The notes beneath the pieces are model-generated. The model searched no databases. It was not told the DNA's origin and was given only the letters and a program-made list of their open reading frames with translations. The translations under genes were made by a program, and so were the position numbers. This document shows, in pieces, positions 1 to 64,000 of a stretch of DNA of 64,000 nucleotides. How positions within the stretch are numbered: position 1 is the first letter of the stretch; each line of letters begins with the position of its first letter. Source of the stretch: Escherichia coli (GTDB taxonomy: Bacteria; Pseudomonadota; Gammaproteobacteria; Enterobacterales; Enterobacteriaceae); the NCBI RefSeq assembly GCF_003018255.1, contig NZ_CP027440.1. One strand, written 5' to 3'.

Positions 1-11383: not shown

Positions 11384-12301
11384 TTAGCTCACCAATTGCC
11401 ACTGCCTTTTTTCCATCACTGGAGAACTCATCACTGACATTAACAACTCTTTCACTGCTTGCGCCTGTGGTGATAAGTTCGCTCTGGCGGGTAAATTTAA
11501 TGACAAAGAGAGACTCATGGAAGGTGTGGTAATGCGTGACATCCACCCGTTTACTGCGCCACATAACGAACGCGCGGCCGATTCGGGTAATACTGCAACG
11601 CCCATGCCGCTGGCAATCGCTGCGGTAAGCGTGGCAATAGACTCAATTTCACCAATGACTTTTGCCGTGAGTCGCCGTAGGGAAAAAGCCTCATCAACAC
11701 GAAGTCTAATAGCACTGTAATCACTGGGGAGAAAGAGGTTCATTTGCGCAATAGCATTAACATCAACGCTTTGCCCCGGGCAATCTTGAGTTCCTACCAG
11801 AAAAAGATCTTCTTTCAGTAAAGCCTGACTGGATACACCAGCCACAGGGGAATGCTCATAAATCACCGCCATATCGAGTTGATGATTTATCAGTTTTTCG
11901 TTAAGTACTGCACCGCTATTTTCATGAAGATAGATAACGACCTCAGGGAATTCAGCGCGAACCGCCTGTAATAAGGGCATGGTGATGGATGACGCAGCGG
12001 TTCCTGGCGCAAAGCCAATCGAGACTTGCCCCGATAATGCCTGACCAACGTTATGCACCGCCAGTTGGGCCTGCTCACACTGACGTAAAATGGCCCGCGC
12101 ATGGGTATAGAGAATTTTTCCGGCGTCAGTTGGCGTAACGCCCCGTTTTGTGCGAATCAAAAGTTGTTGATTTAACTCACCTTCCAGTGTGGCAACCTGC
12201 TGACTGAGCGCTGGTTGTGCGATATGCAATACTTCAGCAGCCTGGGTCAGGCTACCAATATCTACAATTTTTACGAAGTATTTCAGGCGTCTGAAGTTCA
12301 T
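11384..12301 (-). CDS. nac: Nitrogen assimilation control protein, LysR family
   Basis: 305 aa from MNFRRLKYFVKIVDIGSLTQAAEVLHIAQPALSQQ; the listed ORF has a 10-codon upstream extension. Confidence 0.9.
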   Translation of the reverse strand: MNFRRLKYFVKIVDIGSLTQAAEVLHIAQPALSQQVATLEGELNQQLLIRTKRGVTPTDAGKILYTHARAILRQCEQAQLAVHNVGQALSGQVSIGFAPGTAASSITMPLLQAVRAEFPEVVIYLHENSGAVLNEKLINHQLDMAVIYEHSPVAGVSSQALLKEDLFLVGTQDCPGQSVDVNAIAQMNLFLPSDYSAIRLRVDEAFSLRRLTAKVIGEIESIATLTAAIASGMGVAVLPESAARSLCGAVNGWMSRITTPSMSLSLSLNLPARANLSPQAQAVKELLMSVMSSPVMEKRQWQLVS

Positions 12302-12580
12302 GTTGCCTCCGGTTTTTAAGAATCGGCCCAAGTGCCGCCATTACTTACAACCAGATTGCAAGATGCTTGCCAGTTTTATTTTGGCGTTGATGTACAAGCT
12401 AAGCAACTGTCAAATAAGAGATTATGATAGGTTCGTCATTGGCTCTTTTTATCAGCTGTCGCGTTCCCCTGCCCTATAAAAGGAGGGTATGCACCACGAT
12501 GGTTCATTACCCAATAAGATTGAAAGCTCACCACTTTGTTGAAATTGACAGCAAACAAACAAAAAAATGCATTTCACCCT

Positions 12581-12609
12581 TTGACATCACCATGCACTGC
12601 CATTAATAT
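12581..12609 (+). promoter_or_regulatory. sigma70 promoter of asnV
   Basis: TTGACA at 12581-12586, 17-bp spacer, TAATAT at 12604-12609, then GCGCC discriminator. Confidence 0.6.
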
Positions 12610-12627
12610 GCGCCCCGTTCACACGAT

Positions 12628-12703
12628 TCCTCTGTAGTTCAGTCGGTAGAACGGCGGACTGTTAATCCGTATGTCACTGGTTCGAGTCCAGTCAGAGGAG
12701 CCA
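12628..12703 (+). tRNA. asnV: tRNA-Asn (GUU)
   Basis: Identical 76-nt tRNA-Asn sequence. Confidence 0.95.
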
Positions 12704-12710
12704 GATTCAA

Positions 12711-12737
12711 AAAAGCCTGCTTTCTAGCAGGCTTTTT
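12711..12737 (+). terminator. Rho-independent terminator of asnV
   Basis: Hairpin aaaagcctgc-tttcta-gcaggctttt. Confidence 0.7.
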
Positions 12738-12758
12738 GCTTTCTAATTACCAACGCTC

Positions 12759-13694
12759 TTAAAACATCTGTCTTGAACCAGAACTAATTTGCACAGGCAT
12801 TCCCGATCGACGTTGCAACGCAGCATTTGCGCGATTCACATCAACTTCTTGCCCGTTGATAAACGCCCGCAAAGATGGGGTTACCGGCAATGGCACTTTT
12901 CGGTCAGACTCATATTCAGCACGATTGCGCGATAGCGGCTCATGAACTTCCAGCCACTTTGAACCATCCGGTTCCGTTGTGTATTTCACTGGCTGGTCGA
13001 TAATTTGCACACGAGTACCTACAGGAACATTATCAAACAGATATTTGATATCGTCATTGCGCAGACGAATACAGCCCTGACTTACCCGGAGCCCAATACC
13101 AAAATTGGCATTGGTACCGTGGATGGCATACAACCTGCCAATATAAATCGCGTACAGCCCCATGGGATTATCGGGCCCCGCAGGAACAAATGCGGGCAAA
13201 CTCTCCCCTCGTTTCGCATATTCGCGCCGGGTGTTCGGCGTTGGCGTCCAGGTTGGTGCTTCTTGTTTACGTTCAACGGTAGTCACCCAGTTACGCGGGG
13301 TTTCTCGCCCAGCCTGGCCGATACCAATAGGAAAGACTTCCACAGTATTACTGTCTGGTGGGTAGTAATAAAGACGCATCTCAGCGACGTTAACCACAAT
13401 CCCTTTACGAATAGTGGCGGGCAAAATCAGTTGCTGCGGAATGGTGAGTTGCGAGCCTGACTTCGGCAAGAAAACATCAGCGCCCGGATTCGCTTCCAGC
13501 ATGTTACTTAACCCTTGCCCGTATTGTGCGGCAAAAGTCTCCAGCGGCTGGGTATTGTGATCAGGAACAGTTACAGTAAGCGACTGTCCCACTAAACGGC
13601 TACCCTCTGGAGGTAATGGATAAGTTACCGCCAGGCTATTATGGCTGGCAAAAAGTAGAGCAAATGAGCAAAAAATATTTACACGACGCATCAT
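12759..13694 (-). CDS. ldtA: L,D-transpeptidase (YkuD domain)
   Basis: 311-aa protein with signal peptide and a catalytic region containing HGT...SQGCIRL, the YkuD active-site signature. Confidence 0.9.
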
Positions 13695-13755
13695 GTCCCT
13701 TTCCTAAGTCGCGAAAGCTATCGGTTAAGTATAGCTTTTATCAGACTTTTCGTTT

Positions 13756-14835
13756 TTAACTGTTCAAATCAGAAGTCGTATTCCCCGGTAGAACAATATT
13801 ACTGGCAGCAAGTTCGCCCATGTTGTTGTATATCGCACAAGCAGCTTCGATGATGGGCATCGCCAGAGCTGCGCCACTCCCCTCACCTAAACGCATCTCC
13901 ATATTGAGATAAGGCTCCAGCCCCAAATGCGACAGCGCTATACGCGCCCCTTTTTCTGCCGACAGGTGAGAAGGAATGAGATACGGTTTGATTGCAGGAG
14001 ACATCTGGCAGGCTGCGAGCGCAGCAGCATAAGAAAGAAATCCATCCAGCAACACGGGTAAACCGCAGGACGCAGCGCCTAACATCACGCCAGCCATTCC
14101 GACCAAATCAAATCCACCCACTTTTGCCAGGACATCAACGCCATCCTGCGTATTTGGTTGATTCAACGTAATCGCCCGGCGCACAACATCAATTTTATTA
14201 GCCAGTTTATCTGTCGGCAGGTTTGCGCCAATCCCAACCACTTCTTCAGGAGCCCGACCAGTGATTGTGCTCACTATCGCCGCTGCCGGTGTCGTGTTTG
14301 CCATCCCCAATTCACCTACACCAAACAGCGTGACACCGTTTTTTGCCAGATCCCGCGTATAGCATATGACGTCCAAAAGCAACGTTTCAGCCTGACGGCG
14401 ACTCATTGCCGGAGCTGAAGCAATATTGTCGCTACCTCGTGCGACACGCATGTTGATAAGCCCGGGGATAGGCTCAGCAGTATCAATACCAACATCAATT
14501 ACGTGGACGCTAGCGCCCGCTTGTGCTGCCAGCACACACACGCCGGTTGTTCCGCGGGTCATATTTTCAGCCTGAATGGCTGTCACTTCTTTTGGGGAAA
14601 TAGCGACCCCTTCCTCCCAGACGCCGTGATCGGCACACATAACCAGTACCGCTTTTTTGCCCACATGCGGTATGCCATTCAACCCCGGCATTCCCGCCAG
14701 TTGTACGCCAAGCGCCTCCAGCCTTCCCAGGCTACCAACAGGTTTGAGTAACCCGTCAATATGCCGTTGTGCACGCGACATAGCGGCAGGATCGATGGCA
14801 GGGATCGTATTCAGTAAATTGGCAAGTGTTTGCAT
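13756..14835 (-). CDS. cobT: Nicotinate-nucleotide--dimethylbenzimidazole phosphoribosyltransferase
   Basis: 359-aa protein of the CobT family; last gene of the cobUST operon. Confidence 0.9.
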
Positions 14836-14846
14836 GTCACGTCTCT

Positions 14847-15590
14847 TTATAGCAGTGCCAGCAGGAAGACCAGTTCACCAAGCTCTATGGCTGCTCCCAG
14901 CGTATCGCCGGTTTGCCCGCCCAGCGTACGTTTGAGAAGCTGACCGAGGATGAAAATCGCCACCATCGTCACCACCATAGCAGCCACACCATGCATACCT
15001 GGCAATAATACAGCAGCAAAAATAGCGGCTAAACCGAGTGTGACGCAGGTTTGTCGCCCATCAATTTTGCCAATGAACACATTGCCAAGCCCTTCTTCCC
15101 GGGCATAACGATGACGATACATCAATAATGCGGCAGTCCCGCGGCTAACCGCGCATGCTGCCGCCAGCGATGCAAGGATCGGTTCGCCACGCAGAGCCAA
15201 TTCGCTTAACACCAGAATCTTTGCCAGTACAACAAAAATCAATGCCAGACCGCCGTGGGTGCCTAAACGGCTATCACGCATGATTTCCAACATGCGATCG
15301 CGGCTACGTGCAGAAAATACGCCATCACAGGTATCGGCGAGGCCGTCCAGGTGGAATCCCCCGGTCATCAGCGCCAGCACCAGCACGCTAAACAGTGCCG
15401 CCAGTGGTACGCCACACCATGCCTGCAGCACCATGAAGACCAGCCCGCTAATCGCGCCAAGCAATAAACCAATTAAAGGAAAAGTAATAATACCGCGAGA
15501 ATAATGCTCGAAATCCAATCCCTGGGACCAGCGACGCGGCACAGGCAGACGCGTAATAAAAGAGAGCATCGCCCAAAATAATTTACTCAT
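14847..15590 (-). CDS. cobS: Adenosylcobinamide-GDP ribazoletransferase (cobalamin synthase)
   Basis: 247-aa membrane protein from [18 protein letters not shown]; its start overlaps the cobU stop. Confidence 0.9.
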
Positions 15591-16132
15591 TTGATTTTTA
15601 CTCCAATACCCGAAACCACCAGCCACACTTCATTTGCCGCAGCGGCCAGCTGCTGATTTACCCGCCCGGCAATATCACGAAAATGTCGTGCCAGACGACT
15701 CTCCGGCACAATCCCCATTCCCACTTCGTTAGTCACTAATACAACCTTTGCGGGGCAACGTTGGCAGGCAGCAATCAACGACTGAATCTCAGCATTAATC
15801 GCCTGTTCCATCGCCTGATAATCCCATTCATCAGGGTCTTTATCTCCGCCATAATCAAACAACAGATTAGTCACCATTGTGGTAACGCATTCCAGCAACA
15901 CAGTTTCATGCGGGTTAATGTCTGCATGAATTAATTCATCAAGATGTTGCCAGCGCTCCACCGTGCGCCAGTGCGCCGGGCGGCCTTGCCGATGATGTTC
16001 TATCCGTGCAGCCATCTCATTATCAAGGATTTGAGAGGTGGCGATATACAGAACCTGTGAAGAGTCCCCAATAAGCGCCTCTGCGTGGCGACTCTTCCCG
16101 CTCCGTGCGCCCCCCGTCACCAAAATCATCAT
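15587..16132 (-). CDS. cobU: Adenosylcobinamide kinase / adenosylcobinamide-phosphate guanylyltransferase
   Basis: 181 aa from [18 protein letters not shown] (P-loop); the listed ORF has an upstream extension. Confidence 0.9.
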
Positions 16133-16264
16133 ACCGACTCCTGATTCAATTGTATGATGGTATTCATTGAACAGAACAATGGATCCCCACCGTTGCTGAC
16201 CGCAAAACATTTACGCGATTAATACTGCGCGTAATACAATTAAAAATCCAGCATTCTCAATCCA

Positions 16265-16771
16265 TTACGAAAGAAGATGGCATTGCGGGATAGCCAGACT
16301 TCCTCGTGTTAACGTACGACAAAATGCGTCATTGACAGCGGTTTCTCTGGAATGACAGATTTCATTCAGATAATGGATTAATGCTACAGCCCCACCAGCC
16401 GGACCAGTCAGCAAACGGGCATTGTGTTCTGCAATCACAATTACCGTCGTTCCTTCAGAATGAGCGAGCCATTCTGGTACGGATATCTCGCTTTCAGCTG
16501 CTATCAATAGCAGCACTGAATAATCGCCATACACATCTGATAACGATTGCACAGGCCCACCGTCAAGAGGCTGGAAATCTTGCTGCCAGTCCTCACCAAC
16601 AAAACAGGTTATTGGCAATATTTCAGCCAGATGTTTCGCCAGGTCCACATCTCCAGATAAGAGGCAAAAAAGAGCTATCGATTCGGGTTTTATCGTTTTC
16701 ATGCCTCTCGCCCTCCACTTAGTTTCCTGTAATGTCGGTCTGGTTGATGAGCCATGAAACAAGATTGCCAC
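16265..16771 (-). CDS. Hypothetical protein (168 codons, GTG start); possibly a decayed cbi remnant
   Basis: Sits where cbi genes would lie between the riboswitch leader and cobU. Two in-frame stop codons separate it from the in-frame upstream ORF 16817-17017. No family recognised. Confidence 0.3.
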   Translation of the reverse strand: MAILFHGSSTRPTLQETKWRARGMKTIKPESIALFCLLSGDVDLAKHLAEILPITCFVGEDWQQDFQPLDGGPVQSLSDVYGDYSVLLLIAAESEISVPEWLAHSEGTTVIVIAEHNARLLTGPAGGAVALIHYLNEICHSRETAVNDAFCRTLTRGSLAIPQCHLLS

Positions 16772-16930
16772 ACCTTAAGTGCAGCCCTGGTGCCTGTCGG
16801 CACTGCGATGAAAGAACTAAATGATGCCGCCATACCCTGATCCTTTCAGGGTGGTAGGGGTATAAAGACGCGCCTGTACTCTACTGGACGCTTCCGGGCA
16901 ACCCACTTCCCACCGAAGTTGTTGGTAATG

Positions 16931-17084
16931 ACTGACTGGCTGGTCTTCTGGCTTAGCGTCATCCTCTCCCGACCTTCCCAATCTCGCGATCAGTGGCATT
17001 TTCGGGTTTGTCAGCATTACAGCAGCGGGGGCTGCGAGGGATTTTCACCCTCTTCCCAGGCACAAATGTGCCACACCTGTCAGC
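16931..17084 (-). ncRNA. Cobalamin (AdoCbl) riboswitch-like leader element
   Basis: Minus-strand sequence contains AGGGTGAAAATCCC, GCAGCCCCCGCTGCTGTAATG, GCCACTG, GGGAAGG and a B12-box-like AAGCCAGAAGACCAGCC, with flanking CTGAC/GTCAG able to form P1; lies just downstream of pocR where the Salmonella cob leader lies. Confidence 0.65.
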
Positions 17085-17186
17085 GTATGTTATGAGCTGA
17101 TTTCACTTTTCCCATAACAGGTAAATAACGTTAATTATTCATTGCAGAGTTTATTTAAACCGTCCTCTTTTTTTGGGGCATTTACT

Positions 17187-18101
17187 CTATACCGTTTCCA
17201 TCGCCGCATTTTCATTCACTTGCTGTCGATACACCTGCGGCGTAACCTGATAAGTCTGACGGAAAACTTTGCAAAAATAACTGGTTTGCGAAAAACCTAA
17301 ATTACGCGCAATGCTGGCGATGCTCCAGTCACTATGGCACAGTAACTCACGAGCGCTGGCCATCCGTTGTTGGTTTACCCACGCATTAAACCCAATCCCA
17401 TGGTATTTCTTAAATAACTTGCTGAAATAATAAGGGCTTAGATAAACGTGCGAGGCGACATCTTCCAGACGCAAATCGTCTGATAAATGCGCATCAATAT
17501 AGCGTAAAGCTTTTTTCATTTTATTGTCGTGGGGACCAGGCGCACGAGTCTGGCGCACCGAATCTGACTGAAATTTGTTCTCTTTAATAACAACAAAATT
17601 GAGTTGTTTTTTGAGGCAATTTTCCACAATCAACTTCAACAAATCAGCAGAGGCCATAACTCTTGAGTAATCCATCTCTGGGACTTTGCGAAATTCATTA
17701 AGTAATTCGGGATCTGCCTGCCAGCAATCATCGACATTCAGAATATCGACCAAATCGACATCATCATTACGCAGACGAACTTGCCCGCACAATACAAAAC
17801 CAACTAAATGTCCGGCGATTACCAGTGGAATAGAGAAATCGGTTAATCCGGCATGACAGCGATAAATACAAGGCTGATCGGATTTAGAGGCTTCCAGGCC
17901 CCCACAACGATCGCTCATGCGACATCGAGTACTCAGCTGAGGGTGTTGCCGCATCATCTGACAAAATGGAGTGAAGTTAAACAGCTCGGAAATTTCATCG
18001 CCGTGAATATTGACCACGACAACCGCAAGGCTGGTCGCCTGCGCAAAATCCTGCGCGATTTTATTAATGAGTTCTGAATTAAGTGTCGCCGCAGAAATCA
18101 T
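17187..18101 (-). CDS. pocR: AraC-family transcriptional activator of the pdu/cob regulon
   Basis: 304-aa protein with a C-terminal AraC HTH domain and an N-terminus close to Salmonella PocR (MISAATLNSELINKIAQDFAQAT...). Confidence 0.9.
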   Translation of the reverse strand: MISAATLNSELINKIAQDFAQATSLAVVVVNIHGDEISELFNFTPFCQMMRQHPQLSTRCRMSDRCGGLEASKSDQPCIYRCHAGLTDFSIPLVIAGHLVGFVLCGQVRLRNDDVDLVDILNVDDCWQADPELLNEFRKVPEMDYSRVMASADLLKLIVENCLKKQLNFVVIKENKFQSDSVRQTRAPGPHDNKMKKALRYIDAHLSDDLRLEDVASHVYLSPYYFSKLFKKYHGIGFNAWVNQQRMASARELLCHSDWSIASIARNLGFSQTSYFCKVFRQTYQVTPQVYRQQVNENAAMETV

Positions 18102-18303
18102 GATAAAACCTCCCAGTTAATTTATTGTTATAGCAAAACAATTGTTTTACATTTAATCTTCACATCATCCTTGATGATTTACTGACGAGAAGCACAAAGG
18201 ACAATAACAAAAGCCTCCGTGAAGCGGGAGACTTTTTAATAAGTTCGGAAAGCAGATCACAAACAGTAAAAAAATAAACGTTTATAACTGCCAGATTATT
18301 TCG

Positions 18304-19113
18304 TTATTCGCTGATTTCTTTAGGCGTTACACTATTGACAGGTAAATTCTTTGCAATGAGATAGCGATAAATCGCCGCACCAACACATGCCCCAATGATC
18401 GGTGCAATAATGGGTACAATGAAATAAGGAATATTGCGTCCACCAGTCATCGCAATTTCCCCCCAACCCGCAAACCAGGTGAAAATTTTAGGTCCAAAAT
18501 CACGCGCTGGATTCATGGCAAAACCGGTTAATGGTCCGGTAGAAGCACCAATAACAGCAACCAGAATACCAATAAGTAAAGGCGCAAGCGGTCCTTTGGG
18601 TACGCCATTACCGTCATCGGTCAACGCCATAATCAACCCCATTAACATGGACGTTATGACCACTTCGACCAACGCAGCTTGCCATACATTAATCGCCGCT
18701 GCCGGATAAGTACTGAAGATACTGGCGAGTTGTAAACTTTCTGCGCTACCACGCACCATATTGTGAGCAGATTCAAAATCGGTAAATAAACTGCTGTAGA
18801 GAGAATATGCCAGAACCGCACCACCAAAGGCACCCGCTAATTGCGCCACACAAAATGGCAGCACTTTACGGGCTGGGAAAGAGGCAAACAGCCACAGAGC
18901 AATGGTAACTGCCGGGTTGAGATGAGCGCCGGAAATACCTGCCGTAAGGTAAACAGCAAGCGAAATCCCTAACCCCCAAATGATACAAATTTCCCACAGT
19001 CCCAGACTTGCCCCGGCAAGTTTCAGGGCGCACAAACAACCAATGCCAAAAAAGAGGAACAGTCCGGTGCCTAAAAACTCGGCAACGCATTGCGCCTTGA
19101 GTGAATCATTCAT
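18304..19113 (-). CDS. pduF: Propanediol diffusion facilitator (MIP/aquaporin family)
   Basis: Two NPA motifs (HLNPAVT, NPARDFGP); probable start MNDSLKAQC, with the listed ORF extended by 13 codons. Confidence 0.9.
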   Translation of the reverse strand: MNDSLKAQCVAEFLGTGLFLFFGIGCLCALKLAGASLGLWEICIIWGLGISLAVYLTAGISGAHLNPAVTIALWLFASFPARKVLPFCVAQLAGAFGGAVLAYSLYSSLFTDFESAHNMVRGSAESLQLASIFSTYPAAAINVWQAALVEVVITSMLMGLIMALTDDGNGVPKGPLAPLLIGILVAVIGASTGPLTGFAMNPARDFGPKIFTWFAGWGEIAMTGGRNIPYFIVPIIAPIIGACVGAAIYRYLIAKNLPVNSVTPKEISE

Positions 19114-19152
19114 AGTGACACCTTCTTTACGGAGTTTTTCTTTATCAGCCAA

Positions 19153-19623
19153 CTATGCGCTGATTGTTGTGTATACCGAGCGTAACTATAAAAAATTGCT
19201 CTGCAGAAAATATTGCCAACATGCATGACAGACTCGTGTAAAAATCGTGCTAACATAACAAATTATTGTCATTGCCGAATCATGCAACACAGCGTTAATC
19301 AGTGTTGAAAGTAATAATTACTGTCAAACTTTCACAATAAAAAATTGCCATCATGATATAATAAAATTGAAACAAATATCACAGTTCCTTCCTCGAACTA
19401 AACTCAACGAAATATTACTCGCGATTAAACTCACTAGCCAACGCAATTAATTCACATTGAAATATCCACAAAACAACTAATAAATTAACAACATATAGTT
19501 CATAAAAGCAATTTTATAATATTTGTTCTCTATTAATTTTCTCATTAGCCGATTAAGTCAGCCATTCTTTTTCCTCGCTTTTTTTTATAGTCATATCGTC
19601 AAAAAAATCCAGGCGAGGTCTTT
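19153..19623. promoter_or_regulatory. AT-rich divergent control region between pduF and pduA
   Basis: 470-bp AT-rich intergenic region between divergent pduF and pduA; regulatory sites inferred from position only. Confidence 0.5.
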
Positions 19624-19908
19624 ATGCAACAAGAAGCGTTAGGAATGGTAGAAACCAAAGGCTTAACTGCCGCCATAGAGGCCGCAGACGCCATGGTGAA
19701 GTCGGCAAATGTTTTGCTGGTCGGCTACGAAAAAATAGGTTCCGGGCTGGTGACCGTCATCGTTCGTGGTGATGTCGGGGCGGTAAAAGCGGCAACAGAC
19801 GCAGGTGCCGCAGCTGCGCGTAACGTCGGCGAAGTAAAAGCCGTACATGTTATTCCCCGCCCACATACCGATGTCGAAAAAATCTTACCAAAGGGAATTA
19901 ACCCATGA
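19624..19908 (+). CDS. pduA: BMC shell protein PduA
   Basis: 94-aa BMC-H domain protein ([30 protein letters not shown]...). Confidence 0.92.
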
Positions 19909-20717
19909 GCAGCAATGAACTGGTCAAACAGATCATGGCGCAGGTCATCGCTCGCGTAGCGACGCCAGAGCATGAGGTTCTCCCGAAAACCACTCATCAA
20001 ATACGAGAGACGGCTATGGCAGAAAAAAGCTGCACGTTAACAGAATTTGTTGGCACCGCTATTGGCGACACTGTAGGTCTGGTCATTGCGAACGTTGATA
20101 GCGCCCTGTTGGACGCGATGAAGCTTGAAAAACGCTATCGTTCCATTGGCATTCTGGGTGCGCGTATTGGCGCAGGGCCACACATTATGGCCGCTGATGA
20201 AGCGGTAAAAGCCACCAACACTGAAGTTATTAGCATTGAACTTCCTCGGGATACTAAAGGCGGTGCCGGACACGGCTCATTGATCCTCTTAGGTGGCAAC
20301 GATGTTTCCGACGTGAAACGCGGTATTGAAGTCGCCCTGAAAGAACTCGATCGGACCTTTGGCGATGTCTATGCCAACGAAGCCGGACATCTTGAGCTGC
20401 AATATACCGCCCGCGCCAGCTATGCACTGGAAAAAGCGTTTGGTGCACCATTGGGACGGGCTTGCGGCGTTATTGTCGGCGCTCCGGCTGCTGTGGGTGT
20501 TCTGATGGCAGACACCGCGCTGAAGTCCGCCAATGTGGATGTTGTGGCATACAGCTCCCCCGCTCAAGGCACCAGCTACAGCAATGAAGTCATTCTGATT
20601 ATCTCGGGTGACTCCGGCGCAGTCCGCCAGGCGGTCATCTCCGCACGCGAAATCGGTAAAACCGTGCTTTCGACTCTCGGCGATACACCGAAAAACGATC
20701 GCCCTTCCTACATCTGA
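19905..20717 (+). CDS. pduB: BMC shell protein PduB (tandem BMC domains)
   Basis: 270 aa; overlaps the pduA stop. Confidence 0.9.
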
Positions 20718-20735
20718 ATTCTCTGAGGCAGATTT

Positions 20736-22400
20736 ATGAGATCGAAAAGATTTGAAGCACTGGCAAAACGCCCGGTCAACCAGGACGGTTTCGTTAAAGA
20801 GTGGATTGAAGAAGGCTTCATTGCGATGGAAAGCCCGAACGATCCTAAACCGTCAATCAAAATTGTTAACGGCGTCGTTACCGAACTGGATGGAAAACCC
20901 GCCAGCCAGTTTGACCTGATCGACCACTTTATCGCCCGCTACGGCATCAATCTCGCGCGCGCCGAAGAAGTCATCGCGATGGATTCGGTAAAACTTGCCA
21001 ATATGTTGTGCGATCCAAATGTCAAACGTAGCGATATCGTTCCCCTTACCACAGCAATGACGCCTGCAAAAATCGTCGAAGTGGTTTCGCAGATGAACGT
21101 GGTAGAGATGATGATGGCGATGCAGAAAATGCGCGCCCGTCGAACACCATCACAACAGGCTCACGTCACCAACGTTAAAGATAACCCGGTACAAATTGCC
21201 GCCGACGCAGCTGAAGGCGCATGGCGCGGGTTTGATGAACAGGAAACCACCGTTGCCGTTGCTCGCTATGCACCGTTCAACGCCATCGCCCTGCTGGTCG
21301 GCTCACAGGTGGGACGTCCGGGCGTCTTGACCCAGTGTTCACTGGAAGAAGCCACCGAACTGAAACTCGGTATGTTAGGCCACACCTGTTACGCCGAAAC
21401 AATTTCTGTCTATGGTACAGAACCTGTTTTCACCGATGGCGATGATACCCCGTGGTCAAAAGGGTTTCTCGCGTCATCCTATGCGTCTCGCGGCTTAAAA
21501 ATGCGCTTTACTTCCGGCTCCGGCTCTGAAGTACAGATGGGTTACGCGGAAGGCAAATCAATGCTTTATCTCGAGGCTCGATGCATTTACATCACCAAAG
21601 CCGCAGGCGTTCAGGGTCTGCAGAATGGTTCGGTAAGCTGTATCGGTGTTCCATCAGCTGTGCCATCAGGCATCCGCGCAGTATTAGCGGAAAACTTAAT
21701 TTGCTCATCGCTGGATCTGGAATGCGCCTCCAGTAATGACCAGACCTTTACCCACTCGGATATGCGCCGTACCGCACGTTTCCTGATGCAATTTCTGCCA
21801 GGTACCGACTTTATCTCTTCCGGTTTTTCCGCTGTGCCGAACTACGACAACATGTTTGCTGGTTCAAACGAAGATGCTGAAGACTTCGATGATTACAACG
21901 TCATTCAGCGTGACCTGAAGGTTGATGGCGGCCTGCGACCAGTACGCGAAGAAGATGTTATCGCTATCCGCAATAAAGCCGCTCGCGCTTTACAGGCTGT
22001 CTTTGCCGGTATGGGACTACCGCCTATTACCGATGAAGAAGTCGAAGCGGCAACCTATGCCCACGGTTCAAAAGATATGCCTGAGCGCAATATTGTAGAA
22101 GACATCAAGTTCGCCCAGGAGATTATCAATAAAAACCGGAACAGCCTGGAAGTGGTGAAAGCCCTGGCGCAAGGCGGTTTTACCGATGTCGCCCAGGACA
22201 TGCTCAACATGCAAAAAGCAAAACTGACCGGCGATTATCTCCATACCTCAGCCATCATCGTCGATGACGGACAAGTGCTCTCTGCGGTCAATGACGTCAA
22301 TGATTACGCCGGACCGGCTACAGGTTACCGCCTGCAAGGGGAACGCTGGGAAGAGATCAAAAATATTCCCGGTGCACTTGATCCCAACGAAATTGACTAA
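20736..22400 (+). CDS. pduC: Propanediol dehydratase large subunit
   Basis: 554 aa, B12-dependent diol dehydratase alpha subunit. Confidence 0.92.
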   Translation: MRSKRFEALAKRPVNQDGFVKEWIEEGFIAMESPNDPKPSIKIVNGVVTELDGKPASQFDLIDHFIARYGINLARAEEVIAMDSVKLANMLCDPNVKRSDIVPLTTAMTPAKIVEVVSQMNVVEMMMAMQKMRARRTPSQQAHVTNVKDNPVQIAADAAEGAWRGFDEQETTVAVARYAPFNAIALLVGSQVGRPGVLTQCSLEEATELKLGMLGHTCYAETISVYGTEPVFTDGDDTPWSKGFLASSYASRGLKMRFTSGSGSEVQMGYAEGKSMLYLEARCIYITKAAGVQGLQNGSVSCIGVPSAVPSGIRAVLAENLICSSLDLECASSNDQTFTHSDMRRTARFLMQFLPGTDFISSGFSAVPNYDNMFAGSNEDAEDFDDYNVIQRDLKVDGGLRPVREEDVIAIRNKAARALQAVFAGMGLPPITDEEVEAATYAHGSKDMPERNIVEDIKFAQEIINKNRNSLEVVKALAQGGFTDVAQDMLNMQKAKLTGDYLHTSAIIVDDGQVLSAVNDVNDYAGPATGYRLQGERWEEIKNIPGALDPNEID

Positions 22401-22409
22401 GGGTGAGAA

Positions 22410-23078
22410 ATGGAAATTAACGAAAAATTACTGCGTCAGATTATCGAAGACGTGCTGGCAGAAATGCAAACCAGCGACAAGCCCGTTTCATTTCGCGCAC
22501 CTGTCTCTGCAACTGCCTCTTCCGCGCCAGATACCGGAAATTTTCTGACCGAAATTGGCGAAGCCCAACAAGGCACTCAGCAAGATGAAGTCATTATTGC
22601 TGTAGGCCCGGCGTTCGGCCTGGCGCAAACCGTCAATATCATCGGTATTCCGCATAAAAACATTTTGCGCGAAGTGATTGCCGGTATCGAAGAAGAAGGC
22701 ATTAAAGCCCGTGTGATTCGCTGCTTTAAATCGTCCGATGTCGCATTCGTAGCAGTCGAAGGCGATCGTCTTAGTGGTTCAGGTATTGCTATCGGTATTC
22801 AGTCGAAAGGCACAACGGTTATCCACCAGCAGGGACTTCCTCCCTTGTCTAACCTGGAACTTTTCCCACAAGCGCCTTTGTTGACGCTGGATACTTATCG
22901 TCAGATTGGCAAAAACGCCGCGCGTTATGCGAAGCGCGAGTCTCCACAACCGGTGCCGACCCTCAACGATCAAATGGCGCGGCCGAAATACCAGGCCAAA
23001 TCTGCCATTTTGCATATTAAAGAGACGAAGTACGTGGTCACTGGCAAAAAACCGCAAGAACTGCGCGTGACGTTTTAA
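22410..23078 (+). CDS. pduD: Propanediol dehydratase medium subunit
   Basis: 222 aa; position after pduC. Confidence 0.9.
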
Positions 23079-23092
23079 CAAAGGAAACCTTC

Positions 23093-23611
23093 ATGAATAC
23101 CGATGCAATTGAGTCGATGGTCAGGGACGTGTTGAACCGCATGAACAGTTTACAGGATGCAGCTCCTGTTTCTGCGGTCCCCAGCGAGTCAATACAGAGC
23201 GCCAAAGTGACGGATTACCCGCTGGCAAATAAACATCCGGAATGGGTTAAAACAGCAACCAATAAAACGCTCGACGATTTCACTCTGGAAAATGTGCTCA
23301 GCGATAACGTCACCGCCCAGGATATGCGCATTACCCCTGAAACATTGCGTATTCAGGCTGCGATTGCCAGAGATGCTGGTCGCGATCGCCTGGCGATGAA
23401 TTTTGAACGCGCCGCTGAGCTTACCTCAGTACCGGATGATCGCATCCTCGAAATCTACAATGCGTTACGCCCTTATCGTTCGACTAAGCAAGAGCTTATT
23501 GCCATTGCTGACGATCTTGAACGGCGTTATCAGGCCAAAATTTGTGCTGCATTTGTCCGTGAAGCTGCGGAACTTTATGTCGAGCGCAAAAAACTGAAAG
23601 GCGACGATTAA
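23093..23611 (+). CDS. pduE: Propanediol dehydratase small subunit
   Basis: 172 aa; position and size. Confidence 0.9.
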   Translation: MNTDAIESMVRDVLNRMNSLQDAAPVSAVPSESIQSAKVTDYPLANKHPEWVKTATNKTLDDFTLENVLSDNVTAQDMRITPETLRIQAAIARDAGRDRLAMNFERAAELTSVPDDRILEIYNALRPYRSTKQELIAIADDLERRYQAKICAAFVREAAELYVERKKLKGDD

Positions 23612-23620
23612 GGACGAACT

Positions 23621-25453
23621 ATGCGATATATAGCAGGCATTGATATCGGCAACTCATCAACAGAGATTGCGCTGGCAACGCTCAGTGCAACTGGAGAGTT
23701 GTCGTTCTTGAGTAGCGCCCTGGCGGAAACCACCGGAATTAAAGGTACGTTGCGTAACGTCCATGGTATTCAGGAGGCGCTCGCACAGGCAACGAAAAAA
23801 GTCGGCATCAATGTTAGCGATATTTCGCTTATTCGTATCAACGAAGCAACTCCGGTCATTGGTGATGTGGCGATGGAAACCATCACTGAAACCATCATCA
23901 CCGAATCAACCATGATCGGTCACAACCCGAAAACTCCGGGCGGAGTTGGGCTGGGCGTAGGGCTCACCATCACTCCGCAAGAGTTATTAACACGCCCGGC
24001 GGACACACCTTACATCCTGGTGGTGTCATCGGCATTTGATTTTGCCGATATCGCAACGATGATAAACGCCTCCGTACGAGCCGGATATCAGCTGACTGGC
24101 GTTATTCTGCAACGCGACGATGGCGTACTGGTCAATAACCGCCTGGAAATTCCTCTCCCTATTGTGGATGAAGTCCTCTACATCGATCGTATTCCGCTCG
24201 GCATGCTGGCTGCAATTGAAGTTGCCGTTCCCGGGAAAGTTATCGAAACCCTGTCTAACCCGTATGGGATTGCCACCGTTTTCGCCCTCAATGCTGAAGA
24301 GACTAAAAATATTGTTCCTGTCGCGCGGGCGCTAATCGGCAACCGTTCAGCAGTGGTAGTGAAAACGCCTTCTGGCGACGTTAAAGCCCGTTCGATACCC
24401 GCCGGAAATATCGAACTGCTTTCTGCCGGGCGCACAACGCGGGTTGATGTAGCTGCTGGTGCCGATGCCATTATGAAAGCGGTCGGTGAGTGCCCAAAAC
24501 TGGAAAACGTGACGGGAGAACCTGGCTCCAACATCGGCGGAATGCTGGAACATGTTCGCCAGACCATGGCTGAACTGACCAACAAACCCAGCAACGAAAT
24601 TTTTATTCAGGATTTGCTGGCGATAGATACCTCTGTCCCCGTCAACGTAACCGGTGGTCTGGCAGGTGAATTTTCACTGGAACAGGCTGTGGGTATTGCC
24701 TCTATGGTGAAATCCGACCGTCTGCAAATGGCGATGATCGCCAGTGAAATTAAGCAAAAACTGCATGTTGATGTTCAGGTCGGAGGCGCAGAAGCAGAAG
24801 CCGCCATTCAGGGGGCCTTGACTACCCCTGGAACCACACGTCCACTGGCAATTCTGGACTTAGGTGCAGGCTCTACCGATGCCTCCATCATCAATCAGAA
24901 AGGGGAAATAGTTGCCACTCACCTTGCGGGAGCGGGCGACATGGTAACGATGATTATCGCTCGTGAGCTGGGCTTAAATGATCGTTATCTCGCAGAAGAA
25001 ATCAAAAAGTACCCGTTGGCAAAAGTAGAAAGCCTGTTCCACTTACGCCATGAAGATGGCAGCGTTCAGTTCTTCCCTACTCCGCTGTCCCCTCATGTAT
25101 TTGCCCGCGTTTGTGTGGTGAAACCTGACGAACTGGTGCCTATTCTCGGTGATTTGACGCTGGAAAAAGTACGTGCTGTCCGTCGTAGTGCGAAAGAGCG
25201 TGTCTTCGTAACTAATGCCCTGCGCGCGCTACGTCAGGTAAGCCCTGCCGGAAATATTCGCGACATTCCGTTCGTCGTTCTGGTGGGTGGTTCTTCGCTG
25301 GATTTCGAAGTACCGCAATTGGTCACCGACGCGCTGGCACATTATCGACTGGTCGCCGGGCGGGGGAATATCCGTGGTAGCGAAGGTCCGCGCAATGCGG
25401 TAGCTACTGGGCTCCTCATCGCCTGGCACAAGGGGGCGATTCATGGAAAGTAA
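23621..25453 (+). CDS. pduG: Diol dehydratase reactivase large subunit
   Basis: 610 aa, ATPase-like reactivase. Confidence 0.9.
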   Translation: MRYIAGIDIGNSSTEIALATLSATGELSFLSSALAETTGIKGTLRNVHGIQEALAQATKKVGINVSDISLIRINEATPVIGDVAMETITETIITESTMIGHNPKTPGGVGLGVGLTITPQELLTRPADTPYILVVSSAFDFADIATMINASVRAGYQLTGVILQRDDGVLVNNRLEIPLPIVDEVLYIDRIPLGMLAAIEVAVPGKVIETLSNPYGIATVFALNAEETKNIVPVARALIGNRSAVVVKTPSGDVKARSIPAGNIELLSAGRTTRVDVAAGADAIMKAVGECPKLENVTGEPGSNIGGMLEHVRQTMAELTNKPSNEIFIQDLLAIDTSVPVNVTGGLAGEFSLEQAVGIASMVKSDRLQMAMIASEIKQKLHVDVQVGGAEAEAAIQGALTTPGTTRPLAILDLGAGSTDASIINQKGEIVATHLAGAGDMVTMIIARELGLNDRYLAEEIKKYPLAKVESLFHLRHEDGSVQFFPTPLSPHVFARVCVVKPDELVPILGDLTLEKVRAVRRSAKERVFVTNALRALRQVSPAGNIRDIPFVVLVGGSSLDFEVPQLVTDALAHYRLVAGRGNIRGSEGPRNAVATGLLIAWHKGAIHGK

Positions 25454-25793
25454 AGAGCGTGCACCAGCCATCGTTGTCATGGAGATCGGTGACTGTATCA
25501 CTACATGGGATGAAGTGCTTCTTGGCATTGAAGAGGAAGGTATTCCCTTTCGCATTCAACACATTCCGTCAGGTGAAGTTATCGATAGCGCCCGGCTGGC
25601 TGCTCGTCAATCTCCCCTGTTGGTTGGCATTGCCTGCGACCAGGAAAAACTGATTGTGCATTACAAAAACTTACCGGCATCAGCGCCACTGTTTACGCTG
25701 ATGTATCAACAAGATAACCATGCCCGGCGCAGCATTGGCTCTAACGCTGCCCGCCTGGTAAAAGGGATTCCCTTCCGGGAACTCAACTCATAA
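25443..25793 (+). CDS. pduH: Diol dehydratase reactivase small subunit
   Basis: 116 aa; overlaps the pduG stop. Confidence 0.88.
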
Positions 25794-25812
25794 TCCACAG
25801 GAGAAATGCAGT

Positions 25813-26088
25813 ATGAACAACGCACTAGGACTGGTTGAAACAAAAGGGTTAGTTGGCGCAATTGAAGCTGCAGATGCCATGGTTAAATCCGCCAACGTGC
25901 AACTGGTTGGCTATGAAAAGATTGGTTCGGGTCTGATTACGGTGATGGTCCGCGGTGATGTTGGTGCAGTAAAGGCCGCCGTTGATGCAGGAAGCGCTGC
26001 GGCAAGCGCAGTTGGCGAAGTGAAATCCTGCCATGTCATCCCGCGCCCACACAGTGATGTTGAGGCTATTTTACCTAAATCGGCATAA
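25813..26088 (+). CDS. pduJ: BMC shell protein PduJ
   Basis: 91-aa BMC-H protein, near-identical core to PduA. Confidence 0.92.
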
Positions 26089-26111
26089 CCCCATTTGCTA
26101 AGGAGCACAGC

Positions 26112-26534
26112 GTGAAGCAATCACTGGGATTACTTGAAGTCAGTGGTCTGGCACTCGCCATCAGTTGCGCAGATGCTATGGCAAAAGCCGCGTCCATCAC
26201 GCTGGTTGGCCTTGAGAAGACCAATGGCTCAGGCTGGACGCTCATCAAAATCACCGGTGACGTCGCCTCGGTTAATGCGGCGATCGCGACGGGAGCCAGT
26301 TTCGCCGGACAGCGAAATGGCCTCGTCGCACACAAAGTGATTGCCCGTCCGGGAGACGGCATTCTGCCCCACACAACTGAAGCATTGACTGTGACGGTTG
26401 AAACAAGCGAAACACCAGCAACAACCGTCATCTCAGAGATTATCAGTTGTAATTTGTGTCTTGACCCGGCATGTCAGCGGCAAAAAGGTGAGCCCCGCTC
26501 ACTTTGCCTGCACGCCAATAAGCGAGGGGAGTAA
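26112..26534 (+). CDS. pduK: BMC shell protein PduK
   Basis: 140 aa, GTG start, BMC domain plus Cys-containing C-terminal tail. Confidence 0.85.
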   Translation: MKQSLGLLEVSGLALAISCADAMAKAASITLVGLEKTNGSGWTLIKITGDVASVNAAIATGASFAGQRNGLVAHKVIARPGDGILPHTTEALTVTVETSETPATTVISEIISCNLCLDPACQRQKGEPRSLCLHANKRGE

Positions 26535-26536
26535 CA

Positions 26537-27169
26537 GTGGATAAACAAACCTTGCAGGAAACAGTGAGCCAGATTCTGGATGAGATGCGCGAGCGCCCTA
26601 TCCCTCTGGGTGTTTCCAGTCGTCATATTCATCTTTCAACAGCGGATTATTTGCGTCTTTTTCCTGAACAACCGATTAGCGAGAAAAAGCCGTTAATGCA
26701 ACCTGGCCAATTCGCTGCTGAACAGGTTGTTACGCTGGAGGGACCAAAAGGCAAATTACACAACGTTCGCTTGTTGGGGCCGCTACGCAATGCAAGCCAG
26801 GTGGAAATTTCCCGGACGGACGCCAGAACGTTAGGGATCACCGCCCCGCTACGCATGTCAGGCGATCTCAGCGGCACTCCGGGGATTCGTTTGATAAGCC
26901 CATTTGCGGAACTGGAGATCACATCTGGCGTCATTGTCGCGCAACGGCATATTCATATGTCTCCGCTGGATGCCCTGATTTATGGCGTTACGCATGGCGA
27001 TAAAGTGGCGGTTGCCATTGAAGGTGATGAGCGAGGACTGATATTCGAAAACGTCACTGTTCGCGTCTCTCCGGATATGCGTCTTGAAATGCATATTGAT
27101 ACCGATGAAGCCAACGCCGCAGGGGCTGATAGCCCTGACGTTTTTGCCACACTGGTGTCAGTGACATGA
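26537..27169 (+). CDS. pduL: Phosphate propanoyltransferase
   Basis: 210 aa. Confidence 0.88.
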   Translation: MDKQTLQETVSQILDEMRERPIPLGVSSRHIHLSTADYLRLFPEQPISEKKPLMQPGQFAAEQVVTLEGPKGKLHNVRLLGPLRNASQVEISRTDARTLGITAPLRMSGDLSGTPGIRLISPFAELEITSGVIVAQRHIHMSPLDALIYGVTHGDKVAVAIEGDERGLIFENVTVRVSPDMRLEMHIDTDEANAAGADSPDVFATLVSVT

Positions 27170-27657
27170 ATAACATGCTGATGCAACGTATTGTTGACGA
27201 AGTGGTTTTTCGCCTTAAACAACGTGCGGGAAAAACACTCGTGCTGACTGTTTTTCAACTGCGAGACGCCAGCGTTCAAGAGAGCGTTCATCAGTATGCG
27301 TCATTACAAATCCGATATGTCGATCTGCCGCTGCTGCGACAACTTGCGGAGAACGAAACGTCAGATCGAGCAGCAATCCAGATACACGAAGCGTTAGCCT
27401 GGGGAATGCACATTCAATTGTCGTTGCAGCGTCATTTCCTGAACGCCATTGAATTGAAGACTCTCGCCCGTCTACCGCTAAGCTGGTGCGACGAACAAGG
27501 GCAACCGATCTACCTACATCATGATCGACTTTTAAGTTATGTCGATATCGCACAGTTAAGCTCGGGAATATTGGTGTTACAGCGGAAATGTTGTGTGACC
27601 GCACTGGCTCGTGAAGCGGCAATTACCCGAAATATTCAGTTAATCAGGCAGGAGTAA
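27166..27657 (+). CDS. pduM: Microcompartment protein PduM
   Basis: 163 aa; position. Confidence 0.85.
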   Translation: MNNMLMQRIVDEVVFRLKQRAGKTLVLTVFQLRDASVQESVHQYASLQIRYVDLPLLRQLAENETSDRAAIQIHEALAWGMHIQLSLQRHFLNAIELKTLARLPLSWCDEQGQPIYLHHDRLLSYVDIAQLSSGILVLQRKCCVTALAREAAITRNIQLIRQE

Positions 27658-27660
27658 CCT

Positions 27661-27936
27661 ATGCATCTGGCTCGAGTCACTGGCGCGGTAGTATCCACGC
27701 AAAAATCACCTTCTCTGATCGGGAAAAAACTGCTGCTGGTTCGCCAGGTCAGTGCTGACGGCGAACTGCCTCTCACGCCATTAACCGGCGACGAAGTTGC
27801 CGTTGATTCCGTCGGCGCAGGCGTTGGTGAGTTGGTACTCCTCAGCAGTGGTTCCAGCGCCAGACATGTGTTTTCCGGCCCTAACGAAGCCATCGACCTG
27901 GCAGTGGTCGGCATTGTCGATACGCTTTCGCGCTAA
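27661..27936 (+). CDS. pduN: BMC vertex (pentamer) protein PduN
   Basis: 91 aa, EutN/CcmL-type ([15 protein letters not shown]...). Confidence 0.9.
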
Positions 27937-27947
27937 GGAGCTGAAAG

Positions 27948-28955
27948 ATGGCAATTTATACCCGAACAGGTGATTCAGGAAGTACGTCTTTATTTACCGG
28001 ACAGCGCGTCAGCAAAACTCATCTACGTGTCGAAACCTATGGCACGCTGGATGAACTGAACGCGACACTCAGTCTGTGTTATTGCGCCACCGCCATCGAA
28101 AGCCATCGCATCTTACTGGAAGCCATTCAACAACAGATATTTTGGTTTTGCGCCGAACTCGCCAGTGAAAGCGAACAGCCGTCAGCGCAGCAGCGTTACA
28201 TCGGTACGGAAGAAATTGCCGCGCTGGAAAACGCGATCGATAGCGCAATGAACGCCGCCCCCCCGGTTCACAGCTTCATTCTGCCTGGTCGATGTGAAGC
28301 TGCAAGCCGCATGCATTTCGCCCGCACGGTGGCTCGACGGGCTGAAAGACGTCTGGTTGAACTGACAACAGAAACCACCGTCCGGAATGTTTTGCTGCAC
28401 TATATCAACCGACTTTCCGATTGCCTGTATGCCCTCGCCCGCGTGGAAGACAACGTTGCTCATCAAAACCTGATGATTCAGGAAATCACAAAACGTTATC
28501 ACGAAGCCAACCACACACCAGCATTGAAGGAACGCACAATGCCGCTCACTTTTCAGGATCTTCACCAGCTCATTCGTAGTGCGGCAATGCGCGCAGATGA
28601 ACTGCATATTCCCGTTGTCATCAGCATTGTCGATGCCAACGGAACAGAAAGTGTTACCTGGCGGATGCCTGATGCCCTGTTGGTCAGCAGTGAACTGGCA
28701 CCGAAAAAAGCCTGGACCGCCGTGGCGATGAAAACGGCAACCCACAAACTTGCTGATACCGTGCAACCCGGCGCGCCGCTTTACGGGCTCGAAAGCCATA
28801 TGCAAGGCAAAGTCGTCACTTTTGGTGGCGGCTTCCCCCTCTGGCGTGACGGAAAATTGCTTGGCGGGCTTGGCATCAGCGGCGGTAGCGTTGAACAAGA
28901 CATGGATATTGCCCAAAGCGCAATGGCGGCAATTAACGTGGGAGTAAACCAATGA
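27948..28955 (+). CDS. pduO: Corrinoid adenosyltransferase PduO
   Basis: 335 aa; PduO-type ATP:cob(I)alamin adenosyltransferase N-domain. Confidence 0.9.
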   Translation: MAIYTRTGDSGSTSLFTGQRVSKTHLRVETYGTLDELNATLSLCYCATAIESHRILLEAIQQQIFWFCAELASESEQPSAQQRYIGTEEIAALENAIDSAMNAAPPVHSFILPGRCEAASRMHFARTVARRAERRLVELTTETTVRNVLLHYINRLSDCLYALARVEDNVAHQNLMIQEITKRYHEANHTPALKERTMPLTFQDLHQLIRSAAMRADELHIPVVISIVDANGTESVTWRMPDALLVSSELAPKKAWTAVAMKTATHKLADTVQPGAPLYGLESHMQGKVVTFGGGFPLWRDGKLLGGLGISGGSVEQDMDIAQSAMAAINVGVNQ

Positions 28956-30337
28956 ATAACTCTGAATTAGAAACACTGATCCGCAATATTCTGCGTGAGC
29001 AGCTTGTCCCCGCTACGCAACGAGCGCAAAGAAACGCTATTTTCCAGACTGTTGATGAAGCGGTCTGCGCAGCACACCAGGCCTTTTTACGCTTTCAACA
29101 GTGCCCGCTTAAAACCCGTAGCGCCATTATCAGCGCCATTCGCGAAGAATTAATGCCCCGCCTTACCGAACTGGCAGAAGAAAGCGCCAAAGAAACGGGG
29201 ATGGGAAATAAAGAAGATAAGTACCTAAAAAACAAAGCGGCACTCGATAACACGCCAGGAATTGAAGATTTAACCACCACTGCACTAACCGGTGATGGTG
29301 GCATGGTTTTGTTTGAATACTCCCCGTTTGGGGTGATTGGCTCGGTCACGCCAAGCACCAATCCCACGGAAACCATCATTAACAACAGCATCAGCATGCT
29401 GGCAGCAGGTAATAGCGTCTACTTCAGTCCACACCCGGGAGCCAAATACGTTTCGTTAAAACTGATTACCACAATCGAAGACATCGCGTTTCGCTGTAGT
29501 GGCATTCACAACCTGATCGTTACCGTATCTGAACCAACCTTTGCCGCAACCGAACAAATGATGGCGCACCCTAAAATCAGCGTTCTGGCGATTACCGGTG
29601 GCCCGGGGATCGTCGCCATGGGAATGAAAAGTGGCAAGAAAGTGATTGGTGCCGGTGCGGGTAACCCACCCTGCATTGTCGATGAAACGGCGGATATTGT
29701 GAAAGCCGCCGAAGATATCATCAACGGCGCTTCATTTGATTACAACCTGCCGTGTATCGCTGAAAAAAGCCTGATTGTCGTAGCATCAGTGGCAGAGTAT
29801 TTAATTCAGCAGATGCAAAGTTTTGGCGCGCTTCTTCTTAACTATGAGCAAACGGAGAAATTGCGTGCAATTTGCCTGCCAGACGGTAGCGCCAACAAAA
29901 AACTGGTTGGGAAAAGCCCATCAGCCTTGCTGGAAGCAGCGGGCCTCCCTTTGCCCGCAAAAGCGCCGCGCCTACTGATTGCTGTTGTTGACGCCGATGA
30001 TAGTTGGGTTACTTGTGAACAACTGATGCCAATGCTGCCCATTGTGAAGGTCAACGATTTTGACAGCGCTCTCGCCCTGGCGTTGAAAGTGGAAGACGGC
30101 TTGCACCACACGGCAATTATGCACTCGCAGAACGTCTCACGACTCAACCTTGCCGCGCGCGTTATGCAAACCTCAATCTTTGTCAAAAACGGCCCCTCCT
30201 GGGCGGGTATTGGCGTCGGCGGCGAAGGCTTTACGACCTTTACCATTGCAACACCGACTGGAGAGGGTACAACGTCAGCACGGACTTTTGCCCGCTCACG
30301 ACGCTGCGTGTTAACCAGCGGCTTTTCCATTCGCTAG
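28952..30337 (+). CDS. pduP: CoA-acylating propionaldehyde dehydrogenase
   Basis: 461-aa aldehyde dehydrogenase-family protein. Confidence 0.9.
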   Translation: MNNSELETLIRNILREQLVPATQRAQRNAIFQTVDEAVCAAHQAFLRFQQCPLKTRSAIISAIREELMPRLTELAEESAKETGMGNKEDKYLKNKAALDNTPGIEDLTTTALTGDGGMVLFEYSPFGVIGSVTPSTNPTETIINNSISMLAAGNSVYFSPHPGAKYVSLKLITTIEDIAFRCSGIHNLIVTVSEPTFAATEQMMAHPKISVLAITGGPGIVAMGMKSGKKVIGAGAGNPPCIVDETADIVKAAEDIINGASFDYNLPCIAEKSLIVVASVAEYLIQQMQSFGALLLNYEQTEKLRAICLPDGSANKKLVGKSPSALLEAAGLPLPAKAPRLLIAVVDADDSWVTCEQLMPMLPIVKVNDFDSALALALKVEDGLHHTAIMHSQNVSRLNLAARVMQTSIFVKNGPSWAGIGVGGEGFTTFTIATPTGEGTTSARTFARSRRCVLTSGFSIR

Positions 30338-30347
30338 AGAAACGGAA

Positions 30348-31460
30348 ATGAAAACTTTTTCACTGCAGACGCGTTTATACAGCGGAACGGGAAGTCTCAA
30401 CATACTGAACCGTTTCACGAATAGGCACATCTGGATTATTTGCGACGTCTTTCTGGCACACTCACCACTCATTGACACGTTGCATCAGGCGCTGCCCGAC
30501 AGTAATCGTCTCAGTATTTTTAGCGAAATAACGCCCGACCCAACTATCCAGACCGTGGTGAAAGGCATTGCGCAAATGCAGACTTTACGCCCGGATGTGG
30601 TTATCGGTTTTGGCGGCGGTTCTGCCCTGGACGCTGCAAAAGCGATTGTCTGGTTTGGTCGCCAGTGTGGCATTGAAATTGAAACCTGCGTAGCCATTCC
30701 TACCACCAGCGGTACCGGTTCCGAAGTGACCAGTGCTTGTGTCATCAGCGATCCTGAGAAAGGGATTAAATATCCCCTTTTCGATAATGCACTTTATCCG
30801 GATATCGCGATCCTTGATCCATCTTTGGTCGTCAGCGTGCCACCGGCGATAACGGCCAATACCGGGATGGATGTTTTAACCCATGCGCTTGAAGCTTATG
30901 TTTCTCCCCGCGCCAGCGACTTCACGGATGCACTGGTCGAAAAAGCCGTGCAAATTGTTTTTCAATACCTGCCCACTGCAGTGAAGAAAGGCGATTGTCT
31001 TTCCACCCGTGGCAAAATGCATAATGCATCGACGCTTGCAGGAATAGCCTTTAGCCAGGCCGGACTCGGTTTAAACCATGCACTTGCTCATCAACTCGGC
31101 GGACAGTTTCATCTGCCGCACGGCCTGGCGAATGCGCTCCTGCTCACGGCGGTAATCCGCTTTAATGCTGGCGATCCGCGCGCAGCCAAACGCTACGCCC
31201 GGCTGGCGAAAACGTGCCATTTATGCCCGGACAACGCCAATGACACCGCCAGCCTGAATGCACTTATTCAACATATTGAACAGCTTAAAACAACCTGTAC
31301 GCTGCCAACACTTGCCAATGCGCTGAAAGAAAAAAAAGCAGAATGGTCAATACGCATACCAGATATGGTTCAGGCAGCGCTGGCGGATGCAACGTTGCGT
31401 ACCAACCCGCGTGCGGCTGATGCCTCCGCGATTGCAGAACTGCTCGAGGAGTTGTTATGA
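30348..31460 (+). CDS. pduQ: 1-propanol dehydrogenase (iron-containing ADH)
   Basis: 370-aa Fe-ADH family protein. Confidence 0.9.
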   Translation: MKTFSLQTRLYSGTGSLNILNRFTNRHIWIICDVFLAHSPLIDTLHQALPDSNRLSIFSEITPDPTIQTVVKGIAQMQTLRPDVVIGFGGGSALDAAKAIVWFGRQCGIEIETCVAIPTTSGTGSEVTSACVISDPEKGIKYPLFDNALYPDIAILDPSLVVSVPPAITANTGMDVLTHALEAYVSPRASDFTDALVEKAVQIVFQYLPTAVKKGDCLSTRGKMHNASTLAGIAFSQAGLGLNHALAHQLGGQFHLPHGLANALLLTAVIRFNAGDPRAAKRYARLAKTCHLCPDNANDTASLNALIQHIEQLKTTCTLPTLANALKEKKAEWSIRIPDMVQAALADATLRTNPRAADASAIAELLEELL

Positions 31461-32800
31461 ACGTCGAGTTAACCTCCTGCGATGACCAGACCATCCGCGA
31501 GCGAGTACAAGCAGCAGGTGTCGTGGGTGCTGGCGGCGCAGGTTTTCCAACCCATATTAAGCTACAAGCGCGTGTTGACACGTTCCTGGTGAATGCGGCG
31601 GAATGCGAACCAATGTTGAAAGTGGATCAACAGTTAATGGTGCAGCAAGCCAGCCGCCTGCTTCGCGGTGTTCACTATGCTATGAAAGCCACCGGGGCCA
31701 GTAGCGGAATCATCGCGCTGAAAGAAAAATATCAACGGGCAATAAACGCACTCACACCCCTATTACCACCGGATATCCGCCTGCATATTTTGCCCGATGT
31801 TTACCCCGCAGGAGACGAAGTGCTGACCATCTGGATGGCAACTGGTCGCCGCGTCCCACCCGCGGCATTACCCGTTAGCGTCGGTGTGGTGGTCAATAAT
31901 GTTCAAACCGTACTTAATATTGCCAGAGCCGTCGAGCAACAGTATCCAGTGACGCGCCGCACACTCACTATTAATGGTGCAGTGGCGAAACCAATAACGG
32001 TAACCGTCCCCATCGGCATGTCTTTACGTGAAGTCCTGGCGCTGGCGGGCGGCGCAACAGTAGATGCGCCTGGTTTTATCAATGGCGGGCCGATGATGGG
32101 AAGTTTGATCACATCGCTCGACACCCCCGTCAGCAAAACCACTGGCGGCTTGCTGGTTTTACCCAACTCTCATTCACTGATCCAACTTCGAATGCAGAAT
32201 GACCGCAGCGTACTTACCGTCGCGAAAACTGTTTGTGAGCAATGCCGCTTGTGTACCGATCTCTGCCCACGTCATTTAGTCGGTCACGAACTGGCCCCCC
32301 ATTTATTAGTACGTGCGGTTAACTACCAACAGCTCGCTACGCCACAACTGTTACTGACGGCGCTCACCTGTTCGGAGTGCAACGTCTGCGCCAGCGTCGC
32401 CTGTCCGGTAGGAATTTCACCAATGCGCATAAACCGCCTGCTTAAGCAGGAATTACGCGCACAAAATCTCCGCTACGAAGGTGCCTTAAATCCTGCTGAT
32501 CCCATGGCAAATTATCGACTGATTCCCGTAAAACGGCTGGTAACCAGACTGGGCCTAATCCCGTGGTATCAGGATGCGCCATTGTCTGAACAGGTGCCTC
32601 AGACCGAAAAAGTGACGTTATTGTTACGCCAGCACATCGGTGCCAGCGCAATTGCGTGTGTACAAAAAGGCGATCGCGTCGTTCATGGGCAATGTGTAGG
32701 TCAAATTCCACACGGCACATTAGGTGCCCCGATTCATGCCAGTATTGATGGCATGGTCAGCGATGTGACAGAAAACGCAATTACGCTTGTGAGAGGTTAA
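31457..32800 (+). CDS. pduS: Cobalamin reductase PduS (Fe-S flavoprotein)
   Basis: 447 aa with two Cys clusters ([25 protein letters not shown]). Confidence 0.9.
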
Positions 32801-32802
32801 CC

Positions 32803-33357
32803 ATGTCGAAAGCGGTAGGTATTTTAGAACTTAGCAGTATCGCGAAAGGGATGGAAACCGGCGACGCCATGCTGAAAAGCGCCAACGTTGAGTTACTGGT
32901 CAGCAAAACGCTATGCCCCGGAAAATTTCTGCTGATGCTCGGTGGCGATGTGGGCGCGGTGCAACAGGCCATCAACAGCGGTGCTTCCGTTGCTGGTGAA
33001 ATGCTGGTCGACAGTCTTGTCCTGCCGAATATTCATCCCAGTCTCCTTTCTGCAATCAGCGGACTGAACCATGTTGAGCAGCACCGGGCTGTCGGCGTAG
33101 TCGAAACCTGGAGTGTCGCTGCCTGCATTGACGCTGCCGATTGTGCTGTCAAAGCTGCGAATGTCATTCTCGTTCGCGTACATATGGCTTTTGGCATTGG
33201 CGGAAAATGCTACATGGTGGTTGCTGGCGATATTTCAGATGTTAATAACGCGGTCTCTGTCGCCAGCGAGCGTGCGGGAGAAAAAGGTTTGTTGGTCTAT
33301 CGGTCGGTGATTGCCCGTCCACATGAAGCCATGTGGCGTCAGATGGTGGAGGGATAA
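32803..33357 (+). CDS. pduT: BMC shell protein PduT (tandem BMC)
   Basis: 184 aa. Confidence 0.9.
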
Positions 33358-33707
33358 TGACAACTCAGCACACAACTGAACGGATGATTCAGGAATATGT
33401 CCCTGGTAAGCAGGTCACGCTGGCACATGTCATCGCCAATCCAGGGAAGGATCTGTTTAAGAAATTGGGTTTACCAGACACCGTTTCTGCTATTGGCATT
33501 CTGACGATTACCCCCAGCGAAGCATCTATCATCGCATGCGATATCGCCACAAAATCAGGCGCTGTAGAGATCGGTTTTCTTGATCGTTTTACCGGTGCCG
33601 TAGTGCTGACTGGTGATGTTTCTGCTATTGAATATGCACTTAGCCAGGTTACCCGTACGCTGGGTGAAATGATGCGCTTTACCGCCTGCCCCATTACGCG
33701 GACCTGA
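33357..33707 (+). CDS. pduU: BMC shell protein PduU
   Basis: 116 aa from [18 protein letters not shown]; start overlaps the pduT stop (taATG). Confidence 0.88.
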
Positions 33708-33711
33708 CGTT

Positions 33712-34155
33712 ATGCAACGTATGATGCTTATCGGCCCCAGCCAGTGCGGAAAAACGTCACTCACGCAATGTCTGCGTGGCGAAAATATCCATTATCAGAA
33801 AACGCAGGCAATCGTCTGGTCCCCGACCACCATTGATACACCAGGCGAATACCTCGAAAACCGCAGCCTTTACAGTGCATTGTTGGTCAGTGCCTGCGAA
33901 GCAGACATTATCGCACTGGTACTTAATGCGGACGCACCGTGGTCACCTTTTTCGCCAGGCTTTACCTCGTCAATGAATCGCCCGGTCATTGGAGTAGTAA
34001 CCAAAGCAGATTTAGCCAGTATGGAACAAATATCTTTGGTGAAATGTTGGTTACGGGAAGCTGGAGCGCACAACGTGTTAGTAACCAGTGCGGTTAATAA
34101 CAATGGAGTTACAGAACTTTTTGCCTTGCTGCATACAGAAGAAGGCTGTCGCTAA
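33712..34155 (+). CDS. pduV: Small GTPase-like protein PduV/EutP family
   Basis: 147 aa with P-loop [10 protein letters not shown]. Confidence 0.88.
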
Positions 34156-34255
34156 TTTCGATAGGTTCTCAGATGAGAATGATGACGGTGATACACAGAT
34201 AAGAATCAATGAGCAATGAGGGTTGCCGGGCAACCCTCATTGAATAAAACAGGAA

Positions 34256-34585
34256 TTACTTCGCTTCGCCGTTTTTCATTTCGCCCATAGCTTTCAGCTT
34301 TTTGGAGATATCGCGGCGTTCTTTGGAGAGCTCGGCATTTTTGATGATGTAATCGTCAACGCGATCTTCATAGTCACCTTTCATGCTGGCGATGATGCCC
34401 TGGATTGCTTCAACGCTCATCCCTGGCTTGATGTAATCGCTCAGGTTGTCCAGCAGCAGGACGCGCTTCTGGTTGTCACGGATCTTTTTCTCAACGTCCT
34501 GAATTTCACGTTGCAGTTTGTTCTTACGACGGAACAGACGAACAAATTCCAGTACGTCCTGGAATGAAGGCTTGGTAGTTTCCAT
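34256..34585 (-). CDS. yeeX: DUF496 family protein YeeX
   Basis: 109 aa from [30 protein letters not shown]; the listed ORF is extended upstream. Confidence 0.88.
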
Positions 34586-34756
34586 TTTTATACCCCTGAT
34601 AATGTGAGAGTCGGATTCGTTTAAGCAACCGCTATTCGTTAGGGCCAACATTACTCATAGCTGCCGCAGATGACAATGCTTTTATCCCTTTTCACTATCA
34701 TACCCTTTATCCTTGCTGAATCGAAGCAGCAGCAAGATGATTCTGAAGTTCAGGAA

Positions 34757-35815
34757 TTATTTGCGCAAGGCCCGGCAAATCAGATTCGATAGCAACTCAA
34801 GCTGATGTGCCGTTTCCATGTTCAGCCACACATAACCATAGATTGGTGTTTCCACAACCTTCAGGTCATGGTGGTTATCGAGCAACTGACGCAGCTCTTC
34901 CACAGCATCGTTCAATTTTTCCGTATTGGCAAAAACCGGCTGCGGATTACCTTCGTACAGCGCATGAACAAGGCTCAGCAGTATTTGCTGCATCATGTGC
35001 TGGGTATCACGAAGTTTTTGCGCGTTCAATAACACGAAATGGCTGGGGCGCGTGGCCCAGTATGCATTGATTTGCAACTCCAGCATACAAACCAGATTGC
35101 GATTAATGGTCTGGATACCTTCATATATCGATTTGGGAATACGGGTTTCTTTGCTGGCGGGCGCAATCAGCCCACGCATTTTCACGGCATCGGTCAGGAG
35201 TTTTTGTAGATGGCTTTCCAGACGTGGGCGTTCGAGTAAGTTCGGTGAGAATGCAGATTGATAGACCCGATTATACTCGGTCAGACTTTTCGCCAGTTGA
35301 ATGCGCCAGTGGATGAACGCCCGTTGTGGCCAGATACCGGTAAACAACATTGCCAGTAAAGAGCCGAGGATCACATCGCCGCTTCGCCATAACGCCGTAT
35401 CAATTTCACCTGTCGGGGAACCCACAACAATTGCCAGCGTCACCCCAATCAATAATCCTTGATACGGTTTCTTGCCCAGCGCCAGCCAACCGCAAAGAAA
35501 CATCGCCGCCGCGCACCAGACTAACATCAGCGGTAACGAAATTAACTCCAGTTGCAGAGCGATAAGACCTAAAATCGACCCCAACACCGTACCGCCAATA
35601 CGTTCGAAGGCACGAGGGACAACGTTCCCCCAGAACGAGATTGGCCCCATAATCACCACCATGGTGACCAGCGGCCAGGTGCTTTCCGGGATAGTAAACA
35701 GGCGGATAATGAGAAAAGTGAGCAGGAATGCCAGCGCGACCCGAGTACCATGCACAATGCGATAATGGCGGTATACCCGGATTTCAAACGGGCTTAATGA
35801 CTTATCGGCACGCAC
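34757..35815 (-). CDS. yeeA: Inner membrane protein YeeA (putative efflux/FUSC-like)
   Basis: 352-aa protein with a multi-TM N-terminal half. Confidence 0.85.
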   Translation of the reverse strand: MRADKSLSPFEIRVYRHYRIVHGTRVALAFLLTFLIIRLFTIPESTWPLVTMVVIMGPISFWGNVVPRAFERIGGTVLGSILGLIALQLELISLPLMLVWCAAAMFLCGWLALGKKPYQGLLIGVTLAIVVGSPTGEIDTALWRSGDVILGSLLAMLFTGIWPQRAFIHWRIQLAKSLTEYNRVYQSAFSPNLLERPRLESHLQKLLTDAVKMRGLIAPASKETRIPKSIYEGIQTINRNLVCMLELQINAYWATRPSHFVLLNAQKLRDTQHMMQQILLSLVHALYEGNPQPVFANTEKLNDAVEELRQLLDNHHDLKVVETPIYGYVWLNMETAHQLELLSNLICRALRK

Positions 35816-36012
35816 GCAGAAACTCCGTAATGAAGATTAAAAGCGCTCATAACTCATCTGTCGGCCAGAAGGCGCGCCTCTGAATTATCCGACGGACAAA
35901 CCGGGAACAGTGTAATTTCCCGGCAGGAGCGAAAAAATTGAAAGGCGCATCTTACTCTTTTCGCTTTCAAAAAAAGAGTGGTCTTCGCGTCAACACACCG
36001 CCCTGAGATGAA

Positions 36013-36486
36013 TTAGTGATGTTTTGGCTGCACCGCAACATACATTTCGATATCCCAGTACCCATCTTCCGCGCCATTGTTCAAGTAAACCTCGAAGCAG
36101 GGCTTTGGTAACATTTCATAAGCACTGTCCTGCAAGAGGCTATTAAAGAACTGATACCAGGGTTTAGCAAAATCATCACCGACTACACGAGCCACCGCCA
36201 CCGCATACTGACCACCTGAAATTTCTGTCAGAATGACGCCCTCACTGTTTTCGGGGAGCGTAAAGTTATTCGGTACCGTCACGACGGTGTCGCAGCGTAA
36301 TTTTTCGGCGGGTGTTTCATCTGGATTGTCGTAATAGACAGCAACCCACTCCTTCGGCACAATATTTTTGCTATCTATCCACATCATCAACTGCTCAAAA
36401 CCTTTCTTTACCGTCTGCTCCCACGGGCCAACAAGATGGAAACCTGCAACGGTACGTTTCTCTTCCTGCTTAATCTCGTAGTTCAT
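36013..36486 (-). CDS. sbmC: DNA gyrase inhibitor SbmC/GyrI
   Basis: 157 aa ([38 protein letters not shown]...). Confidence 0.9.
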
Positions 36487-36502
36487 GACGCCTCCATTAA
36501 CA

Positions 36503-36518
36503 CTGTTTTTATATACAG
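36503..36518. promoter_or_regulatory. LexA (SOS) box upstream of sbmC
   Basis: ctgtttttatatacag matches CTG-N10-CAG with an AT-rich core, 17 bp upstream of the sbmC start codon. Confidence 0.7.
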
Positions 36519-36604
36519 TATAGTTGCAATATTAAAACCACAAGGAATGAGTGTTGATTATGCGAGCAGACTCGCACTCCTGCCAGTCTGCTGCAAAAGA
36601 AAGG

Positions 36605-37777
36605 TCAGGCCTTATGGTGGAAATAATCACTCAGGCGGGAAAACATGCCGCCTTCCCCGACAGATTCCAGGGTAACCAGCGGCCAGTGCGCCACCTGTTT
36701 ATCACGGTCGTAAAGTTCAATTTCCCCTACCCGCTGATGGGCGCTAATTGGCGCGGTGAGCTCTTTACCATCAAGGGTATATTTGGCTTTGATATGTGGA
36801 ATTTCGGCTTTCGGTAGCACCATCCAGAACTCTTGTTCCGTTCCCAGGTCGATATTTTCTTTATCGCCATACCAGATGCGTTCCGTTCCGACCTTTTTCC
36901 CACGGTGCAAAATTTGCACCGTAGTAAAGTTTTGTTGCCCCCAACGCAGTAATTTTCTTGCCTCTTCCTCACGACCTTTTGCACTGTCAGCCCCCATTAC
37001 CACTGCAATGAGACGACGCTGCCCATCTACAGCCGAAGCAATGAGATTAAACCCGGCACCAGAAGTATGACCCGTTTTCAGGCCGTCAACATTCATGGTT
37101 TTATCCCACAACAACCCGTTACGGTTTTGCTGGGTGATACCGTTCCAGGTGAGGCTTTTCTCACTGTACATATGATAAAACTCGGGCTCGCCGTGGATGA
37201 TAGCGCGAGAAAGCACAGCTAAATCATAAGCCGAGCTATGCTGGCCAGGTGCATCCAGACCATGCACTGTTTCAAAATGCGTATCCTTGAGATGCAGCTT
37301 CTCGGCATAGTTGTTCATCATTGCAACAAACTGCCGTTGCCCACCGGCAATATAGTCAGCCAGTGCAACACAAGCATCATTTCCGGAATCCACAATTAAA
37401 CCACGGCTTAAATCACGTACCGATACGCGATCGCCCTCTTTCAAAAACATCAGTGAAGAACCGACAAACACTGGATTATCTTTCGCCCACGCATCGCGCC
37501 CTACGGTGACAATATCGTCTGGCGTAATTCGATGACTATCGATAGCGCGATCCACGACATAACCCGTCATCAGCTTTGTCAGGCTGGCGGGATTGCGCTG
37601 TTGATGCTCATTACCCGCGGTGAGGATCTGTCCGGTGGTGTAATCCATCAATACCCAGGACCCGGCATGAATCTCTGGAGGCTGAGGTGAAAAAGGAATG
37701 TTTTCCGCCGCAAAACCAGACGATAAGTTAAAAACGAACAAAGAAGCAGCAATAATAAGACGGCGTTTCAACAGCAA
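36605..37777 (-). CDS. dacD: D-alanyl-D-alanine carboxypeptidase (PBP6b)
   Basis: 390-aa class A low-molecular-weight PBP with signal peptide and a SxxK active-site motif. Confidence 0.9.
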   Translation of the reverse strand: MLLKRRLIIAASLFVFNLSSGFAAENIPFSPQPPEIHAGSWVLMDYTTGQILTAGNEHQQRNPASLTKLMTGYVVDRAIDSHRITPDDIVTVGRDAWAKDNPVFVGSSLMFLKEGDRVSVRDLSRGLIVDSGNDACVALADYIAGGQRQFVAMMNNYAEKLHLKDTHFETVHGLDAPGQHSSAYDLAVLSRAIIHGEPEFYHMYSEKSLTWNGITQQNRNGLLWDKTMNVDGLKTGHTSGAGFNLIASAVDGQRRLIAVVMGADSAKGREEEARKLLRWGQQNFTTVQILHRGKKVGTERIWYGDKENIDLGTEQEFWMVLPKAEIPHIKAKYTLDGKELTAPISAHQRVGEIELYDRDKQVAHWPLVTLESVGEGGMFSRLSDYFHHKA

Positions 37778-37979
37778 ACCCTCAGGAGTTTCAAATAGCT
37801 GTTCTTTTTACGGAAATACTTATGAACTGGCTGGAATAAAGTGCAAGAAAATGTGACTAACCTCTCATTTTTATCTGACATGATCTGTTGCCACTCGCTG
37901 CCAAATTGTGGCGCTAAAGCTGATTAGCACGGTGATATTTGATACTCTGGCAGACAGCAGAGATAACGGATTTAACCTA

Positions 37980-39407
37980 ATGATGAATGACGGTAAGCAA
38001 CAATCTACCTTTTTGTTTCACGATTACGAAACCTTTGGCACGCACCCCGCGTTAGATCGCCCTGCACAGTTCGCAGCCATTCGCACCGATAGCAAATTCA
38101 ATGTCATCGGCGAACCCGAAGTCTTTTACTGCAAGCCCGCGGATGACTATTTACCCCAGCCTGGAGCAGTATTAATTACCGGTATTACCCCGCAGGAGGC
38201 ACGGGCGAAAGGAGAAAACGAAGCCGCGTTTGCCGCCCGTATTCACTCGCTTTTTACCGTACCGAAGACCTGTATTCTGGGCTACAACAATGTGCGTTTC
38301 GACGACGAAGTCACACGCAACGTTTTTTATCGTAATTTCTACGATCCTTACGCCTGGAGCTGGCAGCATGATAACTCGCGCTGGGATTTACTGGATGTTA
38401 TGCGTGCCTGTTATGCCCTGCGCCCGGAAGGAATAAACTGGCCTGAAAATGATGACGGTCTACCGAGCTTTCGCCTTGAGCATTTAACCAAAGCGAATGG
38501 TATTGAACATAGCAACGCCCACGATGCGATGGCTGATGTGTACGCCACTATTGCGATGGCGAAACTGGTAAAAACGCGTCAGCCACGCCTGTTTGATTAT
38601 CTCTTTACCCATCGTAATAAACACAAACTGATGGCGTTGATTGATGTTCCGCAGATGAAACCCTTGGTTCACGTTTCCGGAATGTTTGGGGCATGGCGCG
38701 GCAATACCAGCTGGGTGGCACCGCTGGCGTGGCATCCTGAAAATCGCAATGCCGTAATTATGGTGGATTTGGCAGGAGACATTTCGCCATTACTGGAGCT
38801 GGATAGCGACACATTGCGCGAGCGTTTATATACCGCAAAAGCCGATCTTGGCGATAACGCCGCCGTTCCGGTTAAGCTGGTGCATATCAATAAATGTCCG
38901 GTACTGGCCCAGGCGAATACGCTACGCCCGGAAGATGCCGACCGACTGGGAATTAATCGTCAGCATTGCCTCGATAACCTAAAAATTCTGCGTGAAAATC
39001 CGCAAGTGCGTGAAAAAGTGGTGGCGATATTCGCGGAAGCCGAACCGTTTACGCCTTCAGATAACGTGGATGCACAGCTTTATAATGGCTTTTTCAGTGA
39101 CGCCGATCGTGCAGCAATGAAAATTGTGCTGGAAACCGAGCCGCGTAATTTACCGGCACTGGATATCACTTTTGTTGATAAACGAATTGAAAAACTGTTG
39201 TTCAATTATCGAGCGCGCAACTTCCCGGGGACGCTGGATTATGCCGAGCAGCAACGCTGGCTGGAGCACCGCCGCCAGGTCTTCACGCCAGAGTTTTTGC
39301 AGGGCTACGCTGATGAATTGCAGATGCTGGCACAACAGTATGCTGATGACAAAGAGAAAGTGGCGCTGTTAAAAGCGCTTTGGCAGTACGCGGAAGAGAT
39401 CGTCTGA
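37980..39407 (+). CDS. sbcB: Exodeoxyribonuclease I
   Basis: 475 aa from MMNDGKQQSTFLFHDYETFG (DEDDh exonuclease motif); the listed ORF has a 24-codon upstream extension. Confidence 0.9.
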   Translation: MMNDGKQQSTFLFHDYETFGTHPALDRPAQFAAIRTDSKFNVIGEPEVFYCKPADDYLPQPGAVLITGITPQEARAKGENEAAFAARIHSLFTVPKTCILGYNNVRFDDEVTRNVFYRNFYDPYAWSWQHDNSRWDLLDVMRACYALRPEGINWPENDDGLPSFRLEHLTKANGIEHSNAHDAMADVYATIAMAKLVKTRQPRLFDYLFTHRNKHKLMALIDVPQMKPLVHVSGMFGAWRGNTSWVAPLAWHPENRNAVIMVDLAGDISPLLELDSDTLRERLYTAKADLGDNAAVPVKLVHINKCPVLAQANTLRPEDADRLGINRQHCLDNLKILRENPQVREKVVAIFAEAEPFTPSDNVDAQLYNGFFSDADRAAMKIVLETEPRNLPALDITFVDKRIEKLLFNYRARNFPGTLDYAEQQRWLEHRRQVFTPEFLQGYADELQMLAQQYADDKEKVALLKALWQYAEEIV

Positions 39408-39415
39408 AACAAAAA

Positions 39416-39442
39416 AGCCGGAGCGACAAACTCCGGCTTTTT
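39416..39442. terminator. Bidirectional Rho-independent terminator (sbcB / plaP)
   Basis: Hairpin agccggag-cgacaaa-ctccggct flanked by A and T runs in the 73-bp gap between convergent genes. Confidence 0.7.
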
Positions 39443-39480
39443 GAGATTTACCGGATGATTATGTCATCCGGTTTGTAAGA

Positions 39481-40839
39481 TTACGCTACGTCTTCGTACT
39501 GCGGAACCGGGTTACGGAAACTCTTGGTTACGCAAGCCAGGTAAATCAGACCGATAGCAGCCCAGATCAGACCCAGAACCATTGAGCTTTCTTCCAGGTT
39601 AACCCACAGCGCACCAACGGTCAGCGCACCACACATCGGCAGGAACAGATACTGGAAGTGATCTTTCAGCGTCTTGTTACGCTTCTCACGGATCCAGAAC
39701 TGCGAGATGACCGACAGGTTAACGAAGGTGAACGCCACCAACGCACCAAAGTTAATCAGCGCCGTAGCCATTACCAGGTCGAAGTTGATTGCCAGCAGGG
39801 CAATCGCGCCAACCAGGATGATGTTCATCGCCGGAGTACGCCATTTCGGGTGTACATAACCGAAGAAGCTTTTCGGGAACACGCCGTCACGACCCATTAC
39901 GTACATCAGACGCGCTACGCCTGCGTGCGCCGCCATACCGGACGCCAGTACGGTAATGGTGGAGAAGATCAGCGCGCCAACCTGGAACGCTTTACCCGCA
40001 ACGTACAGCATGATTTCAGGCTGTGACGCATCCGGATCTTTAAAGCGAGAGATATCCGGGAAGTACAGCTGCAGGAAGTAAGTTGCAAAGATGAAGATCA
40101 TGCCGCCGATCAGCGCGGTCAGGAAAATCGCACGCGGGATCACGCGCTCTGCATCTTTGGTTTCTTCCGACAGGTTGCTGATGCCGTCAAAACCGGTAAA
40201 GGAGAAGCACAGGATTGTCGCCCCGGTAATCATCGGGATAACATGCGCATCGCCAGACCAGAACGGACGAGTGCTCGCCAGCGTACCAGCGCCTTCACCT
40301 TCAAATACGCCATAAACAACCATGCCCAGAATCACCGCGATCAGCACTACCTGCAACACGACGATTACAGTGTTGAAGTTCGCTACGGATTTCAGACTAC
40401 GCAGGTTAAAGGCGGTCATAAAGGCCACCAGCGCCACCACAAACATCCACGATGGAATGGAAGGCACCAGAGCTTCAAAATAGATTTTCGCCAGCAGAAT
40501 GTTGATCATCGGCGCGAACAGATAGTCGAGCAGAGAAGACCAACCCACCATAAAGCCGACAGTCGGGCTAATGGATTTCTGGGCGTAAGTGTATGCAGAG
40601 CCAGCAGAAGGATAGCGGCGAACCAGCTTCCCGTAGCTCAGAGCCGTAAACAGGATCGCAATCAATGCGAACGCATAGGCTGTCGGCACATGACCATCCG
40701 TGAGGCCTGAAACGATACCAAAAGTATCAAACAGCGTCATCGGCTGCATATAGGCTAGACCCATCATTACAACCGGAACTAACGTAAGCGTTTTACGCAA
40801 TTCCACGCGAGAGGTGTTTGGAGTAACGTTATGCGACAT
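39481..40839 (-). CDS. plaP: Putrescine importer (APC family amino-acid/polyamine transporter)
   Basis: 452 aa from [31 protein letters not shown], 12-TM APC-family layout. Confidence 0.9.
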
Positions 40840-41105
40840 GGTCATTCTCCTTTACGGTGATAACCGTCGCGTAAGCAAAAAATTGCCCCATTTTTTTGGA
40901 TTCCTCAGCGACAACAACTGTCGATTTTTAGTAAATATCTATCCGGTACGAAGCCCGGCCTCTTGGTATGAATGATTGGTTTGAAGCAAAAAATAACCGA
41001 CGCTAATTAAACGTCGGTTTTTAGTCATTTTTTGACAGCGGCGCATTGTGCCTAAATGGGGGGGAAATGACAAGAGAATGAGAGGCTTGTCATAATAATT
41101 TTTCT

Positions 41106-42035
41106 TTAAATGGCTGATTTTCCGTCATCAGATTTTGCATAAACACCGGCGATCGCACTATTTGCTAAAATTTCATCTCGCCACCAGCCGCTGGCAAGCC
41201 CTGCGGTCTGTTCGTTCCAGCCAATCCAGACGGGTTCAAAGAGAGTTTGGGCGACTACTTTCTTCTCGATTAACGCGCCACTATCGAGAAAACGTTGCGC
41301 CAGATAACGGGGTAAATAGCCGCAGCCAAGGCCGCTAATTTGCAGCTCCAGTTTGGTTTTAAAATCGAAAACGGTAATGGCTTCTTGTTCGTCGAGAAGT
41401 TGTGAGGCCGTAGAAGCGCCTGCCTGCGCAGTGTCCCCCACCACAATCGCCCGATATCGTTTAATGATACGACGGTTTAACGGTTCTTCTTCCTGGGCTA
41501 ACGGATGATGAGGCGCGACCGCAAAGACTTGTTCAAGATCGCCCAACCGCGAGAAACCAAACTCACTGGAAGATGGTGGCTCATGCATCGCGCCAACAAT
41601 AATATCCGCTCGCCCCTGAGTCAGTGCATCCCAGGAACCACCGAGTACGCCATTGATAAACTTCAGGCGCGTCACGCTATGATGTTGATAAAAAGCCTCA
41701 ATGAGAGGCGCAAGCAGAGAAAAAGGAAACGTGTCGTCCACGCCAATCACCAGCTCATTTTCCCAGCCTTCATGCAGTTTGATAGCCTGCTTTTCCAGTT
41801 CTCGCACGGTATGCAGAACTTCCCGCCCTTTCTCTAATAACATTTTTCCGGTGCGGGTGAATTTAGCGCGGTGACCGCTACGATCAAGCAATTGAATATT
41901 AAGGTCGCTTTCCAGCTTGTGAACGGTATAACTCAGAGCGGACGGCGTCTTGTAGAGTTTAGCCGACGCCGCCGCAAAACTGCCTTCTTTTTCTAAGGCA
42001 TCGAGGATCATCAACACATCCAGCAGTGGTTTCAT
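41106..42035 (-). CDS. yeeY: LysR-family transcriptional regulator
   Basis: 309 aa with N-terminal HTH and LysR substrate-binding domain. Confidence 0.88.
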   Translation of the reverse strand: MKPLLDVLMILDALEKEGSFAAASAKLYKTPSALSYTVHKLESDLNIQLLDRSGHRAKFTRTGKMLLEKGREVLHTVRELEKQAIKLHEGWENELVIGVDDTFPFSLLAPLIEAFYQHHSVTRLKFINGVLGGSWDALTQGRADIIVGAMHEPPSSSEFGFSRLGDLEQVFAVAPHHPLAQEEEPLNRRIIKRYRAIVVGDTAQAGASTASQLLDEQEAITVFDFKTKLELQISGLGCGYLPRYLAQRFLDSGALIEKKVVAQTLFEPVWIGWNEQTAGLASGWWRDEILANSAIAGVYAKSDDGKSAI

Positions 42036-42080
42036 ACACGCCCCCTTGCAGTGTATGCGGCGTCCTGCTGGCGTGATCGT

Positions 42081-42905
42081 TTACTCCAGCGGCATTACCA
42101 GCGGATCGGGATACTGGTATTCAAATCCCAGTTCATTACAAATCCGACTGCCATCAATAATCTTACCTTTGCCGCTGTCCAGACTATTTCTGAACTGCGG
42201 AGGTTCCAGCCCCAGTAAACGGGCCATCTGCGGATAGAAAACATTACGCGCAGGGTGAGCTGGCGCACATATATTATAGATGTGTCCGCCTTTAGGTGCC
42301 TGTAACAACAGAGTGATAGCACCAATAACATCTTCTAAATGGACTAAATTAACACCATGTTCACCATCAGGGGCGGTTTTTCCGGCAAAGAAGCGTCCGG
42401 GATGACGTCCCGGTCCGACCAGCCCCGCAAGACGCAGAATATCGACCGAAGTACCGGGTAAATTGTGCAGCCAGTCTTCGAGTTCTTCTAATACTCGTCC
42501 ACTGTTGGTCACCGGATTACGCGGGGTGGTTTCTTTCACCGTGCCTTGCGCGTCGCCATAGACAGATGTTGAGCTGGTAAAAATAATTCGGGGAATACGA
42601 TGGGCCAGCGCGCTATCCACTAACTCTTGTACCGCTTGTAAATAGAACTCATCGCCGGGGCCGCTACGACGTGCCGGAAGCGTAATGACCAGCGCGTCGG
42701 CATCCATCAGGGCATCCAGATCGTCAGAATCGCAAACTAACTCAGGCTCCATGCGAAGCAGATAGCTATCAATGCCACTCATTCGGGCCGCTTCGACACC
42801 ATCTTGTGTGGTTTTACTCCCGGTGACTTGCCAGCCTCGCGCTGAAAGTGACATCGCCAGCGGCATGCCTAACCACCCTAACCCGACAATTGCGACCTTT
42901 TTCAT
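42081..42905 (-). CDS. yeeZ: NAD-dependent epimerase/dehydratase-family protein
   Basis: 274 aa with Rossmann motif VAIVGLGWLG. Confidence 0.88.
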   Translation of the reverse strand: MKKVAIVGLGWLGMPLAMSLSARGWQVTGSKTTQDGVEAARMSGIDSYLLRMEPELVCDSDDLDALMDADALVITLPARRSGPGDEFYLQAVQELVDSALAHRIPRIIFTSSTSVYGDAQGTVKETTPRNPVTNSGRVLEELEDWLHNLPGTSVDILRLAGLVGPGRHPGRFFAGKTAPDGEHGVNLVHLEDVIGAITLLLQAPKGGHIYNICAPAHPARNVFYPQMARLLGLEPPQFRNSLDSGKGKIIDGSRICNELGFEYQYPDPLVMPLE

Positions 42906-43009
42906 CCGTTATCTCCTGATACACCTTAGATCTATAAGGCTACGCTAGCGTATCAAAACTGACAATTCATTCTATGAATGAAATCGAAACGGTTAGCAAA
43001 TATACCATT

Positions 43010-43038
43010 GCCTGATGCGCTCCGCTTATCAGCCCTAC
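43010..43038. repeat. REP (repetitive extragenic palindromic) element
   Basis: gcctgatgcgctccgcttatcagccctac, typical REP consensus. Confidence 0.7.
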
Positions 43039-43072
43039 AAAAACATCAATATATTGAATTTAGGCAACATTT

Positions 43073-43109
43073 GTAGACCTGATAAGGCATTCACGCCGCA
43101 TCCGGCAGG
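43073..43109. repeat. REP element in inverted orientation (with the previous one forms a BIME-like pair)
   Basis: gtagacctgataaggcattcacgccgcatccggcagg. Confidence 0.7.
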
Positions 43110-43328
43110 AACAAAGCCCACTTTAGTTACAGAACACAATGTTCTTGAGGATTTAATGACATATTTTCACGATTACTTTTTTAACCTAGTCACTCTTAGC
43201 CCCTCCTTACCCCGCTCATTCATTAAACAAATCCATCGCCATAAAATATATAAAAAAGCCCTTGCTTTCTAACGTGAAAGTGGTTTAGGTTAAAAGACAT
43301 CAGTTGAATAAACATTCACAGAGACTTT

Positions 43329-43379
43329 TATGACACGCGTTCAATTTAAACACCACCATCATCACCATCATCCTGACTA
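43329..43379 (+). CDS. hisL: his operon leader peptide
   Basis: ATG ACA CGC GTT CAA TTT AAA followed by seven consecutive His codons, then CCT GAC TAG. Confidence 0.95.
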
Positions 43380-43443
43380 GTCTTTCAGGCGATGTGTGCT
43401 GGAAGACATTCAGATCTTCCAGTGGTGCATGAACGCATGAGAA

Positions 43444-43480
43444 AGCCCCCGGAAGATCACCTTCCGGGGGCTTTTTTATT
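43444..43480 (+). terminator. his attenuator terminator
   Basis: GC-rich hairpin agcccccggaag-atcac-cttccgggggct followed by a T-run, between hisL and hisG. Confidence 0.9.
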
Positions 43481-43525
43481 GCGCGATTGATAACGGTTCA
43501 GACAGGTTTAAAGAGGAATAAGAAA

Positions 43526-44425
43526 ATGACAGACAACACTCGTTTACGCATAGCTATGCAGAAATCCGGCCGTTTAAGTGATGACTCACGTGAATTGCTG
43601 GCGCGCTGTGGCATTAAAATCAATCTTCACACCCAGCGCCTGATCGCGATGGCAGAAAACATGCCGATTGATATTCTGCGCGTGCGTGACGACGACATTC
43701 CCGGTCTGGTAATGGATGGCGTGGTAGACCTTGGGATTATCGGCGAAAACGTGCTGGAAGAAGAGCTGCTTAACCGCCGCGCCCAGGGTGAAGATCCGCG
43801 CTACTTTACCTTGCGTCGTCTGGATTTCGGCGGCTGCCGCCTTTCGCTGGCAACGCCGGTTGATGAAGCCTGGGACGGCCCGCTCTCCTTAAACGGTAAA
43901 CGTATCGCCACCTCTTATCCTCACCTGCTCAAGCGTTATCTCGACCAGAAAGGCATCTCTTTTAAATCCTGCTTACTGAACGGTTCTGTTGAAGTCGCCC
44001 CGCGTGCCGGACTGGCGGATGCGATTTGCGATCTGGTTTCCACCGGTGCCACGCTGGAAGCAAACGGCCTGCGCGAAGTCGAAGTTATCTACCGCTCGAA
44101 AGCTTGCCTGATCCAACGCGATGGCGAAATGGAAGAATCCAAACAGCAGCTGATCGACAAACTGCTGACCCGTATTCAGGGCGTGATCCAGGCGCGCGAA
44201 TCAAAATACATCATGATGCACGCACCGACCCAACGTCTGGATGAAGTCATCGCCCTGCTGCCAGGTGCCGAACGCCCAACCATTCTGCCGCTGGCGGGTG
44301 ACCAACAACGCGTAGCGATGCACATGGTCAGTAGCGAAACCCTGTTCTGGGAAACGATGGAAAAACTGAAAGCGCTGGGTGCCAGTTCAATCCTGGTCCT
44401 GCCGATTGAGAAGATGATGGAGTGA
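43526..44425 (+). CDS. hisG: ATP phosphoribosyltransferase
   Basis: 299 aa from [17 protein letters not shown]. Confidence 0.92.
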
Positions 44426-44430
44426 TCGCC

Positions 44431-46801
<2,371 letters not shown>

Positions 46802-46802
<1 letters not shown>

Positions 46803-47868
46803 TGAGTCAGAAGTATCTTTTTATCGATCGCGATGGAACCCTGATTAGCGAACCGCCGAGTGATTTTCAGGTGGACCGTTTTGACAAACTCGCCTTTGAA
46901 CCTGGCGTGATCCCGGAGCTGCTGAAGCTGCAAAAAGCGGGATATAAGCTGGTGATGATCACTAATCAGGATGGTCTTGGAACACAAAGTTTCCCGCAGG
47001 CGGATTTCGATGGCCCGCACAACCTGATGATGCAGATCTTCACCTCGCAAGGCGTGCAGTTTGATGAAGTGCTGATTTGCCCACACCTGCCCGCCGATGA
47101 GTGCGACTGCCGTAAGCCGAAAGTAAAACTGGTGGAGCGTTATCTGGCAGAGCAAGCGATGGATCGCGCCAACAGTTATGTGATTGGCGATCGCGCGACC
47201 GACATTCAACTGGCGGAAAACATGGGCATTAATGGTTTACGCTACGACCGTGAAACCCTGAACTGGCCGATGATTGGCGAGCAACTCACGAAACGCGATC
47301 GTTATGCCCACGTGGTGCGCAACACCAAAGAGACGCAGATTGACGTTCAGGTGTGGCTGGATCGCGAGGGTGGCAGCAAGATTAATACCGGCGTTGGCTT
47401 CTTTGATCACATGCTGGATCAGATTGCCACTCACGGCGGTTTCCGTATGGAAATCAACGTTAAAGGCGACCTCTATATCGACGATCACCACACTGTCGAA
47501 GATACCGGTCTGGCGCTGGGCGAAGCGTTAAAAATAGCACTTGGCGACAAACGCGGTATTTGCCGCTTTGGTTTTGTGCTGCCGATGGACGAATGCCTTG
47601 CCCGCTGTGCACTGGATATCTCTGGTCGCCCGCACCTGGAATATAAAGCTGAATTTACCTACCAGCGCGTGGGCGATCTCAGCACTGAAATGATCGAGCA
47701 CTTCTTCCGTTCGCTCTCTTACACTATGGGTGTGACGCTCCACCTGAAAACCAAAGGTAAAAACGATCACCACCGTGTAGAGAGCCTGTTCAAAGCCTTT
47801 GGTCGCACCCTGCGCCAGGCCATCCGCGTGGAAGGCGATACCCTGCCCTCGTCGAAAGGAGTGCTGTA

Positions 47869-47869
<1 letters not shown>
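46802..47869 (+). CDS. hisB: Bifunctional histidinol-phosphatase / imidazoleglycerol-phosphate dehydratase
   Basis: 355 aa from [15 protein letters not shown] (HAD motif). Confidence 0.92.
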
Positions 47870-49947
<2,078 letters not shown>

Positions 49948-49954
<7 letters not shown>

Positions 49955-50559
49955 CAGAACAACAACGTCGCGAACTGGACTGGGAAAAAACCGACGGACT
50001 GATGCCGGTGATTGTGCAACACGCGGTATCTGGCGAAGTGCTAATGCTGGGCTATATGAACCCGGAAGCCTTAGGCAAAACCCTCGAAAGCGGCAAAGTC
50101 ACCTTCTTCTCGCGCACTAAACAGCGACTGTGGACCAAAGGCGAAACGTCGGGCAATTTCCTCAATGTGGTGAGTATTGCCCCGGACTGCGACAACGACA
50201 CGTTACTGGTACTGGCGAATCCCATCGGGCCAACCTGCCACAAAGGCACCAGCAGCTGCTTCGGCGACACCGCTCACCAGTGGCTGTTCCTGTATCAACT
50301 GGAACAACTGCTCGCCGAGCGCAAATCTGCCGACCCGGAAACCTCCTATACCGCCAAACTGTATGCCAGCGGCACCAAGCGCATTGCGCAGAAAGTGGGC
50401 GAAGAAGGCGTGGAAACCGCACTGGCAGCAACGGTACATGACCGCTTTGAGCTGACCAACGAGGCATCTGACTTGATGTATCACCTGCTGGTATTGTTGC
50501 AGGATCAGGATCTGGATTTAACGACGGTAATTGAGAACCTGCGTAAACGGCATCAGTGA
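49948..50559 (+). CDS. hisI: Bifunctional phosphoribosyl-AMP cyclohydrolase / phosphoribosyl-ATP pyrophosphatase
   Basis: 203 aa. Confidence 0.92.
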
Positions 50560-50606
50560 GTTGCGGGTGATCAGATGCGATGTTGTTGTCGCATCCGGCA
50601 AAAAAA

Positions 50607-50637
50607 ACGGGCAAGGTGTCACCACCCTGCCCGTTTT
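50607..50637. terminator. Bidirectional terminator between hisI and wzzB
   Basis: A-run, then hairpin acgggcaagg...cctgcccgt, then T-run, in the gap between convergent genes. Confidence 0.7.
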
Positions 50638-50653
50638 CTTTAAAACCAAAAGA

Positions 50654-51634
50654 TTACTTCGCGTTGTAATTACGCAGAGCGTTACGCCCCAGCACAATCC
50701 CCGCGCCAACCATGCCGCCCAGCAGCACTGCCAGAATCAAGGTAATTGCCTTTTTCGGGCTATCGCGACGAATAGGTAACGTCGGTTTCATCACATAACG
50801 GTAAGCATGAATATCAAGATCATCAACCTTTAAGCTTTCGATATCCAGCAGGTTTTGACGTGTCTGATAGTAGTTTGGTGAGAATACCAACGGACGGGTC
50901 GCCTCGTGCTTAATCATCGACTCCAGCGCTTCGCTCCCCAAAAGGAACAACGTATCTTGTGTCACATCTTCAGTCTGCTGAACCTGTGGCTTTGTCACCT
51001 GCGCCTGATTCGCATACTGCAACGCTTCCTGAATCTGACGGATACGCAGATCTTTCTGCTCCTGCGCGACTACTTCCTGAGTTTTCAGAGAATCCTGCAA
51101 GTTTTTCATACGCAGCGCGATGTTGTCTTTCAGGTCTTTTTCCAGTTCTTCGTTTACCTGGTCGTCAACTTGCTGGATATACTTCGCCAGCTGCTTCTGA
51201 GCACCTTCAGGTGTTTCACCAACATAAGACACCGCTAAAGGTAATGACTGATTTTTAACGGTAGGCTCAATGGTCAGCTTTTCTGCTTCTTCCTGATTAT
51301 CCAGCGTTTCCGCTAATGCTGAAAATGCAGTGCTGTAACGTCCGATAAGTGAAGCCTGAATGTCGGAGACTTTCGGTACAGCCGATCCGTAGATCACATT
51401 CATCGCGTTGGTATAACCAGCGATTTGCCCCACATCAGGTTGAGTAACGATAGCTGTGGAAGTCCACTTTTCTTTGGCAACGGCCAGATACCCTATAGCC
51501 AGGGCAATAGCCACAATGACAGAGATGATAATTGTCATCTTGCCACGCCACAACTGCACCAGTAAATCAATCAAATCAATCTGTTCCGGGTCATGGTTTT
51601 GCCCAGAAACATTATTATTTTCTACTCTCATCAT
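50654..51634 (-). CDS. wzzB: O-antigen chain-length determinant (polysaccharide co-polymerase)
   Basis: 326 aa from MRVENNNVSGQNHDPEQIDLIDLL; N- and C-terminal TM segments with a coiled periplasmic domain. Confidence 0.9.
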   Translation of the reverse strand: MMRVENNNVSGQNHDPEQIDLIDLLVQLWRGKMTIIISVIVAIALAIGYLAVAKEKWTSTAIVTQPDVGQIAGYTNAMNVIYGSAVPKVSDIQASLIGRYSTAFSALAETLDNQEEAEKLTIEPTVKNQSLPLAVSYVGETPEGAQKQLAKYIQQVDDQVNEELEKDLKDNIALRMKNLQDSLKTQEVVAQEQKDLRIRQIQEALQYANQAQVTKPQVQQTEDVTQDTLFLLGSEALESMIKHEATRPLVFSPNYYQTRQNLLDIESLKVDDLDIHAYRYVMKPTLPIRRDSPKKAITLILAVLLGGMVGAGIVLGRNALRNYNAK

Positions 51635-51777
51635 TACCCTAACGGACGAAATAATTTTAAGTCGCCATAGTTTAGCGATAATCACCATGAATGCTATAGG
51701 ATAAATGATAAAAAGAATGAATTATTACAAAGGGAACATAAGAGAATCAGGGCGAAAATCGCCCTGATAACAGGATG

Positions 51778-52944
51778 TTAGTCACTGCCAAAGAGATCGC
51801 GGGTGTAGACCTTATCTGCCACATCCTTAAGCTCTTCTGCCATACGGTTGGAAATAATGACGTCGGCTTGTTGTTTGAAGGTGGCGAGATCACGTTCCAG
51901 ACGAGAGTTGAAGAATGAGTCTTCTTTCATCACCGGCTCGTAGATGATCACCTCAACGCCTTTAGCCTTAATACGTTTCATAATCCCCTGAATGGAAGAC
52001 GCGCGGAAGTTATCTGAACCGCTCTTCATAATCAGGCGATAAATACCCACCACTTGCGGTTTGCGTGACAAAATGGCATCGGCAATAAAATCTTTACGCG
52101 TGCGGTTTGCATCGACAATTGCCGAGATCAGGTTATTCGGCACAGACTGGTAGTTCGCCAGTAACTGCTTGGTATCTTTCGGTAGACAATAACCACCATA
52201 GCCAAACGACGGATTGTTGTAATGGTTGCCAATACGCGGATCGAGACAAACGCCTTCGATAATCTGGCGAGTATTCAGCCCTAAACTTTCTGCATAGCTA
52301 TCCAGTTCATTAAAGTATGCTACGCGCATCGCCAGATAGGTATTAGCGAAAAGTTTAATCGCTTCTGCTTCAGTGGAGTCGGTAAACAGGGTTGGGATAT
52401 TTTGCTTAATCGCGCCTTCCTGTAATAACGCCGCAAAACGTTCTGCGCGTTCCGAACGCTCACCGATGACAATACGTGACGGATGAAGGTTATCGTAAAG
52501 GGCTTTACCTTCGCGGAGGAATTCGGGGGAGAAAATAAGGTTATCGATACCCAGACGTTCTTTAATTGATTTGGTGAAACCTACCGGAATTGTAGATTTA
52601 ATCACCATTACCGCGTTGGGATTAATTTCTGTCACATCGCGAATGACCGCTTCCACGCTTGAGGTATTAAAATAATTTGTTTTTGGGTCATAATCGGTAG
52701 GCGTGGCAATAATAACGTAATCGGCATTTTTATACGCGTCATACTTATCTGTCGTAGCGCGGAAATTGAGATCTTTAGTCGCCAGATACTCTTCAATCTC
52801 CTTATCAACAATCGGTGACTGCTTCTTGTTAAGCATGTCCACTTTGGCCTGAACGATATCCAGTGCAACCACTTCGTGGTTTTGCGCAATCAGAATACCA
52901 TTTGAAAGACCAACATAACCTGTTCCTGAAATTGTTATTTTCAT
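51778..52944 (-). CDS. ugd: UDP-glucose 6-dehydrogenase
   Basis: 388 aa from [16 protein letters not shown]. Confidence 0.92.
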
Positions 52945-53142
52945 TAGCTCTGACTTCTTCCGGTTAAACATTTAGAGTGGTCATTAATCCACCACCACAG
53001 CTTCATCTACTGCGGGATTTTTAACGCTGATGTAGATGAACTGTCAAGGCAGCGATCCTGCTGTGCGGCTCTGTATTATATCGCTTTTTTAACCATAAAT
53101 TATAAAAAAAGGCCATAACCTGCCGCTTTGTATAATAAAAAA

Positions 53143-53163
53143 GCCCGGAGGGTTTCTCCGGGC
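53143..53163 (-). terminator. Rho-independent terminator of gnd
   Basis: Hairpin gcccggag-ggtttc-tccgggc with a T-run on the minus strand. Confidence 0.7.
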
Positions 53164-53192
53164 CTTGCATTGATTAATTGATTTAAATCAGA

Positions 53193-54599
53193 TTAATCCA
53201 GCCATTCGGTATGGAACACACCTTCTTTATCAATGCGCTTATAAGTATGCGCACCGAAATAGTCACGCTGTGCCTGGATCAGATTCGCAGGCAAAACAGC
53301 GGCGCGGTAGCTGTCATAATAGGCAACCGCAGCGGCGAATGTCGGAACCGGGATACCGTTCTGCACTGCATAAGCAACGACATCACGCAGCGCCTGCTGA
53401 TAGTCATCGGCGATTTGCTTAAAGTACGGAGCCAGCAGCAGGTTAGCGATCTGCGGATTTTCGGCGTATGCATCGGTGATTTTCTGCAGGAACTGCGCAC
53501 GGATGATGCAGCCAGCACGGAAAATCTTCGCGATTTCGCCGTAGTTCAGATCCCAGTTGTATTCTTCAGACGCAGCACGCAACTGAGAGAAGCCCTGAGC
53601 GTAAGAAACGATTTTGCCCAGATAAAGCGCACGACGAACTTTTTCGATAAACTCAGCCTTATCGCCTGCTGGCTGTGCTTGCGGGCCAGAGAGAACTTTA
53701 GATGCGGCAACACGCTGATCTTTCAGAGAAGAGATATAACGTGCAAACACAGACTCGGTAATCAGCGACAGCGGTTCGCCGAGATCAAGCGCACTCTGGC
53801 TGGTCCATTTGCCCGTACCTTTGTTTGCTGCTTCATCCAGAATCACATCAACCAGGTAGTTACCGTCTTCATCTTTTTTGGTGAAGATATCTTTGGTGAT
53901 GTCGATCAGGTAGCTGCTCAGTTCACCGTTATTCCACTCGGTAAACGTCTGCGCCAGTTCTTCGTTGGAAAGATTCAGGCCACCTTTAAGCAGAGAATAG
54001 GCTTCAGCAATCAGCTGCATATCGCCGTATTCAATACCGTTGTGAACCATCTTCACATAGTGACCTGCACCATCGGCACCGATATAGGTAACGCATGGCT
54101 CACCGTCTTCAGCTACTGCGGCGATTTTGGTCAGGATCGGCGCAACCAGTTCATAGGCTTCTTTCTGCCCACCAGGCATAATGGAAGGACCTTTCAGCGC
54201 GCCTTCTTCACCACCGGAGACACCGGTACCAATGAAGTTAAAGCCTTCGGCAGAAAGCTCACGGTTACGACGAATGGTGTCCTGGAAGAAGGTATTACCA
54301 CCATCAATGATGATGTCACCTTTATCGAGGTATGGCTTGAGGGAATCAATAGCAGCATCCGTGCCTGCACCTGCTTTCACCATTAACAGGATGCGACGAG
54401 GCGTTTCCAGAGATTCAACAAACTCTTTCACCGTATAGTAAGGAACCAGTTTCTTGCCTGGATTTTCGGCAATCACTTCTTCGGTCTTTTCACGGGAACG
54501 GTTGAAAATAGAGACGGTATAACCACGGCTTTCGATATTGAGCGCAAGGTTGCGCCCCATCACTGCCATACCGACGACACCGATCTGTTGCTTTGACAT
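53193..54599 (-). CDS. gnd: 6-phosphogluconate dehydrogenase (decarboxylating)
   Basis: 468 aa ([27 protein letters not shown]...). Confidence 0.95.
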
Positions 54600-54706
54600 T
54601 GTTTACTCCTGTCAGGTGGAAAACTAAATACTTTTAGAGTTAGCGTTATATTAACTGATATCATTTGATGATAGTAGATAATATTATGATAAATACTGAC
54701 TCAGTA

Positions 54707-55723
54707 TCACTCAGAATATCCATTCGGATTTTTATTTTGCCATCTCCAAGCATCAGTAATCATATCCTCAAGTGTACGCTTTGCTTCCCAATGAAGCTCT
54801 TTAATAGCTAAATCTGGTTTTGACCAACATTCAGCGATATCTCCAAGCCTTCGCTCAGAAATAACATAAGGTATTTTTATTCCGGTTATTTTTTGAAAGG
54901 CATCAATAATCTCTTTTACTGAATATCCTTTACCTGTGCCTAGGTTATAATAACGTAACCCACCGTATATATTTTGTTTTTTTAGCGCTGCAATATGACC
55001 TTCCGCTAAGTCCATAACATGTATGTAATCTCTAACTCCGGTGCCATCAACCGTAGGATAATCCCCCCCATATATGGTCAACTTCTCAAGTTTCCCAACA
55101 GCAACCTGTGTTAAATAGGGAAAAAGGTTGCTTGGTACACCATTAGGATCCTCACCAATTAAACCAGAATAATGTGCGCCTACAGGATTAAAATATCTCA
55201 AGCAAGTTGCATTAAATTTAAATTCATAATTGGTTATATCTTCAAGCATTCTTTCAACAATATATTTTGTCGTCCCATATGGATTTGTTGTTCCTCCTGT
55301 ACTGCAATTTTCGTGCACCGGAATAGCTGTAGGATTGCCATATACTGTTGCGGATGAACTAAAAATAAAATTGTAAATTTTATTTTTTAACATCGAGTCA
55401 ATTAAATGCAAAGTTCCAATAACATTATTCTCATAATACTGAATGGGTTTTTTAATTGATTCCGAAACAGATTTTAGCGCAGCAAAATGAATAACAGCCT
55501 CGATATCATTATTTGCAAACACAGAATCAATCAAGTCAATGTTGCGTATATCTCCTTCATATATAATTATTTTCTTAGAAGTCAAATACTCCACTCTTTT
55601 TAAAGCAATCTTTGAAGAGTTACTAAAATTATCAATAACAATAACATCATAGTTATGATTTAAAAGTTGCAATACTGTATGTGAACCAATATATCCTGCC
55701 CCACCAGTCACGAGAACAGCCAT
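54707..55723 (-). CDS. UDP-hexose 4-epimerase (GalE/Gne family) of the O-antigen cluster
   Basis: 338-aa SDR protein with VTGGAGYIGSH and YxxxK; low-GC; next to gnd. Could be a UDP-GlcNAc/GalNAc epimerase. Confidence 0.8.
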   Translation of the reverse strand: MAVLVTGGAGYIGSHTVLQLLNHNYDVIVIDNFSNSSKIALKRVEYLTSKKIIIYEGDIRNIDLIDSVFANNDIEAVIHFAALKSVSESIKKPIQYYENNVIGTLHLIDSMLKNKIYNFIFSSSATVYGNPTAIPVHENCSTGGTTNPYGTTKYIVERMLEDITNYEFKFNATCLRYFNPVGAHYSGLIGEDPNGVPSNLFPYLTQVAVGKLEKLTIYGGDYPTVDGTGVRDYIHVMDLAEGHIAALKKQNIYGGLRYYNLGTGKGYSVKEIIDAFQKITGIKIPYVISERRLGDIAECWSKPDLAIKELHWEAKRTLEDMITDAWRWQNKNPNGYSE

Positions 55724-55756
55724 ACCCTCTCCTTTAAAAACATTTTTTATAAGAAA

Positions 55757-56734
55757 CTATCTGTTTTTTACTTGATACAAGAAATGATAAACTGGAAAGA
55801 ATTTTTTAATCAACAACAAGCGAAACGCATAATACATACCAAAAGCCTGTTCGCAATTCATTTTCTGCTCTATGTTTTTCGGCAAAACTATTTTATTTTT
55901 TTTACATAAAAGGAATATATAAATCAAAAAATCATTGTATCTTTTCTTAAGATAATACTTGACCAATCTATTCTTTGTTGTTTGTATAATACATCTATAG
56001 GTTTTTAATACTTCCAGATAACCAATTATATTGCGAGAGCTAATTTTACTTGTCATTATTGAGTTTTCCCTTACCCTTCGGTAAAAATAAATCTCATCGG
56101 TACAATAACACAACTTAGAATCTAAAATAATCCTAGGTAAGTACTCTTCATCCTCATGAACTATATTTTTAAAAAATGAATTTCGCATTAATAATTCAGT
56201 TCTAAATACATTAATGCAAACAGATGAAAAGTAAGAATTGGTTGAAAATAATCTTTCTAAAAAAACATCACCAGACTTACAAATTTGAAATTTAGTTCGT
56301 TTATATGAAGGAATTTTACCTGCCAAATTAGAAGGGAGCCCTAATATTGATCCTGAAAATGCTATAATGTCTAACTCTTTATAATTAGTCAATATTTCAT
56401 TAATATCCCTTATAAACATTGGACTCAAAGCATCATCAGAGTCAAAAAAATAGACGTATGGTGTGCTAACTTTTGTCAGACCATAATTCCTAGCACTGCT
56501 TAAACCACCATTTTCTTTAGAAAATATCTTATAATTATCCTTACCCTCTATTCTTTTTTTAAGGAGAGGTATCGAATCATCACTAGAACCATCATCCACG
56601 ATGATAACTGAATGTGGTTGCATAGACTGATTTATAATAGAATCTATAGCCTCAACAATATAATCTTGGACATTGTACACAGGCATAACAATTGATATTA
56701 ATTTGGAAATCTCATTTTCTTTTTGGCAAAGCAT
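55757..56734 (-). CDS. Glycosyltransferase family 2
   Basis: 325 aa with N-terminal GT-A motif ISIVMPVYN...VIIVDDGSSD; low GC. Confidence 0.8.
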   Translation of the reverse strand: MLCQKENEISKLISIVMPVYNVQDYIVEAIDSIINQSMQPHSVIIVDDGSSDDSIPLLKKRIEGKDNYKIFSKENGGLSSARNYGLTKVSTPYVYFFDSDDALSPMFIRDINEILTNYKELDIIAFSGSILGLPSNLAGKIPSYKRTKFQICKSGDVFLERLFSTNSYFSSVCINVFRTELLMRNSFFKNIVHEDEEYLPRIILDSKLCYCTDEIYFYRRVRENSIMTSKISSRNIIGYLEVLKTYRCIIQTTKNRLVKYYLKKRYNDFLIYIFLLCKKNKIVLPKNIEQKMNCEQAFGMYYAFRLLLIKKFFPVYHFLYQVKNR

Positions 56735-58145
56735 TGTTTAATAATCCCACAATGGTATTTTTATCAATAATAAACATAAGACAAACATAACTCCCTGCAC
56801 CTATAACGATATAATAAATCAAAGATAATAATTCCATATTATTAGATTGAGTTATAAAATTATTTTTAGCAATCAGTATCAAAATTAGCATGCAAACACT
56901 ACAAAACAAAGGTTTACATGTTATACATAAAATGTTTTTTATGTTACCTTGGAGCAATCTCATGACGTAATAAAAGCAGATGTAAAATATTAATACATTC
57001 GCACAAAGATATAACTGGCAGAATATAACGATATTGAAGCATGCCCCAATAACAAATGACATAACTTGAATTATTGCACTCACACAACCAATCCTTGCCA
57101 GCAACTTAACGTTACCTAAAGATAAAAAAACTACTCCTGTAGTGCTCGTGAGTGCTTGGATAATCCCAACAGGTGCCAACCATTTTAAAAGAAGAGCAGC
57201 ATTATCCCAATTTTTACCAAACAGAAAAAAAACTAACTCGTTACTTAACGAAGCGAGCCCAATCATGGCAGGAATTGACAAAACTGCAATGAACTTTAGC
57301 GAGTCTAAATATATTCTTTTTTTTGTTATAATATCTTTTGAATGACTTAGCTTAGGCAATAAAGCTCTATTAAATATATAAGTTATATTTTGAACTGGAA
57401 ATAACATAAGTCTATATGCTAATGCATAATTACCTAAAACATACTGCCCAAAAATTTTTCCAACTATAATATTATCAGCGTTACGTGAGAAATAATTCAC
57501 CATATTAAATGACATTACATTAACACAATAGCCAAATATTAATTTTATATATTTCATCCGCCAAGAAAATTTATATTTTCTTCTATTTTTAAGGCTCAAT
57601 AAAAAAACAACAATAACTGCATACAAAAGGGCCTGTAGAGACACAGCATAAAGTCCAAAGCCCATGGCAATTACTATAAAAACAACAATGATTGAAATCG
57701 ATAATGATATCAACTCTATGAGAGCAGTAATATTGAACTGTTGGTTTCGTTCTAATAAAGCAAAATTAAAAGCAATAAAACTTTGTAAAGGAAATGAAAA
57801 AGAGATGATCAATATTAATAGAAACAACCTTGTGTCATTGTAAAAAAGGGATATTGGATAAGCTAATAATGTCATTACGATAAAAATAACGAGACCGCTT
57901 ATAAAGTTTAATGTGTATGTGGATTTAATAAAATTTTCACTTATTCTTCTCCGTTGAATTAATATTGATGACGTCCCCATATCTCTAAAGAGCATGGCAA
58001 ATGCAGCCACTACGCTTACAATGGAAATCAAACCATAGTCATAAGGCGTTAAATAACGAGCCAGTACAAAGATCAAAACTAATTGGCTCAGAGCTCTTGC
58101 AATTTGAGATAAAGCGACCCATTTTACTCCTGTTATCAAAAGCAT
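56712..58145 (-). CDS. wzx: O-antigen flippase Wzx (MOP superfamily)
   Basis: 477-aa polytopic protein with about 12 predicted TM segments, typical Wzx size and hydropathy; low GC. Confidence 0.75.
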   Translation of the reverse strand: MLLITGVKWVALSQIARALSQLVLIFVLARYLTPYDYGLISIVSVVAAFAMLFRDMGTSSILIQRRRISENFIKSTYTLNFISGLVIFIVMTLLAYPISLFYNDTRLFLLILIISFSFPLQSFIAFNFALLERNQQFNITALIELISLSISIIVVFIVIAMGFGLYAVSLQALLYAVIVVFLLSLKNRRKYKFSWRMKYIKLIFGYCVNVMSFNMVNYFSRNADNIIVGKIFGQYVLGNYALAYRLMLFPVQNITYIFNRALLPKLSHSKDIITKKRIYLDSLKFIAVLSIPAMIGLASLSNELVFFLFGKNWDNAALLLKWLAPVGIIQALTSTTGVVFLSLGNVKLLARIGCVSAIIQVMSFVIGACFNIVIFCQLYLCANVLIFYICFYYVMRLLQGNIKNILCITCKPLFCSVCMLILILIAKNNFITQSNNMELLSLIYYIVIGAGSYVCLMFIIDKNTIVGLLNNALPKRK

Positions 58146-58152
58146 TTTATTA

Positions 58153-59049
58153 TTATCTCACTCTTTTTTTAAAATGGTTTTCATAAACTTTTTGCTTCAA
58201 ATATATAATGCCAGGGAACGCTCTTTTGAGTAGCAACTTAGTTGCAAATAATGTCCAGTATTGTTTTTTTGCTATAAAAGAAAATATAATTTTAATTTTT
58301 AAACATCTTAACATCATTAACCTAAACAGGTTATAATTCTTTGTATCATTGTACATTATATTCTTATATTTAAAATAATACTTCCGATATGCCACATAAT
58401 CTTTAATATTCTTGGTTATTCTAACACCTTCATGAGAAATATCCATATAGTAAGTATTAGCGTTTAACCTCCTGGCACTCCCATAAACTTGAATAAGTTT
58501 AGTCCAAACATCTTGATCTTGTAACCGTTTAAAATCAATAGAAAATCCTCCAACTGATAACAAACGCTCTCGCTCAACTAAAATCTGGTTACCAGCTTCA
58601 TTTTCCTTGAGTATACTTTGTAAATCAATGATACATTCTCTTTGAAATCGTGCATGATTATTTGTTCCAGTCACTATTATATAGTTATCGCAGATAAAGG
58701 AAAATTCCTTGTTATAATGATTAACCAGAATCTGTAACCTATCTTCTTTGAAATAATCATCATCATCCAACCCTGTAATGAAGAAACCTTTTGCATGCTT
58801 TAATCCTCTATTTCTAGAAAAATTAGCCCCCATATTTCTTGGGTTTTTCTTATATATAAAATTCTTAATATTTGGTGTTGCTACTTCTTGCAATTCTTTT
58901 ACAATCAAGTCAACTTCATAACTAGAGTTATCATCGACTACGATTAATTCTATTTTTGAATAAGTTTGATTAAATACTGATAATATTGCTCTGCGCAACA
59001 GCAAAGGGCGATTATAAGATGTTATAAGAACGCTTACTAATTTTTCCAT
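58153..59049 (-). CDS. Glycosyltransferase family 2
   Basis: GT-A motif VSVLITSYNRP...IVVDDNS; probable start MEKLVSV, with the listed ORF extended. Confidence 0.8.
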   Translation of the reverse strand: MEKLVSVLITSYNRPLLLRRAILSVFNQTYSKIELIVVDDNSSYEVDLIVKELQEVATPNIKNFIYKKNPRNMGANFSRNRGLKHAKGFFITGLDDDDYFKEDRLQILVNHYNKEFSFICDNYIIVTGTNNHARFQRECIIDLQSILKENEAGNQILVERERLLSVGGFSIDFKRLQDQDVWTKLIQVYGSARRLNANTYYMDISHEGVRITKNIKDYVAYRKYYFKYKNIMYNDTKNYNLFRLMMLRCLKIKIIFSFIAKKQYWTLFATKLLLKRAFPGIIYLKQKVYENHFKKRVR

Positions 59050-60407
59050 TTCTTTTTCAAAACCATCAACAAAGTAATTATAACCAAAGAATAGATCCAC
59101 AGCGGGAATATGCCATTAAGCCCTGCTCTTGGTAAAAAGCCTATCCTATATGCTGTTATAACTGATAATGCAGTAATATAAAGCCCCTTAGAGTTACCTC
59201 TATTTTCTGCTAAACTTAAAAACACCCCAAATAAGCAAGCAACAATAATCATAGCTCCAACATTTTTATTACACAGCAAAACTATATCATTGACAAAACT
59301 CCAGCCAACACCATAACCACTTTTGAATAACGCTGGATTTAATAAATCGGATAGATACGCAGAAGAGCTATTGTATAATATAGTGTGTTCTGCAAACATG
59401 TTATATATAGCATTAGCTCCAGGGATAAAGTTTTGAGCTAATAAATAGCCAGGAAAATTATCTATATATTTAGTGAAATAGATGACATGTAATGTCACTC
59501 CTTGTTGAAATAAGAATGAGAAGTAATGTTCGAACAAATTTATATTTGAATTACTATAATCCGCTCTAAATAATAACAATGTTTGGGAGAAAACTATAGC
59601 AATACCACCTATTATAACTAACCTAAGGAGGGGTATTTTCTTAATGTACTTATTTCTATACCAAAGATAAAATAAAAAGAATGATAATAATGGACCTCGC
59701 TGACCGATAAAAGCCAACATTAAAGAGTTCATCAATAAAACGCACAGATAAAAATTAGTGTTCTTTTTATTGTCAGTTGATATTGATATAGACAAAAAAA
59801 CAGTCGCTATCGTAATTCCTAAAGAATAAAGATTTGGTATAATACTTCCTTTCTCCAATAATTCTAAATTTTTTGTATAAAATGAAAGATATCCGCCTGA
59901 ATTTACTGCCTCTAAACCTGAATATATATATGGAAAAACAAGGCAACCGACCAAAAATAAAACTGGTCCATTAGGCAACCTCAGATTATATGTTACTACA
60001 TTGACGTTTTTATTCTTATTTTCAATACACTGAGTAAAAAAATACCCTAAAAGAATTGAATATATTATTATCCCAATCGTCAATAACAAATTCACAGAAT
60101 CAAGTGAACTTATAGTCGTGGTATAAAAAAGCGTTACTGTATAGTAATCCATTTCAGAGTATAATAAATATGAAAATATGCGCCCAAAAATAAATATACT
60201 TATTGTCATTATAAAAAGCGATATTATGCTTAGTACCCCTGATAAAAGTGCCGTTTGTAAATATGCAAATGCTATAAATAAAAAACAACTTATTGCTAAT
60301 GTGTAATAGTCAACACTAACAAAACCGGCCTCATTTAATAAATAACCAACAATAAAAAAGGCAATAATAATAGAATCGACGAATACTATTATCGCAGAAT
60401 TATTCAT
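59037..60407 (-). CDS. wzy: O-antigen polymerase Wzy
   Basis: 456-aa very hydrophobic, AT-rich polytopic protein with about 10-12 TM segments, typical of Wzy. Confidence 0.7.
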   Translation of the reverse strand: MNNSAIIVFVDSIIIAFFIVGYLLNEAGFVSVDYYTLAISCFLFIAFAYLQTALLSGVLSIISLFIMTISIFIFGRIFSYLLYSEMDYYTVTLFYTTTISSLDSVNLLLTIGIIIYSILLGYFFTQCIENKNKNVNVVTYNLRLPNGPVLFLVGCLVFPYIYSGLEAVNSGGYLSFYTKNLELLEKGSIIPNLYSLGITIATVFLSISISTDNKKNTNFYLCVLLMNSLMLAFIGQRGPLLSFFLFYLWYRNKYIKKIPLLRLVIIGGIAIVFSQTLLLFRADYSNSNINLFEHYFSFLFQQGVTLHVIYFTKYIDNFPGYLLAQNFIPGANAIYNMFAEHTILYNSSSAYLSDLLNPALFKSGYGVGWSFVNDIVLLCNKNVGAMIIVACLFGVFLSLAENRGNSKGLYITALSVITAYRIGFLPRAGLNGIFPLWIYSLVIITLLMVLKKKWKN

Positions 60408-61177
60408 TTTATTTTTTCCATAAAAAATATCATAAGCCGATAAACAAAGTAGTATAAAGACATTACCATTATTAATAGACTAAGCTCAGAAAGGCTATTT
60501 AAGTATACACATAATGAGGTAAAAAAAATAAAAAGATAATAGCGGCATCTTAACAATGAATGATTTTTAAATAACTCTCGCTGAAAATAATACAACTCAA
60601 ATCTTTTCTCACCACACCTCTCGATCACATTTATAATTGAGAAACATATTGTAAATATTATTATGCTACGCAAATCCCCTGTACAAACAACTAATGGTGA
60701 AGAGTACCTGATTGTAACTAATATAAAATGCAATAAAAGATTTAATCGATTTCTTATTGAATTATATATCGCATACATCGGGATAAGTAACCATGGATAC
60801 CAGAGAAACTCTCCACCTAACTTGTAAACACAAAAAGTGACAACAACAGATACAAATAATCTAAAGATATATATTGTCTTTTTATTACCCTCATAATAGC
60901 GTATTTCTTTTTCAGAAAGCCGCAGAGTAGGTTTTATTTCTTTTTTTATTGTTTCTGCATCATTGTAGATATATCCTAATTCATACAGATTATATGTTAG
61001 TACTATAGTTAATCCCAGTTGCCCCCATAACTCAACACTCTCTTTAGTGCTTTCAAATAAAAAAAACAGCAACAAAACTGGAAATAGATAAATTAGGCAC
61101 CAAGAAATTGTTTTAGCACGCGTTTTAGTTCTTGTTTCAATAAAATATAAAAATGGGATATAAAATTTGCACCACAT
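60404..61177 (-). CDS. Polytopic membrane protein of unknown function (O-antigen cluster)
   Basis: 257-aa hydrophobic protein; start overlaps the stop of the upstream gene by 1 nt (translationally coupled). A weak NDxxTxxxE segment resembles but does not match the UbiA-family NDxxDxxxD motif. Confidence 0.5.
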   Translation of the reverse strand: MWCKFYIPFLYFIETRTKTRAKTISWCLIYLFPVLLLFFLFESTKESVELWGQLGLTIVLTYNLYELGYIYNDAETIKKEIKPTLRLSEKEIRYYEGNKKTIYIFRLFVSVVVTFCVYKLGGEFLWYPWLLIPMYAIYNSIRNRLNLLLHFILVTIRYSSPLVVCTGDLRSIIIFTICFSIINVIERCGEKRFELYYFQRELFKNHSLLRCRYYLFIFFTSLCVYLNSLSELSLLIMVMSLYYFVYRLMIFFMEKIK

Positions 61178-61178
61178 A

Positions 61179-61784
61179 CTACACCTTAATTATTTTTTCA
61201 ATGCCATTTCTTACCCAATAAACAACTGCTTTTTTATTATTAGCCACAGCTATGGCCACATCGCATTTTTTCATCATATTAAGATCACCAAAATTATCAC
61301 TTATCATTGTGAATGATTTATTAACATCACTAATTATATTTATAATATTTTCCTTATTATTTAATAAATCCACTTTTATCTTCCCAGTTGCAACACTATC
61401 AAGATAATCCAAGCAAGTAGCATAAAAACCATTATAGTTAAGTTCTGAATAAAACTCTTCCGCGATGAAATCAAGCGTTGCTGAAACTATATATATCTCA
61501 TCAAAATCTTCCTTTTCAATTAAATTTAATACCGCGTCATTATAATGGCATTCTTTCACAAATATTTTAGCTTGTTTTCGCAGTATAGTTTTGGGAACAC
61601 CTTTAAGTTTTGCTATTGCCCAGCGCCTTAAAAGATCAAATTTCGTGAATTTATAAATTAAATATAAAGAAATAAAAATAAGAGATTTCCTTCTGACATA
61701 ATCAAATCGTTCAAGAAAAGCAAAAGTCGTATTTTCTTTAACCAAAGATCCACATAGATCCAATAATAGAATTTTTTTCTTCAT
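61179..61784 (-). CDS. HAD-superfamily hydrolase-like protein (O-antigen cluster)
   Basis: 201 aa; N-terminal LLLDLCGSL resembles HAD motif I (DxDG[TS]L) but has Cys at the Asp+2 position. Confidence 0.5.
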   Translation of the reverse strand: MKKKILLLDLCGSLVKENTTFAFLERFDYVRRKSLIFISLYLIYKFTKFDLLRRWAIAKLKGVPKTILRKQAKIFVKECHYNDAVLNLIEKEDFDEIYIVSATLDFIAEEFYSELNYNGFYATCLDYLDSVATGKIKVDLLNNKENIINIISDVNKSFTMISDNFGDLNMMKKCDVAIAVANNKKAVVYWVRNGIEKIIKV

Positions 61785-62599
61785 TTGCGTAAGAACTGAT
61801 TATAGATAGATGATAATAATTGTTTAGGTAATAGCCTGACTAATGAACGACCTAAAAATATTAATTTTGCACTTACCCCTTTATTAATGCCTAAATCAAC
61901 AATAAGTTTATAAAGTTCATATTCACTTTTGATATATTTTAATCCTTTTCTTCTATTGATCATTTCTTCGCCGGCACGTGCTAAAACTAATACATCATTA
62001 ACATTATCCATAGCGAAACCTGCGGCATAACAACGAAGCCACAAGTTATAGTCTTCCATAAGATAATGGTGGTTATAACCACCAATCTCAATAATTTTTT
62101 GTTTTCTAAACATTACAGTCATGTGATTAAAAGGATTTCGTTTTGCTATTGTTTTACTAATATTATCATAACCACATGGTACTTTTTTTAATTTACGTAT
62201 ATTGTTTTTTTCTGTAAACTCATCAACTGCCCCGCCAATTATTACTAATTCCGGATTACGAATAAACATCTTTATTTGTTTTTCGAATCGCTCAGGTAGA
62301 CAAATGTCATCAGTATCCATTCGTGCGACCAAATCATTCGAACATGCCTGTAGGCCAGCATTTAATGCCTTACCTAATCCAACATTCTCATTGAGTTCAA
62401 CTATTTTTAAAGGCAATTCTCTATCCCATTTTCTAACTACTCTCCATAATCCATTACTGATCGGACCGTCAATAACTGCAACTACTTCATCGATCATTGT
62501 TTTTTGTATCGCAAGACTTTTAAATGCCTCATCAAGATAAATTTCGTTTTCTTTAAAATATATAGATAATAAAACTGATATTTTTTCTATCTTTTGCAC
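61781..62599 (-). CDS. Glycosyltransferase family 2 (first gene of the O-antigen operon)
   Basis: 272 aa; GT-A-like N-terminus ISVLLSIYF...; the only in-frame start is a GTG at 62597-62599 that lies inside the ops element; contains a DTDD motif. Confidence 0.7.
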   Translation of the reverse strand: MQKIEKISVLLSIYFKENEIYLDEAFKSLAIQKTMIDEVVAVIDGPISNGLWRVVRKWDRELPLKIVELNENVGLGKALNAGLQACSNDLVARMDTDDICLPERFEKQIKMFIRNPELVIIGGAVDEFTEKNNIRKLKKVPCGYDNISKTIAKRNPFNHMTVMFRKQKIIEIGGYNHHYLMEDYNLWLRCYAAGFAMDNVNDVLVLARAGEEMINRRKGLKYIKSEYELYKLIVDLGINKGVSAKLIFLGRSLVRLLPKQLLSSIYNQFLRK

Positions 62600-62635
62600 G
62601 CTACCGCCCTTGGCTTAACAGCTACCAACACACTC
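62597..62635 (-). promoter_or_regulatory. JUMPstart element with ops (RfaH recruitment) site
   Basis: Minus-strand GGTAGCTGTTAAGCCAAGGGCGGTAGCGTG; exact 12-bp ops GGCGGTAGCGTG at 62597-62608. Confidence 0.85.
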
Positions 62636-62759
62636 AAAAACCAATGCCACATTATTTAAATACTTGTTAATATTTAAAAAACTAAGACGATAATGAGAAA
62701 ATGCTTCATAATTTTCATACTACCGCCTATTTCCGCTATTAAACTAACGCAAATCTTAC

Positions 62760-63653
62760 TTATTTTAGCAAAGTATCTTCAATAGCTTTACGGAACTTCG
62801 CCCCTTCTTTCAGGTTGCGTAATCCATACTTCACAAACGCCTGCATATAGCCCATTTTTTTACCACAGTCGTAGCTGTCACCAGTCATCAGCATGGCATC
62901 AACGGACTGTTTTTTCGCCAGTTCGGCAATAGCATCAGTCAGCTGAATACGCCCCCATGCACCAGGTTGAGTGCGTTCAAGTTCCGGCCAAATATCGGCA
63001 GAAAGCACATAGCGACCAACGGCCATGATGTCTGAGTCCAGCGTCTGCGGCTGATCCGGTTTTTCGATAAATTCGACGATGCGGCTGACTTTACCTTCGC
63101 GATCCAGTGGTTCTTTGGTCTGGATGACGGAGTATTCAGAGAGGTCACCCGGCATACGTTTTGCCAGCACCTGACTGCGGCCCGTTTCGTTGAAGCGCGC
63201 AATCATGGCAGCAAGGTTGTAGCGCAGCGGGTCGGCGCTGGCGTCGTCGATCACTACGTCTGGCAGTACCACGACAAATGGGTTGTCACCAATGGCAGGT
63301 CGCGCACATAAAATGGAGTGGCCTAAACCTAAAGGTTCACCCTGACGCACGTTCATAATGGTCACGCCCGGCGGACAGATAGATTGTACTTCCGCCAACA
63401 GTTGACGCTTCACGCGCTGCTCAAGGAGAGATTCTAATTCATAAGAGGTGTCGAAGTGGTTTTCGACCGCGTTCTTGGACGCGTGAGTTACCAGGAGGAT
63501 TTCTTTGATCCCTGCAGCCACAATCTCGTCAACAATGTACTGAATCATTGGCTTGTCGACGATCGGTAGCATCTCTTTGGGAATCGCCTTAGTGGCAGGC
63601 AACATATGCATCCCAAGACCTGCTACCGGTATAACTGCTTTTAAATTCGTCAT
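62760..63653 (-). CDS. galF: UTP--glucose-1-phosphate uridylyltransferase-like regulatory subunit
   Basis: 297 aa ([30 protein letters not shown]...). Confidence 0.92.
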
Positions 63654-63898
63654 TATTTTCCTACCTCTAAGTGGCTGATAGTGCGTAAATTATTGCCATA
63701 GGTTAGCCAAACGTTATGGCTATATACCAAAGCTTAGTTCCGCATAACTTTGATTAAACCTTGCGATAACACTACACACCATCAGCATCTGGGTTACTCG
63801 GATTACTCGGAAATCCACATACTGATAATTTAATCAGTACCTCTTTCCGAATAATCGTAGTCCAACCTGGTCCTTTTTTCTCTGACTCGTCTGCATTA

Positions 63899-64000
63899 CT
63901 CAGAAACAAACGTTATGTCGTCTTTTTTGGCATGGACGAATTCATACTGCAGAGTTCGATCCAGACCTTGCGACAGCGTGTACGGTGCCACAAAACCTGA
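63899..64000 (-). CDS. Partial CDS (3' end only), possibly the last colanic-acid cluster gene
   Basis: Open minus-strand frame running off the window edge and ending ...VHAKKDDITFVSE-stop at 63899; the wcaM assignment is by position only. Confidence 0.35.

Follow-up and report, generated by a model that had tools for sequence, protein, structure and literature searches.

A truncated cbiG relic behind the cobalamin riboswitch of the Escherichia cob locus

In the stretch of Escherichia coli chromosome analysed here (the window, 64,000 nucleotides), an open reading frame (ORF) between the cobalamin (B12) riboswitch and cobU is, as judged by its alignments, almost certainly the 5' third of cbiG, a remnant of two deletions in an ancestral pdu-cbi-cob locus. 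It follows a 44-codon upstream ORF (uORF). Both frames have been kept open across the genus, and codons 1-66 of the cbiG fragment (cbiG') are under purifying selection. For these two reasons we regard the cistron as a maintained, translated and selected relic rather than freely decaying DNA, a reading to which we assign a probability of roughly 60%. The ORF is probably still translated, since all Escherichia species examined keep it open behind the B12 riboswitch. It is also more than a chance reading frame, because it is present in seven further lineages and in E. fergusonii, with a probability of about 0.0002 that all copies would have stayed open. A fragment of a dead pathway has been kept open, coupled and partly constrained, which means either that regulatory wiring was preserved through the wreckage of an operon or that a domain fragment was domesticated. 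The effect is not a large one: most E. coli have lost the unit, and the picture of B12 salvage is unchanged.

Origin of the reading frame

An initial annotation of the window had described an ORF of 168 codons that begins with GTG and has a further ATG at MKTIKPE (16702), in frame with the ORF at 16817-17017, some 170 nt downstream of the B12 box and 132 nt from cobU. These dimensions are accurate: exactly two stop codons separate the two frames (...GYGGII, stop, FFHRSADRHQGCT, stop, GVAILF...), positions 16133-16264 lie between the ORF and the start of cobU at 16132, and the B12-box-like stretch AAGCCAGAAGACCAGCC at 16954-16938 lies a measured 167 nt upstream of the GTG at 16771. The order on the minus strand is B12 riboswitch, ribosome-binding-site (RBS) hairpin, 44-codon uORF, cbiG', about 25 untraceable codons, a 3' remnant of cbiP ('cbiP) and cobUST (Table 1). 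All genes near the ORF lie on the minus strand of this Escherichia chromosome segment. The closest complete genome is that of E. coli CFSAN018748, with 99.8% identity across 16265-16840.

Table 1. Features of the riboswitch-ORF-cobUST locus, with positions in the window
Feature	Positions	Strand	Remarks
ldtA	12759-13694	minus	
cobT	13756-14835	minus	
cobS	14847-15590	minus	
cobU	15587-16132	minus	First intact gene 3' of the ORF
Decayed last ~140 nt of cbiP	16133-16270	minus	The "132-bp gap" 5' of cobU
C-terminal tail of the ORF, codons 121-145 and TAA (16267-16265)	16265-16342	minus	Untraceable origin, fast-evolving
Main ORF, read from GTG	16265-16771	minus	168 codons; internal ATG at 16702
cbiG' (main-ORF codons 1-120)	16343-16702	minus	Homologous to CbiG residues 1 to ~127
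44-codon uORF, cbiA'::'cbiF fusion	16699-16833	minus	Starts at the ancestral cbiA ATG
RBS hairpin ACCCUGA-AAGGA-UCAGGGU	16852-16834	minus	Shine-Dalgarno in the loop; abuts the ancestral cbiA ATG; read from the sequence
Expression platform	16834-16920	minus	Includes the RBS hairpin
Cobalamin riboswitch aptamer	16921-17095	minus	Rfam RF00174, 107.5 bits, E=1.3e-26, model 1-189 (full length)
pocR	17187-18101	minus	
pduF, then the pdu operon on the plus strand	beyond pocR		

By alignment, the true start is the ATG at 16702, giving a protein of 145 aa, and not the GTG at 16771. This ATG aligns with CbiG Met1, has a conserved Shine-Dalgarno sequence (GGAGG) 9-13 nt upstream, and is also the start of the PGAP CDS WP_000849050.1. 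The sole NCBIfam match of the ORF was the CbiG equivalog NF004463 (cobalt-precorrin-5A hydrolase, an enzyme of the anaerobic B12 pathway; E=6.5e-19), which aligned ORF residues 1-118 with profile positions 1-125 of 351; the score of 68.3 bits falls short of the cut-off of 546 for a whole CbiG protein. Our own HMM, made from some 70 full-length CbiG sequences of enteric bacteria, gave 75.8 bits (E=1.7e-24) and aligned ORF residues ~1-117/121 with CbiG residues 1 to ~124-129. The identity of the fragment to any intact CbiG is 42-46%.

Pfam divides an intact Citrobacter CbiG into CbiG_N (55-134, E=1.4e-35), CbiG_mid (140-217) and CbiG_C (231-347). The homology of the ORF breaks off just short of the end of CbiG_N, and both CbiG_mid and the CobE-like CbiG_C are absent. 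What is left of CbiG_N has decayed, with a 7-residue deletion and loss of the motifs RVLAPL...DPAVVVIDE...LLSGHxGGAN, the last of which now reads LLTGPAGGAV. A Pfam scan of the ORF at E<=10 gave only a spurious Nup96 match, with no CbiG_N (PF11760) and no CbiA P-loop or GATase; NCBIfam likewise returned no CbiA match, in agreement with the initial annotation, which had seen neither CbiA signature. Because CbiG_mid and CbiG_C are absent and the CbiG_N motifs have decayed, the predicted product cannot be a cobalt-precorrin-5A hydrolase. The remaining genes of the B12 synthesis pathway are absent as well, with no other cbi genes at the locus and no cbiH. The ORF is not placed between cbiF and cbiH; it has a weak cbiF-like stretch of ~20-35 nt upstream, and the cbiP 3' remnant and cobU downstream.

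An AF2 model of the protein (pLDDT 74, from an alignment dominated by real CbiG) has an alpha/beta core and a long C-terminal helix, with pLDDT <50 for residues 136-145. When this model was compared with the PDB by Foldseek, all matches were generic Rossmann-like ones (E>=0.012), with no CbiG structure among them, and a PDB sequence search with the ORF protein returned nothing below E=0.6. A 113-aa ORF antisense to cbiG' (16381-16722, plus strand) was considered and rejected; its second codon positions are the most variable ones.

The ORF is no "orphan", as it had been called: it matches the CbiG equivalog, and the exact 145-aa protein is already present in NCBI and UniProt (274 contigs) under the names "cobalamin biosynthesis protein" or "hypothetical protein". 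On these comparisons it is to be filed as a truncated relic of cbiG, preceded by a regulatory region already known as the cob riboswitch and leader; the protein carries only generic names in the databases. The full-text literature searched, including the review PMC8123684, gave no description of the ORF or of the riboswitch-uORF-cbiG' unit.

The initial annotation had placed the ORF where translation of cbiA would start. The ancestral cbiA start is the ATG at 16833 (ATGGCGGCA, encoding MAA), as in Salmonella and Citrobacter cbiA; it lies 62 nt upstream of the GTG, in a different frame, and opens the 44-codon uORF. This uORF carries a decayed P-loop (PTGTRAALKV against GTGSGCGKTT) and ends in HYRKL, which resembles HYSKL of cbiF. 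The match to the cbiF 3' end covers ~20-35 nt and is weak, with E-values from 0.0018 (E. fergusonii) to 0.25 (about 0.2 in E. coli). The TGA of the uORF overlaps the cbiG' ATG as ATGA (16702-16699). The uORF of E. fergusonii is 49 codons long, with a 20-nt overlap of the native cbiF/cbiG type. The 44-codon uORF is missing from genome annotations.

At the other end of the ORF, an nhmmer profile made from 65 enteric cbiP 3' ends detected a colinear cbiP remnant in six Escherichia sequences. E-values were 6e-12 to 8e-22 with the cobU start included in the profile and 5e-5 to 0.014 with a cbiP-only profile, for which the best shuffled score was -1.7. The last ~10 nt of the ORF tail fall within this remnant. 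For tail codons 121-142, nhmmer searches of about 70 full operons with Escherichia profiles gave no significant match past cbiG nt ~400-410, and the E. fergusonii ORF ends in a different tail. The suggestion of a decayed or chimeric cbi remnant was therefore borne out in part: the ORF consists of in-frame cbiG codons 1 to ~127 plus about 25 untraceable codons, but not of CbiA or CbiP sequence.

Two deletions, cbiA' to 'cbiF and cbiG' to 'cbiP, explain the locus. The first ran from cbiA codon ~22-30 to ~20-35 nt short of the end of cbiF, leaving the open 44-codon fusion uORF, and the second from cbiG codon ~127 to ~140 nt short of the end of cbiP. The scar is older than the splitting of the genus Escherichia. 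The succession of riboswitch, cbiA'::'cbiF, cbiG', 'cbiP and cobUST allows the loss of de novo B12 synthesis in Escherichia to be reconstructed base by base. For annotation, this means that the ORF should be entered as a truncated cbiG relic starting at the ATG, and that the 44-codon uORF should be recognised.

Riboswitch, leader and predicted translational coupling

The aptamer covers the full length of the RF00174 model, whose gathering score is 31.5, and is 88-94% identical among Escherichia species including E. fergusonii. The expression platform is 90-94% identical among in-genus sequences and 92% identical to that of E. fergusonii, and the RBS hairpin is kept in eight of eight Escherichia sequences. 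This hairpin is not the predicted minimum free energy structure of the isolated fragment, and the fold of platform plus uORF gave z=-0.42. Between 17084 and 16825 the sequence aligns with the cob leader of Citrobacter and Salmonella at 82-84% identity; the alignment takes in the RBS hairpin and reaches 8 nt into cbiA. A full-length aptamer upstream on the same strand and a conserved RBS-sequestering platform place the ORF cistron under putative riboswitch control, with repression by B12 as the predicted outcome. Our terminator scan of the locus found one weak terminator-like hairpin, within the uORF and at chance level.

The Salmonella cob leader is reportedly, from the work of Ravnum and Andersson, a B12 riboswitch that exerts translational control of cbiA via an RBS hairpin. 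From this account and the sequence of the Escherichia leader, we propose that when adenosylcobalamin is scarce, the hairpin holding the RBS at the old cbiA start would open and the uORF would be translated. Ribosomes would then stop at the TGA of the ATGA and re-initiate on cbiG' by translational coupling. At high B12, neither the uORF nor cbiG' would be translated.

Conservation and selection across Escherichia

The 44-codon uORF, the ATGA overlap and an ORF of 144-145 aa occur together in E. coli and in seven further Escherichia lineages: E. whittamii, E. marmotae, E. ruysiae, E. albertii, Escherichia sp. E4736, and L007 and L009, two GTDB species representatives labelled E. coli. The uORF length and the overlap are the same in nine in-genus genomes. 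E. fergusonii has a 156-aa version of the ORF. The order pduF-pocR-riboswitch-ORF-cobUST-ldtA is found in all in-genus loci that span the region, with the exception that in E. albertii cobU has decayed and cobT is absent while the ORF is intact. In E. fergusonii cobUST is absent; a deletion has removed everything between the ORF tail and the cobT stop, where ~240 nt with a REP-like palindrome now lie. Citrobacter and Salmonella, by comparison, carry the full cbiA-P operon. A search of 1.84 billion protein representatives returned only Escherichia/Shigella fragments and intact or broken enteric CbiG, and no independent stand-alone family of the N-terminal part.

Within E. coli, 644 of the 5426 complete genomes contain the whole unit; about 88%, K-12 among them, are without the riboswitch and the 5' two-thirds of the ORF but still have cobUST. 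In ~3150 complete genomes, again including K-12, what is left of the ORF is its final 172 nt, beside IS or prophage remnants. K-12-type strains keep these 172 nt and the spacer; the curated annotation of K-12 MG1655 has no feature across the 172-nt remnant. In a further group of complete genomes, a remnant of the unit is joined to a pduV remnant. Shortened or internally deleted ORF variants also exist, among them one of 96 aa in Shigella dysenteriae and others of 95, 113 and 136 aa. Since most E. coli are without the unit, its function must be dispensable.

Nei-Gojobori dN/dS of the ORF was 0.36-0.61 between in-genus species and 0.22-0.34 against E. fergusonii. Values for the neighbouring genes were 0.01-0.24 (cobU 0.13-0.18, cobS 0.01-0.06, cobT 0.08-0.24). 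GY94 likelihood-ratio tests on four in-genus pairs, which are not strictly independent, gave an omega of 0.52 for the whole ORF (p=2e-6). The constraint lies in codons 1-66 (omega 0.29, p=3e-8), with no significant departure from neutrality in codons 67-93 (0.83), codons 94-120 (0.67) or the tail (0.69); across codons 67-145, dN/dS is 0.67-0.83 and indistinguishable from 1. Branch lengths in the tail are about twice those of the rest of the ORF. For codons 1-120, in-genus dN/dS was 0.46, and omega against E. fergusonii was 0.33 (p=3e-5); over the distance between E. coli and E. fergusonii, pocR and pduF have reached saturation at synonymous sites. The variable sites of codons 1-66 are distributed 17/15/27 over the three codon positions (of 66 each), so that third positions of the minus-strand frame vary most.

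The frames themselves point the same way. Stop codons are absent from the ORF across 11 lineages. In neutral simulations on the ORF's own tree of ten taxa, the probability that all copies remain open was 0.0003. Some loci were found via protein databases, which favour intact ORFs; for the unbiased subset of six loci found regardless of ORF integrity, this probability was still 0.0002. For codons 67-145 it was 0.004-0.02. In-genus indels comprise a single 3-nt event in the 566 nt of the two ORFs, against four events of 1, 1, 6 and 11 nt, only one of them divisible by three, in the 132-nt cbiP-remnant spacer (Fisher p=0.005). For the uORF the probability of staying open in all copies was marginal (0.04-0.055), its variable columns show no codon-position signature (21/16/22), and its interior is 44% identical in nucleotides between E. 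coli and E. fergusonii, the level of random sequence. Given the lack of a codon-position signature, only the openness and length of the uORF appear to be kept. Between the same two species the aptamer is 88%, the expression platform 92% and ORF codons 1-66 are 73% identical.

A dead cbiG fragment, whose open frame and apparent constraint reflect chance, ascertainment or slow decay, would be a purely neutral relic, and several of our observations suit this explanation. Two of the three CbiG domains are absent and the CbiG_N motifs are lost; the protein evolves 3-10 times faster than its neighbours (amino-acid identity 69-73% against 87-99%); codons 67-145 are near-neutral; most E. coli have deleted the ORF, and truncated or internally deleted variants circulate. 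However, a neutral pseudogene would have dN/dS near 1 and accumulate stops and frameshifts, which the ORF does not. Omega is below 1 both within the genus and against E. fergusonii, all copies are open at a simulated probability of 0.0002, the sole in-genus indel in the two ORFs is a multiple of three next to a spacer with indels of 1, 1 and 11 nt, and codons 1-66 retain 73% identity to E. fergusonii against 44% for the adjoining uORF interior. We consider a neutral relic unlikely on this evidence.

The constraint could alternatively act on the DNA or RNA and not on the protein, through internal cobU promoters or an extended regulatory sequence of the riboswitch. Several promoters are said to have been described in the E. 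coli cob operon by Lawrence and Roth in 1995, which would suit this explanation, as does the finding that the 132-nt spacer (83-89% identity) is more conserved than the ORF tail (68-72%) and that K-12-type strains retain precisely the last 172 nt of the ORF and the spacer. Non-coding constraint would, however, depress dS and dN alike, whereas codons 1-66 have a dN/dS of 0.29 with third positions the most variable. It also leaves the frame-preserving indel and the lack of stops unexplained, and our consensus scan of the locus gave no promoter-like sites. Such an explanation is improbable.

An origin from cbiA or cbiP, in or out of frame, has only the position of the ORF in its favour, after the riboswitch and before cobU as cbiA and cbiP are in intact operons, and is next to impossible: the sole family match is to CbiG from residue 1, the cbiA start and P-loop remnant lie in the separate uORF in another frame, cbiP homology starts at the last codons of the ORF and fills the 132-nt gap, and tblastx against full operons found no other cbi match in the ORF. 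For codons 1-120 this origin is refuted. The HMM search for CbiA and CbiP that the initial annotation had recommended found no homology in the ORF; the cbiA remnant is the uORF (16699-16833), and that of cbiP is confined to 16270-16133.

The suggestion of an unrecognised small gene under riboswitch control is supported in part, by the intact and strongly conserved riboswitch and platform, the coupling to a controlled start and the purifying selection.

Possible roles and comparison with known systems

Two roles can be proposed for such a relic. The cistron might be a translated conduit that relays the translational control of the riboswitch to the downstream cob genes. This role, which we put forward tentatively, accounts for the open frames and the near-neutral sequence. 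It fails to account for the omega of 0.29 in codons 1-66 or for retention in E. fergusonii, and no C-rich, G-poor rut-like stretch, of the C>G composition associated with Rho polarity, was found at the locus. Equally tentatively, the product may be a small protein in which the N-terminal subdomain of CbiG has retained some non-catalytic function. This would account for the omega of 0.29 in codons 1-66 and for the retention in E. fergusonii.

In a speculative extension of the protein role, cbiG' would be a domesticated fragment, encoding a small B12-repressed protein (144-156 aa) whose own, non-catalytic function does not depend on cobUST. Its core may be the N-terminal alpha/beta subdomain, comprising residues 1-66 and the ARLLxGPAGGAVALIHYLNE helix. 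Candidate functions may include the binding of incomplete corrinoids, or a partner role in cobinamide salvage or in Pdu cofactor supply. Domestication, if true, would explain why riboswitch, uORF and cbiG' have survived for about as long as the split between E. coli and Salmonella, including in E. fergusonii, which lacks cobUST.

The relic resembles CbiG of Salmonella, Citrobacter and Klebsiella in that its N-terminal ~120 residues are colinear from Met1 (MKTIKPESIALFCL... against MNTVKPESIALFCL...), and in its placement relative to the cbiF 3' end, on the same strand and in the same pdu/pocR-cob neighbourhood. It differs in comprising about one third of the protein, without CbiG_mid and CbiG_C, at 42-46% identity and with a 7-residue deletion. 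The regulatory front end is likewise close to the Salmonella cob leader, with aptamer, leader and RBS hairpin 82-84% identical up to the cbiA ATG, the same start and the same first three codons (MAA). In Salmonella, however, the first cistron is the 459-codon cbiA of a 17-kb, 20-gene operon, whereas here its place is taken by a cbiA'::'cbiF fusion of 44 codons, coupled to cbiG'.

Riboswitch-controlled leader ORFs, such as those in the E. coli btuB, thiM and mgtA leaders, pass translational control downstream via Rho-dependent polarity. The Escherichia cob unit shares with them a translational riboswitch followed by ORFs 5' of biosynthetic or salvage genes. Unlike them, it consists of 190 codons of gene wreckage and not of a dedicated short leader, has no rut-like composition, and persists in E. 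fergusonii without downstream cob genes.

A stand-alone CbiG domain is known from the aerobic pathway, where CobE corresponds to the C-terminal domain of CbiG. CobE represents the opposite end of CbiG from cbiG', but it sets an example of one CbiG domain occurring by itself, as a small protein of B12 gene clusters.

Reading frames and variant annotations around the cbiG' ORF

We rejected as a coding frame the 113-codon antisense ORF that overlaps the cbiG' ORF, the truncated cbiG relic. Its second codon positions are the most variable sites, corresponding to third codon positions when the minus strand is read, and it is therefore not the coding frame. At the neighbouring gene, the mechanically called cobU ORF extends to an ATG at 16210 (minus strand) and encodes 207 aa. 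Homology and PGAP alike placed the cobU start at 16132 (minus strand), giving a product of 181 aa. The 26 extra codons of the long form (16133-16210, minus strand) lie inside the cbiP remnant, the decayed 3' end of that gene.

Two kinds of variant annotation were found among the related protein records. One record (P0001, 188 aa) is a single product reading through both the cbiG' ORF and the uORF, the cbiA'/'cbiF fusion that precedes it; therefore, an indel immediately preceding the ATGA at which the two ORFs meet has brought their frames into register. The 168-aa GTG-start form of the cbiG' ORF described in the initial annotation is annotated in two database records (168 aa in P0114).

Related loci in other genomes

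In E. albertii (L088 6436-7900, and L008), cobT has been deleted and cobU is a decayed pseudogene that lacks internal segments and is detected by tblastn as fragments of 61-67% identity. Despite these losses, both upstream frames, uORF and cbiG', are intact. The cobS gene of this species is also intact (247 aa, dN/dS 0.02), with an unusually high dS of 1.28 versus E. coli.

The pduF, pocR and ldtA alleles of E. fergusonii (L004 7581-10700, 11691-20471) have a saturated dS of 1.6 to >2.7 versus E. coli, the synonymous distance expected of another genus. This suggests that the region as a whole is an ancient or imported allele. In place of cobUST this locus carries ~240 nt with a REP-like palindrome (GCCGGATAAAGC...GTATCCGGC), and a glycyl-radical-enzyme microcompartment locus lies immediately past ldtA.

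Two genome labels are doubtful. Since Escherichia sp. MOD1-EC7003 (L035) has cbiG of the full-length type and a pocR only 85% identical to that of E. coli, it probably falls outside Escherichia sensu stricto. A MAG labelled Citrobacter sp. (L005) is likely mislabelled or contaminated, because its pduF, pocR and ORF are 95-99% identical to those of E. coli. In Citrobacter amalonaticus AUH_CA_2023_1 (L011 10001-10606), the cbiG frame ends after 202 codons versus 351, possibly reflecting a recent pseudogene or a sequencing error.

RNA genes in the window

The match to the enterobacterial sRNA STnc230 is located within the pocR-pduF intergenic region, antisense in orientation to both genes. Two tRNA genes were detected with identical scores. 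On the basis of synteny with K-12, where asnV adjoins ldtA, these are predicted to be tRNA-Asn copies that bracket genes upstream of ldtA.

Antisense ORF and RNA features located in the window
Feature	Position	Strand	Detail
Antisense ORF	16381-16722	+	113 codons; overlaps cbiG' ORF
sRNA STnc230	18162-18245	+	Rfam RF02075, 76.3 bits, full length
tRNA gene	10219-10291	+	72.6 bits
tRNA gene	12628-12700	+	72.6 bits

Follow-up and report, generated by a model that had tools for sequence, protein, structure and literature searches.

Among the closest described relatives of this locus are the cob-pdu supra-operons of Citrobacter and, according to the literature, of Salmonella enterica LT2, flanked by ldtA-cobTSU on one side and yeeX-yeeA on the other. 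In Citrobacter, a 17-gene cbiA-cbiP block lies between the riboswitch and cobU, and pduW (404 aa) and pduX (288 aa) fill about 2.2 kb between pduV and yeeX. PduW and PduX are cytosolic in Salmonella, outside the microcompartment (PMC7181861). The arrangement found in pdu-positive Escherichia is also in the literature (PMC4509574, PMC9997745, PMC9220930, PMC7360682), and E. coli pdu is reported to match 94% of the LT2 operon at 77.5% nucleotide identity (PMC9997745).

We analyzed a 64-kb stretch of E. coli DNA (the window). Gene content, intactness, selection, junctions and distribution were computed here. We put a probability of about 0.9 on the reading that this locus represents the enterobacterial cob-pdu region in its native Escherichia form and encodes a functional Pdu metabolosome running on salvaged, not self-made, B12. 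It is an ordinary, known pdu cluster, intact and not new, in the arrangement normal for pdu-positive Escherichia. A preliminary description of the same DNA read this known locus correctly but overrated how unusual it is, since its arrangement is the norm for such strains.

Gene content

As first described, pocR, pduF and 19 colinear genes, pduABCDEGHJKLMNOPQSTUV, are all present and intact (window 17187–34155; Table 1). The ORF map has no internal stop in any of the 21 named genes, and gaps within the operon run from −11 to +23 bp. Full-length NCBIfam matches cover PocR, PduB, PduC, PduD, PduE, PduG, PduM, PduL, the N-terminal domain of PduO, PduP and PduV. Both gene content and gene lengths are identical to the PGAP annotation of E. 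coli 2014C-3338. The divergent regulator/facilitator pair pocR-pduF, the dehydratase PduCDE with its reactivase PduGH (full length and above curated cut-offs), the aldehyde-processing core PduP/PduQ/PduL and the corrinoid-recycling proteins PduO and PduS (PGAP names agree) are all represented. BMC and EutN/CcmL matches also bear out the seven shell genes reported earlier: PduA, PduJ, PduK and PduU each contain one BMC domain, PduB and PduT are tandem BMC proteins and PduN is the EutN/CcmL pentamer, a set with hexameric (BMC-H), tandem (BMC-T) and pentameric (BMC-P) members. PduD (16 residues) and PduP (MNNSELETLIRNILREQL) begin with amphipathic N-termini, which we take to resemble the encapsulation peptides of Salmonella; their targeting role is a prediction. 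A consensus promoter scan of the 510-bp pduF/pduA control region was uninformative.

Table 1. Features of the cob-pdu region, in window coordinates
Feature	Position	Strand	Basis
cobT, nicotinate-nucleotide:DMB phosphoribosyltransferase, corrinoid salvage	13756..14835	-	NCBIfam NF000996 463 bits; 80.6% aa identity to Citrobacter CobT
cobS, adenosylcobinamide-GDP ribazoletransferase	14847..15590	-	TIGR00317 305 bits; 85.8% aa identity to Citrobacter CobS
cobU, adenosylcobinamide kinase/guanylyltransferase	15587..16132	-	NF004469 246 bits; 84% aa identity to Citrobacter CobU
cbiP relic, last ~31 nt; distal edge of second cbi deletion	16133..16163	-	blastn homology resumes at Citrobacter L038 15494, 31 nt before cobU start
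cbiG' relic ORF, 145 aa, N-terminal third of cobalt-precorrin-5A hydrolase	16265..16702	-	NF004463 profile positions 1-125 of 351, E=1e-18
cob operon leader: cobalamin riboswitch aptamer (16921-17095) and expression platform, to former cbiA start codon	16826..17095	-	Rfam RF00174 107.5 bits, model 1-189 of 189
pocR, AraC-family activator of pdu/cob	17187..18101	-	NF047788 552 bits, cut-off 500; dN/dS 0.05
STnc230 sRNA match, between pocR and pduF	18162..18245	+	Rfam RF02075 76.3 bits
pduF, propanediol diffusion facilitator (MIP channel)	18304..19113	-	TIGR00861 224 bits; PGAP gene also 269 aa
Divergent pduF/pduA control region, 510 bp	19114..19623	.	Intergenic in ORF map
pduA (BMC-H shell) and pduB (tandem-BMC shell)	19624..20717	+	PduA BMC-family matches, PGAP name; PduB equivalog NF011944 473 bits
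pduCDE, B12-dependent diol dehydratase; PduD with N-terminal peptide	20736..23611	+	NF011979 1074, NF011616 392, NF011971 357 bits
pduGH, diol dehydratase reactivase	23621..25793	+	TIGR04491 956 bits; PGAP
pduJ and pduK shell proteins; PduK C-terminal Cys motif CNLCLDPAC...C	25813..26534	+	BMC matches; sequence
pduL (phosphotransacylase), pduM, pduN (pentameric vertex protein)	26537..27936	+	NF011652 255 bits, NF011957 247 bits, EutN/CcmL matches
pduO, corrinoid adenosyltransferase	27948..28955	+	TIGR00636 160 bits
pduP (CoA-acylating propionaldehyde dehydrogenase, N-terminal peptide MNNSELETLIRNILREQL) and pduQ (1-propanol dehydrogenase)	28952..31460	+	NF011927 716 bits; Fe-ADH matches
pduS, cobalamin reductase (RnfC-like Fe-S flavoprotein)	31457..32800	+	TIGR01945 256 bits; PGAP
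pduT (tandem BMC, Cys38 site) and pduU (permuted BMC)	32803..33707	+	TIGR02526 match; EutS-type NF012012 134 bits
pduV, EutP/PduV GTPase, last operon gene	33712..34155	+	TIGR02528 187 bits
pduV-yeeX spacer, 100 bp; perfect hairpin 34214-34242	34156..34255	.	blastn to Citrobacter stops at 34092, restarts at 34260; inverted repeat is a self-hit
tmaR (yeeX), conserved right flank	34256..34585	-	NF040881 187 bits

Comparison with Citrobacter and Salmonella

The window shares with the Citrobacter and Salmonella loci the same neighbors, the pocR-pduF-pduA...V order, seven shell genes, putative encapsulation peptides and a riboswitch leader. Its Pdu proteins are 54–100% identical in amino acid sequence to their Citrobacter orthologues, with matching lengths except for PduK, which at 140 aa is 16 aa shorter than the 156 aa of Citrobacter. 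The flanking core proteins CobT and YeeA are 81% and 79% identical. It departs from a complete Salmonella/Citrobacter-type regulon at both ends, having neither pduW/pduX at the 3' end nor the cbiA-cbiP block, of which only CbiG residues 1–119 and 31 nt of cbiP are kept.

With the pduV stop at 34155 and the end of the yeeX/tmaR ORF at 34256, the distance given earlier as about 100 bp is exactly 100 bp. Searching by tblastn with Citrobacter PduW and PduX returned nothing in the window, in line with their reported absence, and nothing in any Escherichia locus examined, whereas all 21 of 21 Citrobacter-group loci read pduV-pduW-pduX-yeeX. The junction lacking both genes is common to E. coli, E. 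whittamii and E. albertii. In a DNA-level search of 5,426 complete E. coli genomes, which would miss homologues below about 65–70% identity, pduX-like DNA was found in none and pduW-like DNA in one, in a separate island. The window locus lacks pduW, pduX and B12-synthesis genes because all three are absent at this site throughout the genus Escherichia.

Citrobacter PduW is an acetate/propionate kinase equivalog (837 bits) and Citrobacter PduX a GHMP kinase. TdcD, 44% identical to Citrobacter PduW and encoded in 5,391 of the 5,426 genomes (99.4%), is a plausible substitute for the former, answering the earlier suggestion that a replacement kinase be sought. AckA is likewise plausible in this role. 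The pdu-positive strain ZvL2 has TdcD as its sole PduW homologue (PMC7360682). PduX, the threonine kinase for the aminopropanol linker, is without a role once de novo B12 synthesis is gone.

Between cobU and pocR

The stretch 16213–17186, which the preliminary description counted as part of the pdu locus, is not empty; it contains the cbiG relic and the cobalamin riboswitch. Between cobU and pocR lie this full-length riboswitch, the decayed 5' fragment of cbiG and 31 nt from the end of cbiP, all of which had been overlooked.

Queries with all 17 Citrobacter Cbi proteins (tblastn) found no functional cbi gene in the 64-kb window, which upholds the reported lack of B12 synthesis genes; the only match was CbiG residues 1–119, at 43% identity. 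Homologues of cbiG' are confined to Escherichia/Shigella relics, annotated elsewhere as 'hypothetical' or 'CbiG', and it corresponds to LF82_328 'CbiG' (PMC4509574). The riboswitch and the cbiG' and cbiP remnants are the scars of two deletions that took out the cbi operon. The cob leader is 85% identical in nucleotides to that of Citrobacter, as far as cbiA +8 nt.

Next to the relics, cobU, cobS and cobT are intact and all pass NCBIfam cut-offs. With no corrin-ring genes in the window (cobC, btuR and btuBCDF lie outside it), this is the genotype of a cobinamide salvager, a category defined by nucleotide-loop assembly only; cobinamide salvage by E. coli has been demonstrated (PMC6461909). From the absence of functional cbi genes and the intact adjacent cobUST follows a dependence on imported corrinoid, as had been proposed.

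Distribution and origin

The same 18-kb arrangement occurs in 636 of 5,426 complete E. coli genomes (about 1 in 8) and is always chromosomal. The locus matches the closest complete RefSeq genome colinearly, at the same chromosomal site, with 98.9% identity across 18,043 bp. Other pdu-positive E. coli (AIEC LF82, CUMT8, ST372 dog isolates, 2014C-3338 and others) have the same order, cobTSU, cbiG' relic, B12 riboswitch, pocR, pduF, pduA-V and tmaR, and diverge in allele by only about 1.1–2%. The E. albertii locus has the same cbi and pduWX deletions with the same junctions and intact pdu genes. In the two E. albertii genomes read, however, cobU has become a pseudogene and cobT has been deleted, so cobinamide salvage has been lost there, whereas the window keeps it. 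The shared junctions indicate that three deletions, of cbiA-cbiF, of a segment running from within cbiG (removing its 3' part) to cbiP, and of pduW-pduX, took place before the Escherichia species diverged.

In K-12, the cobU-tmaR interval has the same flanks as the window with the cryptic prophage CP4-44 between them, as the preliminary description stated. K-12 keeps window 16213–16436 (part of the cbiG relic) and 33973–34255 (including the 3'-terminal 183 bp of pduV, annotated as yoeF), and has 12.7 kb of CP4-44 (flu, yeeR/S/T, cbeA/cbtA, IS5, IS2) in place of 16437–33972. It has no riboswitch, no pocR and no pdu gene beyond the yoeF remnant. Since pduV and cbiG relics lie at both edges of CP4-44, the prophage replaced the pdu locus in K-12. 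The loss of the locus from K-12 and other such pdu-negative strains came after the three deletions, with its replacement by CP4-44.

It is unlikely that the locus was recently imported into this strain from another enteric genus on a genomic island instead of being ancestral to Escherichia. The distribution within E. coli is patchy, and an analysis of ST372 reads pdu presence and absence as repeated acquisition, not ancestry, with several acquisitions tied to neighboring islands and the O-antigen (PMC9997745). Here, too, an O-antigen cluster lies about 20 kb from the locus, making co-transfer by homologous recombination possible, and a truly foreign pdu island is known in E. coli strain 48. 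However, no integrase, IS element or repeat bounds the pdu locus; E. albertii and E. whittamii have identical junctions; both edges are retained in pdu-negative K-12; and the divergence of the Pdu proteins from Citrobacter is within the range of CobT and YeeA. Any transfer would therefore have been an allele exchange within the species and not the arrival of a foreign island.

Very unlikely is a silent, decaying remnant that no longer supports propanediol catabolism and is heading for loss as in K-12. About 88% of E. coli have lost the locus, the adjoining cbi genes are reduced to relics and, in one study of AIEC, pduC was transcribed at a low level in vivo (PMC9220930). Against this, all 21 of 21 ORFs are intact, and pocR and pduFABC are under strong purifying selection relative to E. 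albertii (dN/dS 0.00–0.08, compared with 0.40 for the true, decaying relic cbiG' next door). A pduC mutant of the pdu-positive AIEC strain CUMT8 does not grow on 1,2-propanediol (PMC9220930).

Proposed function

Enzyme roles, drawn from work on Salmonella and Citrobacter, are inferred here, as are kinase substitution and regulation. PocR would activate the divergent pduF and pduA-V transcripts upon 1,2-propanediol, which would enter through PduF. The shell would be built from PduABJKNTU with PduM. Inside it, PduCDE would convert the diol to propionaldehyde, PduD and PduP being targeted there by their predicted N-terminal peptides; PduP and PduQ would turn the aldehyde into propionyl-CoA and 1-propanol, and PduL would yield propionyl-phosphate. 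PduGH, PduS and PduO would reactivate the dehydratase and re-adenosylate cobalamin. The last, cytosolic step, from propionyl-phosphate to propionate and ATP, has no dedicated PduW and would be carried out by its housekeeping paralogues, AckA and/or TdcD. For the corrin ring the system would have to rely on import, of cobalamin itself or of cobinamide that the neighboring CobU, CobS and CobT complete.

Diol dehydratases also accept glycerol. Nevertheless, an enzyme core that is mainly a glycerol dehydratase (3-hydroxypropionaldehyde/1,3-propanediol pathway) is hardly credible: PduC and PduD match subfamily models for the 'propanediol/glycerol family', but PduE scores 357 bits, above the cut-off of 282 for the propanediol-dehydratase equivalog, and 156 bits on the DhaB3 model, below its cut-off of 285; the locus has PocR and PduF and the operon order of Citrobacter/Salmonella; and the E. 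coli growth phenotypes concern 1,2-propanediol (PMC9220930).

The former cob leader and the cbiG' relic ORF may be more than debris. Identity to E. albertii is 93.7% in the aptamer and 90.5% in the expression platform, compared with 72–79% in the flanking relic DNA; the cbiG' ORF remains open across the genus, and its dN/dS lies below neutrality. We suggest, tentatively and with some doubt, that riboswitch and cbiG' ORF might serve as a B12-responsive, PocR-driven leader for cobUST in pdu-positive Escherichia, a control that K-12-type strains would have lost through CP4-44.

Gene content and intactness

The preliminary description listed pocR, pduF and pduABCDEGHJKLMNOPQSTUV as present and intact, and the ORF map, the translations and the NCBIfam matches agree on this. 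There are no internal stops, and intra-operon gaps range from -11 to +23 bp. Overlooked frameshifts were looked for in the translations of the pdu genes and none was found. PocR, PduB, PduC, PduD, PduE, PduG, PduL, PduM, PduP and PduV match NCBIfam models at full length above the curated cut-offs, and the remaining Pdu proteins match at domain level. The count of seven shell genes is borne out by domain content: PduA, PduJ, PduK and PduU carry a single BMC domain, PduB and PduT carry tandem BMC domains and PduN is an EutN/CcmL pentamer protein. The translations show amphipathic N-terminal extensions on PduD and PduP, and the C-terminal cysteine motif of PduK and Cys38 of PduT are kept. In sequence the locus has the features of an enterobacterial Pdu microcompartment locus, with the PduD and PduP extensions as putative encapsulation peptides; of the complete Salmonella/Citrobacter cob-pdu regulon it has neither pduWX nor cbiA-P.

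The spacer between pocR and pduF (202 bp) holds a match to the STnc230 sRNA (Rfam, 76 bits), oriented opposite to both genes and overlapped on the other strand by a terminator-like hairpin. Two consensus scans were not used: the promoter scan found promoter-like sites less often than in shuffled sequence, and the terminator scan missed a hairpin at 34214-34242.

Coordinates of features in the window
Feature	Position	Strand	Remarks
tRNA matches	236, 8398, 10219, 12628		in 236-12700, among yeeJ, shiA, amn, yeeO, cbl, nac, ldtA
cobU, cobS, cobT	13756-16132		intact, directly left of locus
cbiP, last 31 nt, then cobU	from 16163		mapped onto Citrobacter region
Cobalamin riboswitch and 145-aa cbiG 5' relic ORF	16265-17095	-	directly upstream of cobUST
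CbiG residues 1-119	16702-16367		only 43% identity to Citrobacter CbiG
cob leader with riboswitch	17083-16826		85% nt identity to Citrobacter; ends 8 nt into cbiA
pocR	17187-18101	-	ORF map of 14000-37000, translations
STnc230 match	18162-18245	+	pocR-pduF spacer
pduF	18304-19113	-	ORF map of 14000-37000, translations
pduABCDEGHJKLMNOPQSTUV (19 genes)	19624-34155	+	ORF map of 14000-37000, translations
O-antigen cluster	54500-62635		GC 28-36%
JUMPstart element	62597-62635		O-antigen cluster

Frequency within E. coli

The 18,043-bp interval aligns as a single colinear block, at up to 98.9% identity, in 636 of 5,426 complete E. coli genomes; the pduCDEG core alone occurs in 642, chromosomal in every case. 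For the best match, strain 2014C-3338, PGAP lists identical genes of identical lengths; on one side lie cobTSU, a 'hypothetical protein' and a cobalamin riboswitch, on the other tmaR-yeeA-sbmC-dacD. The colinear genomes and this annotation therefore identify the window locus as the standard E. coli pdu locus. It is ordinary and already known, no different from the locus that annotations and publications describe in pdu+ E. coli; the preliminary description was correct in both observation and interpretation. As an accessory trait of E. coli the pdu operon is well documented and has been tied to adherent-invasive strains, among which it is enriched (PMC4509574), to dog-associated ST372 and to gut inflammation. 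As a discovery the finding is of little importance; its by-products are clarifications.

Absence of pduW and pduX

We scanned for PduV, taking one genome per species, and tabulated the genes after pduV in each of the 29 loci obtained. The scan returned Escherichia and Citrobacter with its allies and no Salmonella, the peptide patterns being too specific; Citrobacter is accordingly the comparator bearing pduW and pduX, and Salmonella enters through the literature only. In all 21 loci of Citrobacter, Pseudocitrobacter, Pluralibacter and related MAGs the order is pduV-pduW-pduX-yeeX-yeeA, with a 404-aa PduW (acetate/propionate kinase equivalog, 837 bits) and a 288-aa PduX, a GHMP kinase. In every Escherichia locus (two E. 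coli, E. whittamii, E. albertii and a relic in Escherichia sp.) yeeX directly follows pduV. Homology between the window and Citrobacter ends at 34092, within pduV, and restarts at 34260, at the yeeX stop. The reported end of the locus about 100 bp before yeeX (tmaR) is exact, the tmaR ORF ending at 34256, and the absence of both genes also holds for the 64-kb window, which contains no PduW- or PduX-like sequence.

Sensitive blastn with Citrobacter pduW and pduX found pduX-like DNA in none of the 5,426 E. coli genomes and a pduW-like gene in one, deer strain 48, as part of a second pdu locus carried on an island. The refuting case named earlier, pduW or pduX elsewhere in the genome, therefore fails across the species. 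The divergent second locus (NZ_CP166879.1; 1-21188 of the region compared), in a genome of 5.9 Mb, includes a pduW-like kinase with 75.5% nucleotide identity to Citrobacter. Its island is IS-rich and adjoins an additional btuB copy that has a riboswitch of its own; cdiA toxin genes lie near. Separately, E. coli-like pduV occurs on contigs binned as a Citrobacter MAG (100% identity) and a Segatella copri MAG (92%), probably because E. coli DNA contaminated the bins.

Reversible phosphorylation of propionate is catalysed by AckA as well as TdcD, and AckA may compensate for PduW. PduX is not known to be required except for B12 synthesis de novo or from cobyric acid, and it is dispensable for cobinamide salvage. 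Given these roles, it is coherent that pduX and cbi were both lost, and the absence of pduW would be tolerable. TdcD, suggested earlier as a replacement kinase to check for, is encoded in 5,391 of the 5,426 E. coli genomes and shares 44% identity with Citrobacter PduW; the same figure is reported for a pdu+ strain isolated in Crohn's disease (PMC7360682). Salmonella PduW and PduX reside in the cytosol, outside the organelle (PMC7181861), and the microcompartment is therefore unaffected by their absence.

B12 genes, riboswitch and cbiG relic

A complete Citrobacter reference, pocR-riboswitch-cbiABCDETFGHJKLMNQOP-cobUST-ldtA, was assembled by chained exact-protein look-ups and the window was mapped onto it. 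Between pocR and cobU only the cob leader, the start of CbiG and the end of cbiP are left; other Cbi proteins have no credible match anywhere in the window. Two deletions therefore took the corrin pathway, one from cbiA to cbiF and one from 3' cbiG through cbiP. The claim that B12 synthesis genes are missing stands for functional cbi genes, of which the window holds remnants of cbiG and cbiP only. The span first assigned to the locus, 16213-34255, does cover the riboswitch and relic, but its description omitted both.

The riboswitch is full length (Rfam, 107.5 bits) and 93.7% identical to that of E. albertii, versus 72-79% for the relic DNA around it. E. albertii shares the relic, the riboswitch and the junctions. 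The relic ORF is open throughout Escherichia and is known in strain LF82 as 'CbiG' LF82_328 (PMC4509574). A homologue search with it returned Escherichia/Shigella relics only and no full-length CbiG. We rejected a functional truncated protein, given the low identity to CbiG, a dN/dS of 0.40 against E. albertii and nucleotide identity equal to that of noncoding spacers. On these grounds the ORF is treated as a relic that shows residual constraint. Riboswitch and relic may act together as a B12-responsive leader for the cobUST salvage genes.

Cobinamide salvage has been demonstrated in E. coli (PMC6461909). For corrinoids, pdu+ E. coli rely on other gut microbes, a dependence with a bearing on how gut competition is shaped by propanediol use. 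In two E. albertii genomes pdu is intact, cobU is a fragmented pseudogene, cobT is deleted and cobS is intact (6435-7877 of the regions compared); these strains would need complete cobalamin, not cobinamide.

Selection, inheritance and loss

dN/dS against E. albertii is 0.05 for pocR, 0.08 for pduF, 0.00 for pduA, 0.02 for pduB and 0.01 for pduC; selection therefore maintains the pdu genes. In pdu+ E. coli CUMT8, a pduC mutant does not grow on 1,2-propanediol (PMC9220930).

Homology of K-12 MG1655 to the window runs to 16436, within the cbiG relic, and restarts at 33973 with the last 183 bp of pduV. The gap is filled by a 12.7-kb element, CP4-44, in agreement with the earlier statement that this prophage occupies the slot. 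In the K-12 region compared, the pduV fragment is annotated as yoeF (20750-20932), and part of the relic lies upstream of cobU (7766-8061). Because of these remnants, the annotated CP4-44 boundaries coincide with the edges of a replaced pdu locus. Judged by its remnants, K-12 had a pdu+ ancestor in which the same two junctions were present. Of the 5,426 genomes, 5,423 match some portion of the interval, at two places in the median genome, which fits retention of both locus edges.

Vertical inheritance is indicated by the junctions shared with E. albertii and E. whittamii, by the lack of mobility genes and by divergence from Citrobacter that brackets the flanks (identity of pdu proteins 54-100%; flanking CobT 81%, YeeA 79%); the locus would have been pared down before the Escherichia species split and then lost repeatedly. 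The missing pduW, pduX and cbi reflect a genus-wide Escherichia state that goes back to three old deletions, not a strain peculiarity. K-12 is a secondary loss with both edges kept, so the textbook statement that cob-pdu was lost from E. coli needs qualifying. It is plausible that homologous recombination within the species has restored the locus, an explanation put forward in the ST372 study (PMC9997745).

The O-antigen cluster lies about 20 kb from pdu, and O-antigen exchange could take pdu along. Its closest relatives are O185-type wzx/wzy clusters (98.8%), with full coverage in six genomes only. The tRNA matches correspond to tRNA-Asn (asnT/W/U/V) in reference genomes; none of the four sites holds an island, the standard core arrangement (3,965 genomes). 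The closest complete RefSeq E. coli genomes are only about 98.5-98.9% identical over 1-13700, 16213-34255 and 54500-62600, and the lineage of the source strain appears to have no representative among the 5,426 complete genomes.

Follow-up and report, generated by a model that had tools for sequence, protein, structure and literature searches.

Comparison across Escherichia shows that a complete AdoCbl riboswitch aptamer, the expression platform behind it with a hairpin around the ribosome-binding site (RBS), and the old cbiA start codon have stayed intact and under purifying selection in a locus that has no intact cbi gene. From its sequence, and with slightly better than even confidence, we read this element as a functional cis-acting AdoCbl OFF riboswitch that would gate two small open reading frames (ORFs) and, by polarity, the cob genes downstream of them. 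The copy described here lies in a stretch of 64,000 nucleotides of Escherichia coli DNA (contig NZ_CP027440.1), referred to below as the window; all positions are counted from its first letter.

The order of features on the minus strand is pduF, pocR, the riboswitch, two small ORFs, cobU, cobS and cobT, followed by ldtA and a tRNA-Asn gene (Table 1), and pduA, pduB, pduC, pduD and pduE run on the plus strand from 19624. The context proposed in an earlier note on this DNA, made from the letters alone, was pocR, a riboswitch, a remnant and cobUST with the cbi genes missing, and it is borne out by the layout of the locus. The host genome is of the E. coli type, with a B12-dependent propanediol pathway and the cobinamide-salvage genes and without de novo cbi genes. 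The gene pocR is also annotated by the PGAP pipeline at homologous E. coli loci.

Table 1. Features of the pocR-cob locus in the window, with the basis on which each was assigned
Feature	Position	Strand	Basis
pduF	19113-18304	-	locus gene order
pocR, AraC-family regulator of pdu (in Salmonella also of cob)	17187..18101	-	NCBIfam NF047788 TransRegPocR, 552 bits, cutoff 500
pocR-to-aptamer spacer, 91 nt	17096..17186	-	alignment with full-operon genera
AdoCbl (cobalamin) riboswitch aptamer with B12 box AGCCAGAAGACCAGCC	16921..17095	-	RF00174 full model
Expression platform	16834..16920	-	collinear with Salmonella, Citrobacter, Klebsiella
ORF44, 44-codon cbiA'/'cbiF chimeric leader ORF	16699..16833	-	alignment to cbiA 5' ends and cbiF/cbiG junction
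cbiG', 145-aa diverged N-terminal CbiG (cobalt-precorrin-5A hydrolase) fragment	16265..16702	-	NCBIfam NF004463
Near-invariant block just after cbiG' stop (…TTGAGAATGCTGGATTTTTAATTGTATTACGCGCAGTATTAATCGCG)	16215..16268	-	conservation
cobU, adenosylcobinamide kinase/guanylyltransferase	15587..16132	-	NCBIfam NF004469, 246 bits, cutoff 161
cobS, adenosylcobinamide-GDP ribazoletransferase	14847..15590	-	TIGR00317, 305 bits
cobT, nicotinate-nucleotide--dimethylbenzimidazole phosphoribosyltransferase	13756..14835	-	NF000996, 463 bits

When the whole window was searched against Rfam 15, the cobalamin riboswitch aptamer family RF00174 gave a match on the minus strand from 17095 to 16921 with 107.5 bits (E=5.8e-26), far above the gathering score of 31.5 bits for that family, and the match covers model positions 1-189 of 189 without truncation. 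The span of 16931-17084 given earlier was therefore right as to place and too narrow as to extent, the true element being slightly wider. All five of the core motifs that had been quoted for the minus strand were found at the named site. In the covariance-model alignment the B12 box AGCCAGAAGACCAGCC stands against the consensus AGCCAGGAGACCuGCC, and the core motifs GGGAA, GCCCCCGC, GCCACUG, GGGAAGG and AGCCAG.AGACC.GCC are all aligned to the RF00174 consensus, as well as being visible in the raw sequence. As judged by this model, the element is confirmed as a true AdoCbl-type riboswitch.

The consensus helices of the aptamer are able to form, with 96 of its 175 nucleotides in consensus pairs of the RF00174 structure and eight pairs non-canonical in the window. 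Five of these eight are likewise non-canonical in all six Escherichia copies compared, two of them belonging to the outer extension of P1 and three to 17021-17023/16947-16950; the remaining three (17007/16968, 17078/16937 and 17087/16928) are lineage- or allele-specific. The only one of concern, and a caveat for the window's copy, is 17078/16937 inside P1. At this pair, in the middle of the helix, the window's allele has a derived A.A mismatch; the pair is canonical in four of the compared loci (L002, L005, L006 and L007), and the mismatch allele is common to about 332 of the 643 E. coli carriers, the window included.

These carriers are 643 of 5,426 complete E. coli genomes (about 12%), each with one chromosomal copy of the aptamer that is full length and at least 97.3% identical, and 643 E. 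coli genomes have the whole of a 1.1-kb segment with the 3' end of pocR in it. In the pdu-positive E. coli strain 2014C-3338 the aptamer is 100% identical to that of the window. A 'cobalamin riboswitch' is annotated by PGAP at the homologous E. coli position, and a riboswitch feature underlies the match in 40 of the 40 listed E. coli records, sampled evenly down the ranking. In most other E. coli just the last 280 nt or so upstream of cobU are left, adjoining IS5 in K-12-type strains.

The descent of the element was traced by comparing the pocR loci of genomes that represent their species. The leader of Salmonella, Citrobacter and Klebsiella stands before an intact cbiA, which in S. enterica subsp. 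diarizonae encodes 459 aa, and further cbi genes follow. The Escherichia aptamer is 84-88% identical to the cob leaders of these three genera, takes the same position downstream of pocR, and belongs to a leader that remains collinear with theirs through the RBS hairpin and ATGGCGGCA. The resemblance to the Salmonella leader that precedes cbiA, which had been suggested earlier, is one of orthology, with the same place after pocR and 84% identity in the aptamer, and the comparison supports the view that the element is an ortholog of the Salmonella, Citrobacter and Klebsiella cob-operon leader. By synteny, alignment and a predicted RBS-sequestering hairpin, it keeps its position between pocR and the cbiA start codon. 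What Escherichia lacks relative to those genera is an upstream promoter and control region belonging to the leader, the conserved blocks and the sigma-70 match being absent, and in the window there is no full cbiA-cbiP operon under control, a cbiA'/'cbiF chimera and a CbiG fragment being left.

Three deletions in Escherichia mark the difference. One took out some 240 nt of the interval from the pocR stop to the leader, with three conserved blocks and the Salmonella sigma-70 match TTGTCA-16-TAAAAT, which sits in the part that is absent from the Escherichia spacer; the mapped cob transcription start presumably lies in this missing region as well. Another runs from about codon 20 of cbiA to the end of cbiF, and the last from about codon 120 of cbiG to just upstream of cobU. 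The same deleted arrangement with the same junctions is found in six Escherichia lineages, namely E. coli, E. whittamii, E. marmotae, E. albertii, and E69 and SCPM-O-B-8794, two further species representatives that were deposited as E. coli. The synonymous divergence of neighbouring genes between the window and those lineages is 0.24-0.60, and junctions common to lineages so far apart imply either deletions older than the radiation of the genus or a spread of the block within it.

Downstream of the aptamer, the parts of the expression platform follow one another in the order of an invariant CAACAACTTCGGTGGGAAGTGGG, a variable middle hairpin, and the RBS hairpin directly before ATGGCGGCA. The RBS hairpin is composed of ACCCTGA (16852-16846), a loop AAGGA with the Shine-Dalgarno sequence (16845-16841), and TCAGGGT (16840-16834). 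Single-sequence folds predict a platform that is alike in E. coli and Salmonella, and in the predicted structure a long-range GGUGG/CCACC helix competes for part of the hairpin that carries the Shine-Dalgarno sequence in its loop. Explicit pair counting over 27 sequences found the RBS hairpin paired in 95.2% of cells and nearly invariant, and no covariation was seen for it in the same set; as the sequence hardly varies, support for the hairpin comes from conservation, not from covariation. Apparent covariation support for the platform from RNAalifold was discarded, the consensus having depended on the alignment register, and a covariation test of the middle hairpin was invalidated for the same reason. 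The Salmonella cob leader reportedly combines an RBS hairpin and a translational enhancer in the translational control of cbiA, and the predicted architecture of the E. coli platform matches this published model.

The reading frame that begins behind the hairpin, ORF44, uses the start codon that once belonged to cbiA; some 20 codons of cbiA are fused, with a +2 frameshift, to the last 25-30 nt of cbiF, and the TGA of ORF44 overlaps the ATG of cbiG' as ATGA. By virtue of this overlap, cbiG' is predicted to be translationally coupled to ORF44. Both frames are open, with the ATGA overlap kept, in every lineage examined, despite nucleotide divergence of 16-28%. What had been noted before as a 'decayed ORF' can be named as the N-terminal third of cbiG behind a 44-codon chimera, but simple decay does not fit a frame that is open in every lineage. 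For ORF44, codon periodicity was absent (21/18/25, p=0.56) and openness by itself was not significant (P=0.09). For cbiG', all six copies are open, which has a probability of 0.00035 under neutrality in a star-tree neutral simulation of the six lineages; the sole indel among the lineages compared is of 3 nt; changes per codon position number 63/53/91 (p=0.004); and pairwise dN/dS has a median of 0.44 and is below 1 in five of five comparisons with the window (p=0.001-0.05). Openness, codon periodicity and dN/dS together argue that cbiG' is translated and weakly constrained.

As a protein, the fragment has diverged considerably. It is 43-46% identical to the CbiG of Salmonella and Citrobacter and matches positions 1-125 of 351 in NCBIfam NF004463 with 67.6 bits, below the cutoff of 546; a Pfam search with cbiG' returned no match, and a search of PDB sequences no significant one. 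Several CbiG-N motifs are kept, with 32 invariant columns in common with full-length CbiG, and seven residues of the GATGIAVRVLAPL motif are missing. The AlphaFold (AF2) model is of moderate confidence (pLDDT 72), and its top Foldseek match is the CbiG homolog 3eeq, a weak one (E=0.046, TM 0.49). Most of cbiG' has been lost in about 88% of complete E. coli genomes, and truncated forms exist.

The case for selection on the switch after the loss of the cbi genes is built on the contrast between the element and its surroundings. In the five other Escherichia lineages the aptamer and platform differ from the window by 6.1-7.6%, as against 16.7-23.0% in the adjacent flanks (Fisher p 1.6e-5 to 6.8e-9), and are thus about threefold more conserved; the divergence of the aptamer across Escherichia species is 5.7-8.0%. 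Seen in a sliding window, an island of 3-10% divergence reaches from about 17126 to 16827, with 18-30% in the flanks on either side, and the minimum of 3.3% is reached in the 30-nt window 16856-16827, which holds the RBS hairpin and the start codon and so suggests regulation at the step of translation initiation. Scaled to pocR dS, aptamer divergence comes to 0.12-0.15 in cbi-less pairs versus 0.04-0.07 in full-operon pairs; constraint on the aptamer is roughly twofold relaxed relative to full-operon lineages, with divergence still about sevenfold below the neutral rate. Scores against RF00174 are 105.6-112.8 bits in the cbi-less Escherichia copies and 102-114 bits in the full-operon genera. 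Moreover, E. coli, L005 and L006 have U-A at the pair 17058/16941, and L007 and the aligned full-operon genera have A-U, which is a compensatory double change after cbi loss; three further pair changes in the aptamer are from G-C to G-U.

These observations bear directly on the idea, raised earlier, that the riboswitch is an inert relic, without function and surviving because too little time has passed for it to decay. Such a relic would sit well with the disappearance of the cbi genes formerly controlled, with the absence of the region that contains the Salmonella promoter match, with the twofold relaxation of constraint on the aptamer, and with the P1 mismatch in the window's allele. However, the six lineages share their junctions across dS values of 0.3-0.6, which is ample time, and adjacent sequence has meanwhile diverged by 17-23% where the aptamer and platform have done so by 6-8%. 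RF00174 bit scores are undiminished, a compensatory double substitution followed the loss of the cbi genes, and the 643 E. coli copies are all of full length. Given the conservation island, the bit scores, the pair changes and a constraint sevenfold below neutral, the relic is rejected as a very improbable account of the element.

The other possibility raised earlier, that the switch has put cobUST under B12 feedback, is plausible and holds in part: the genes follow the riboswitch on the same strand with no convincing terminator in between, but the stretch with the Salmonella sigma-70 match is deleted, retention of the switch is independent of cobU and cobT, and cobUST is retained without the switch. 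The sole terminator-like site between riboswitch and cobUST, at 16785-16767 within ORF44, was rejected as an intrinsic terminator, its fold being weak, rich in G.U pairs, not conserved, and missing in L007. No C-rich, G-poor tract of the kind on which Rho loads is evident downstream of the start codon. From cbiG' to cobU there is an untranslated gap of 130 nt, in which inspection of the three-frame translations found nothing recognisable as a remnant of cbiP. The near-invariant block just after the cbiG' stop is shared, with little change, by every Escherichia that has an intact cobU, K-12-type genomes without the riboswitch among them; in E. albertii, whose cobU is dead, it has decayed (29% divergence and gaps). 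The promoter criteria of the search tool did not pick out this block, which may be a riboswitch-independent promoter or control site of cobU.

The retention pattern itself comes from two sides. In K-12-type E. coli and in Shigella dysenteriae, cobUST is intact without the riboswitch. E. albertii has an aptamer of 112.8 bits, keeps the platform, ORF44 and cbiG' in as good a state as elsewhere, and retains pduA, pduB, pduF and pocR as well; its cobU is a decayed pseudogene (fragments of 61-67% identity, frameshifts and 148 gapped positions) and cobT is deleted. Along the E. albertii branch, changes affected 2.7% of sites in the aptamer and platform as against 14.6% in the dead cobU (p=1e-6). As a clean neutral clock this branch was set aside, its third-position divergence being very uneven (6.7% in pocR, 31% in cobS); this suggests that there may have been recombination along the locus, and the contrast between island and flanks was therefore relied on instead. 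The gene cobS is under strong purifying selection in all lineages, E. albertii included (omega 0.01-0.05), and about 520 nt of dead cobU lie ahead of it in that species, which weakens the argument that the switch is kept against polarity. The riboswitch and the full set of salvage genes are accordingly not retained together in E. albertii, K-12-type E. coli and S. dysenteriae, and these patterns argue that retention of the switch does not depend on cobU or cobT, nor expression of cobUST on the switch. It is very likely that cobUST also has basal expression independent of the riboswitch, and the immediate targets of the switch are predicted to be the two small translated remnants, not cobU.

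The spacer measures 83-91 nt in all cbi-less Escherichia compared, and its 3' portion of about 30 nt (from about 17126) is conserved, with 8.7% divergence versus 18-30% in the 5' part; a leader hairpin arm in the spacer, GTTATG (17118-17113), pairs with CATAAC (17094-17089). Folding of the spacer revealed no stable structure (z about 0), no terminator-like site was found on the minus strand between pocR and the aptamer, and a search for sigma-70-like promoters over 15400-18400 gave 0 matches against 5.2 expected. The first of the conserved blocks after pocR in full-operon genera may be a pocR terminator that Escherichia has lost, a hairpin with U-tract folding in Salmonella and Citrobacter and not in Klebsiella. 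Because nothing terminator-like separates pocR from the aptamer, transcription probably enters by read-through from pocR or from an unmapped promoter in the 91-nt spacer.

Our preferred reading, that of a functional OFF switch acting on translation, can be put as a sequence of steps. On RNA entering from pocR read-through or from a spacer promoter, bound AdoCbl would favour the hairpin that buries the Shine-Dalgarno sequence, and initiation of ORF44 translation at the old cbiA start would be blocked. Through the ATGA overlap, shutting off ORF44 would also lower translation of the CbiG N-terminal fragment, and the untranslated RNA, exposed to Rho, would allow less transcription behind it, affecting cobS in every case and cobU and cobT in genomes with intact copies. 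The Salmonella logic of induction with the propanediol regulon and repression by B12 would thus be retained with different wiring. A precedent for the polarity mechanism is the experimentally supported behaviour of the E. coli btuB AdoCbl riboswitch, in which a block of translation initiation is followed by Rho-dependent termination early in the coding sequence (PMC11162775).

A more far-reaching version of this model, which we put forward tentatively and with considerable doubt, is a genus-wide relay in which the switch gates ORF44 coupled to a domesticated CbiG fragment, and in which a pduF-pocR-riboswitch-cob transcript driven by pocR read-through integrates propanediol and B12. The fragment may then be a B12-regulated small protein, or a translated spacer that passes the B12 signal by polarity to cobS, cobU and cobT. 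The stronger claim that the CbiG fragment is itself the selected target, as a domesticated B12-controlled small protein that possibly binds corrinoids, with effects on cobS, cobU and cobT being incidental, seems to us decidedly unlikely. It draws on the fact that cbiG' is the one intact gene invariably found behind the riboswitch, that it is open in six lineages (P=0.00035) with codon periodicity and an omega of about 0.44, that the CbiG-N motifs and 32 invariant columns are retained, and that a moderately confident model finds 3eeq as its top structural match. Yet the same structural match is weak (E=0.046, TM 0.49), omega at 0.44 is far above that of neighbouring genes (0.03-0.16), and identity to real CbiG is down to 43-46%, with seven GATGIAVRVLAPL residues gone and no Pfam match. 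About 88% of complete E. coli have lost most of cbiG', truncated forms occur, and the open frame could be due to selection just for keeping the region translated.

A different kind of explanation would detach the switch from the cob genes and attribute its retention to a role in pocR or pdu expression, for example as a B12-responsive 3' element of the pduF-pocR transcript, where ligand-dependent termination or a protective 3' structure sets the level of PocR, or as an insulator against pocR read-through. This would agree with the situation in E. albertii, where the switch persists without a working cobU or cobT and pduA, pduB, pduF and pocR are still present, with the fact that cobUST does not need the riboswitch, with the 91 nt free of terminator-like structure from the pocR stop to the aptamer, and with the occurrence of the aptamer in 643 E. 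coli genomes, the 1.1-kb segment with the pocR 3' end likewise being whole in 643. The co-occurrence with pocR may, however, merely reflect adjacency, in that single deletions remove both. The best-conserved spot of the region is the downstream RBS hairpin with the start codon (3.3%), and the ORFs behind it are open and coupled, whereas a function as 3' untranslated region or insulator needs neither ORFs nor conservation of an RBS. We also know of no precedent in the cobalamin riboswitch family for a 3' element or insulator mechanism, and we consider a role of this kind unlikely.

Among known systems, the closest is the Salmonella enterica cob leader, with which the Escherichia element shares an identical CAACAACTTCGGTGGGAAGTGGG segment, the same ACCCTGA/TCAGGGT hairpin round the Shine-Dalgarno sequence, and the same ATGGCGGCA start. 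It differs in that the 240 nt or so of upstream blocks, including TTGTCA-16-TAAAAT, are gone and its hairpin loop has one nucleotide less; the ORF under control is, in place of cbiA, the 44-codon cbiA'/'cbiF chimera, and one CbiG fragment takes the place of about 17 cbi genes. The btuB riboswitch belongs to the same Rfam family and the same host genus, but it is at a different locus and paralogous in sequence to the pocR-cob element, and it controls a transporter gene directly. Moreover, btuB is, as we take it, present in all E. coli, whereas the pocR-cob riboswitch is found in about 12% of complete genomes. In other bacteria, comparative genomics has reportedly placed B12 riboswitches upstream of salvage or lower-ligand genes of the cobU, cobS and cobT type, and B12 feedback on salvage genes is the logic that had been proposed earlier for cobUST. 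In contrast to those operons, the Escherichia arrangement originated when a de novo synthesis operon lost its interior; the switch is separated from cobU by two remnant ORFs and a 130-nt gap, and any control of cobU is putative. A B12 riboswitch of Listeria monocytogenes is said to control pocR through the antisense RNA AspocR; there too a B12 riboswitch adjoins pocR and ties the regulation of propanediol utilization to the availability of B12, but the Listeria switch drives a transcript antisense to pocR, and the Escherichia switch is downstream on the same strand with a translational platform.

Full-text searches found no literature on this Escherichia arrangement, its selection history or its expression. 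The existence of the riboswitch is not in itself news, since the family is well known and the element is already labelled in automatic annotation, and B12 control of salvage genes and the type of mechanism are known as well. The new point is an evolutionary one, in that a regulatory RNA has outlived the 17 or so genes that it once controlled and has been selected across a whole genus, and that two gene fragments stayed translatable along with the switch after the operon was gutted. The locus therefore offers an accessible natural example of how regulation is salvaged once an operon has decayed. Use of propanediol needs B12, which E. coli does not make de novo, and the switch is a candidate link to B12 sensing and salvage in pdu-positive strains, whose capacity to sense and salvage B12 is of practical interest.

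On the strand opposite most of cbiG', the open reading frame that retains an N-terminal fragment of CbiG, lies an ATG-initiated antisense frame (see the table), which could contribute to the dN/dS of cbiG' being below 1. A scan with the sigma-70 consensus returned no promoter-like site on either strand between positions 15400 and 18400 of the window, where shuffled sequences predict 5.2 (sd 2.9).

The intergenic region between pduF and pocR holds an Rfam match to the sRNA STnc230, which runs on the strand opposite to both of its neighbours. A match at the equivalent position was present in all scanned related loci that cover this region, which come from Escherichia, Salmonella, Citrobacter and Klebsiella. 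Elsewhere in the window, four tRNA matches have equal scores, and the homologous E. coli sites near nac, cbl and ldtA are annotated as tRNA-Asn; the His operon leader, STnc240 and the JUMPstart element make up the remaining above-threshold Rfam matches.

Antisense reading frame and RNA features in the window
Feature	Position	Strand	Remarks
Antisense ORF	16381-16722	+	113 aa, ATG start
STnc230 sRNA	18162-18245	+	76.3 bits
tRNA	236-308		72.6 bits
tRNA	8398-8470		72.6 bits
tRNA	10219-10291		72.6 bits
tRNA	12628-12700		72.6 bits
His operon leader	43356-43479	+	131.6 bits
STnc240 sRNA	40986-41060	-	69.3 bits
JUMPstart element	62597-62635	-	56.1 bits

Some of the pocR loci fetched from other genomes appear to be of doubtful or unusual origin. 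Two carry an E. coli-type pocR at 98-99% identity, namely L004, from a MAG labelled 'Citrobacter sp.' (contig DXKH01000123.1), and L065, a 383-nt contig labelled 'Streptomyces cahuitamycinicus'. L004 has the cbi-less arrangement of Escherichia, and a Citrobacter-type locus (L014) is found in the same MAG; both L004 and L065 look like binning or assembly contamination. Escherichia sp. MOD1-EC7003 (L038), whose PocR is 85% identical, is unlike other Escherichia in having a long, Klebsiella-like spacer between pocR and the leader, with the conserved blocks present. This spacer, together with an intact 5' end of cbiA, suggests either that a full cob/pdu island was acquired separately or that the genus is mislabelled.

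In E. albertii (L084-L087, about 3936-5376), cobT has been deleted and what is left of cobU is a pseudogene in an advanced state of decay. The cobS gene is nevertheless intact (93% amino acid identity) and under strong purifying selection, which implies that CobS is useful without CobU and CobT, or that further copies reside elsewhere in the E. albertii genome. Moreover, third-position divergence specific to the E. albertii branch is uneven, at 6.7% in pocR versus 31% in cobS (L084 compared with the window), and this pattern suggests a recombination breakpoint between the two genes.

Within E. coli, strain 2012C-4221 has its pduC interrupted by the IS3-family element IS1397 (L001, 919-2267), but the strain keeps intact copies of pocR, the riboswitch, cbiG' and cobUST. 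Two matches among complete E. coli genomes (H5 and H28) carry other deletions, in which a PduV-family gene directly adjoins the 3' part of cbiG'. These differing deletions in other lineages show that the pdu/pocR/riboswitch block has been eroded repeatedly and independently in E. coli.

Follow-up and report, generated by a model that had tools for sequence, protein, structure and literature searches.

The sbmC locus and its LexA box

We analysed a 64,000-nt stretch of Escherichia coli DNA (hereafter the window; RefSeq assembly GCF_003018255.1, contig NZ_CP027440.1) in which the region between dacD and sbmC carries the features listed in Table 1. SbmC (GyrI) is a DNA gyrase inhibitor that protects gyrase from poisons and DNA-damaging agents, and its gene has counted among the textbook SOS genes of E. 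coli since 1995. The 157-aa open reading frame of the window is identified as SbmC by RefSeq and by the NCBIfam equivalog NF007451, which it matches with 302 bits against a cut-off of 179. RefSeq annotates the gene in 5,418 of 5,426 complete E. coli genomes. Its neighbours are the same as in K-12, i.e. yeeA downstream and dacD and sbcB upstream.

Direct reading of the plus strand gives the 16-mer CTGTTTTTATATACAG (= ctgtttttatatacag) at 36503-36518, exactly where an earlier note, made from the sequence alone, had placed a consensus LexA box. On the minus strand, TACTGTATATAAAAACAGTG is followed by TTAATGGAGGCGTCATG; the GGAGG Shine-Dalgarno sequence comes directly after the box region, and 14 nt separate the end of the full 20-mer from the ATG. 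The box is thus intergenic, between dacD and sbmC and before the sbmC ATG, and the description of it as lying immediately upstream of sbmC was accurate. The word 'consensus' fits part of the site: the CTGT and ACAG positions are perfect and the spacer is A/T at 8/8 positions, but the 20-mer as a whole agrees with TACTG(TA)5CAGTA at only 17 of 20 positions, one fewer than the K-12 box.

Table 1. Annotated and predicted features of the dacD-sbmC region, in window coordinates.
Feature	Position	Strand	Remarks
sbmC (gyrI) CDS, 157 aa, DNA gyrase inhibitor, the regulated gene	36013..36486	-	NCBIfam, RefSeq
Shine-Dalgarno sequence GGAGG of sbmC	36491..36495	-	4 nt before the ATG; GGAG invariant in alignment A3
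LexA operator (SOS box), full 20-mer TACTGTATATAAAAACAGTG	36501..36520	sbmC sense	core CTGT-N8-ACAG at 36503-36518
Predicted sbmC transcription start, inside the LexA box	36507..36512	-	7 nt downstream of the -10 candidates
Predicted -10 hexamer TATACT	36517..36522	-	C at -13; overlaps box positions 1-4
Predicted -35 element TTGTGG	36538..36543	-	TTG (36541-36543) conserved
CRP-S site core TGCGAGTCTGCTCGCA (Sxy-dependent, non-canonical CRP site)	36561..36576		centre 36568.5; footprinting, PMC1635313
Stable hairpin directly after the dacD stop codon (TGA 36605-36607)	36561..36595	-	-22.9 kcal/mol

Some further features were observed elsewhere in the window. At about 16900-34200, next to tmaR-yeeA-sbmC, it carries a complete, intact pdu operon for propanediol utilisation together with pocR, pduF and a cobalamin riboswitch; at this place K-12 carries the CP4-44 prophage, with only a yoeF remnant. 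The annotation of the closest genome marks cobU as frameshifted, and after the riboswitch the cbi genes are seemingly absent. At about 39400-39500, sbcB is followed directly by plaP; tsuA and tsuB (yeeE/yeeD), which separate these two genes in K-12, are missing. The stretch 54600-64000 is low in GC (28-37% over most of its length) and has no match to the O146-family O-antigen cluster of JNE23-011, which is otherwise the closest genome; the O-antigen gene cluster of the window strain is different from that of JNE23-011. According to the annotation of a 98.3%-identical genome, positions 237-12705 hold four tRNA-Asn genes within 13 kb and, among them, an inverse-autotransporter/invasin remnant, shiA, amn, yeeN, yeeO, cbl and nac.

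The motif CTGT-N8-ACAG (CTGTNNNNNNNNACAG) has a single match in the 64-kb window when both strands are scanned, namely the sbmC box. By itself this pattern is weak evidence, because 0.61 matches per window are expected by chance and at least one match occurred in 38 of 100 shuffles. We therefore replaced the count of the bare pattern, as too weak, by a matrix for the full 20-mer combined with shuffles. The matrix was built from the 18 K-12 SOS boxes of PMC3009722 (Table 4), from which the sbmC box was removed to avoid circularity, leaving 17; counts were symmetrised over both strands, and sites were scored by a Lewis-type heterology index (HI).

With this matrix, the 20-mer at 36501-36520 is the best site in the window (HI 3.69). 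Its score falls within the range of the 17 reference boxes (HI 1.8 to 11.9) and ranks 4th of the 18 published boxes, and the K-12 sbmC box scores 2.17 with the same leave-sbmC-out matrix. None of 300 dinucleotide shuffles of the window reached 3.69, the lowest minimum being 6.72. A LexA matrix scan was the check that the earlier note had proposed, naming a poor score as the outcome that would speak against its claim, and the score obtained is clearly a good one. At the level of sequence, the full 20-mer is strong evidence for a LexA box. The runner-up 20-mer (60135-60154, HI 9.57) lies inside a 456-aa open reading frame, in DNA of 28-31% GC; since its score was reached in 12 of 300 shuffles, we dismissed this candidate second LexA site as a chance match.

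Predicted promoter elements and the CRP-S site

Promoter-like elements were analysed in an alignment of 20 species (alignment A3), whereas spacers and single positions were counted in 65 species. The predicted -10 hexamer, whose first base lies two positions ahead of the box, is TATACT in E. coli, and other species have TATAGT or TACACT. Of the 65 species, 61 carry T(-12), 54 carry A(-11) and all 65 carry T(-7). Information content is higher on the left flank of the box (1.3-1.6 bits) than on the mirror-image right flank (0.3-0.8 bits). As a symmetric LexA dimer would not impose such an asymmetry, it points to an additional constraint on the left side, as from a -10 element. In the TTG of the predicted -35 element, the G is invariant in alignment A3 and both T residues are conserved to at least 90%. 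The TTG and the hexamer would form a standard -35/-10 geometry, with a spacer of 16-18 nt in 50 of 65 species and of 15 nt in the window. A second register, TACTGT at 36515-36520, can also be drawn, and the Escherichia spacer of only 15-16 nt leaves the -10 register uncertain by 2-3 nt.

Both the conserved -10-like hexamer and the predicted start of transcription share bases with the LexA box. An approximate boundary from a K-12 tiling array, equivalent to window position 36612, agrees with this prediction and puts the start of the transcript near 36512 at a resolution of ~7 nt (PMC3009722, Table 8). The portions available to us of the supplementary tables of genome-wide TSS papers contained no sbmC entry. 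A sigma-70 prediction tool cited in PMC5999292 predicts no sigma-70 use at sbmC.

Upstream of the predicted -35 element lies a block that is identical in the window and K-12, and whose core TGCGAGTCTGCTCGCA carries the TGCGA half-site cores of the 22-bp CRP-S sites, both halves being of the C6/G17 type (C at position 6, G at position 17). The sbmC site was classed as CRP-S by Cameron and Redfield (2006; PMC1635313). By footprinting, TGCGA-N6-TC(A/G)CA is kept in 51 of 65 species, and the assignment rests on this conservation because matches to a generic CRP pattern with 2 mismatches are not above chance in number (23 found versus 27 expected). In E. coli, the centre of the site precedes the predicted start by 58.5 nt if the -10 register is TATACT and by 60.5 nt if it is TACTGT; 31 species have a distance of 61.5 nt and 14 one of 60.5 nt, with an overall range of 58.5-61.5 nt. 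Class I sites have their centre around -62, or farther upstream by another helical repeat, a position reckoned here from the predicted start. In K-12, Sxy induces sbmC 6-fold, and this induction is abolished in crp and cyaA mutants (PMC1635313); the same study states, citing Zheng 2004, that the sbmC promoter operates by a class I mechanism. The geometry predicted from our alignments, which was derived independently, agrees with that mechanism.

With the CRP-S promoters of the gamma-proteobacterial competence regulon, sbmC shares TGCGA-N6-TCGCA, a spacing that would be of class I as reckoned from the predicted start and, in K-12, the dependence on CRP, cAMP and Sxy. Unlike them, sbmC is not a DNA-uptake gene, and it has a LexA operator over its predicted -10/start region. 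We also considered a sigma-54 reading of CTGGCAGGAGTGC and rejected it, since the spacing from GG to GC is 7 nt rather than 10.

The 3' arm of the hairpin at the end of dacD coincides with the CRP-S site. This hairpin folds with z = -4.73, a stability that none of 200 shuffles attained, and it is followed by no U-tract. Its pairing is kept through changes on both arms in Leclercia (GCAGGCT/AGCCTGC) and in Enterobacter sp. Bisph1 (GCAGCC/GGCTGC). The element at 36561-36595 is probably a dacD 3'-end structure, which may share bases with the CRP-S site.

A promoter scan raised the question of whether transcription might begin further upstream. The scan returned CTGGCA-18-CATAAT (36586-36557), a 9-of-12 sigma-70-like match in which CATAAT and much of the spacer are strongly conserved across species; with a start near 36550, the box would sit at about +32 to +51, and a genuine LexA operator would then block elongating polymerase downstream of the promoter as a roadblock. 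We regard this arrangement as improbable. The conserved block is better explained by the published CRP-S sequence TGCGA-N6-TC(A/G)CA followed by TA (PMC1635313), and a -35/-10 spacer has no reason to show palindromic conservation. Moreover, the class I mechanism calls for a start about 60 nt downstream of the block, not inside it (PMC1635313), the tiling-array boundary is near 36512 rather than 36550 (PMC3009722), and Kluyvera georgiana has CATATC, in which the key T of the supposed -10 element is lost.

Variation of the operator in E. coli and across Enterobacteriaceae

The K-12 sbmC box, TACTGTATATAAAAACAGTA, is listed among the SOS boxes upstream of UV-induced genes (PMC3009722). It belongs to the same gene, has the same position 14 nt before the ATG and shares 19 of 20 bases with the window box. 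Over the 151 bases that comprise the dacD-sbmC intergenic region and the flanking gene ends, the window and K-12 differ by three substitutions: box position 20 (G in the window, A in K-12), the second base downstream of the box (T in the window, C in K-12) and a site ten bases upstream of the box (A in the window, T in K-12). With G instead of A at position 20, the HI is ~1.5 units higher than for the K-12 box. Neither this one-base difference at the edge of the box nor the published second input through CRP-S and Sxy had been mentioned in the earlier note.

Among complete E. coli genomes, 657 carry exactly the 61-bp haplotype of the window and 625 carry the K-12 haplotype. All of six sampled E. 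coli alleles have the same inner 17 bp, ACTGTATATAAAAACAG (box positions 2-18), and variation affects box positions 1, 19 and 20 and the four bases before the Shine-Dalgarno sequence. We infer that the window allele, which has G at position 20, would act in the same way as that of K-12.

The umuDC box of K-12 is likewise TACTGTATATAAAAACAGTA, i.e. identical to the K-12 sbmC box, so that the window box differs from it only at position 20; gene and promoter context are different. Treatment of K-12 with AZT induced umuD 56-fold and sbmC 5.7-fold (PMC11228462). Given that the two genes have the same box, the sequence of the box alone does not set the response.

In one strain, E. coli CH468 (NZ_CM166354.1), a group II intron is inserted immediately behind the ...AAACAGT of the LexA box, in sbmC sense (1380-1620 of locus L007). 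The intron begins with GTGCG, encodes an LtrA reverse transcriptase/maturase and parts the operator and promoter from the Shine-Dalgarno sequence and sbmC.

One SbmC scan of species-representative genomes gave 69 loci, nearly all from Enterobacteriaceae. At each locus, the best LexA-like 20-mer was sought in the 200 bp upstream of the gene, and 545 stretches of 200 bp from the same loci served as controls. In 65 of 69 species the best site lay 14-24 nt before the sbmC ATG with an HI <14, and the median HI over all 69 loci was 5.45. The best HI in the control stretches was never below 15.1. Positions 4, 5, 7, 16, 17 and 18 are invariant across the 65 boxes. G occupies position 20 in 27 of them, which makes the window variant a commonly tolerated state.

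The box is absent at four loci. Two of these are distant homologues (Tolumonas and an Armatimonadetes MAG), and in Intestinirhabdus the best site is 166 nt upstream. At the sole Escherichia locus that lacks the box, that of Escherichia sp. MOD1-EC7003 (1427-1800 of locus L073), a 17-bp deletion has removed box positions 6-20; here, sbmC itself diverges and is truncated after about codon 88.

The two half-sites differ in how they vary. On the promoter side, CTG is found in 32 of the 65 species, GTG in 23 (Enterobacter, Lelliottia and Leclercia) and ATG in 10 (the Klebsiella/Raoultella group). CAG of the right half-site is invariant, and ACAG is invariant or nearly so. In species of the Klebsiella/Raoultella type, TGTGA-N6-GCACA (in one species TGCGA-N6-TCACA) precedes the predicted start by only 45.5-47.5 nt, in place of TGCGA at 58.5-61.5 nt. 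This suggests a different promoter architecture in the group, as judged from the motif and its predicted spacing.

Could an AT-rich palindrome have arisen here by chance, or could the site be no more than the -10 region of sbmC, without LexA function in this strain? The frequency expected for bare CTGT-N8-ACAG would allow it, the left end of the box doubles as a -10-like hexamer, and the left CTG is unconserved in half of the species. We nevertheless consider it very improbable: the shuffles never reproduced the score of the full 20-mer, the right half-site ACAG is retained across the 65 species although it has no promoter role, and sbmC depends on LexA in vivo in K-12, whose allele shares 19 of the 20 bases (PMC11228462). 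Least credible of all is a role at the RNA level, in which a 5'-leader hairpin beside the Shine-Dalgarno sequence would act on translation or stability: a 7-bp stem can be drawn, but it folds with only -6 kcal/mol (z = -0.61; equalled or surpassed by 46 of 200 shuffles), a start inside the box would leave the 5' arm untranscribed and the remaining leader unstructured (-0.9 kcal/mol), and the left arm changes from C to G or A while the invariant right arm offers no compensation, the opposite of what a conserved helix would lead one to expect. On the z-score and these one-sided changes, we rejected the RNA hairpin.

A proposed promoter model: repression by LexA and a second, activating input

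Taken as a whole, the evidence favours, with a probability that we put at roughly 0.9, the reading of 36501-36520 as the LexA operator of the E. coli sbmC (gyrI) promoter, which would occlude the -10/start region of a promoter with CRP-S/Sxy input. In undamaged cells, a LexA dimer would occupy the two CTGT/ACAG half-sites and, by covering the predicted -10 element and start, would prevent formation of the RNA polymerase open complex. Upon DNA damage, RecA-stimulated self-cleavage of LexA would free the operator and allow transcription of sbmC. Activation would come from cAMP-CRP and Sxy, acting through the CRP-S site from a class I position about 58-61 nt upstream of the start. The sbmC promoter may thus be a weak, CRP/Sxy-activated promoter, at which the operator would gate the response to starvation and stationary phase.

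The sequence, the score, the conservation and the promoter-like elements come from the present analysis, and the dependence on LexA, CRP, cAMP and Sxy is taken from the literature on K-12 and Salmonella. In K-12, sbmC is induced 5.7-fold by AZT and shows a 9.5-fold dependence on LexA cleavage, its box having a published HI of 2.8 (PMC11228462). In Salmonella, the sbmC box is 21 bp away from the ATG, and nalidixic acid induces the gene 3.55-fold (PMC8072944). Induction of sbmC in stationary phase and a second, late peak of activity have also been described (PMC5999292; PMC10886550), and the CRP-S input, together with the sigma-S-like C before TATACT, would fit both.

The suggestion of SOS induction in the earlier note is therefore well founded, on the rank of the box in the matrix, its conservation in 65 of 69 species and the K-12 and Salmonella literature, and the published SOS lists to which that note had pointed do include the K-12 sbmC box (PMC3009722). 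The note had also called the box expected biology, and rightly so: the sbmC LexA box is already known, ordinary and conserved in related bacteria. The site can serve as a positive control, in that a reader with only the sequence at hand located a true operator at its exact coordinates. To our knowledge, the sbmC box is present in every published list of SOS boxes.

Only the natural variation is mildly new, that is, the outer positions of the box in E. coli and the promoter-side half-site in about half of the species. Replacement of CTG by GTG or ATG in species that retain the CRP-type site and the right half-site, along with the E. coli polymorphism at outer positions 1, 19 and 20 and 4 nt before the Shine-Dalgarno sequence, raises the possibility, which we hold only tentatively and think rather unlikely, that SOS control of sbmC varies between lineages, with LexA repression weakened or retuned and CRP and Sxy left as the main control. 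The variation at the operator edge and in the half-site could be used to study the trade-off between repressor affinity and promoter function on shared bases. More broadly, sbmC would have a two-input promoter, repressed by LexA and activated through CRP-S and Sxy, whose geometry is conserved across Enterobacteriaceae.

Follow-up and report, generated by a model that had tools for sequence, protein, structure and literature searches.

In Escherichia coli K-12, the closest described counterpart of the locus analyzed here, sbcB on the plus strand is followed by three minus-strand genes, tsuB, tsuA and plaP, where tsuB and tsuA are the current names for yeeD and yeeE. The K-12-type spacer between the stop codons of sbcB and plaP is 1,520 bp long and holds both tsu genes; no flanking repeats, att-like sequences or mobility genes were found around the pair in K-12. 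Growth of K-12 on thiosulfate depends on both YeeE and YeeD only if the strain carries a cysPUWA deletion as well (PMC11073785).

Strains without the pair have already been noted in print. A literature search for any systematic account of how yeeE/yeeD absence is distributed over the phylogroups returned only Iguchi et al. 2011 (PMC3158064), in which yeeD and yeeE were missing between sbcB and yeeF in the B2 strains EC95-42 and PV57 and in strain PV01-185. The B2 strains without the genes were O157:H45 and O157:H39, the phylogroup A strain without them had taken up the region along with its O-antigen cluster, and an IS200-like element lay between sbcB and yeeF in PV57 (PMC3158064). The absence described there is the same as the one described below; it was made as a passing remark on five sequenced regions, with no frequency, outgroup comparison or terminator analysis (PMC3158064).

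This study analyzed a 64-kb stretch of E. coli DNA (the window) in which sbcB and plaP converge on a short spacer (Table 1). Our reading, to which we give a probability of about 80%, is that the window carries an old tsuAB-less sbcB-plaP allele that most likely arose by loss of tsuAB and in which one shared hairpin would serve as terminator. Annotation was based on E. coli JNE23-011 (record NZ_AP045067.1), to which the window is 100% identical. The flanking genes are arranged and oriented as in the K-12 locus, with nucleotide identities of 97.9% for sbcB and 99.0% for plaP; the encoded proteins are 99% (SbcB) and 100% (PlaP) identical in amino acid sequence to those of K-12. The stop codon of sbcB is TGA in the window (39405-39407), whereas it is TAA in K-12 and tsuAB-bearing E. 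coli alleles of sbcB end in ATT GTC TAA; plaP ends in TAA on the minus strand (39481-39483). The gene ends leave a gap of only 73 bp, exactly as an earlier sequence-only reading of this DNA had claimed.

Table 1. Coordinates of the sbcB-plaP junction and of other features in the 64-kb window
Feature	Position	Strand	Description
sbcB (exodeoxyribonuclease I)	37980-39407	+	Annotation of the identical record JNE23-011
sbcB-plaP convergent spacer, tsuAB-less allele	39408-39480		73 bp, against 1,520 bp in K-12
I1, putative bidirectional intrinsic terminator for sbcB and plaP	39412-39442		Perfect 12-bp inverted repeat
I2, ACCGGATGA-ttatg-TCATCCGGT	39450-39472		Perfect 9-bp inverted repeat
plaP (putrescine/proton symporter, formerly yeeF)	39481-40839	-	Annotation of the identical record
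Inverse-autotransporter pseudogene	626-1405		Adjoins the first tRNA-Asn gene
tRNA-Asn genes	237-312, 8397-8472, 10221-10296, 12630-12705		Four copies within 12.5 kb
cobU	15588-16132		Frameshifted
Cobalamin riboswitch	16922-17096
pdu (propanediol utilization microcompartment) cluster	17185-34155		Complete, with pocR and pduF
O-antigen cluster	about 55500-64000		Annotated as O146 family
wzy	57238-58416		In the O-antigen cluster
wzx	60778-62316		In the O-antigen cluster

Several features elsewhere in the window were recorded in passing. The pdu cluster adjoins cobUST and lies upstream of tmaR-yeeA-sbmC-dacD-sbcB, and the O-antigen cluster also includes a pyruvyl transferase gene and a nitroreductase-family gene.

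Relative to K-12, the window lacks 1,447 bp comprising tsuB, tsuA, the promoter region of tsuA and another hairpin, GC-rich and lacking T-tracts, that lies between sbcB and tsuB in K-12. In tblastn searches of the 64-kb window with the K-12 proteins as queries, neither tsuA (best E = 2.6) nor tsuB (best E = 0.26 over 13 aa) was found, nor was a TusA-like YeeD partner gene found adjoining the site, and no YeeE/YedE-family membrane protein gene is annotated there in the identical record. The sequence-only reading had placed a yeeE-yeeD pair at this site in K-12, which the K-12 gene order confirms, and its claim that the pair is missing here was borne out, with synteny compared across E. coli genomes; a different orientation of the pair at this site in most strains, which it had named as a possible objection, was not encountered. 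The same reading had called the junction clean and free of remnants. Within the window, no coding remnant was detected with TsuA or TsuB by tblastn, and the junction shows no excision scar in the form of direct repeats, att sites or an integrase or transposase.

Megablast homology between the window and K-12-type alleles ends exactly at both stop codons, and the sole recognizable spacer feature common to the two alleles is a homologous CCGGAG hairpin adjoining the plaP stop codon, which reads AAAAAAACCGGAGCC...GACTCCGGTTTATT in K-12 and AAAAAAGCCGGAGCG...ACTCCGGCTTTTT in the window. Compared with K-12, the window spacer has an additional 9-bp palindrome, and its T-tract facing sbcB is fuller; the spacer is not a subset of the tsuAB-bearing spacers. 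An origin by a simple cut from K-12 spacers was rejected, as alignment is limited to the core of the terminator plus about 10 nt upstream of it; it is conceivable that a deletion cut inside the TAA stop codon and regenerated a stop as TGA. Separately, strain HH45 was seen to carry a truncated tsuB and a tsuA fragment, with about 560 bp of scrambled C-rich sequence replacing tsuA (locus L087, 2720-3285). This may be an independent decay event or an assembly error, and HH45 was not used as a case of independent partial deletion.

The state of the site was compared across the loci of 80 other Enterobacteriaceae species, taken from among the matches listed in an SbcB genome scan, which do not include E. 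albertii, E. fergusonii, E. marmotae or Salmonella. Among these listed loci, the site is most often empty: sbcB and plaP abut at 45 of the 80, with spacers of 64-172 bp, tsuB-tsuA occupies the same site in the same orientation at 21, other inserts lie there at 8, and the remaining 6 were left unassigned. Both states occur within Citrobacter and within Kosakonia, and at least eight state changes are needed on the SbcB tree (82 loci). For the 20 tsuAB-bearing species loci compared, pairwise nucleotide distances of TsuA and SbcB are correlated (r = 0.84) with equal means (0.208 vs. 0.210), indicating that tsuAB co-diverged at the site, and this co-divergence favors ancient residence with repeated loss over repeated gain. 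Loss is thus the most likely direction of change: tsuAB would have resided at the site since before these enterobacterial genera split and would have been lost repeatedly.

The opposite history, in which the empty junction is ancestral, would have tsuAB entering between sbcB and the plaP terminator in an ancestor common to most E. coli, or spreading by recombination, so that the window has lost nothing. The preponderance of empty over tsuAB-bearing sites among the listed loci (45 against 21) and Fitch parsimony, which sets the root of the SbcB tree for these loci to 'absent', speak for it, as does the empty allele of E. whittamii. Additionally, the terminator adjoining plaP is intact in both states, as an upstream insertion would leave it, the E. 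coli empty spacer is not derivable from K-12 spacers by a simple cut, and in Salmonella LT2 sbcB presumably adjoins yeeF directly, judging by gene numbering. However, tsuAB sits at the identical site and in the identical orientation in about nine genera, its divergence matches that of sbcB as long vertical residence rather than repeated insertion would have it, and neither mobility genes nor direct repeats nor att-like sequences flank it. On balance, an ancestral empty junction is unlikely, if far from negligible.

Other cargo and other variation were also observed around the site. In Raoultella and Klebsiella, the sbcB-plaP interval holds a gene for a 700-aa EF-G-like GTPase and a divergent 103-aa ArsR-like ORF, and beyond this pair Klebsiella has a large ORF exceeding 1,000 aa; with such differing cargo, the junction is variable family-wide. 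The loci concerned are L027, L031, L032, L053, L055 and L066, where inserts of about 2.8-3.0 kb follow sbcB, together with L040, L043 and L061. The PlaP proteins (loci L006-L083) fall into two allele classes relative to K-12, one with 96-100% amino acid and 0.875-0.89 nucleotide identity and the other with 85-88% and 0.81-0.83, respectively; both classes occur within Citrobacter, Kluyvera and Enterobacter, and they follow neither the SbcB tree (r = 0.48) nor the tsuAB state.

Returning to loss as the preferred direction, its age in Escherichia can be gauged from E. whittamii, which has the same 73-bp spacer with about 5 differing positions (~93% identity). The flanks of the two species stand at interspecies divergence (~89% nucleotide identity for dacD and yeeY and 89-94% for sbcB), indicating that the allele is old and was not recently exchanged. 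Because E. whittamii has the allele too, the loss allele of Escherichia would be older than the diversification of B2; since then, it would have been passed on by descent and exchanged among lineages through homologous recombination, to which the his/O-antigen neighborhood is prone. Strain 21AR0303 has a window-like sbcB yet carries tsuAB, 98.1% identical to K-12. Its sbcB is of the window type up to nt 1398, and no more than the final two informative sites (nt 1398-1427, ATT GTC TAA) are of the tsuAB-allele type, which places the allele boundary at the very 3' end of sbcB; this mixture shows that recombination brings in or removes either allele on similar backgrounds. A separate case is CUWW06, labeled E. 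coli, whose sbcB-tsuAB-plaP-his segment is only ~87% identical to the window; a tyrosine recombinase gene and phage-like genes lie upstream of its sbcB, yeeY is absent, and the segment looks like imported foreign DNA.

Inverted-repeat detection in the spacer returned two perfect repeats, I1 and I2, the first flanked by an A-tract and a T-tract. This agrees with the bidirectional terminator hairpin and second palindrome of the sequence-only reading, with termination itself being putative. Compared with shuffled sequence, the whole spacer folds with z = -6.5 and -7.5 on the two strands, and in the tests of I1, I2 and the whole spacer none of the 200 shuffles folded as well. The arms of I1, AAAAAGCCGGAG and CTCCGGCTTTTT (39412-39423 and 39431-39442), enclose a 7-nt loop; a core stem of 7 bp, formed by GCCGGAG (39417-39423) and CTCCGGC (39431-39437), extends to 12 bp and is flanked by A6 on one side and T5 on the other. 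The RNA fold of I1 on the plus strand is -18.3 kcal/mol (z = -5.1 against shuffles), and a U-tract follows the stem on both strands, the plus strand reading UUUUUGAGAUUU and the minus strand UUUUUUGUUU. Between the two convergent genes, the core stem starts 9 nt past the sbcB stop codon and ends 43 nt before that of plaP. A consensus terminator scan did not list I1, likely because greedy extension of the stem into the A/T flanks leaves no T tail. I1 is a candidate for the class of bidirectional intrinsic terminators found between convergent genes: it is a single GC-rich hairpin, flanked by an A-tract and a T-tract, that sits between the stop codons of two convergent genes.

The hairpin was also compared across species. 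In both site states, and with few exceptions among the 80 listed species loci, a CCGGAG...CTCCGG hairpin with A6-8 before the stem adjoins the plaP stop codon, which marks it as the plaP terminator, and the A-tract on the plaP side amounts to ~7/8 bases in either state. The T-tract on the other side depends on the state: in raw species counts that do not factor in shared ancestry, the 8 nt after the stem on the plus strand contain a mean of 6.9 T at 43 empty sites (at least 7 T in 35 of 43) vs. 4.5 T at 22 tsuAB-bearing loci (at least 7 T in none). A fuller T-tract at empty sites is expected if the hairpin also terminates sbcB once the two genes abut. The E. coli empty allele has only 5/8 T after the stem, followed by GAGATTT, and is thereby weaker on the sbcB side than most empty-site species, which have 7-8/8 T. 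Overall, the I1 hairpin most likely terminates both the sbcB and the plaP transcripts; with the two genes abutting, this single hairpin, homologous to the plaP terminator of tsuAB-bearing genomes, would end both.

The second palindrome, I2, consists of the arms ACCGGATGA (39450-39458) and TCATCCGGT (39464-39472) separated by a 5-nt loop, 23 nt overall, with a fold of -14.1 kcal/mol (z = -6.3 against shuffles). Its position is in the 3' UTR of plaP, past the plaP stop codon and ahead of the terminator, and downstream of the point at which sbcB would terminate. One copy is present in the window, and in each of 1,214 genomes I2 occurs a single time, in every case at the sbcB-plaP site. A search of 39300-39600 against Rfam at E up to 10 gave no family for I2, all matches being at chance level and far below gathering scores. 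Its CCGGATG / CATCCGG arms resemble the outer stem of E. coli REP elements, and the resemblance to the REP consensus is limited to these outer arms. I2 was rejected as a REP element: it is single-copy, 23 nt long and perfect, whereas REP elements are imperfect, ~35-40 nt long and dispersed in many copies. The most economical reading is that I2 is a neutral REP-like remnant or a minor stabilizer of the mRNA 3' end.

A functional, allele-specific role for I2, as a stabilizer of the plaP mRNA 3' end, as part of an sRNA from the plaP 3' UTR or as a protein-binding site, might be suggested by its perfect 9-bp stem and low z-score, by the retention of at least 90% identity across the 1,214 genomes and by the full REP-like palindromes that Citrobacter and Enterobacter loci have at this position. 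A palindrome directly upstream of the terminator on the transcript is also the arrangement known from 3'-UTR sRNAs, and such an sRNA would be no more than a possibility here. However, the stem has partly decayed in E. whittamii, loci L085 and L086 lack its outer pair, no Rfam family matches it, and it is missing from tsuAB-bearing alleles that otherwise encode the same PlaP protein. Strong conservation within E. coli is expected anyway at such divergence, and a dedicated function for I2 is quite improbable.

Within E. coli, the survey covered 5,426 complete genomes. tsuAB DNA is present in 4,209 of them, 782 have the same contiguous empty junction as the window, and 433 have the empty junction with an IS200C element right after the sbcB TGA; together these three classes account for 5,424 genomes, exactly as many as have the locus at all, and about 22% of complete E. 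coli genomes lack tsuAB. A 38-nt segment around I2 occurs once per genome, at the same site and with at least 90% identity, in the 1,214 genomes mentioned above, indicating that all tsuAB-less E. coli share one spacer haplotype. The IS200C element of the 433 genomes is ~713 bp long, lies directly past the sbcB TGA (corresponding to 39407/39408 of the window, where no IS200C is present) and upstream of the shared terminator (2509-3221 in locus L003; also locus L091), and carries at the end adjoining sbcB its own hairpin followed by T5. The IS200-like element of PV57 matches this class (PMC3158064). Named carriers of the empty allele include EC958 (O25b:H4-ST131, with IS200C) and the uropathogen NU14; in terms of phylogroup, the allele occurs in the B2 strains checked, namely a few named strains and those of one paper (PMC3158064). 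It is a population-level allele, not a private deletion, and the gene-content polymorphism is common, old and already noted in print (PMC3158064).

The survey also bears on two explanations of a different kind. Relocation of tsuAB to another place in the genome, instead of loss, is very hard to uphold given that the classes are complementary (4,209 + 782 + 433 = 5,424), so that tsuAB has not moved elsewhere in these genomes; moreover, the median number of tsuAB places per genome is one, only a single copy in the entire collection lies on a plasmid, and no tsuA or tsuB was found by tblastn in the window. A recent deletion confined to this strain or its clone, or an artifact of assembly, might be imagined from the very clean junction and short spacer but is practically incompatible with an identical contiguous junction in 782 independent complete genomes, a spacer haplotype shared by 1,214 genomes and E. 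whittamii, and a spacer that is not a subset of the tsuAB-bearing ones.

A more far-reaching view would treat the junction as a family-wide toggle site at which TsuAB was dropped at least eight times in the sampled species and the plaP terminator was reshaped into a bidirectional one, with the loss allele, fixed in major extraintestinal-pathogenic lineages of E. coli (ST131 and NU14 being those observed), adaptive instead of neutral, for example through altered sulfur or thiosulfate handling in the host. We regard this as a speculative proposal with little chance of being right. In a smaller variant that may still be entertained, the allele-specific palindrome and terminator module would yield a stable RNA from the plaP 3' UTR.

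For the reading preferred here, an old allele that lost tsuAB, the expected phenotype is modest: only the TsuA/TsuB route of thiosulfate uptake would be lost, and CysPUWA would stay the main route. The locus provides a tidy example of a gene pair that was probably lost repeatedly at one site across the Enterobacteriaceae, and of a terminator whose T-tract tracks whether it serves one gene or two; the finding is an ordinary one, and neither example alters current understanding. For E. coli itself, about one in five sequenced strains, including EC958 (ST131) and NU14, lacks the TsuA/TsuB thiosulfate importer studied in K-12. Therefore, K-12 work on this pathway is not transferable to those strains, in which CysPUWA should supply thiosulfate.

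Follow-up and report, generated by a model that had tools for sequence, protein, structure and literature searches.

The intergenic slot between yeeZ and hisL in this Escherichia coli strain very probably carries one of two alleles of a chromosomal site, and the one that it carries would be the older. The window, that is, the whole stretch of 64,000 nucleotides that was analyzed, lacks the yefM-yoeB toxin–antitoxin (TA) genes that occupy this position in K-12, and a pair of inverted REP units, assigned to the BIME class on sequence grounds, is found there. According to this reading, the flanks common to both alleles bear the promoters of the neighboring genes, the REP pair was at the site first, and a yefM-yoeB cassette replaced it later. 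The yeeZ-hisL site is a common dimorphism of the species, and the BIME allele is an ordinary one and not an unusual one.

The yeeZ-hisL Spacer and Its Borders

The window belongs to E. coli proper, since its yeeZ and hisG are 99.0% and 97.9% identical to those of K-12 at the nucleotide level. The left neighbor of the slot is a gene for an SDR-family oxidoreductase on the minus strand (42081–42905, an ORF of 274 aa), which is named yeeZ in the matching RefSeq genomes. The right neighbor, on the plus strand, encodes the leader peptide hisL (43330–43380; product MTRVQFKHHHHHHHPD) and is likewise named in matching genomes; additionally, the Rfam family RF00514 (His_leader) matches at 43356–43479 with 131.6 bits. 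These gene borders define a spacer of 424 bp (42906–43329). The first-pass annotation had identified the slot correctly, and only its end coordinate (43328, for a length of 423 bp) stopped a base too early, a trivial difference. In RefSeq genomes that share this arrangement, no feature is annotated between yeeZ and hisL.

Three parts can be distinguished in the spacer when it is compared with K-12. The left part (42906–42982) is common to both alleles and contains the blocks TAAGGCTACG and CTGACAATTCAT, which are kept in Salmonella, Citrobacter, Enterobacter, and Kluyvera. In the reading adopted here, this conserved block looks like the yeeZ promoter, with the candidate hexamers TTGTCA (42960–42965) and TAGCCT (42937–42942) on the minus strand, separated by 17 nt; a consensus promoter scan did not flag it. 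A palindrome, ATTCAT-TCT-ATGAAT, is also present in this flank at 42965–42979. The middle part (42983–43187; 205 bp, 39% G+C) is specific to the allele and corresponds by junction mapping to positions 1578–2225 of the K-12 TOP10 locus (L001). The right part (43188–43329), read on the plus strand, is again common to both alleles, and from 43188 on, through hisL, the identity to K-12 is 98.1%. Within it, the stretch from 43188 to 43245 is specific to the genus Escherichia, and Salmonella and other genera align only from about 43246.

The plus-strand hexamers TTGCTT (43262–43267) and TAGGTT (43286–43291) are taken here to be those of the known his promoter hisp1, in line with their conservation across genera. 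These hexamers were not flagged by the consensus promoter scan. Two 9-of-12 promoter matches inside the BIME were no more than is found in shuffled sequences and were set aside as chance. As a whole, the spacer would form a divergent control region in which each of the shared flanks holds one promoter, for yeeZ on one side and for the his operon on the other, with the BIME-1 element lying between them. A perfect 6-bp inverted repeat, AGAACA-CAA-TGTTCT (43131–43145), also lies on the right of the BIME, within the part of the spacer that only Escherichia has; it is kept in three of four orthologues and has one change in E. albertii. No known binding protein could be assigned to this repeat.

An ORF of 85 aa on the plus strand (43015–43272) starts within the z1 REP and has no Pfam match. 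It had been described as looking spurious from the outset, and the comparison with orthologous alleles leads to the same judgment. In the four alleles tested, the same ATG opens only 31, 56, 13, and 31 aa, the shortening being due to indels and stop codons, and an ORF truncated in all four is best regarded as spurious. The remark that it was the only ORF is right for lengths of at least 60 aa; it is not right in general, since three ORFs of 30–34 aa are also located in the spacer. A translatomics report of a translated REP-containing ORF in EHEC was considered and found to concern yahG-yahI, not yeeZ-hisL.

The REP Pair as a BIME-1 Element

Two inverted REP elements had been placed at 43010–43038 and 43073–43109, and these coordinates are correct. 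On the plus strand, the first is a z1-type REP in inverted orientation (iREP; GCCTGATGCGCTCCGCTTATCAGCCCTAC), which ends in CTAC (43035–43038) and aligns with the z1 unit of the BIME located between torZ and cmoB. The second is a y-type REP (GTAGACCTGATAAGGCATTCACGCCGCATCCGGCAGG), which starts with GTAG (43073–43076) and agrees with the torZ-cmoB copy at 34 of 37 positions. The two units are separated by an L (long) linker of 34 nt (43039–43072), which is partly conserved in the torZ-cmoB copy; the core CAATA-ATTGAA-TTAG is common to both. The consensus for IHF binding is WATCAANNNNTTR, and the linker contains an IHF-like site, cATCAAtataTTG (43044–43056), that follows it at 12 of 13 positions. 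The foot of the z1 stem is degenerate; it reads CAGCCCTAC in the window and CAGGTCGAC in E. albertii.

The arms of the inverted repeat lie at 43025–43041 and 43070–43086 and, farther out, at 43009–43019 and 43097–43107. The 110-nt stretch with the REP pair folds at z = −3.2 relative to shuffled sequences. The alignment with the torZ-cmoB BIME, linker included, reaches a column identity of 83%, and a distant search found from 29 to more than 40 related places per chromosome-sized record. The likeness to the torZ-cmoB copy, the many related places, and the folding score together argue for a member of a repeat family and not for a chance palindrome. In 733 genomes, the best match to the 205-bp segment has an identity of 80–90%; the matches examined in this band are located elsewhere than the yeeZ-hisL slot, with two in the torZ-cmoB spacer. 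Within the 64 kb of the window, a blastn-short search with the arms of the element itself gave no second full REP. It was also observed that an IS621 is inserted in the torZ-cmoB spacer with the paralogous BIME-1 in E. coli MS6192 (L079, 401–1381).

REP units are imperfect palindromes with GTAG, or CTAC on the complement, at the foot (PMC3333891). A BIME-1 is defined as a z1 and a y unit in inverse orientation, present in a single copy, with a long conserved L linker that often contains an IHF site (PMC3333891). In the window, one z1 and one y unit stand in inverse orientation as a single copy, and they belong to a multi-copy family. As in BIME-1 (RIB/RIP) elements, CTAC and GTAG face the long linker, and the IHF site is near the consensus. 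Judged by its sequence, the element is one BIME-1. Its location differs from that of a typical member. BIME-1 or RIB elements are placed at the 3′ ends of transcription units by the title of a work of Boccard and Prentki from 1993, cited in PMC2817692, whereas the element in the window lies between the divergent genes yeeZ (minus strand) and hisL (plus strand) and upstream of both promoters.

Absence of yefM-yoeB and the Nature of the Junctions

In K-12, this slot was said to carry yefM-yoeB, and the annotation of TOP10, a K-12 derivative, agrees: the gene order is yeeZ, yoeB, yefM, hisL. The gaps at the slot in TOP10 are 82 bp and 282 bp long, as in the table in PMC5120126. The further statement that the slot of the window encodes no YefM-like or YoeB-like peptide was upheld by both tblastn and Pfam. 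When K-12 YefM and YoeB were searched against the 64-kb window by tblastn with a word size of 2 and no filtering, the best E value was 0.15; inside the spacer, the best matches covered 7–15 residues at E values of at least 0.69, and the longest covered 43 residues at an E value of 3.5. The spacer has four ORFs of 20 aa or more, and none of them matched a TA family in a Pfam scan that recognized the K-12 controls as PhdYeFM_antitox (6e-28) and YoeB_toxin (3e-43). The arrangement by which a YefM-YoeB type II system is recognized, an ORF with PF02604 followed by an ORF with PF06769, does not occur in the spacer. The statement of absence covers the 64-kb window.

The homology to K-12 is 100% from within yeeZ to 42982 and resumes at 43188. 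Between these shared flanks, the window has 205 bp and K-12 has 648 bp at the equal position, so the junction is a replacement and not a simple insertion or deletion. The K-12 segment begins 5 nt past the yoeB stop codon and ends 140 bp upstream of the yefM start; it is a minimal cassette that consists of the promoter/operator, yefM, and yoeB. Thus, the slot and its flanks are the same in both (100% on the left and 98% on the right), but the genes, the promoter, and the operator are wholly missing in the window, where no remnant was detectable. No transposase, target duplication, or informative microhomology was seen at the junctions. In K-12 TOP10, a perfect 11-nt inverted repeat, GCTAAGAGGAC-A-GTCCTCTTAGC, extends across the right junction (L001, 2215–2237), with the right arm in the shared flank and the left arm specific to the cassette. 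This repeat was considered as a recombination signature and rejected, as E. whittamii retains it at just 8 of 11 positions and no mechanism can be derived from it.

Two Alleles in E. coli

The junction was compared across complete E. coli genomes, with presence counted at a coverage of at least 80% of the 205-bp segment or the 648-bp cassette, and two alleles were found. The BIME segment is present in 1,196 of the 5,426 genomes (22%), many O157:H7 among them. The yefM-yoeB cassette is present in 4,212 (78%); it is always chromosomal, and its identity ranges from 95.4 to 100%. Together, both allele classes account for all but 18 genomes. The version of the 205-bp segment that is found in the window occurs at a level of at least 99% in only one complete genome, DETEC-S792. 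Some of the genomes outside the two classes have IS insertions; in strain CUPF12, for example, which has the TA allele, an IS421 is located in the yefM-hisL spacer (L077, 2833–3945).

Other Species and the Order of Events

Species-representative genomes were scanned with a hisL pattern, which gave 74 loci; E. fergusonii was not among them. In Salmonella arizonae and diarizonae, Citrobacter, Enterobacter, Kluyvera, and Trabulsiella, the spacer is 161–221 bp long and contains neither element, and only the promoter-proximal blocks align. In E. albertii, a record titled E. coli E69, Escherichia sp. MOD1-EC7003, and Escherichia sp. E1V33, the spacer is 424–426 bp long and colinear end to end with the window, BIME included. 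In E. whittamii, it is 866 bp long and carries yefM-yoeB at the K-12 junctions. The E69 record (L020) is only 94.5% identical to the window in yeeZ and 91.9% in hisD; it is distant in the manner of the cryptic Escherichia clades and probably falls outside E. coli sensu stricto.

In the four BIME-carrying lineages outside E. coli, the identity to the window is 87–96% for the 205-bp segment and 92–94.5% for yeeZ. A divergence of the segment that equals or exceeds that of yeeZ indicates that the BIME was inherited vertically in Escherichia and did not spread recently. The TA allele of K-12 keeps the 58 bp (43188–43245) that are specific to Escherichia and contiguous with the BIME allele, from which it follows that the cassette would have entered an allele already with the insert. 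For this reason, we infer that the REP pair is older at this site than yefM-yoeB, an order of events based on parsimony and on five Escherichia genomes other than E. coli. The first-pass annotation had described yefM-yoeB as absent, with a REP pair in its place. Both the absence and the REP pair stand, but the history that this wording implies does not, because the REP allele appears to be the ancestral one in the genus.

The YefM and YoeB proteins are identical in E. whittamii and K-12. Their genes differ by 9 synonymous changes at about 112 sites, in comparison with Ks values of 0.29 for yeeZ and 0.22 for hisG. A synonymous divergence lower than that of the flanks suggests that the cassette moved between lineages after the split between K-12 and E. 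whittamii. Nevertheless, in the non-coding stretch upstream of the cassette genes, the two differ at 11 of 140 positions (7.9%), as much as in the flanks, so the signal of a younger cassette, which comes from only 9 synonymous changes, is not strong. The same 7.9% would fit two ancient alleles kept as a balanced trans-species polymorphism that predates the split of the Escherichia species, neither of them derived within E. coli. Such a polymorphism would also agree with the occurrence of the TA allele in E. coli and E. whittamii and of the BIME allele in E. coli and four other lineages, and with the differences within E. coli, which reach 4.6% for the cassette and about 5% for the BIME segment. 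It is, however, unlikely: between K-12 and E. whittamii, the synonymous divergence of the TA genes is about one third of that of the flanking genes, and the TA allele, which holds Escherichia-specific sequence contiguous with the BIME allele, would have arisen from a BIME-type allele anyway. Recombination is frequent in the his–O-antigen region, and either allele may have passed between species by introgression.

Relatives of the cassette with 83–86% nucleotide identity are located on plasmids of 130–170 kb in Salmonella, Citrobacter, and E. marmotae, which fits the plasmid origin that can be proposed for the cassette. The 76–140 bp of DNA upstream of yefM that are specific to K-12 are not covered by these plasmid homologues, and this stretch was considered as a degraded y REP, with which it has TTTGTAGA in common. 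This candidate was rejected; in local alignments with the BIME segment, 137 and 325 of 500 shuffles scored as high. That an ancestor lost yefM-yoeB and that the scar then received a REP pair by insertion or copying, as through a REP-associated transposase, is highly improbable: REP and BIME sequences move in the course of evolution and vary from strain to strain (PMC3333891; PMC2817692), and the flanks of the window are 98–100% identical to K-12, but the same 205 bp with the same junctions are found in E. albertii and three other non-coli lineages with a divergence that scales with species distance, tblastn and Pfam gave no TA remnant, the DNA upstream of yefM in K-12 is no more homologous to the BIME than shuffles are, and a possible homologous return to the old allele would be an allele swap and not a deletion followed by REP insertion.

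The history in which the REP pair came first and was later replaced can be outlined in three steps. The enterobacterial relatives would represent the starting point, a short spacer of about 160–220 bp. In the ancestor of Escherichia, about 255 bp including the BIME-1 (roughly 42991–43245) would have been added to it. Finally, 205 bp of this insert, with the whole BIME, would have been replaced by the minimal, plasmid-like yefM-yoeB cassette of 648 bp in a lineage whose allele is now found in about 78% of E. coli and also in E. whittamii. The conserved flanks could then have let the cassette spread by homologous recombination. The strain of the window would either never have received the cassette or have recombined back to the old allele.

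Possible Function of the BIME

No other part of the insert is as well conserved as the linker, whose identity across Escherichia species is 94–100%. It has 4 differences in 136 compared positions versus 22 in 264 for the REP arms, although these counts are low and come from comparisons that depend on one another. To judge by other BIME-1 elements, the linker should bind IHF (PMC2817692; PMC3333891), and any action of the BIME would most likely be passive, that of a repeat that binds IHF and bends the DNA. It is quite improbable that the BIME is not neutral but acts between the divergent promoters of yeeZ and his as an architectural element or an insulator of supercoiling, with alleles that set his and yeeZ expression differently and a polymorphism that is kept for this reason. 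The TA cassette of plasmid origin could possibly also have been captured at the REP pair, as its landing site.

The Wider Window

The surroundings of the site were also compared with complete genomes. Positions 1–25000, which match JNE120442, contain mtfA, four tRNA-Asn genes, the series shiA-amn-yeeN-yeeO-cbl-nac-ldtA-cobTSU, a cobalamin riboswitch, pocR-pduF, and, from about 19600, the operon of the propanediol-utilization (pdu) microcompartment. The CP4-44/flu prophage of K-12 was not seen there. A coverage of 80% or more of this part is reached in only 360 of the 5,426 complete E. coli genomes. Positions 52000–64000 contain ugd-gnd-galE, an O-antigen cluster with wzx and wzy of the O185 family, and galF; they are covered by only 6 complete genomes, at 97.8–98.1% identity. 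Over each of the stretches 1–25000, 30000–54000, and 52000–64000, the identity to any complete E. coli genome is at most 98.8%. The strain is either a rare lineage or, in the recombination-prone his/O-antigen region, a mosaic.

Meaning of the Dimorphism

In E. coli, the type II TA systems of the chromosome are known to be accessory, to have been acquired horizontally, and to be integrated in the intergenic regions between core genes (PMC7167474; PMC5120126). In the statements of these papers that cite Fiedoruk 2015 and Ramisetty and Santhosh 2016, no type II TA system is conserved across MG1655, W, EDL933, and UTI89 (PMC7167474; PMC5120126). For yefM-yoeB, a conserved context has been described in K-12, HS, CFT073, and NRG857c (PMC7232551). 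BIMEs, for their part, are a recognized source of intergenic polymorphism, to judge by a title cited in PMC2817692. The variation at the yeeZ-hisL site is of this already known kind, and the detail added here is its polarity, with the REP pair first.

A similar site was reportedly described by Mine et al. in 2009, who are said to have found the ccdO157 TA cassette between folA and apaH in some E. coli and a short intergenic sequence there in K-12. In both cases, some strains have a minimal TA cassette at one fixed intergenic position flanked by core genes, and non-carriers have a different short sequence. The two cases differ in the TA family and in the site. In addition, K-12 is the carrier at yeeZ-hisL, and the empty allele holds a BIME.

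The practical value of the finding is small, and it opens no new question. It offers a worked example of a minimal, plasmid-like TA cassette that would have replaced a BIME between core genes. When yefM-yoeB is deleted, or when strains with and without it are compared, the divergent control region of his and yeeZ is altered as well. K-12 should not be regarded as the default state at this site, as about one in five complete E. coli genomes, O157:H7 included, is naturally without yefM-yoeB here.

Follow-up and report, generated by a model that had tools for sequence, protein, structure and literature searches.

The gnd–galF interval

Between gnd and galF, the analysed window (the whole 64,000-nucleotide stretch of Escherichia coli DNA) contains eight contiguous, intact open reading frames, all on the minus strand, and the outer edges of the first and last of these delimit a block from 54707 to 62599 (Table 1). 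This block has a GC content of 0.302, whereas the first 50 kb of the analysed stretch have 0.495. Calculated per 500 nt, all values lie at 0.27–0.38 between 54500 and 62999 and at 0.41–0.59 in the flanks. An NCBIfam search assigned three GT2 glycosyltransferases, a flippase (Wzx), a polymerase (Wzy) and an epimerase, here classed as Gne-type, left wbuN and wbuO as orphans, and found no enzyme of the rml, man, fcl or gmd type in the block. The original prediction, which described a low-GC Wzx/Wzy O-antigen cluster with a GalE/Gne epimerase as its only nucleotide-sugar pathway gene, was thus correct in both composition and gene content. The genes here are closely packed, with 4-nt overlaps between GT2a and wbuN and between wbuO and wzy, and a gap of 1 nt between wbuN and wbuO.

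Table 1. Features of the O-antigen locus and its flanks (positions in the window).
Feature	Position	Strand	Remarks
gnd (flank)	53193..54599	-	nucleotide identity to O185 reference genome 96.1%
gne-type UDP-hexose 4-epimerase, 338 aa	54707..55723	-	NCBIfam NF007956 and TIGR01179
GT2 glycosyltransferase c (GT2c), 325 aa	55757..56734	-	GT-A/GT2 matches, all under equivalog cut-offs
wzx, O-unit flippase, 477 aa, ~12 TM	56712..58145	-	NF007773 MOP flippase, E=1e-63; PGAP 'O185 family O-antigen flippase'
GT2 glycosyltransferase b (GT2b), 315 aa, GTG start	58153..59100	-	WcaA-like GT2 matches; PGAP 'glycosyltransferase'
wzy, O-antigen polymerase, 456 aa, ~10 TM	59037..60407	-	weak TIGR04370 match; PGAP 'O185 family O-antigen polymerase'
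wbuO, 257 aa, 8-helix membrane protein	60404..61177	-	UbiA-like fold; putative PRPP-dependent phosphoribosyltransferase
wbuN, 201 aa, HAD-IB phosphatase	61179..61784	-	putative ribose-5-phosphate phosphatase
AmsE-like GT2 glycosyltransferase a (GT2a), 272 aa	61781..62599	-	EpsE-like GT2 matches
JUMPstart with ops	62597..62635	-	39 nt, near-canonical, GAGTGTGTTGGTAGCTGTTAAGCCAAGGGCGGTAGCGTG; ops at its end
galF (flank)	62760..63653	-	nucleotide identity to O185 reference genome 96.6%

The ops element within JUMPstart, GGCGGTAGC at 62600–62608, is an exact match, and the final three bases of JUMPstart, GTG, are taken as the start codon of GT2a, the first glycosyltransferase. The element at 62597–62635 is named after the JUMPstart/ops consensus and the role of RfaH.

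The epimerase scores 445.7 bits against NF007956 (UDP-glucose 4-epimerase; cut-off 394) and is 51% identical to K-12 GalE in a gapless alignment, where Cys299 replaces the gatekeeper Tyr299. Its GalE fold and the small residue at gatekeeper position 299 place it in the Gne type (group 2), the second of the two names first proposed for it. Precedents for supply of UDP-GalNAc by such an enzyme are the Y299C mutant of GalE and the human enzyme, GALE, which has C307.

Among the glycosyltransferases, GT2a is the counterpart of 'amsE' in the O5 and Salmonella Pomona O28 clusters, and its homologues (35–51% identity) occur in 21 of 55 WbuO loci, mostly beginning no more than about 100 nt from where wbuO ends. 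GT2c, named 'glycosyltransferase family A protein' by PGAP, does not travel with the WbuN/WbuO pair in the WbuO loci. GT2b is annotated by PGAP in a shorter form of 298 aa. The O185 Wzy belongs to CAZy class GT134 (PMC10920833, supplement).

Serogroup and conservation

By megablast, six complete genomes match the block at 98.5–98.8% nucleotide identity over 97–100% of its length, and in these genomes the flippase and the polymerase are labelled 'O185 family' by PGAP. The comparison of wzx and wzy, proposed at the outset as the way to a serogroup, thus gives O185. Each of the eight genes is intact when compared with the O185 reference genome (97.8–99.7% amino acid identity; Wzx 98.7%, Wzy 99.6%), including both orphans, which are 98% conserved; WbuO is 100% identical to UniProt A0A0A8J7Q1. 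Sequence identity shows the block to be the already sequenced Wzx/Wzy O-antigen gene cluster of E. coli O185: locus, gene order and sequence are shared with the O185 cluster in the set of Iguchi and colleagues (2015), with no structural difference. Nucleotide identity to the reference is 94–96.6% in the flanking genes and 98.5–99.0% inside the cluster, as expected for exchange of the O locus between backgrounds.

D-Ribofuranose (Ribf) is reported from nine E. coli serogroups, O185 among them (Liu et al., 2020; PMC7685785). For the polymerase linkage of O185 there are at least two candidates. The forecast of an O unit made solely of Glc, Gal, GlcNAc and GalNAc is therefore incomplete. It was to fall altogether if the O group required a sugar that the cluster cannot supply; Ribf does lie outside the predicted sugars, but the cluster probably can supply it by means of wbuN, wbuO and PRPP. 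PRPP is a housekeeping metabolite rather than a nucleotide sugar, which explains the absence of a pathway gene. That the O unit consists of housekeeping UDP-sugars only, with the orphans irrelevant, agrees with an epimerase as the sole nucleotide-sugar pathway gene; this reading is scarcely credible in view of the reported Ribf and of two orphan genes so well conserved and so tightly packed with their neighbours.

The orphan proteins WbuN and WbuO

In NCBIfam, WbuN has only a sub-threshold match to HAD-IB. The protein keeps the HAD nucleophile Asp together with the Ser, Lys and Asp motifs, and its motifs I–IV, Rossmannoid core and C1 cap are those of HAD subfamily IB. Its fold is phosphoserine-phosphatase-like and its nearest relatives are phosphoserine phosphatases; 7SHG was not detected among its relatives. 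The nucleophile, D9, is present in 30 of 30 sequences. The Asp+2 position, that of the general acid/base, is instead occupied by Cys (D-x-C), which counts against the pathway proposed below.

WbuO has a UbiA-like fold by structural comparison, and its best match among membrane proteins is the PRPP-using decaprenyl-phosphate phosphoribosyltransferase (DPPRS). Across 141 sequences the conserved residues are Y69-x-x-N72-D73...E80...R86, Y138/N139, R142 and R210, all located on K/R-rich loops on the cytoplasmic side. N72 is found in 141 of these sequences, and D73 and E80 (position +8) in 140 each; position +4 is Thr in 120 and Asp in none (0/141), so that the N-D-x-x-D-x-x-x-D motif of cytoplasmic loop II is only partly kept. 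The PRPP site of DPPRS comprises Y70, N73, D77 and Y138 with a K/R cluster (PMC10994848), and activity of the Citrobacter enzyme ORF15 requires N247, D248, D251 and D255. Set against these published positions, the conserved residues of WbuO resemble the DPPRS site in kind and spacing, and they also resemble the ORF15 motif.

Neither sequence nor profile searches matched WbuO to an entry of PDB, Pfam or NCBIfam, hmmsearch against PDB sequences gave zero matches, and Pfam UbiA (PF01040) matched 0 of 141 family members at E<=1e-3. In hhalign, the 141-sequence profile was not significantly similar to E. coli UbiA (E=0.87) or to a UbiA/MenA/CyoE alignment (E=0.11); a search seeded with UbiA/MenA/CyoE had returned near-identical enterobacterial proteins only, and no diverse UbiA/DPPRS profile. 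The non-significant hhalign alignment placed N72-D73 of WbuO over the ND motif of UbiA. The relationship of WbuO to UbiA is one of structure alone, with no detectable sequence homology.

The WbuO family spans over 900 sequence clusters from bacteria, with at least one archaeon also represented; neither Pfam nor NCBIfam has a model for it, and of the two genomes inspected, one O185 and one O5, PGAP called wbuO in neither. Database labels vary among acyltransferase, serine transferase, Wzy and prenyltransferase. The first three of these were rejected as labels without support. The names 'O-antigen acyltransferase' and 'serine transferase', a role in Rha3(PEtN)4Ac formation proposed in a Hafnia paper, and the modification suggested by the original prediction would all suit a pair that adds a non-sugar substituent. 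This is very improbable. The fold is UbiA-like, without similarity to any acyltransferase family, and acyl transfer would give the phosphatase partner no role. In addition, the O5ac backbone, in the segment described by the source, bears no acyl-serine or phospho group, yet O5 has the pair; and the seryl group of O114 is carried on Qui3N, whereas the pair also occurs in clusters without Qui3N genes, O185 and locus L002 included. What had been suggested as a possible modification is most likely a sugar of the backbone rather than a decoration.

Linkage of the pair across genomes

Word-indexed searching with the WbuN HAD protein found two relatives only, and HAD partners were therefore read from the loci themselves. 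In a set of 52 species-representative loci drawn from many phyla, 45 have the HAD gene adjacent to the TM gene and three have the two fused, in the order HAD(N)-TM(C); in three further loci the HAD gene lies upstream on the same strand at a distance of 174–1177 nt. Another HAD-TM fusion is P0089. In locus L036 a GT4(GT-B)-HAD fusion is encoded directly upstream of wbuO, with full-length homologues in L033 and L040, and fusions of this type tie the phosphatase to cytoplasmic Leloir glycosyltransfer.

The pair might also be a split form of Citrobacter ORF15, forming Und-P-ribose-5-P from PRPP that is dephosphorylated and flipped before a GT-C encoded elsewhere adds Ribf in the periplasm. The structural match to DPPRS fits such a route, as do the HAD(N)-TM(C) order in gene order and natural fusions, which is that of the ORF15 PRP-PPPRS, and the automatic annotation of some WbuO family members as UbiA prenyltransferases. 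We consider it unlikely. No extra GT-C or second flippase was found in O185, O5, L002, L004, L038 or L057–L059, nor is either consistently present across the 52 loci; within the clusters viewed, the only polytopic proteins besides WbuO are Wzx and Wzy. Locus L038 (C. youngae) was rejected as the published ORF15 system, being a Wzx/Wzy cluster in which HAD and WbuO are separate. Used as a nucleotide query, the Citrobacter youngae module returned nothing useful in E. coli.

Co-occurrence with ribofuranose

The WbuN/WbuO pair is present in E. coli O5, in E. coli O114, the serogroup in which both genes received their names, and in Hafnia PCM1222; each of the three contains Ribf. The O5 cluster, wbuM-HAD-wbuO-amsE, has only two glycosyltransferases, and PCM1222 likewise combines the pair and Ribf with a shortage of one. 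A review of E. coli O antigens left the activation of Ribf unexplained and listed O5, O153 and O178 as lacking one glycosyltransferase 'with no obvious explanation', a list from which O185 is absent (Liu et al., 2020; PMC7685785). In the structures as far as the source describes them, the beta-Ribf of O114 and O5 is a backbone residue bearing the next, dTDP-derived sugar; such a residue must be added on the cytoplasmic face.

The Ribf of O185 might instead come from a soluble gPRT-PRP enzyme encoded outside the cluster, leaving WbuN/WbuO another role in polysaccharide assembly. Ribf genes are said not to be in the clusters (PMC7685785), all beta-Ribf examined by Kelly and colleagues was explained by earlier PRPP enzymes (Kelly et al., 2024; PMC11127046), and the present analysis covered 64 kb of the genome. 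Nevertheless, this source is improbable: a profile of the WbuN-family HAD detected no second member in the 64-kb window, nor was another WbuO-like protein found there, and the pair tracks both Ribf serogroups and the missing glycosyltransferase of O5 and PCM1222. Moreover, O-unit-specific transferases of E. coli normally lie inside the galF-gnd locus.

Proposed pathway and significance

WbuN and WbuO most likely constitute an unrecognized, widespread enzyme pair that installs ribose directly from PRPP. For the O185 cluster, the best explanation, to which we assign a probability of about 0.6, is that WbuO ribosylates the lipid-linked O unit from PRPP and WbuN then removes the phosphate. Transcription would pass through the JUMPstart/ops site. 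WecA, encoded elsewhere, would start the O unit on Und-P, and the three GT2 enzymes would add hexose and HexNAc from UDP-sugars, UDP-GalNAc being supplied by the Gne-type epimerase. The ribofuranose would be installed by the two orphans. WbuO, with its polar conserved residues facing the cytoplasm, may bind PRPP and, with inversion, attach ribose-5-phosphate in beta linkage to a hydroxyl group on a sugar of the Und-PP-linked intermediate rather than to Und-P. WbuN, encoded immediately upstream, would remove the 5-phosphate so that assembly can proceed with the next glycosyltransferase or with Wzy; the unit would then be flipped by Wzx and polymerised by Wzy.

The cluster is already known, while the mechanism of WbuN/WbuO appears undescribed; no biochemical or genetic test of either protein was found in the literature consulted, and the pair may already be mentioned by Kelly et al. 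(2022). Later work established PRPP as the ribose donor and described two enzyme systems, but the O185, O5 and O114 clusters encode neither. If true, the assignment of WbuN/WbuO would close the Ribf gap for at least these three serogroups and correct a widespread misannotation of WbuO. It would also provide a sequence marker that predicts ribofuranose in unknown glycans from many phyla, and, for the glycoengineering of antigens that contain Ribf, a cassette of three transferable genes. The UbiA scaffold would have been re-used for glycan ribosylation, with WbuO the first UbiA-type enzyme to have a carbohydrate acceptor.

Comparison with known systems

The closest counterparts are the wbuM-wbuN-wbuO-amsE modules of O5, O114 and Salmonella Pomona O28, which encode a homologous pair (WbuO 38–46% identical) and an AmsE-like GT2 and which, as in O185, lie inside the Wzx/Wzy clusters of Ribf-containing O antigens. 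The O185 cluster differs in having no dTDP-Qui3N genes, in carrying the AmsE-like glycosyltransferase upstream rather than downstream of the pair, and in encoding three glycosyltransferases, not two.

Kelly and colleagues reportedly described dual-domain gPRT-PRP ribofuranosyltransferases in 2022. The chemistry proposed for WbuN/WbuO is shared with these enzymes (7SHG; Klebsiella O4/O7, Salmonella T1 STM0726 and the Hib capsule), in which PRPP is the donor, beta-Ribf-5-P is transferred to a glycan in the cytoplasm and a HAD domain removes the 5-phosphate. WbuO is, however, an 8-TM UbiA-like membrane protein and does not have the soluble gPRT fold. Similarly, WbuN is phosphoserine-phosphatase-like, has the D-x-C motif and is not detectably close to 7SHG, and the two activities would reside on separate polypeptides.

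The three-component pentofuranose system consists of ORF15 (PRP-PPPRS), a MATE flippase and the GT-C GT136 (Kelly et al., 2024; PMC11127046). Like WbuN/WbuO, it couples a HAD, N-to-C, with a UbiA-type membrane protein expected to use PRPP. WbuN/WbuO differ from it in lacking a flippase or GT-C partner in their clusters and any Pfam UbiA match, and the Ribf tied to them is beta-linked and in the backbone, whereas that of the three-component system is an alpha-linked side chain. The mycobacterial DPPRS Rv3806c (8j8j) is 13% identical to WbuO; its acceptor is decaprenyl phosphate, and its phosphatase partner, Rv3807c, belongs to a family unrelated to WbuN. The odds are roughly even that WbuO is the founder of a new family of UbiA-fold glycosyltransferases embedded in the membrane, with PRPP as donor and a lipid-linked glycan as acceptor, and that together with WbuN it represents a third, independent route to Ribf, specialised for backbone beta-Ribf in Wzx/Wzy units.

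Composition and serogroup of the O-antigen cluster

The block between gnd and galF has a GC content of 0.302, versus 0.495 in the first 50 kb of the window; each 500-nt window from 54500 to 62999 lies at 0.27-0.38, and the flanks at 0.41-0.59. It consists of eight contiguous open reading frames (ORFs) on the minus strand, several of which share 4-nt overlaps. NCBIfam searches identified one UDP-glucose 4-epimerase (above cut-off), three GT2-type glycosyltransferases and a MOP flippase, together with a weak match to a repeat-unit polymerase; rml, man, fcl and genes of that kind were absent from the block. The 201-aa ORF, WbuN, gave only a sub-threshold HAD-IB match, and the 257-aa ORF, WbuO, gave none. 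The AT-rich character and the gene content of the original prediction, including the lack of rml, man and fcl, were thus borne out.

A 39-nt JUMPstart, near-canonical relative to the consensus, carries an exact ops element at its end. Its last triplet is the putative GTG start codon of the first glycosyltransferase (ORF finder and PGAP), and no in-frame ATG, GTG or TTG occurs within about 12 codons after it. One ORF on the map, of 391 aa and antisense to gnd, is a mechanical artefact, and the listed starts of ugd (397 versus 388 aa) and wzzB (344 versus 325 aa) lie upstream of the annotated ones.

Coordinates of the features discussed (window positions, or positions within other loci carrying wbuO)
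Feature	Sequence	Position	Strand	Remark
wzzB ORF	window	50654-51688	-	listed start
ugd ORF	window	51778-52971	-	listed start
gnd	window	53193-54599		flank of block
Antisense ORF	window	53211-54386	+	artefact
O-antigen block	window	54707-62599	-	eight ORFs
wbuO	window	60404-61177	-	257 aa
wbuN	window	61179-61784	-	201 aa
AmsE-like GT2	window	61781-62599	-	first glycosyltransferase
GTG start	window	62597-62599		putative
JUMPstart	window	62597-62635		39 nt
galF	window	62760-63653		flank of block
wbuO	L001 (O185 genome)	10307-11078		omitted by PGAP
gnu	L001 (O185 genome)	13795-14790		just past galF
wbuO	L066 (O5 genome)	9096-9880		omitted by PGAP
GT4-HAD	L033	363-2036		homologue of L036
GT4-HAD	L036	8002-9963		fusion
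GT4-HAD	L040	8106-9929		homologue of L036
AmsE-like GT2	L004	8743-9585		homologue
AmsE-like GT2	L006	10764-11591		homologue
AmsE-like GT2	L014	10762-11601		homologue

A megablast search of the block against 5,426 complete E. coli genomes returned six matches at 98.5-98.8% identity and 97-100% query coverage, all six with wzx and wzy annotated as 'O185 family'. By this sequence comparison the serogroup, previously left unassigned pending wzx/wzy typing and cluster comparison, is resolved as O185, and the cluster itself was already known. Its eight proteins are all intact and 97.8-99.7% identical to the O185 reference. The O-antigen genes showed 98.5-99.0% identity to strain MB06172, whereas nucleotide identity in the flanks (50654-54599 and 62760-63653; gnd, galF, ugd and wzz compared) was 94.2% (wzz) to 96.6% (galF), so that the same O185 cassette is present in different chromosomal backgrounds. 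Contrasts of this kind typically arise when the O locus has been exchanged between backgrounds.

In H5 and H6, two of the six genomes, the match to the block is split into two pieces, with a coverage of only 97%; at the position of the annotated galE of the other four, they carry a 'NAD-dependent epimerase/dehydratase family protein'. Just past galF, the reference genome carries gnu (Und-PP-GlcNAc 4-epimerase); the corresponding position lies beyond 63896, and the window stops before most of the gene. GalNAc could be the initiating sugar if gnu is present.

Epimerase and sugar content

The epimerase of the block is 51% identical to K-12 GalE in a gapless alignment, and has Cys299 instead of Tyr299. 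Precedents for UDP-GlcNAc/GalNAc activity are human GALE, with C307, and the Y299C mutant of GalE; this activity is therefore predicted for the enzyme, which would be of the Gne type. At least two candidate polymerase linkages have been described for O185 (PMC10920833); read as several HexNAc residues, they fit a Gne-type epimerase.

D-Ribofuranose (Ribf) occurs in the O antigens of nine E. coli serogroups, O185 among them, and neither an activated Ribf donor nor a biosynthesis gene was known at the time of that report (Liu et al., 2020; PMC7685785). The O185 unit is thus not solely Glc, Gal, GlcNAc and GalNAc, so that the original prediction held for the content of the cluster and failed for its sugars. 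For two systems, PRPP has since been established as the donor of Ribf; this makes the two genes left unassigned, wbuO and wbuN, of interest.

The WbuO and WbuN families

WbuO has no sequence match in Pfam, NCBIfam or the PDB, family profiles included. A word-indexed search found 25 relatives, and an exhaustive profile search 903 representative clusters (E<=1e-3). Among 141 diverse sequences, Y65, Y69, N72, N139 and R210 are invariant, and E66, D73, E80, P83 and R86 are kept in 140; all are placed at cytoplasmic loops or helix ends by the positive-inside rule. In WbuN, HAD motif I is D-x-C-x-T (residue 11), and Cys occupies the Asp+2 general acid/base position in 29 of 30 aligned family members.

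The O185 WbuO is 100% identical to the AFDB entry 'WbuO [E. coli]', and its relatives there are labelled WbuO, WdbZ, 'putative O-antigen acyltransferase', 'Wzy' or 'prenyltransferase'. Database labels of acyltransferase, serine transferase, Wzy or prenyltransferase are mislabels. PGAP omits the intact wbuO ORF (255-264 aa) in the O185 genome (NZ_CM129887.1) and also in the O5 genome (NZ_CP110511.1), with an apparent gap of ~780 nt within the O-antigen cluster at both loci inspected. A 4746-nt contig of 'Thomasclavelia sp. MAG.139' (L005; NZ_JAGHEW010000383.1) carries wbuN and wbuO ~98% identical to those of E. coli O185 and a polytopic 456-aa ORF at the wzy position; almost certainly it belongs to E. 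coli and was misbinned into a Firmicutes MAG serving as species representative.

Gene linkage of the pair

A scan of one genome per species gave 52 loci, in which linkage was assessed with HMMs built for this analysis. These loci span Proteobacteria, Bacteroidota, Firmicutes, Spirochaetes, Campylobacterota, Pelagibacter, a methanogen and a CPR bacterium. The HAD gene lies directly upstream of the TM gene on the same strand in 45 of the 52, is fused to it as HAD(N)-TM(C) in three, lies 174-1177 nt upstream on the same strand in three, and is absent from one. A further HAD(N)-TM(C) fusion, P0089, has an N-terminus 29% identical to the O185 HAD (E=3e-14). In L036, a GT4 (GT-B) N-terminal domain is fused to a WbuN-type HAD, with the TM gene next; full-length homologues of this protein, with that HAD likewise at the C-terminus, occur in L033 and L040. 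The three proteins (557-653 aa, 34-41% identity over their full length) are encoded directly upstream of wbuO, in Paludibacteraceae-type MAGs.

Among 55 WbuO loci, 21 from several phyla, L004, L006 and L014 among them, contain homologues (35-51% identity) of the AmsE-like GT2; most of these start no more than ~100 nt from where the TM gene ends. The other two O185 glycosyltransferases have matches in only two loci each (~25-28% identity), Wzx has four weak matches (~21-27%), two of them colanic-acid WzxC, and Wzy has no match. What is conserved is therefore a core of two genes, often extended to a three-gene cassette. The AmsE-like GT2 may make a conserved beta-Gal acceptor for Ribf; if so, O185 is predicted to have beta-Ribf-(1->4)-beta-Gal, the linkage of O5 and O114.

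Two more E. coli O-antigen clusters with the pair (L002/L003 and L057; H7-H12) bear no PGAP serogroup name. Their gene order is galF-HAD-wbuO-wzy-wzx-GT4-GT2-gnd, and one is present in 10 complete genomes. For both, an O unit of four residues that includes Ribf is predicted.

Link to ribose and proposed mechanism

The names wbuN and wbuO were first given in E. coli O114. According to a 2010 paper, WbuO contains no known domain and had no function determined (PMC2905691). The O114 unit is ->3)-alpha-GlcNAc-(1->4)-beta-Qui3N(acyl)-(1->3)-beta-Ribf-(1->4)-beta-Gal-(1-> (PMC10609480). In E. coli O5, the gene order is rmlB-rmlA-fdtA-fdtC-fdtB-wzx-wzy-wbuM-HAD-wbuO-amsE (PMC4309606). A PGAP genome typed O5 confirmed it, with exactly two glycosyltransferases and a HAD, and a 784-nt unannotated gap containing an intact 264-aa WbuO ORF. 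O5ac contains beta-Quip3NAc-(1->3)-beta-Ribf (PMC9912281), and O5 was described as one glycosyltransferase short, unexplained, in a 2020 review (PMC7685785). Hafnia alvei PCM1222 has adjoining HAD and 'acyltransferase' genes, Ribf in its O antigen and one glycosyltransferase too few (PMC4869667). None of the O114, O5 and PCM1222 papers connected the pair with ribose, and a literature search whose scope excluded Kelly et al. 2022 found no functional assignment of WbuO, WbuN or WdbZ.

The Ribf of O5 and O114 has a beta linkage, forms part of the main chain and bears the next sugar, which is drawn from a cytoplasmic dTDP donor; its addition would thus have to take place on the cytoplasmic face, to the Und-PP-linked intermediate. 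It is proposed that WbuO would transfer ribose-5-phosphate from PRPP directly onto the lipid-linked glycan, and that WbuN would then take off the 5-phosphate. This is the most economical model, with a probability of roughly 60%; in the case of O185 it is based on homology to O5 and O114, together with the occurrence of Ribf stated in the review. The GT4-HAD fusion of L036 and its homologues fits a cytoplasmic assembly line. The main interest is that a gene pair which is widespread, and for the most part unannotated, now has a proposed role open to testing.

Comparison with known PRPP systems

PRPP is the donor in both known systems (PMC11127046, PMC11294581). In one, soluble dual-domain gPRT-PRP(HAD) transferases add beta-Ribf in the cytoplasm; the other is a three-component periplasmic route to alpha-linked side chains. 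The latter comprises ORF15, a MATE flippase and a GT-C of family GT136, ORF15 being a PRP fused to a UbiA-family polyprenyl-phosphate phosphoribosyltransferase; further 'outlier' PRP groups were also mentioned (Kelly et al., 2024; PMC11127046).

The pair falls outside the three-component (PPPRS) system: WbuO has no significant UbiA sequence match and an incomplete Asp motif, and the clusters lack its flippase and GT-C. The main rival explanation, that WbuO and WbuN form an Und-P-Ribf synthase whose product goes to an unlinked GT-C, is considered improbable. Besides WbuO, only Wzx and Wzy are polytopic in every enterobacterial and Pasteurellaceae cluster inspected, and no consistent extra GT-C or flippase occurs across all loci scanned. 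Direct transfer from PRPP is preferred. The pair also lies outside the gPRT-PRP group, as it lacks the gPRT fold; WbuO has instead a UbiA-like membrane scaffold, and WbuN is a phosphoserine-phosphatase-like HAD. The role proposed for WbuN and WbuO is functionally analogous to that of gPRT-PRP, and the pair plausibly performs the same two-step chemistry as the known PRPP systems.
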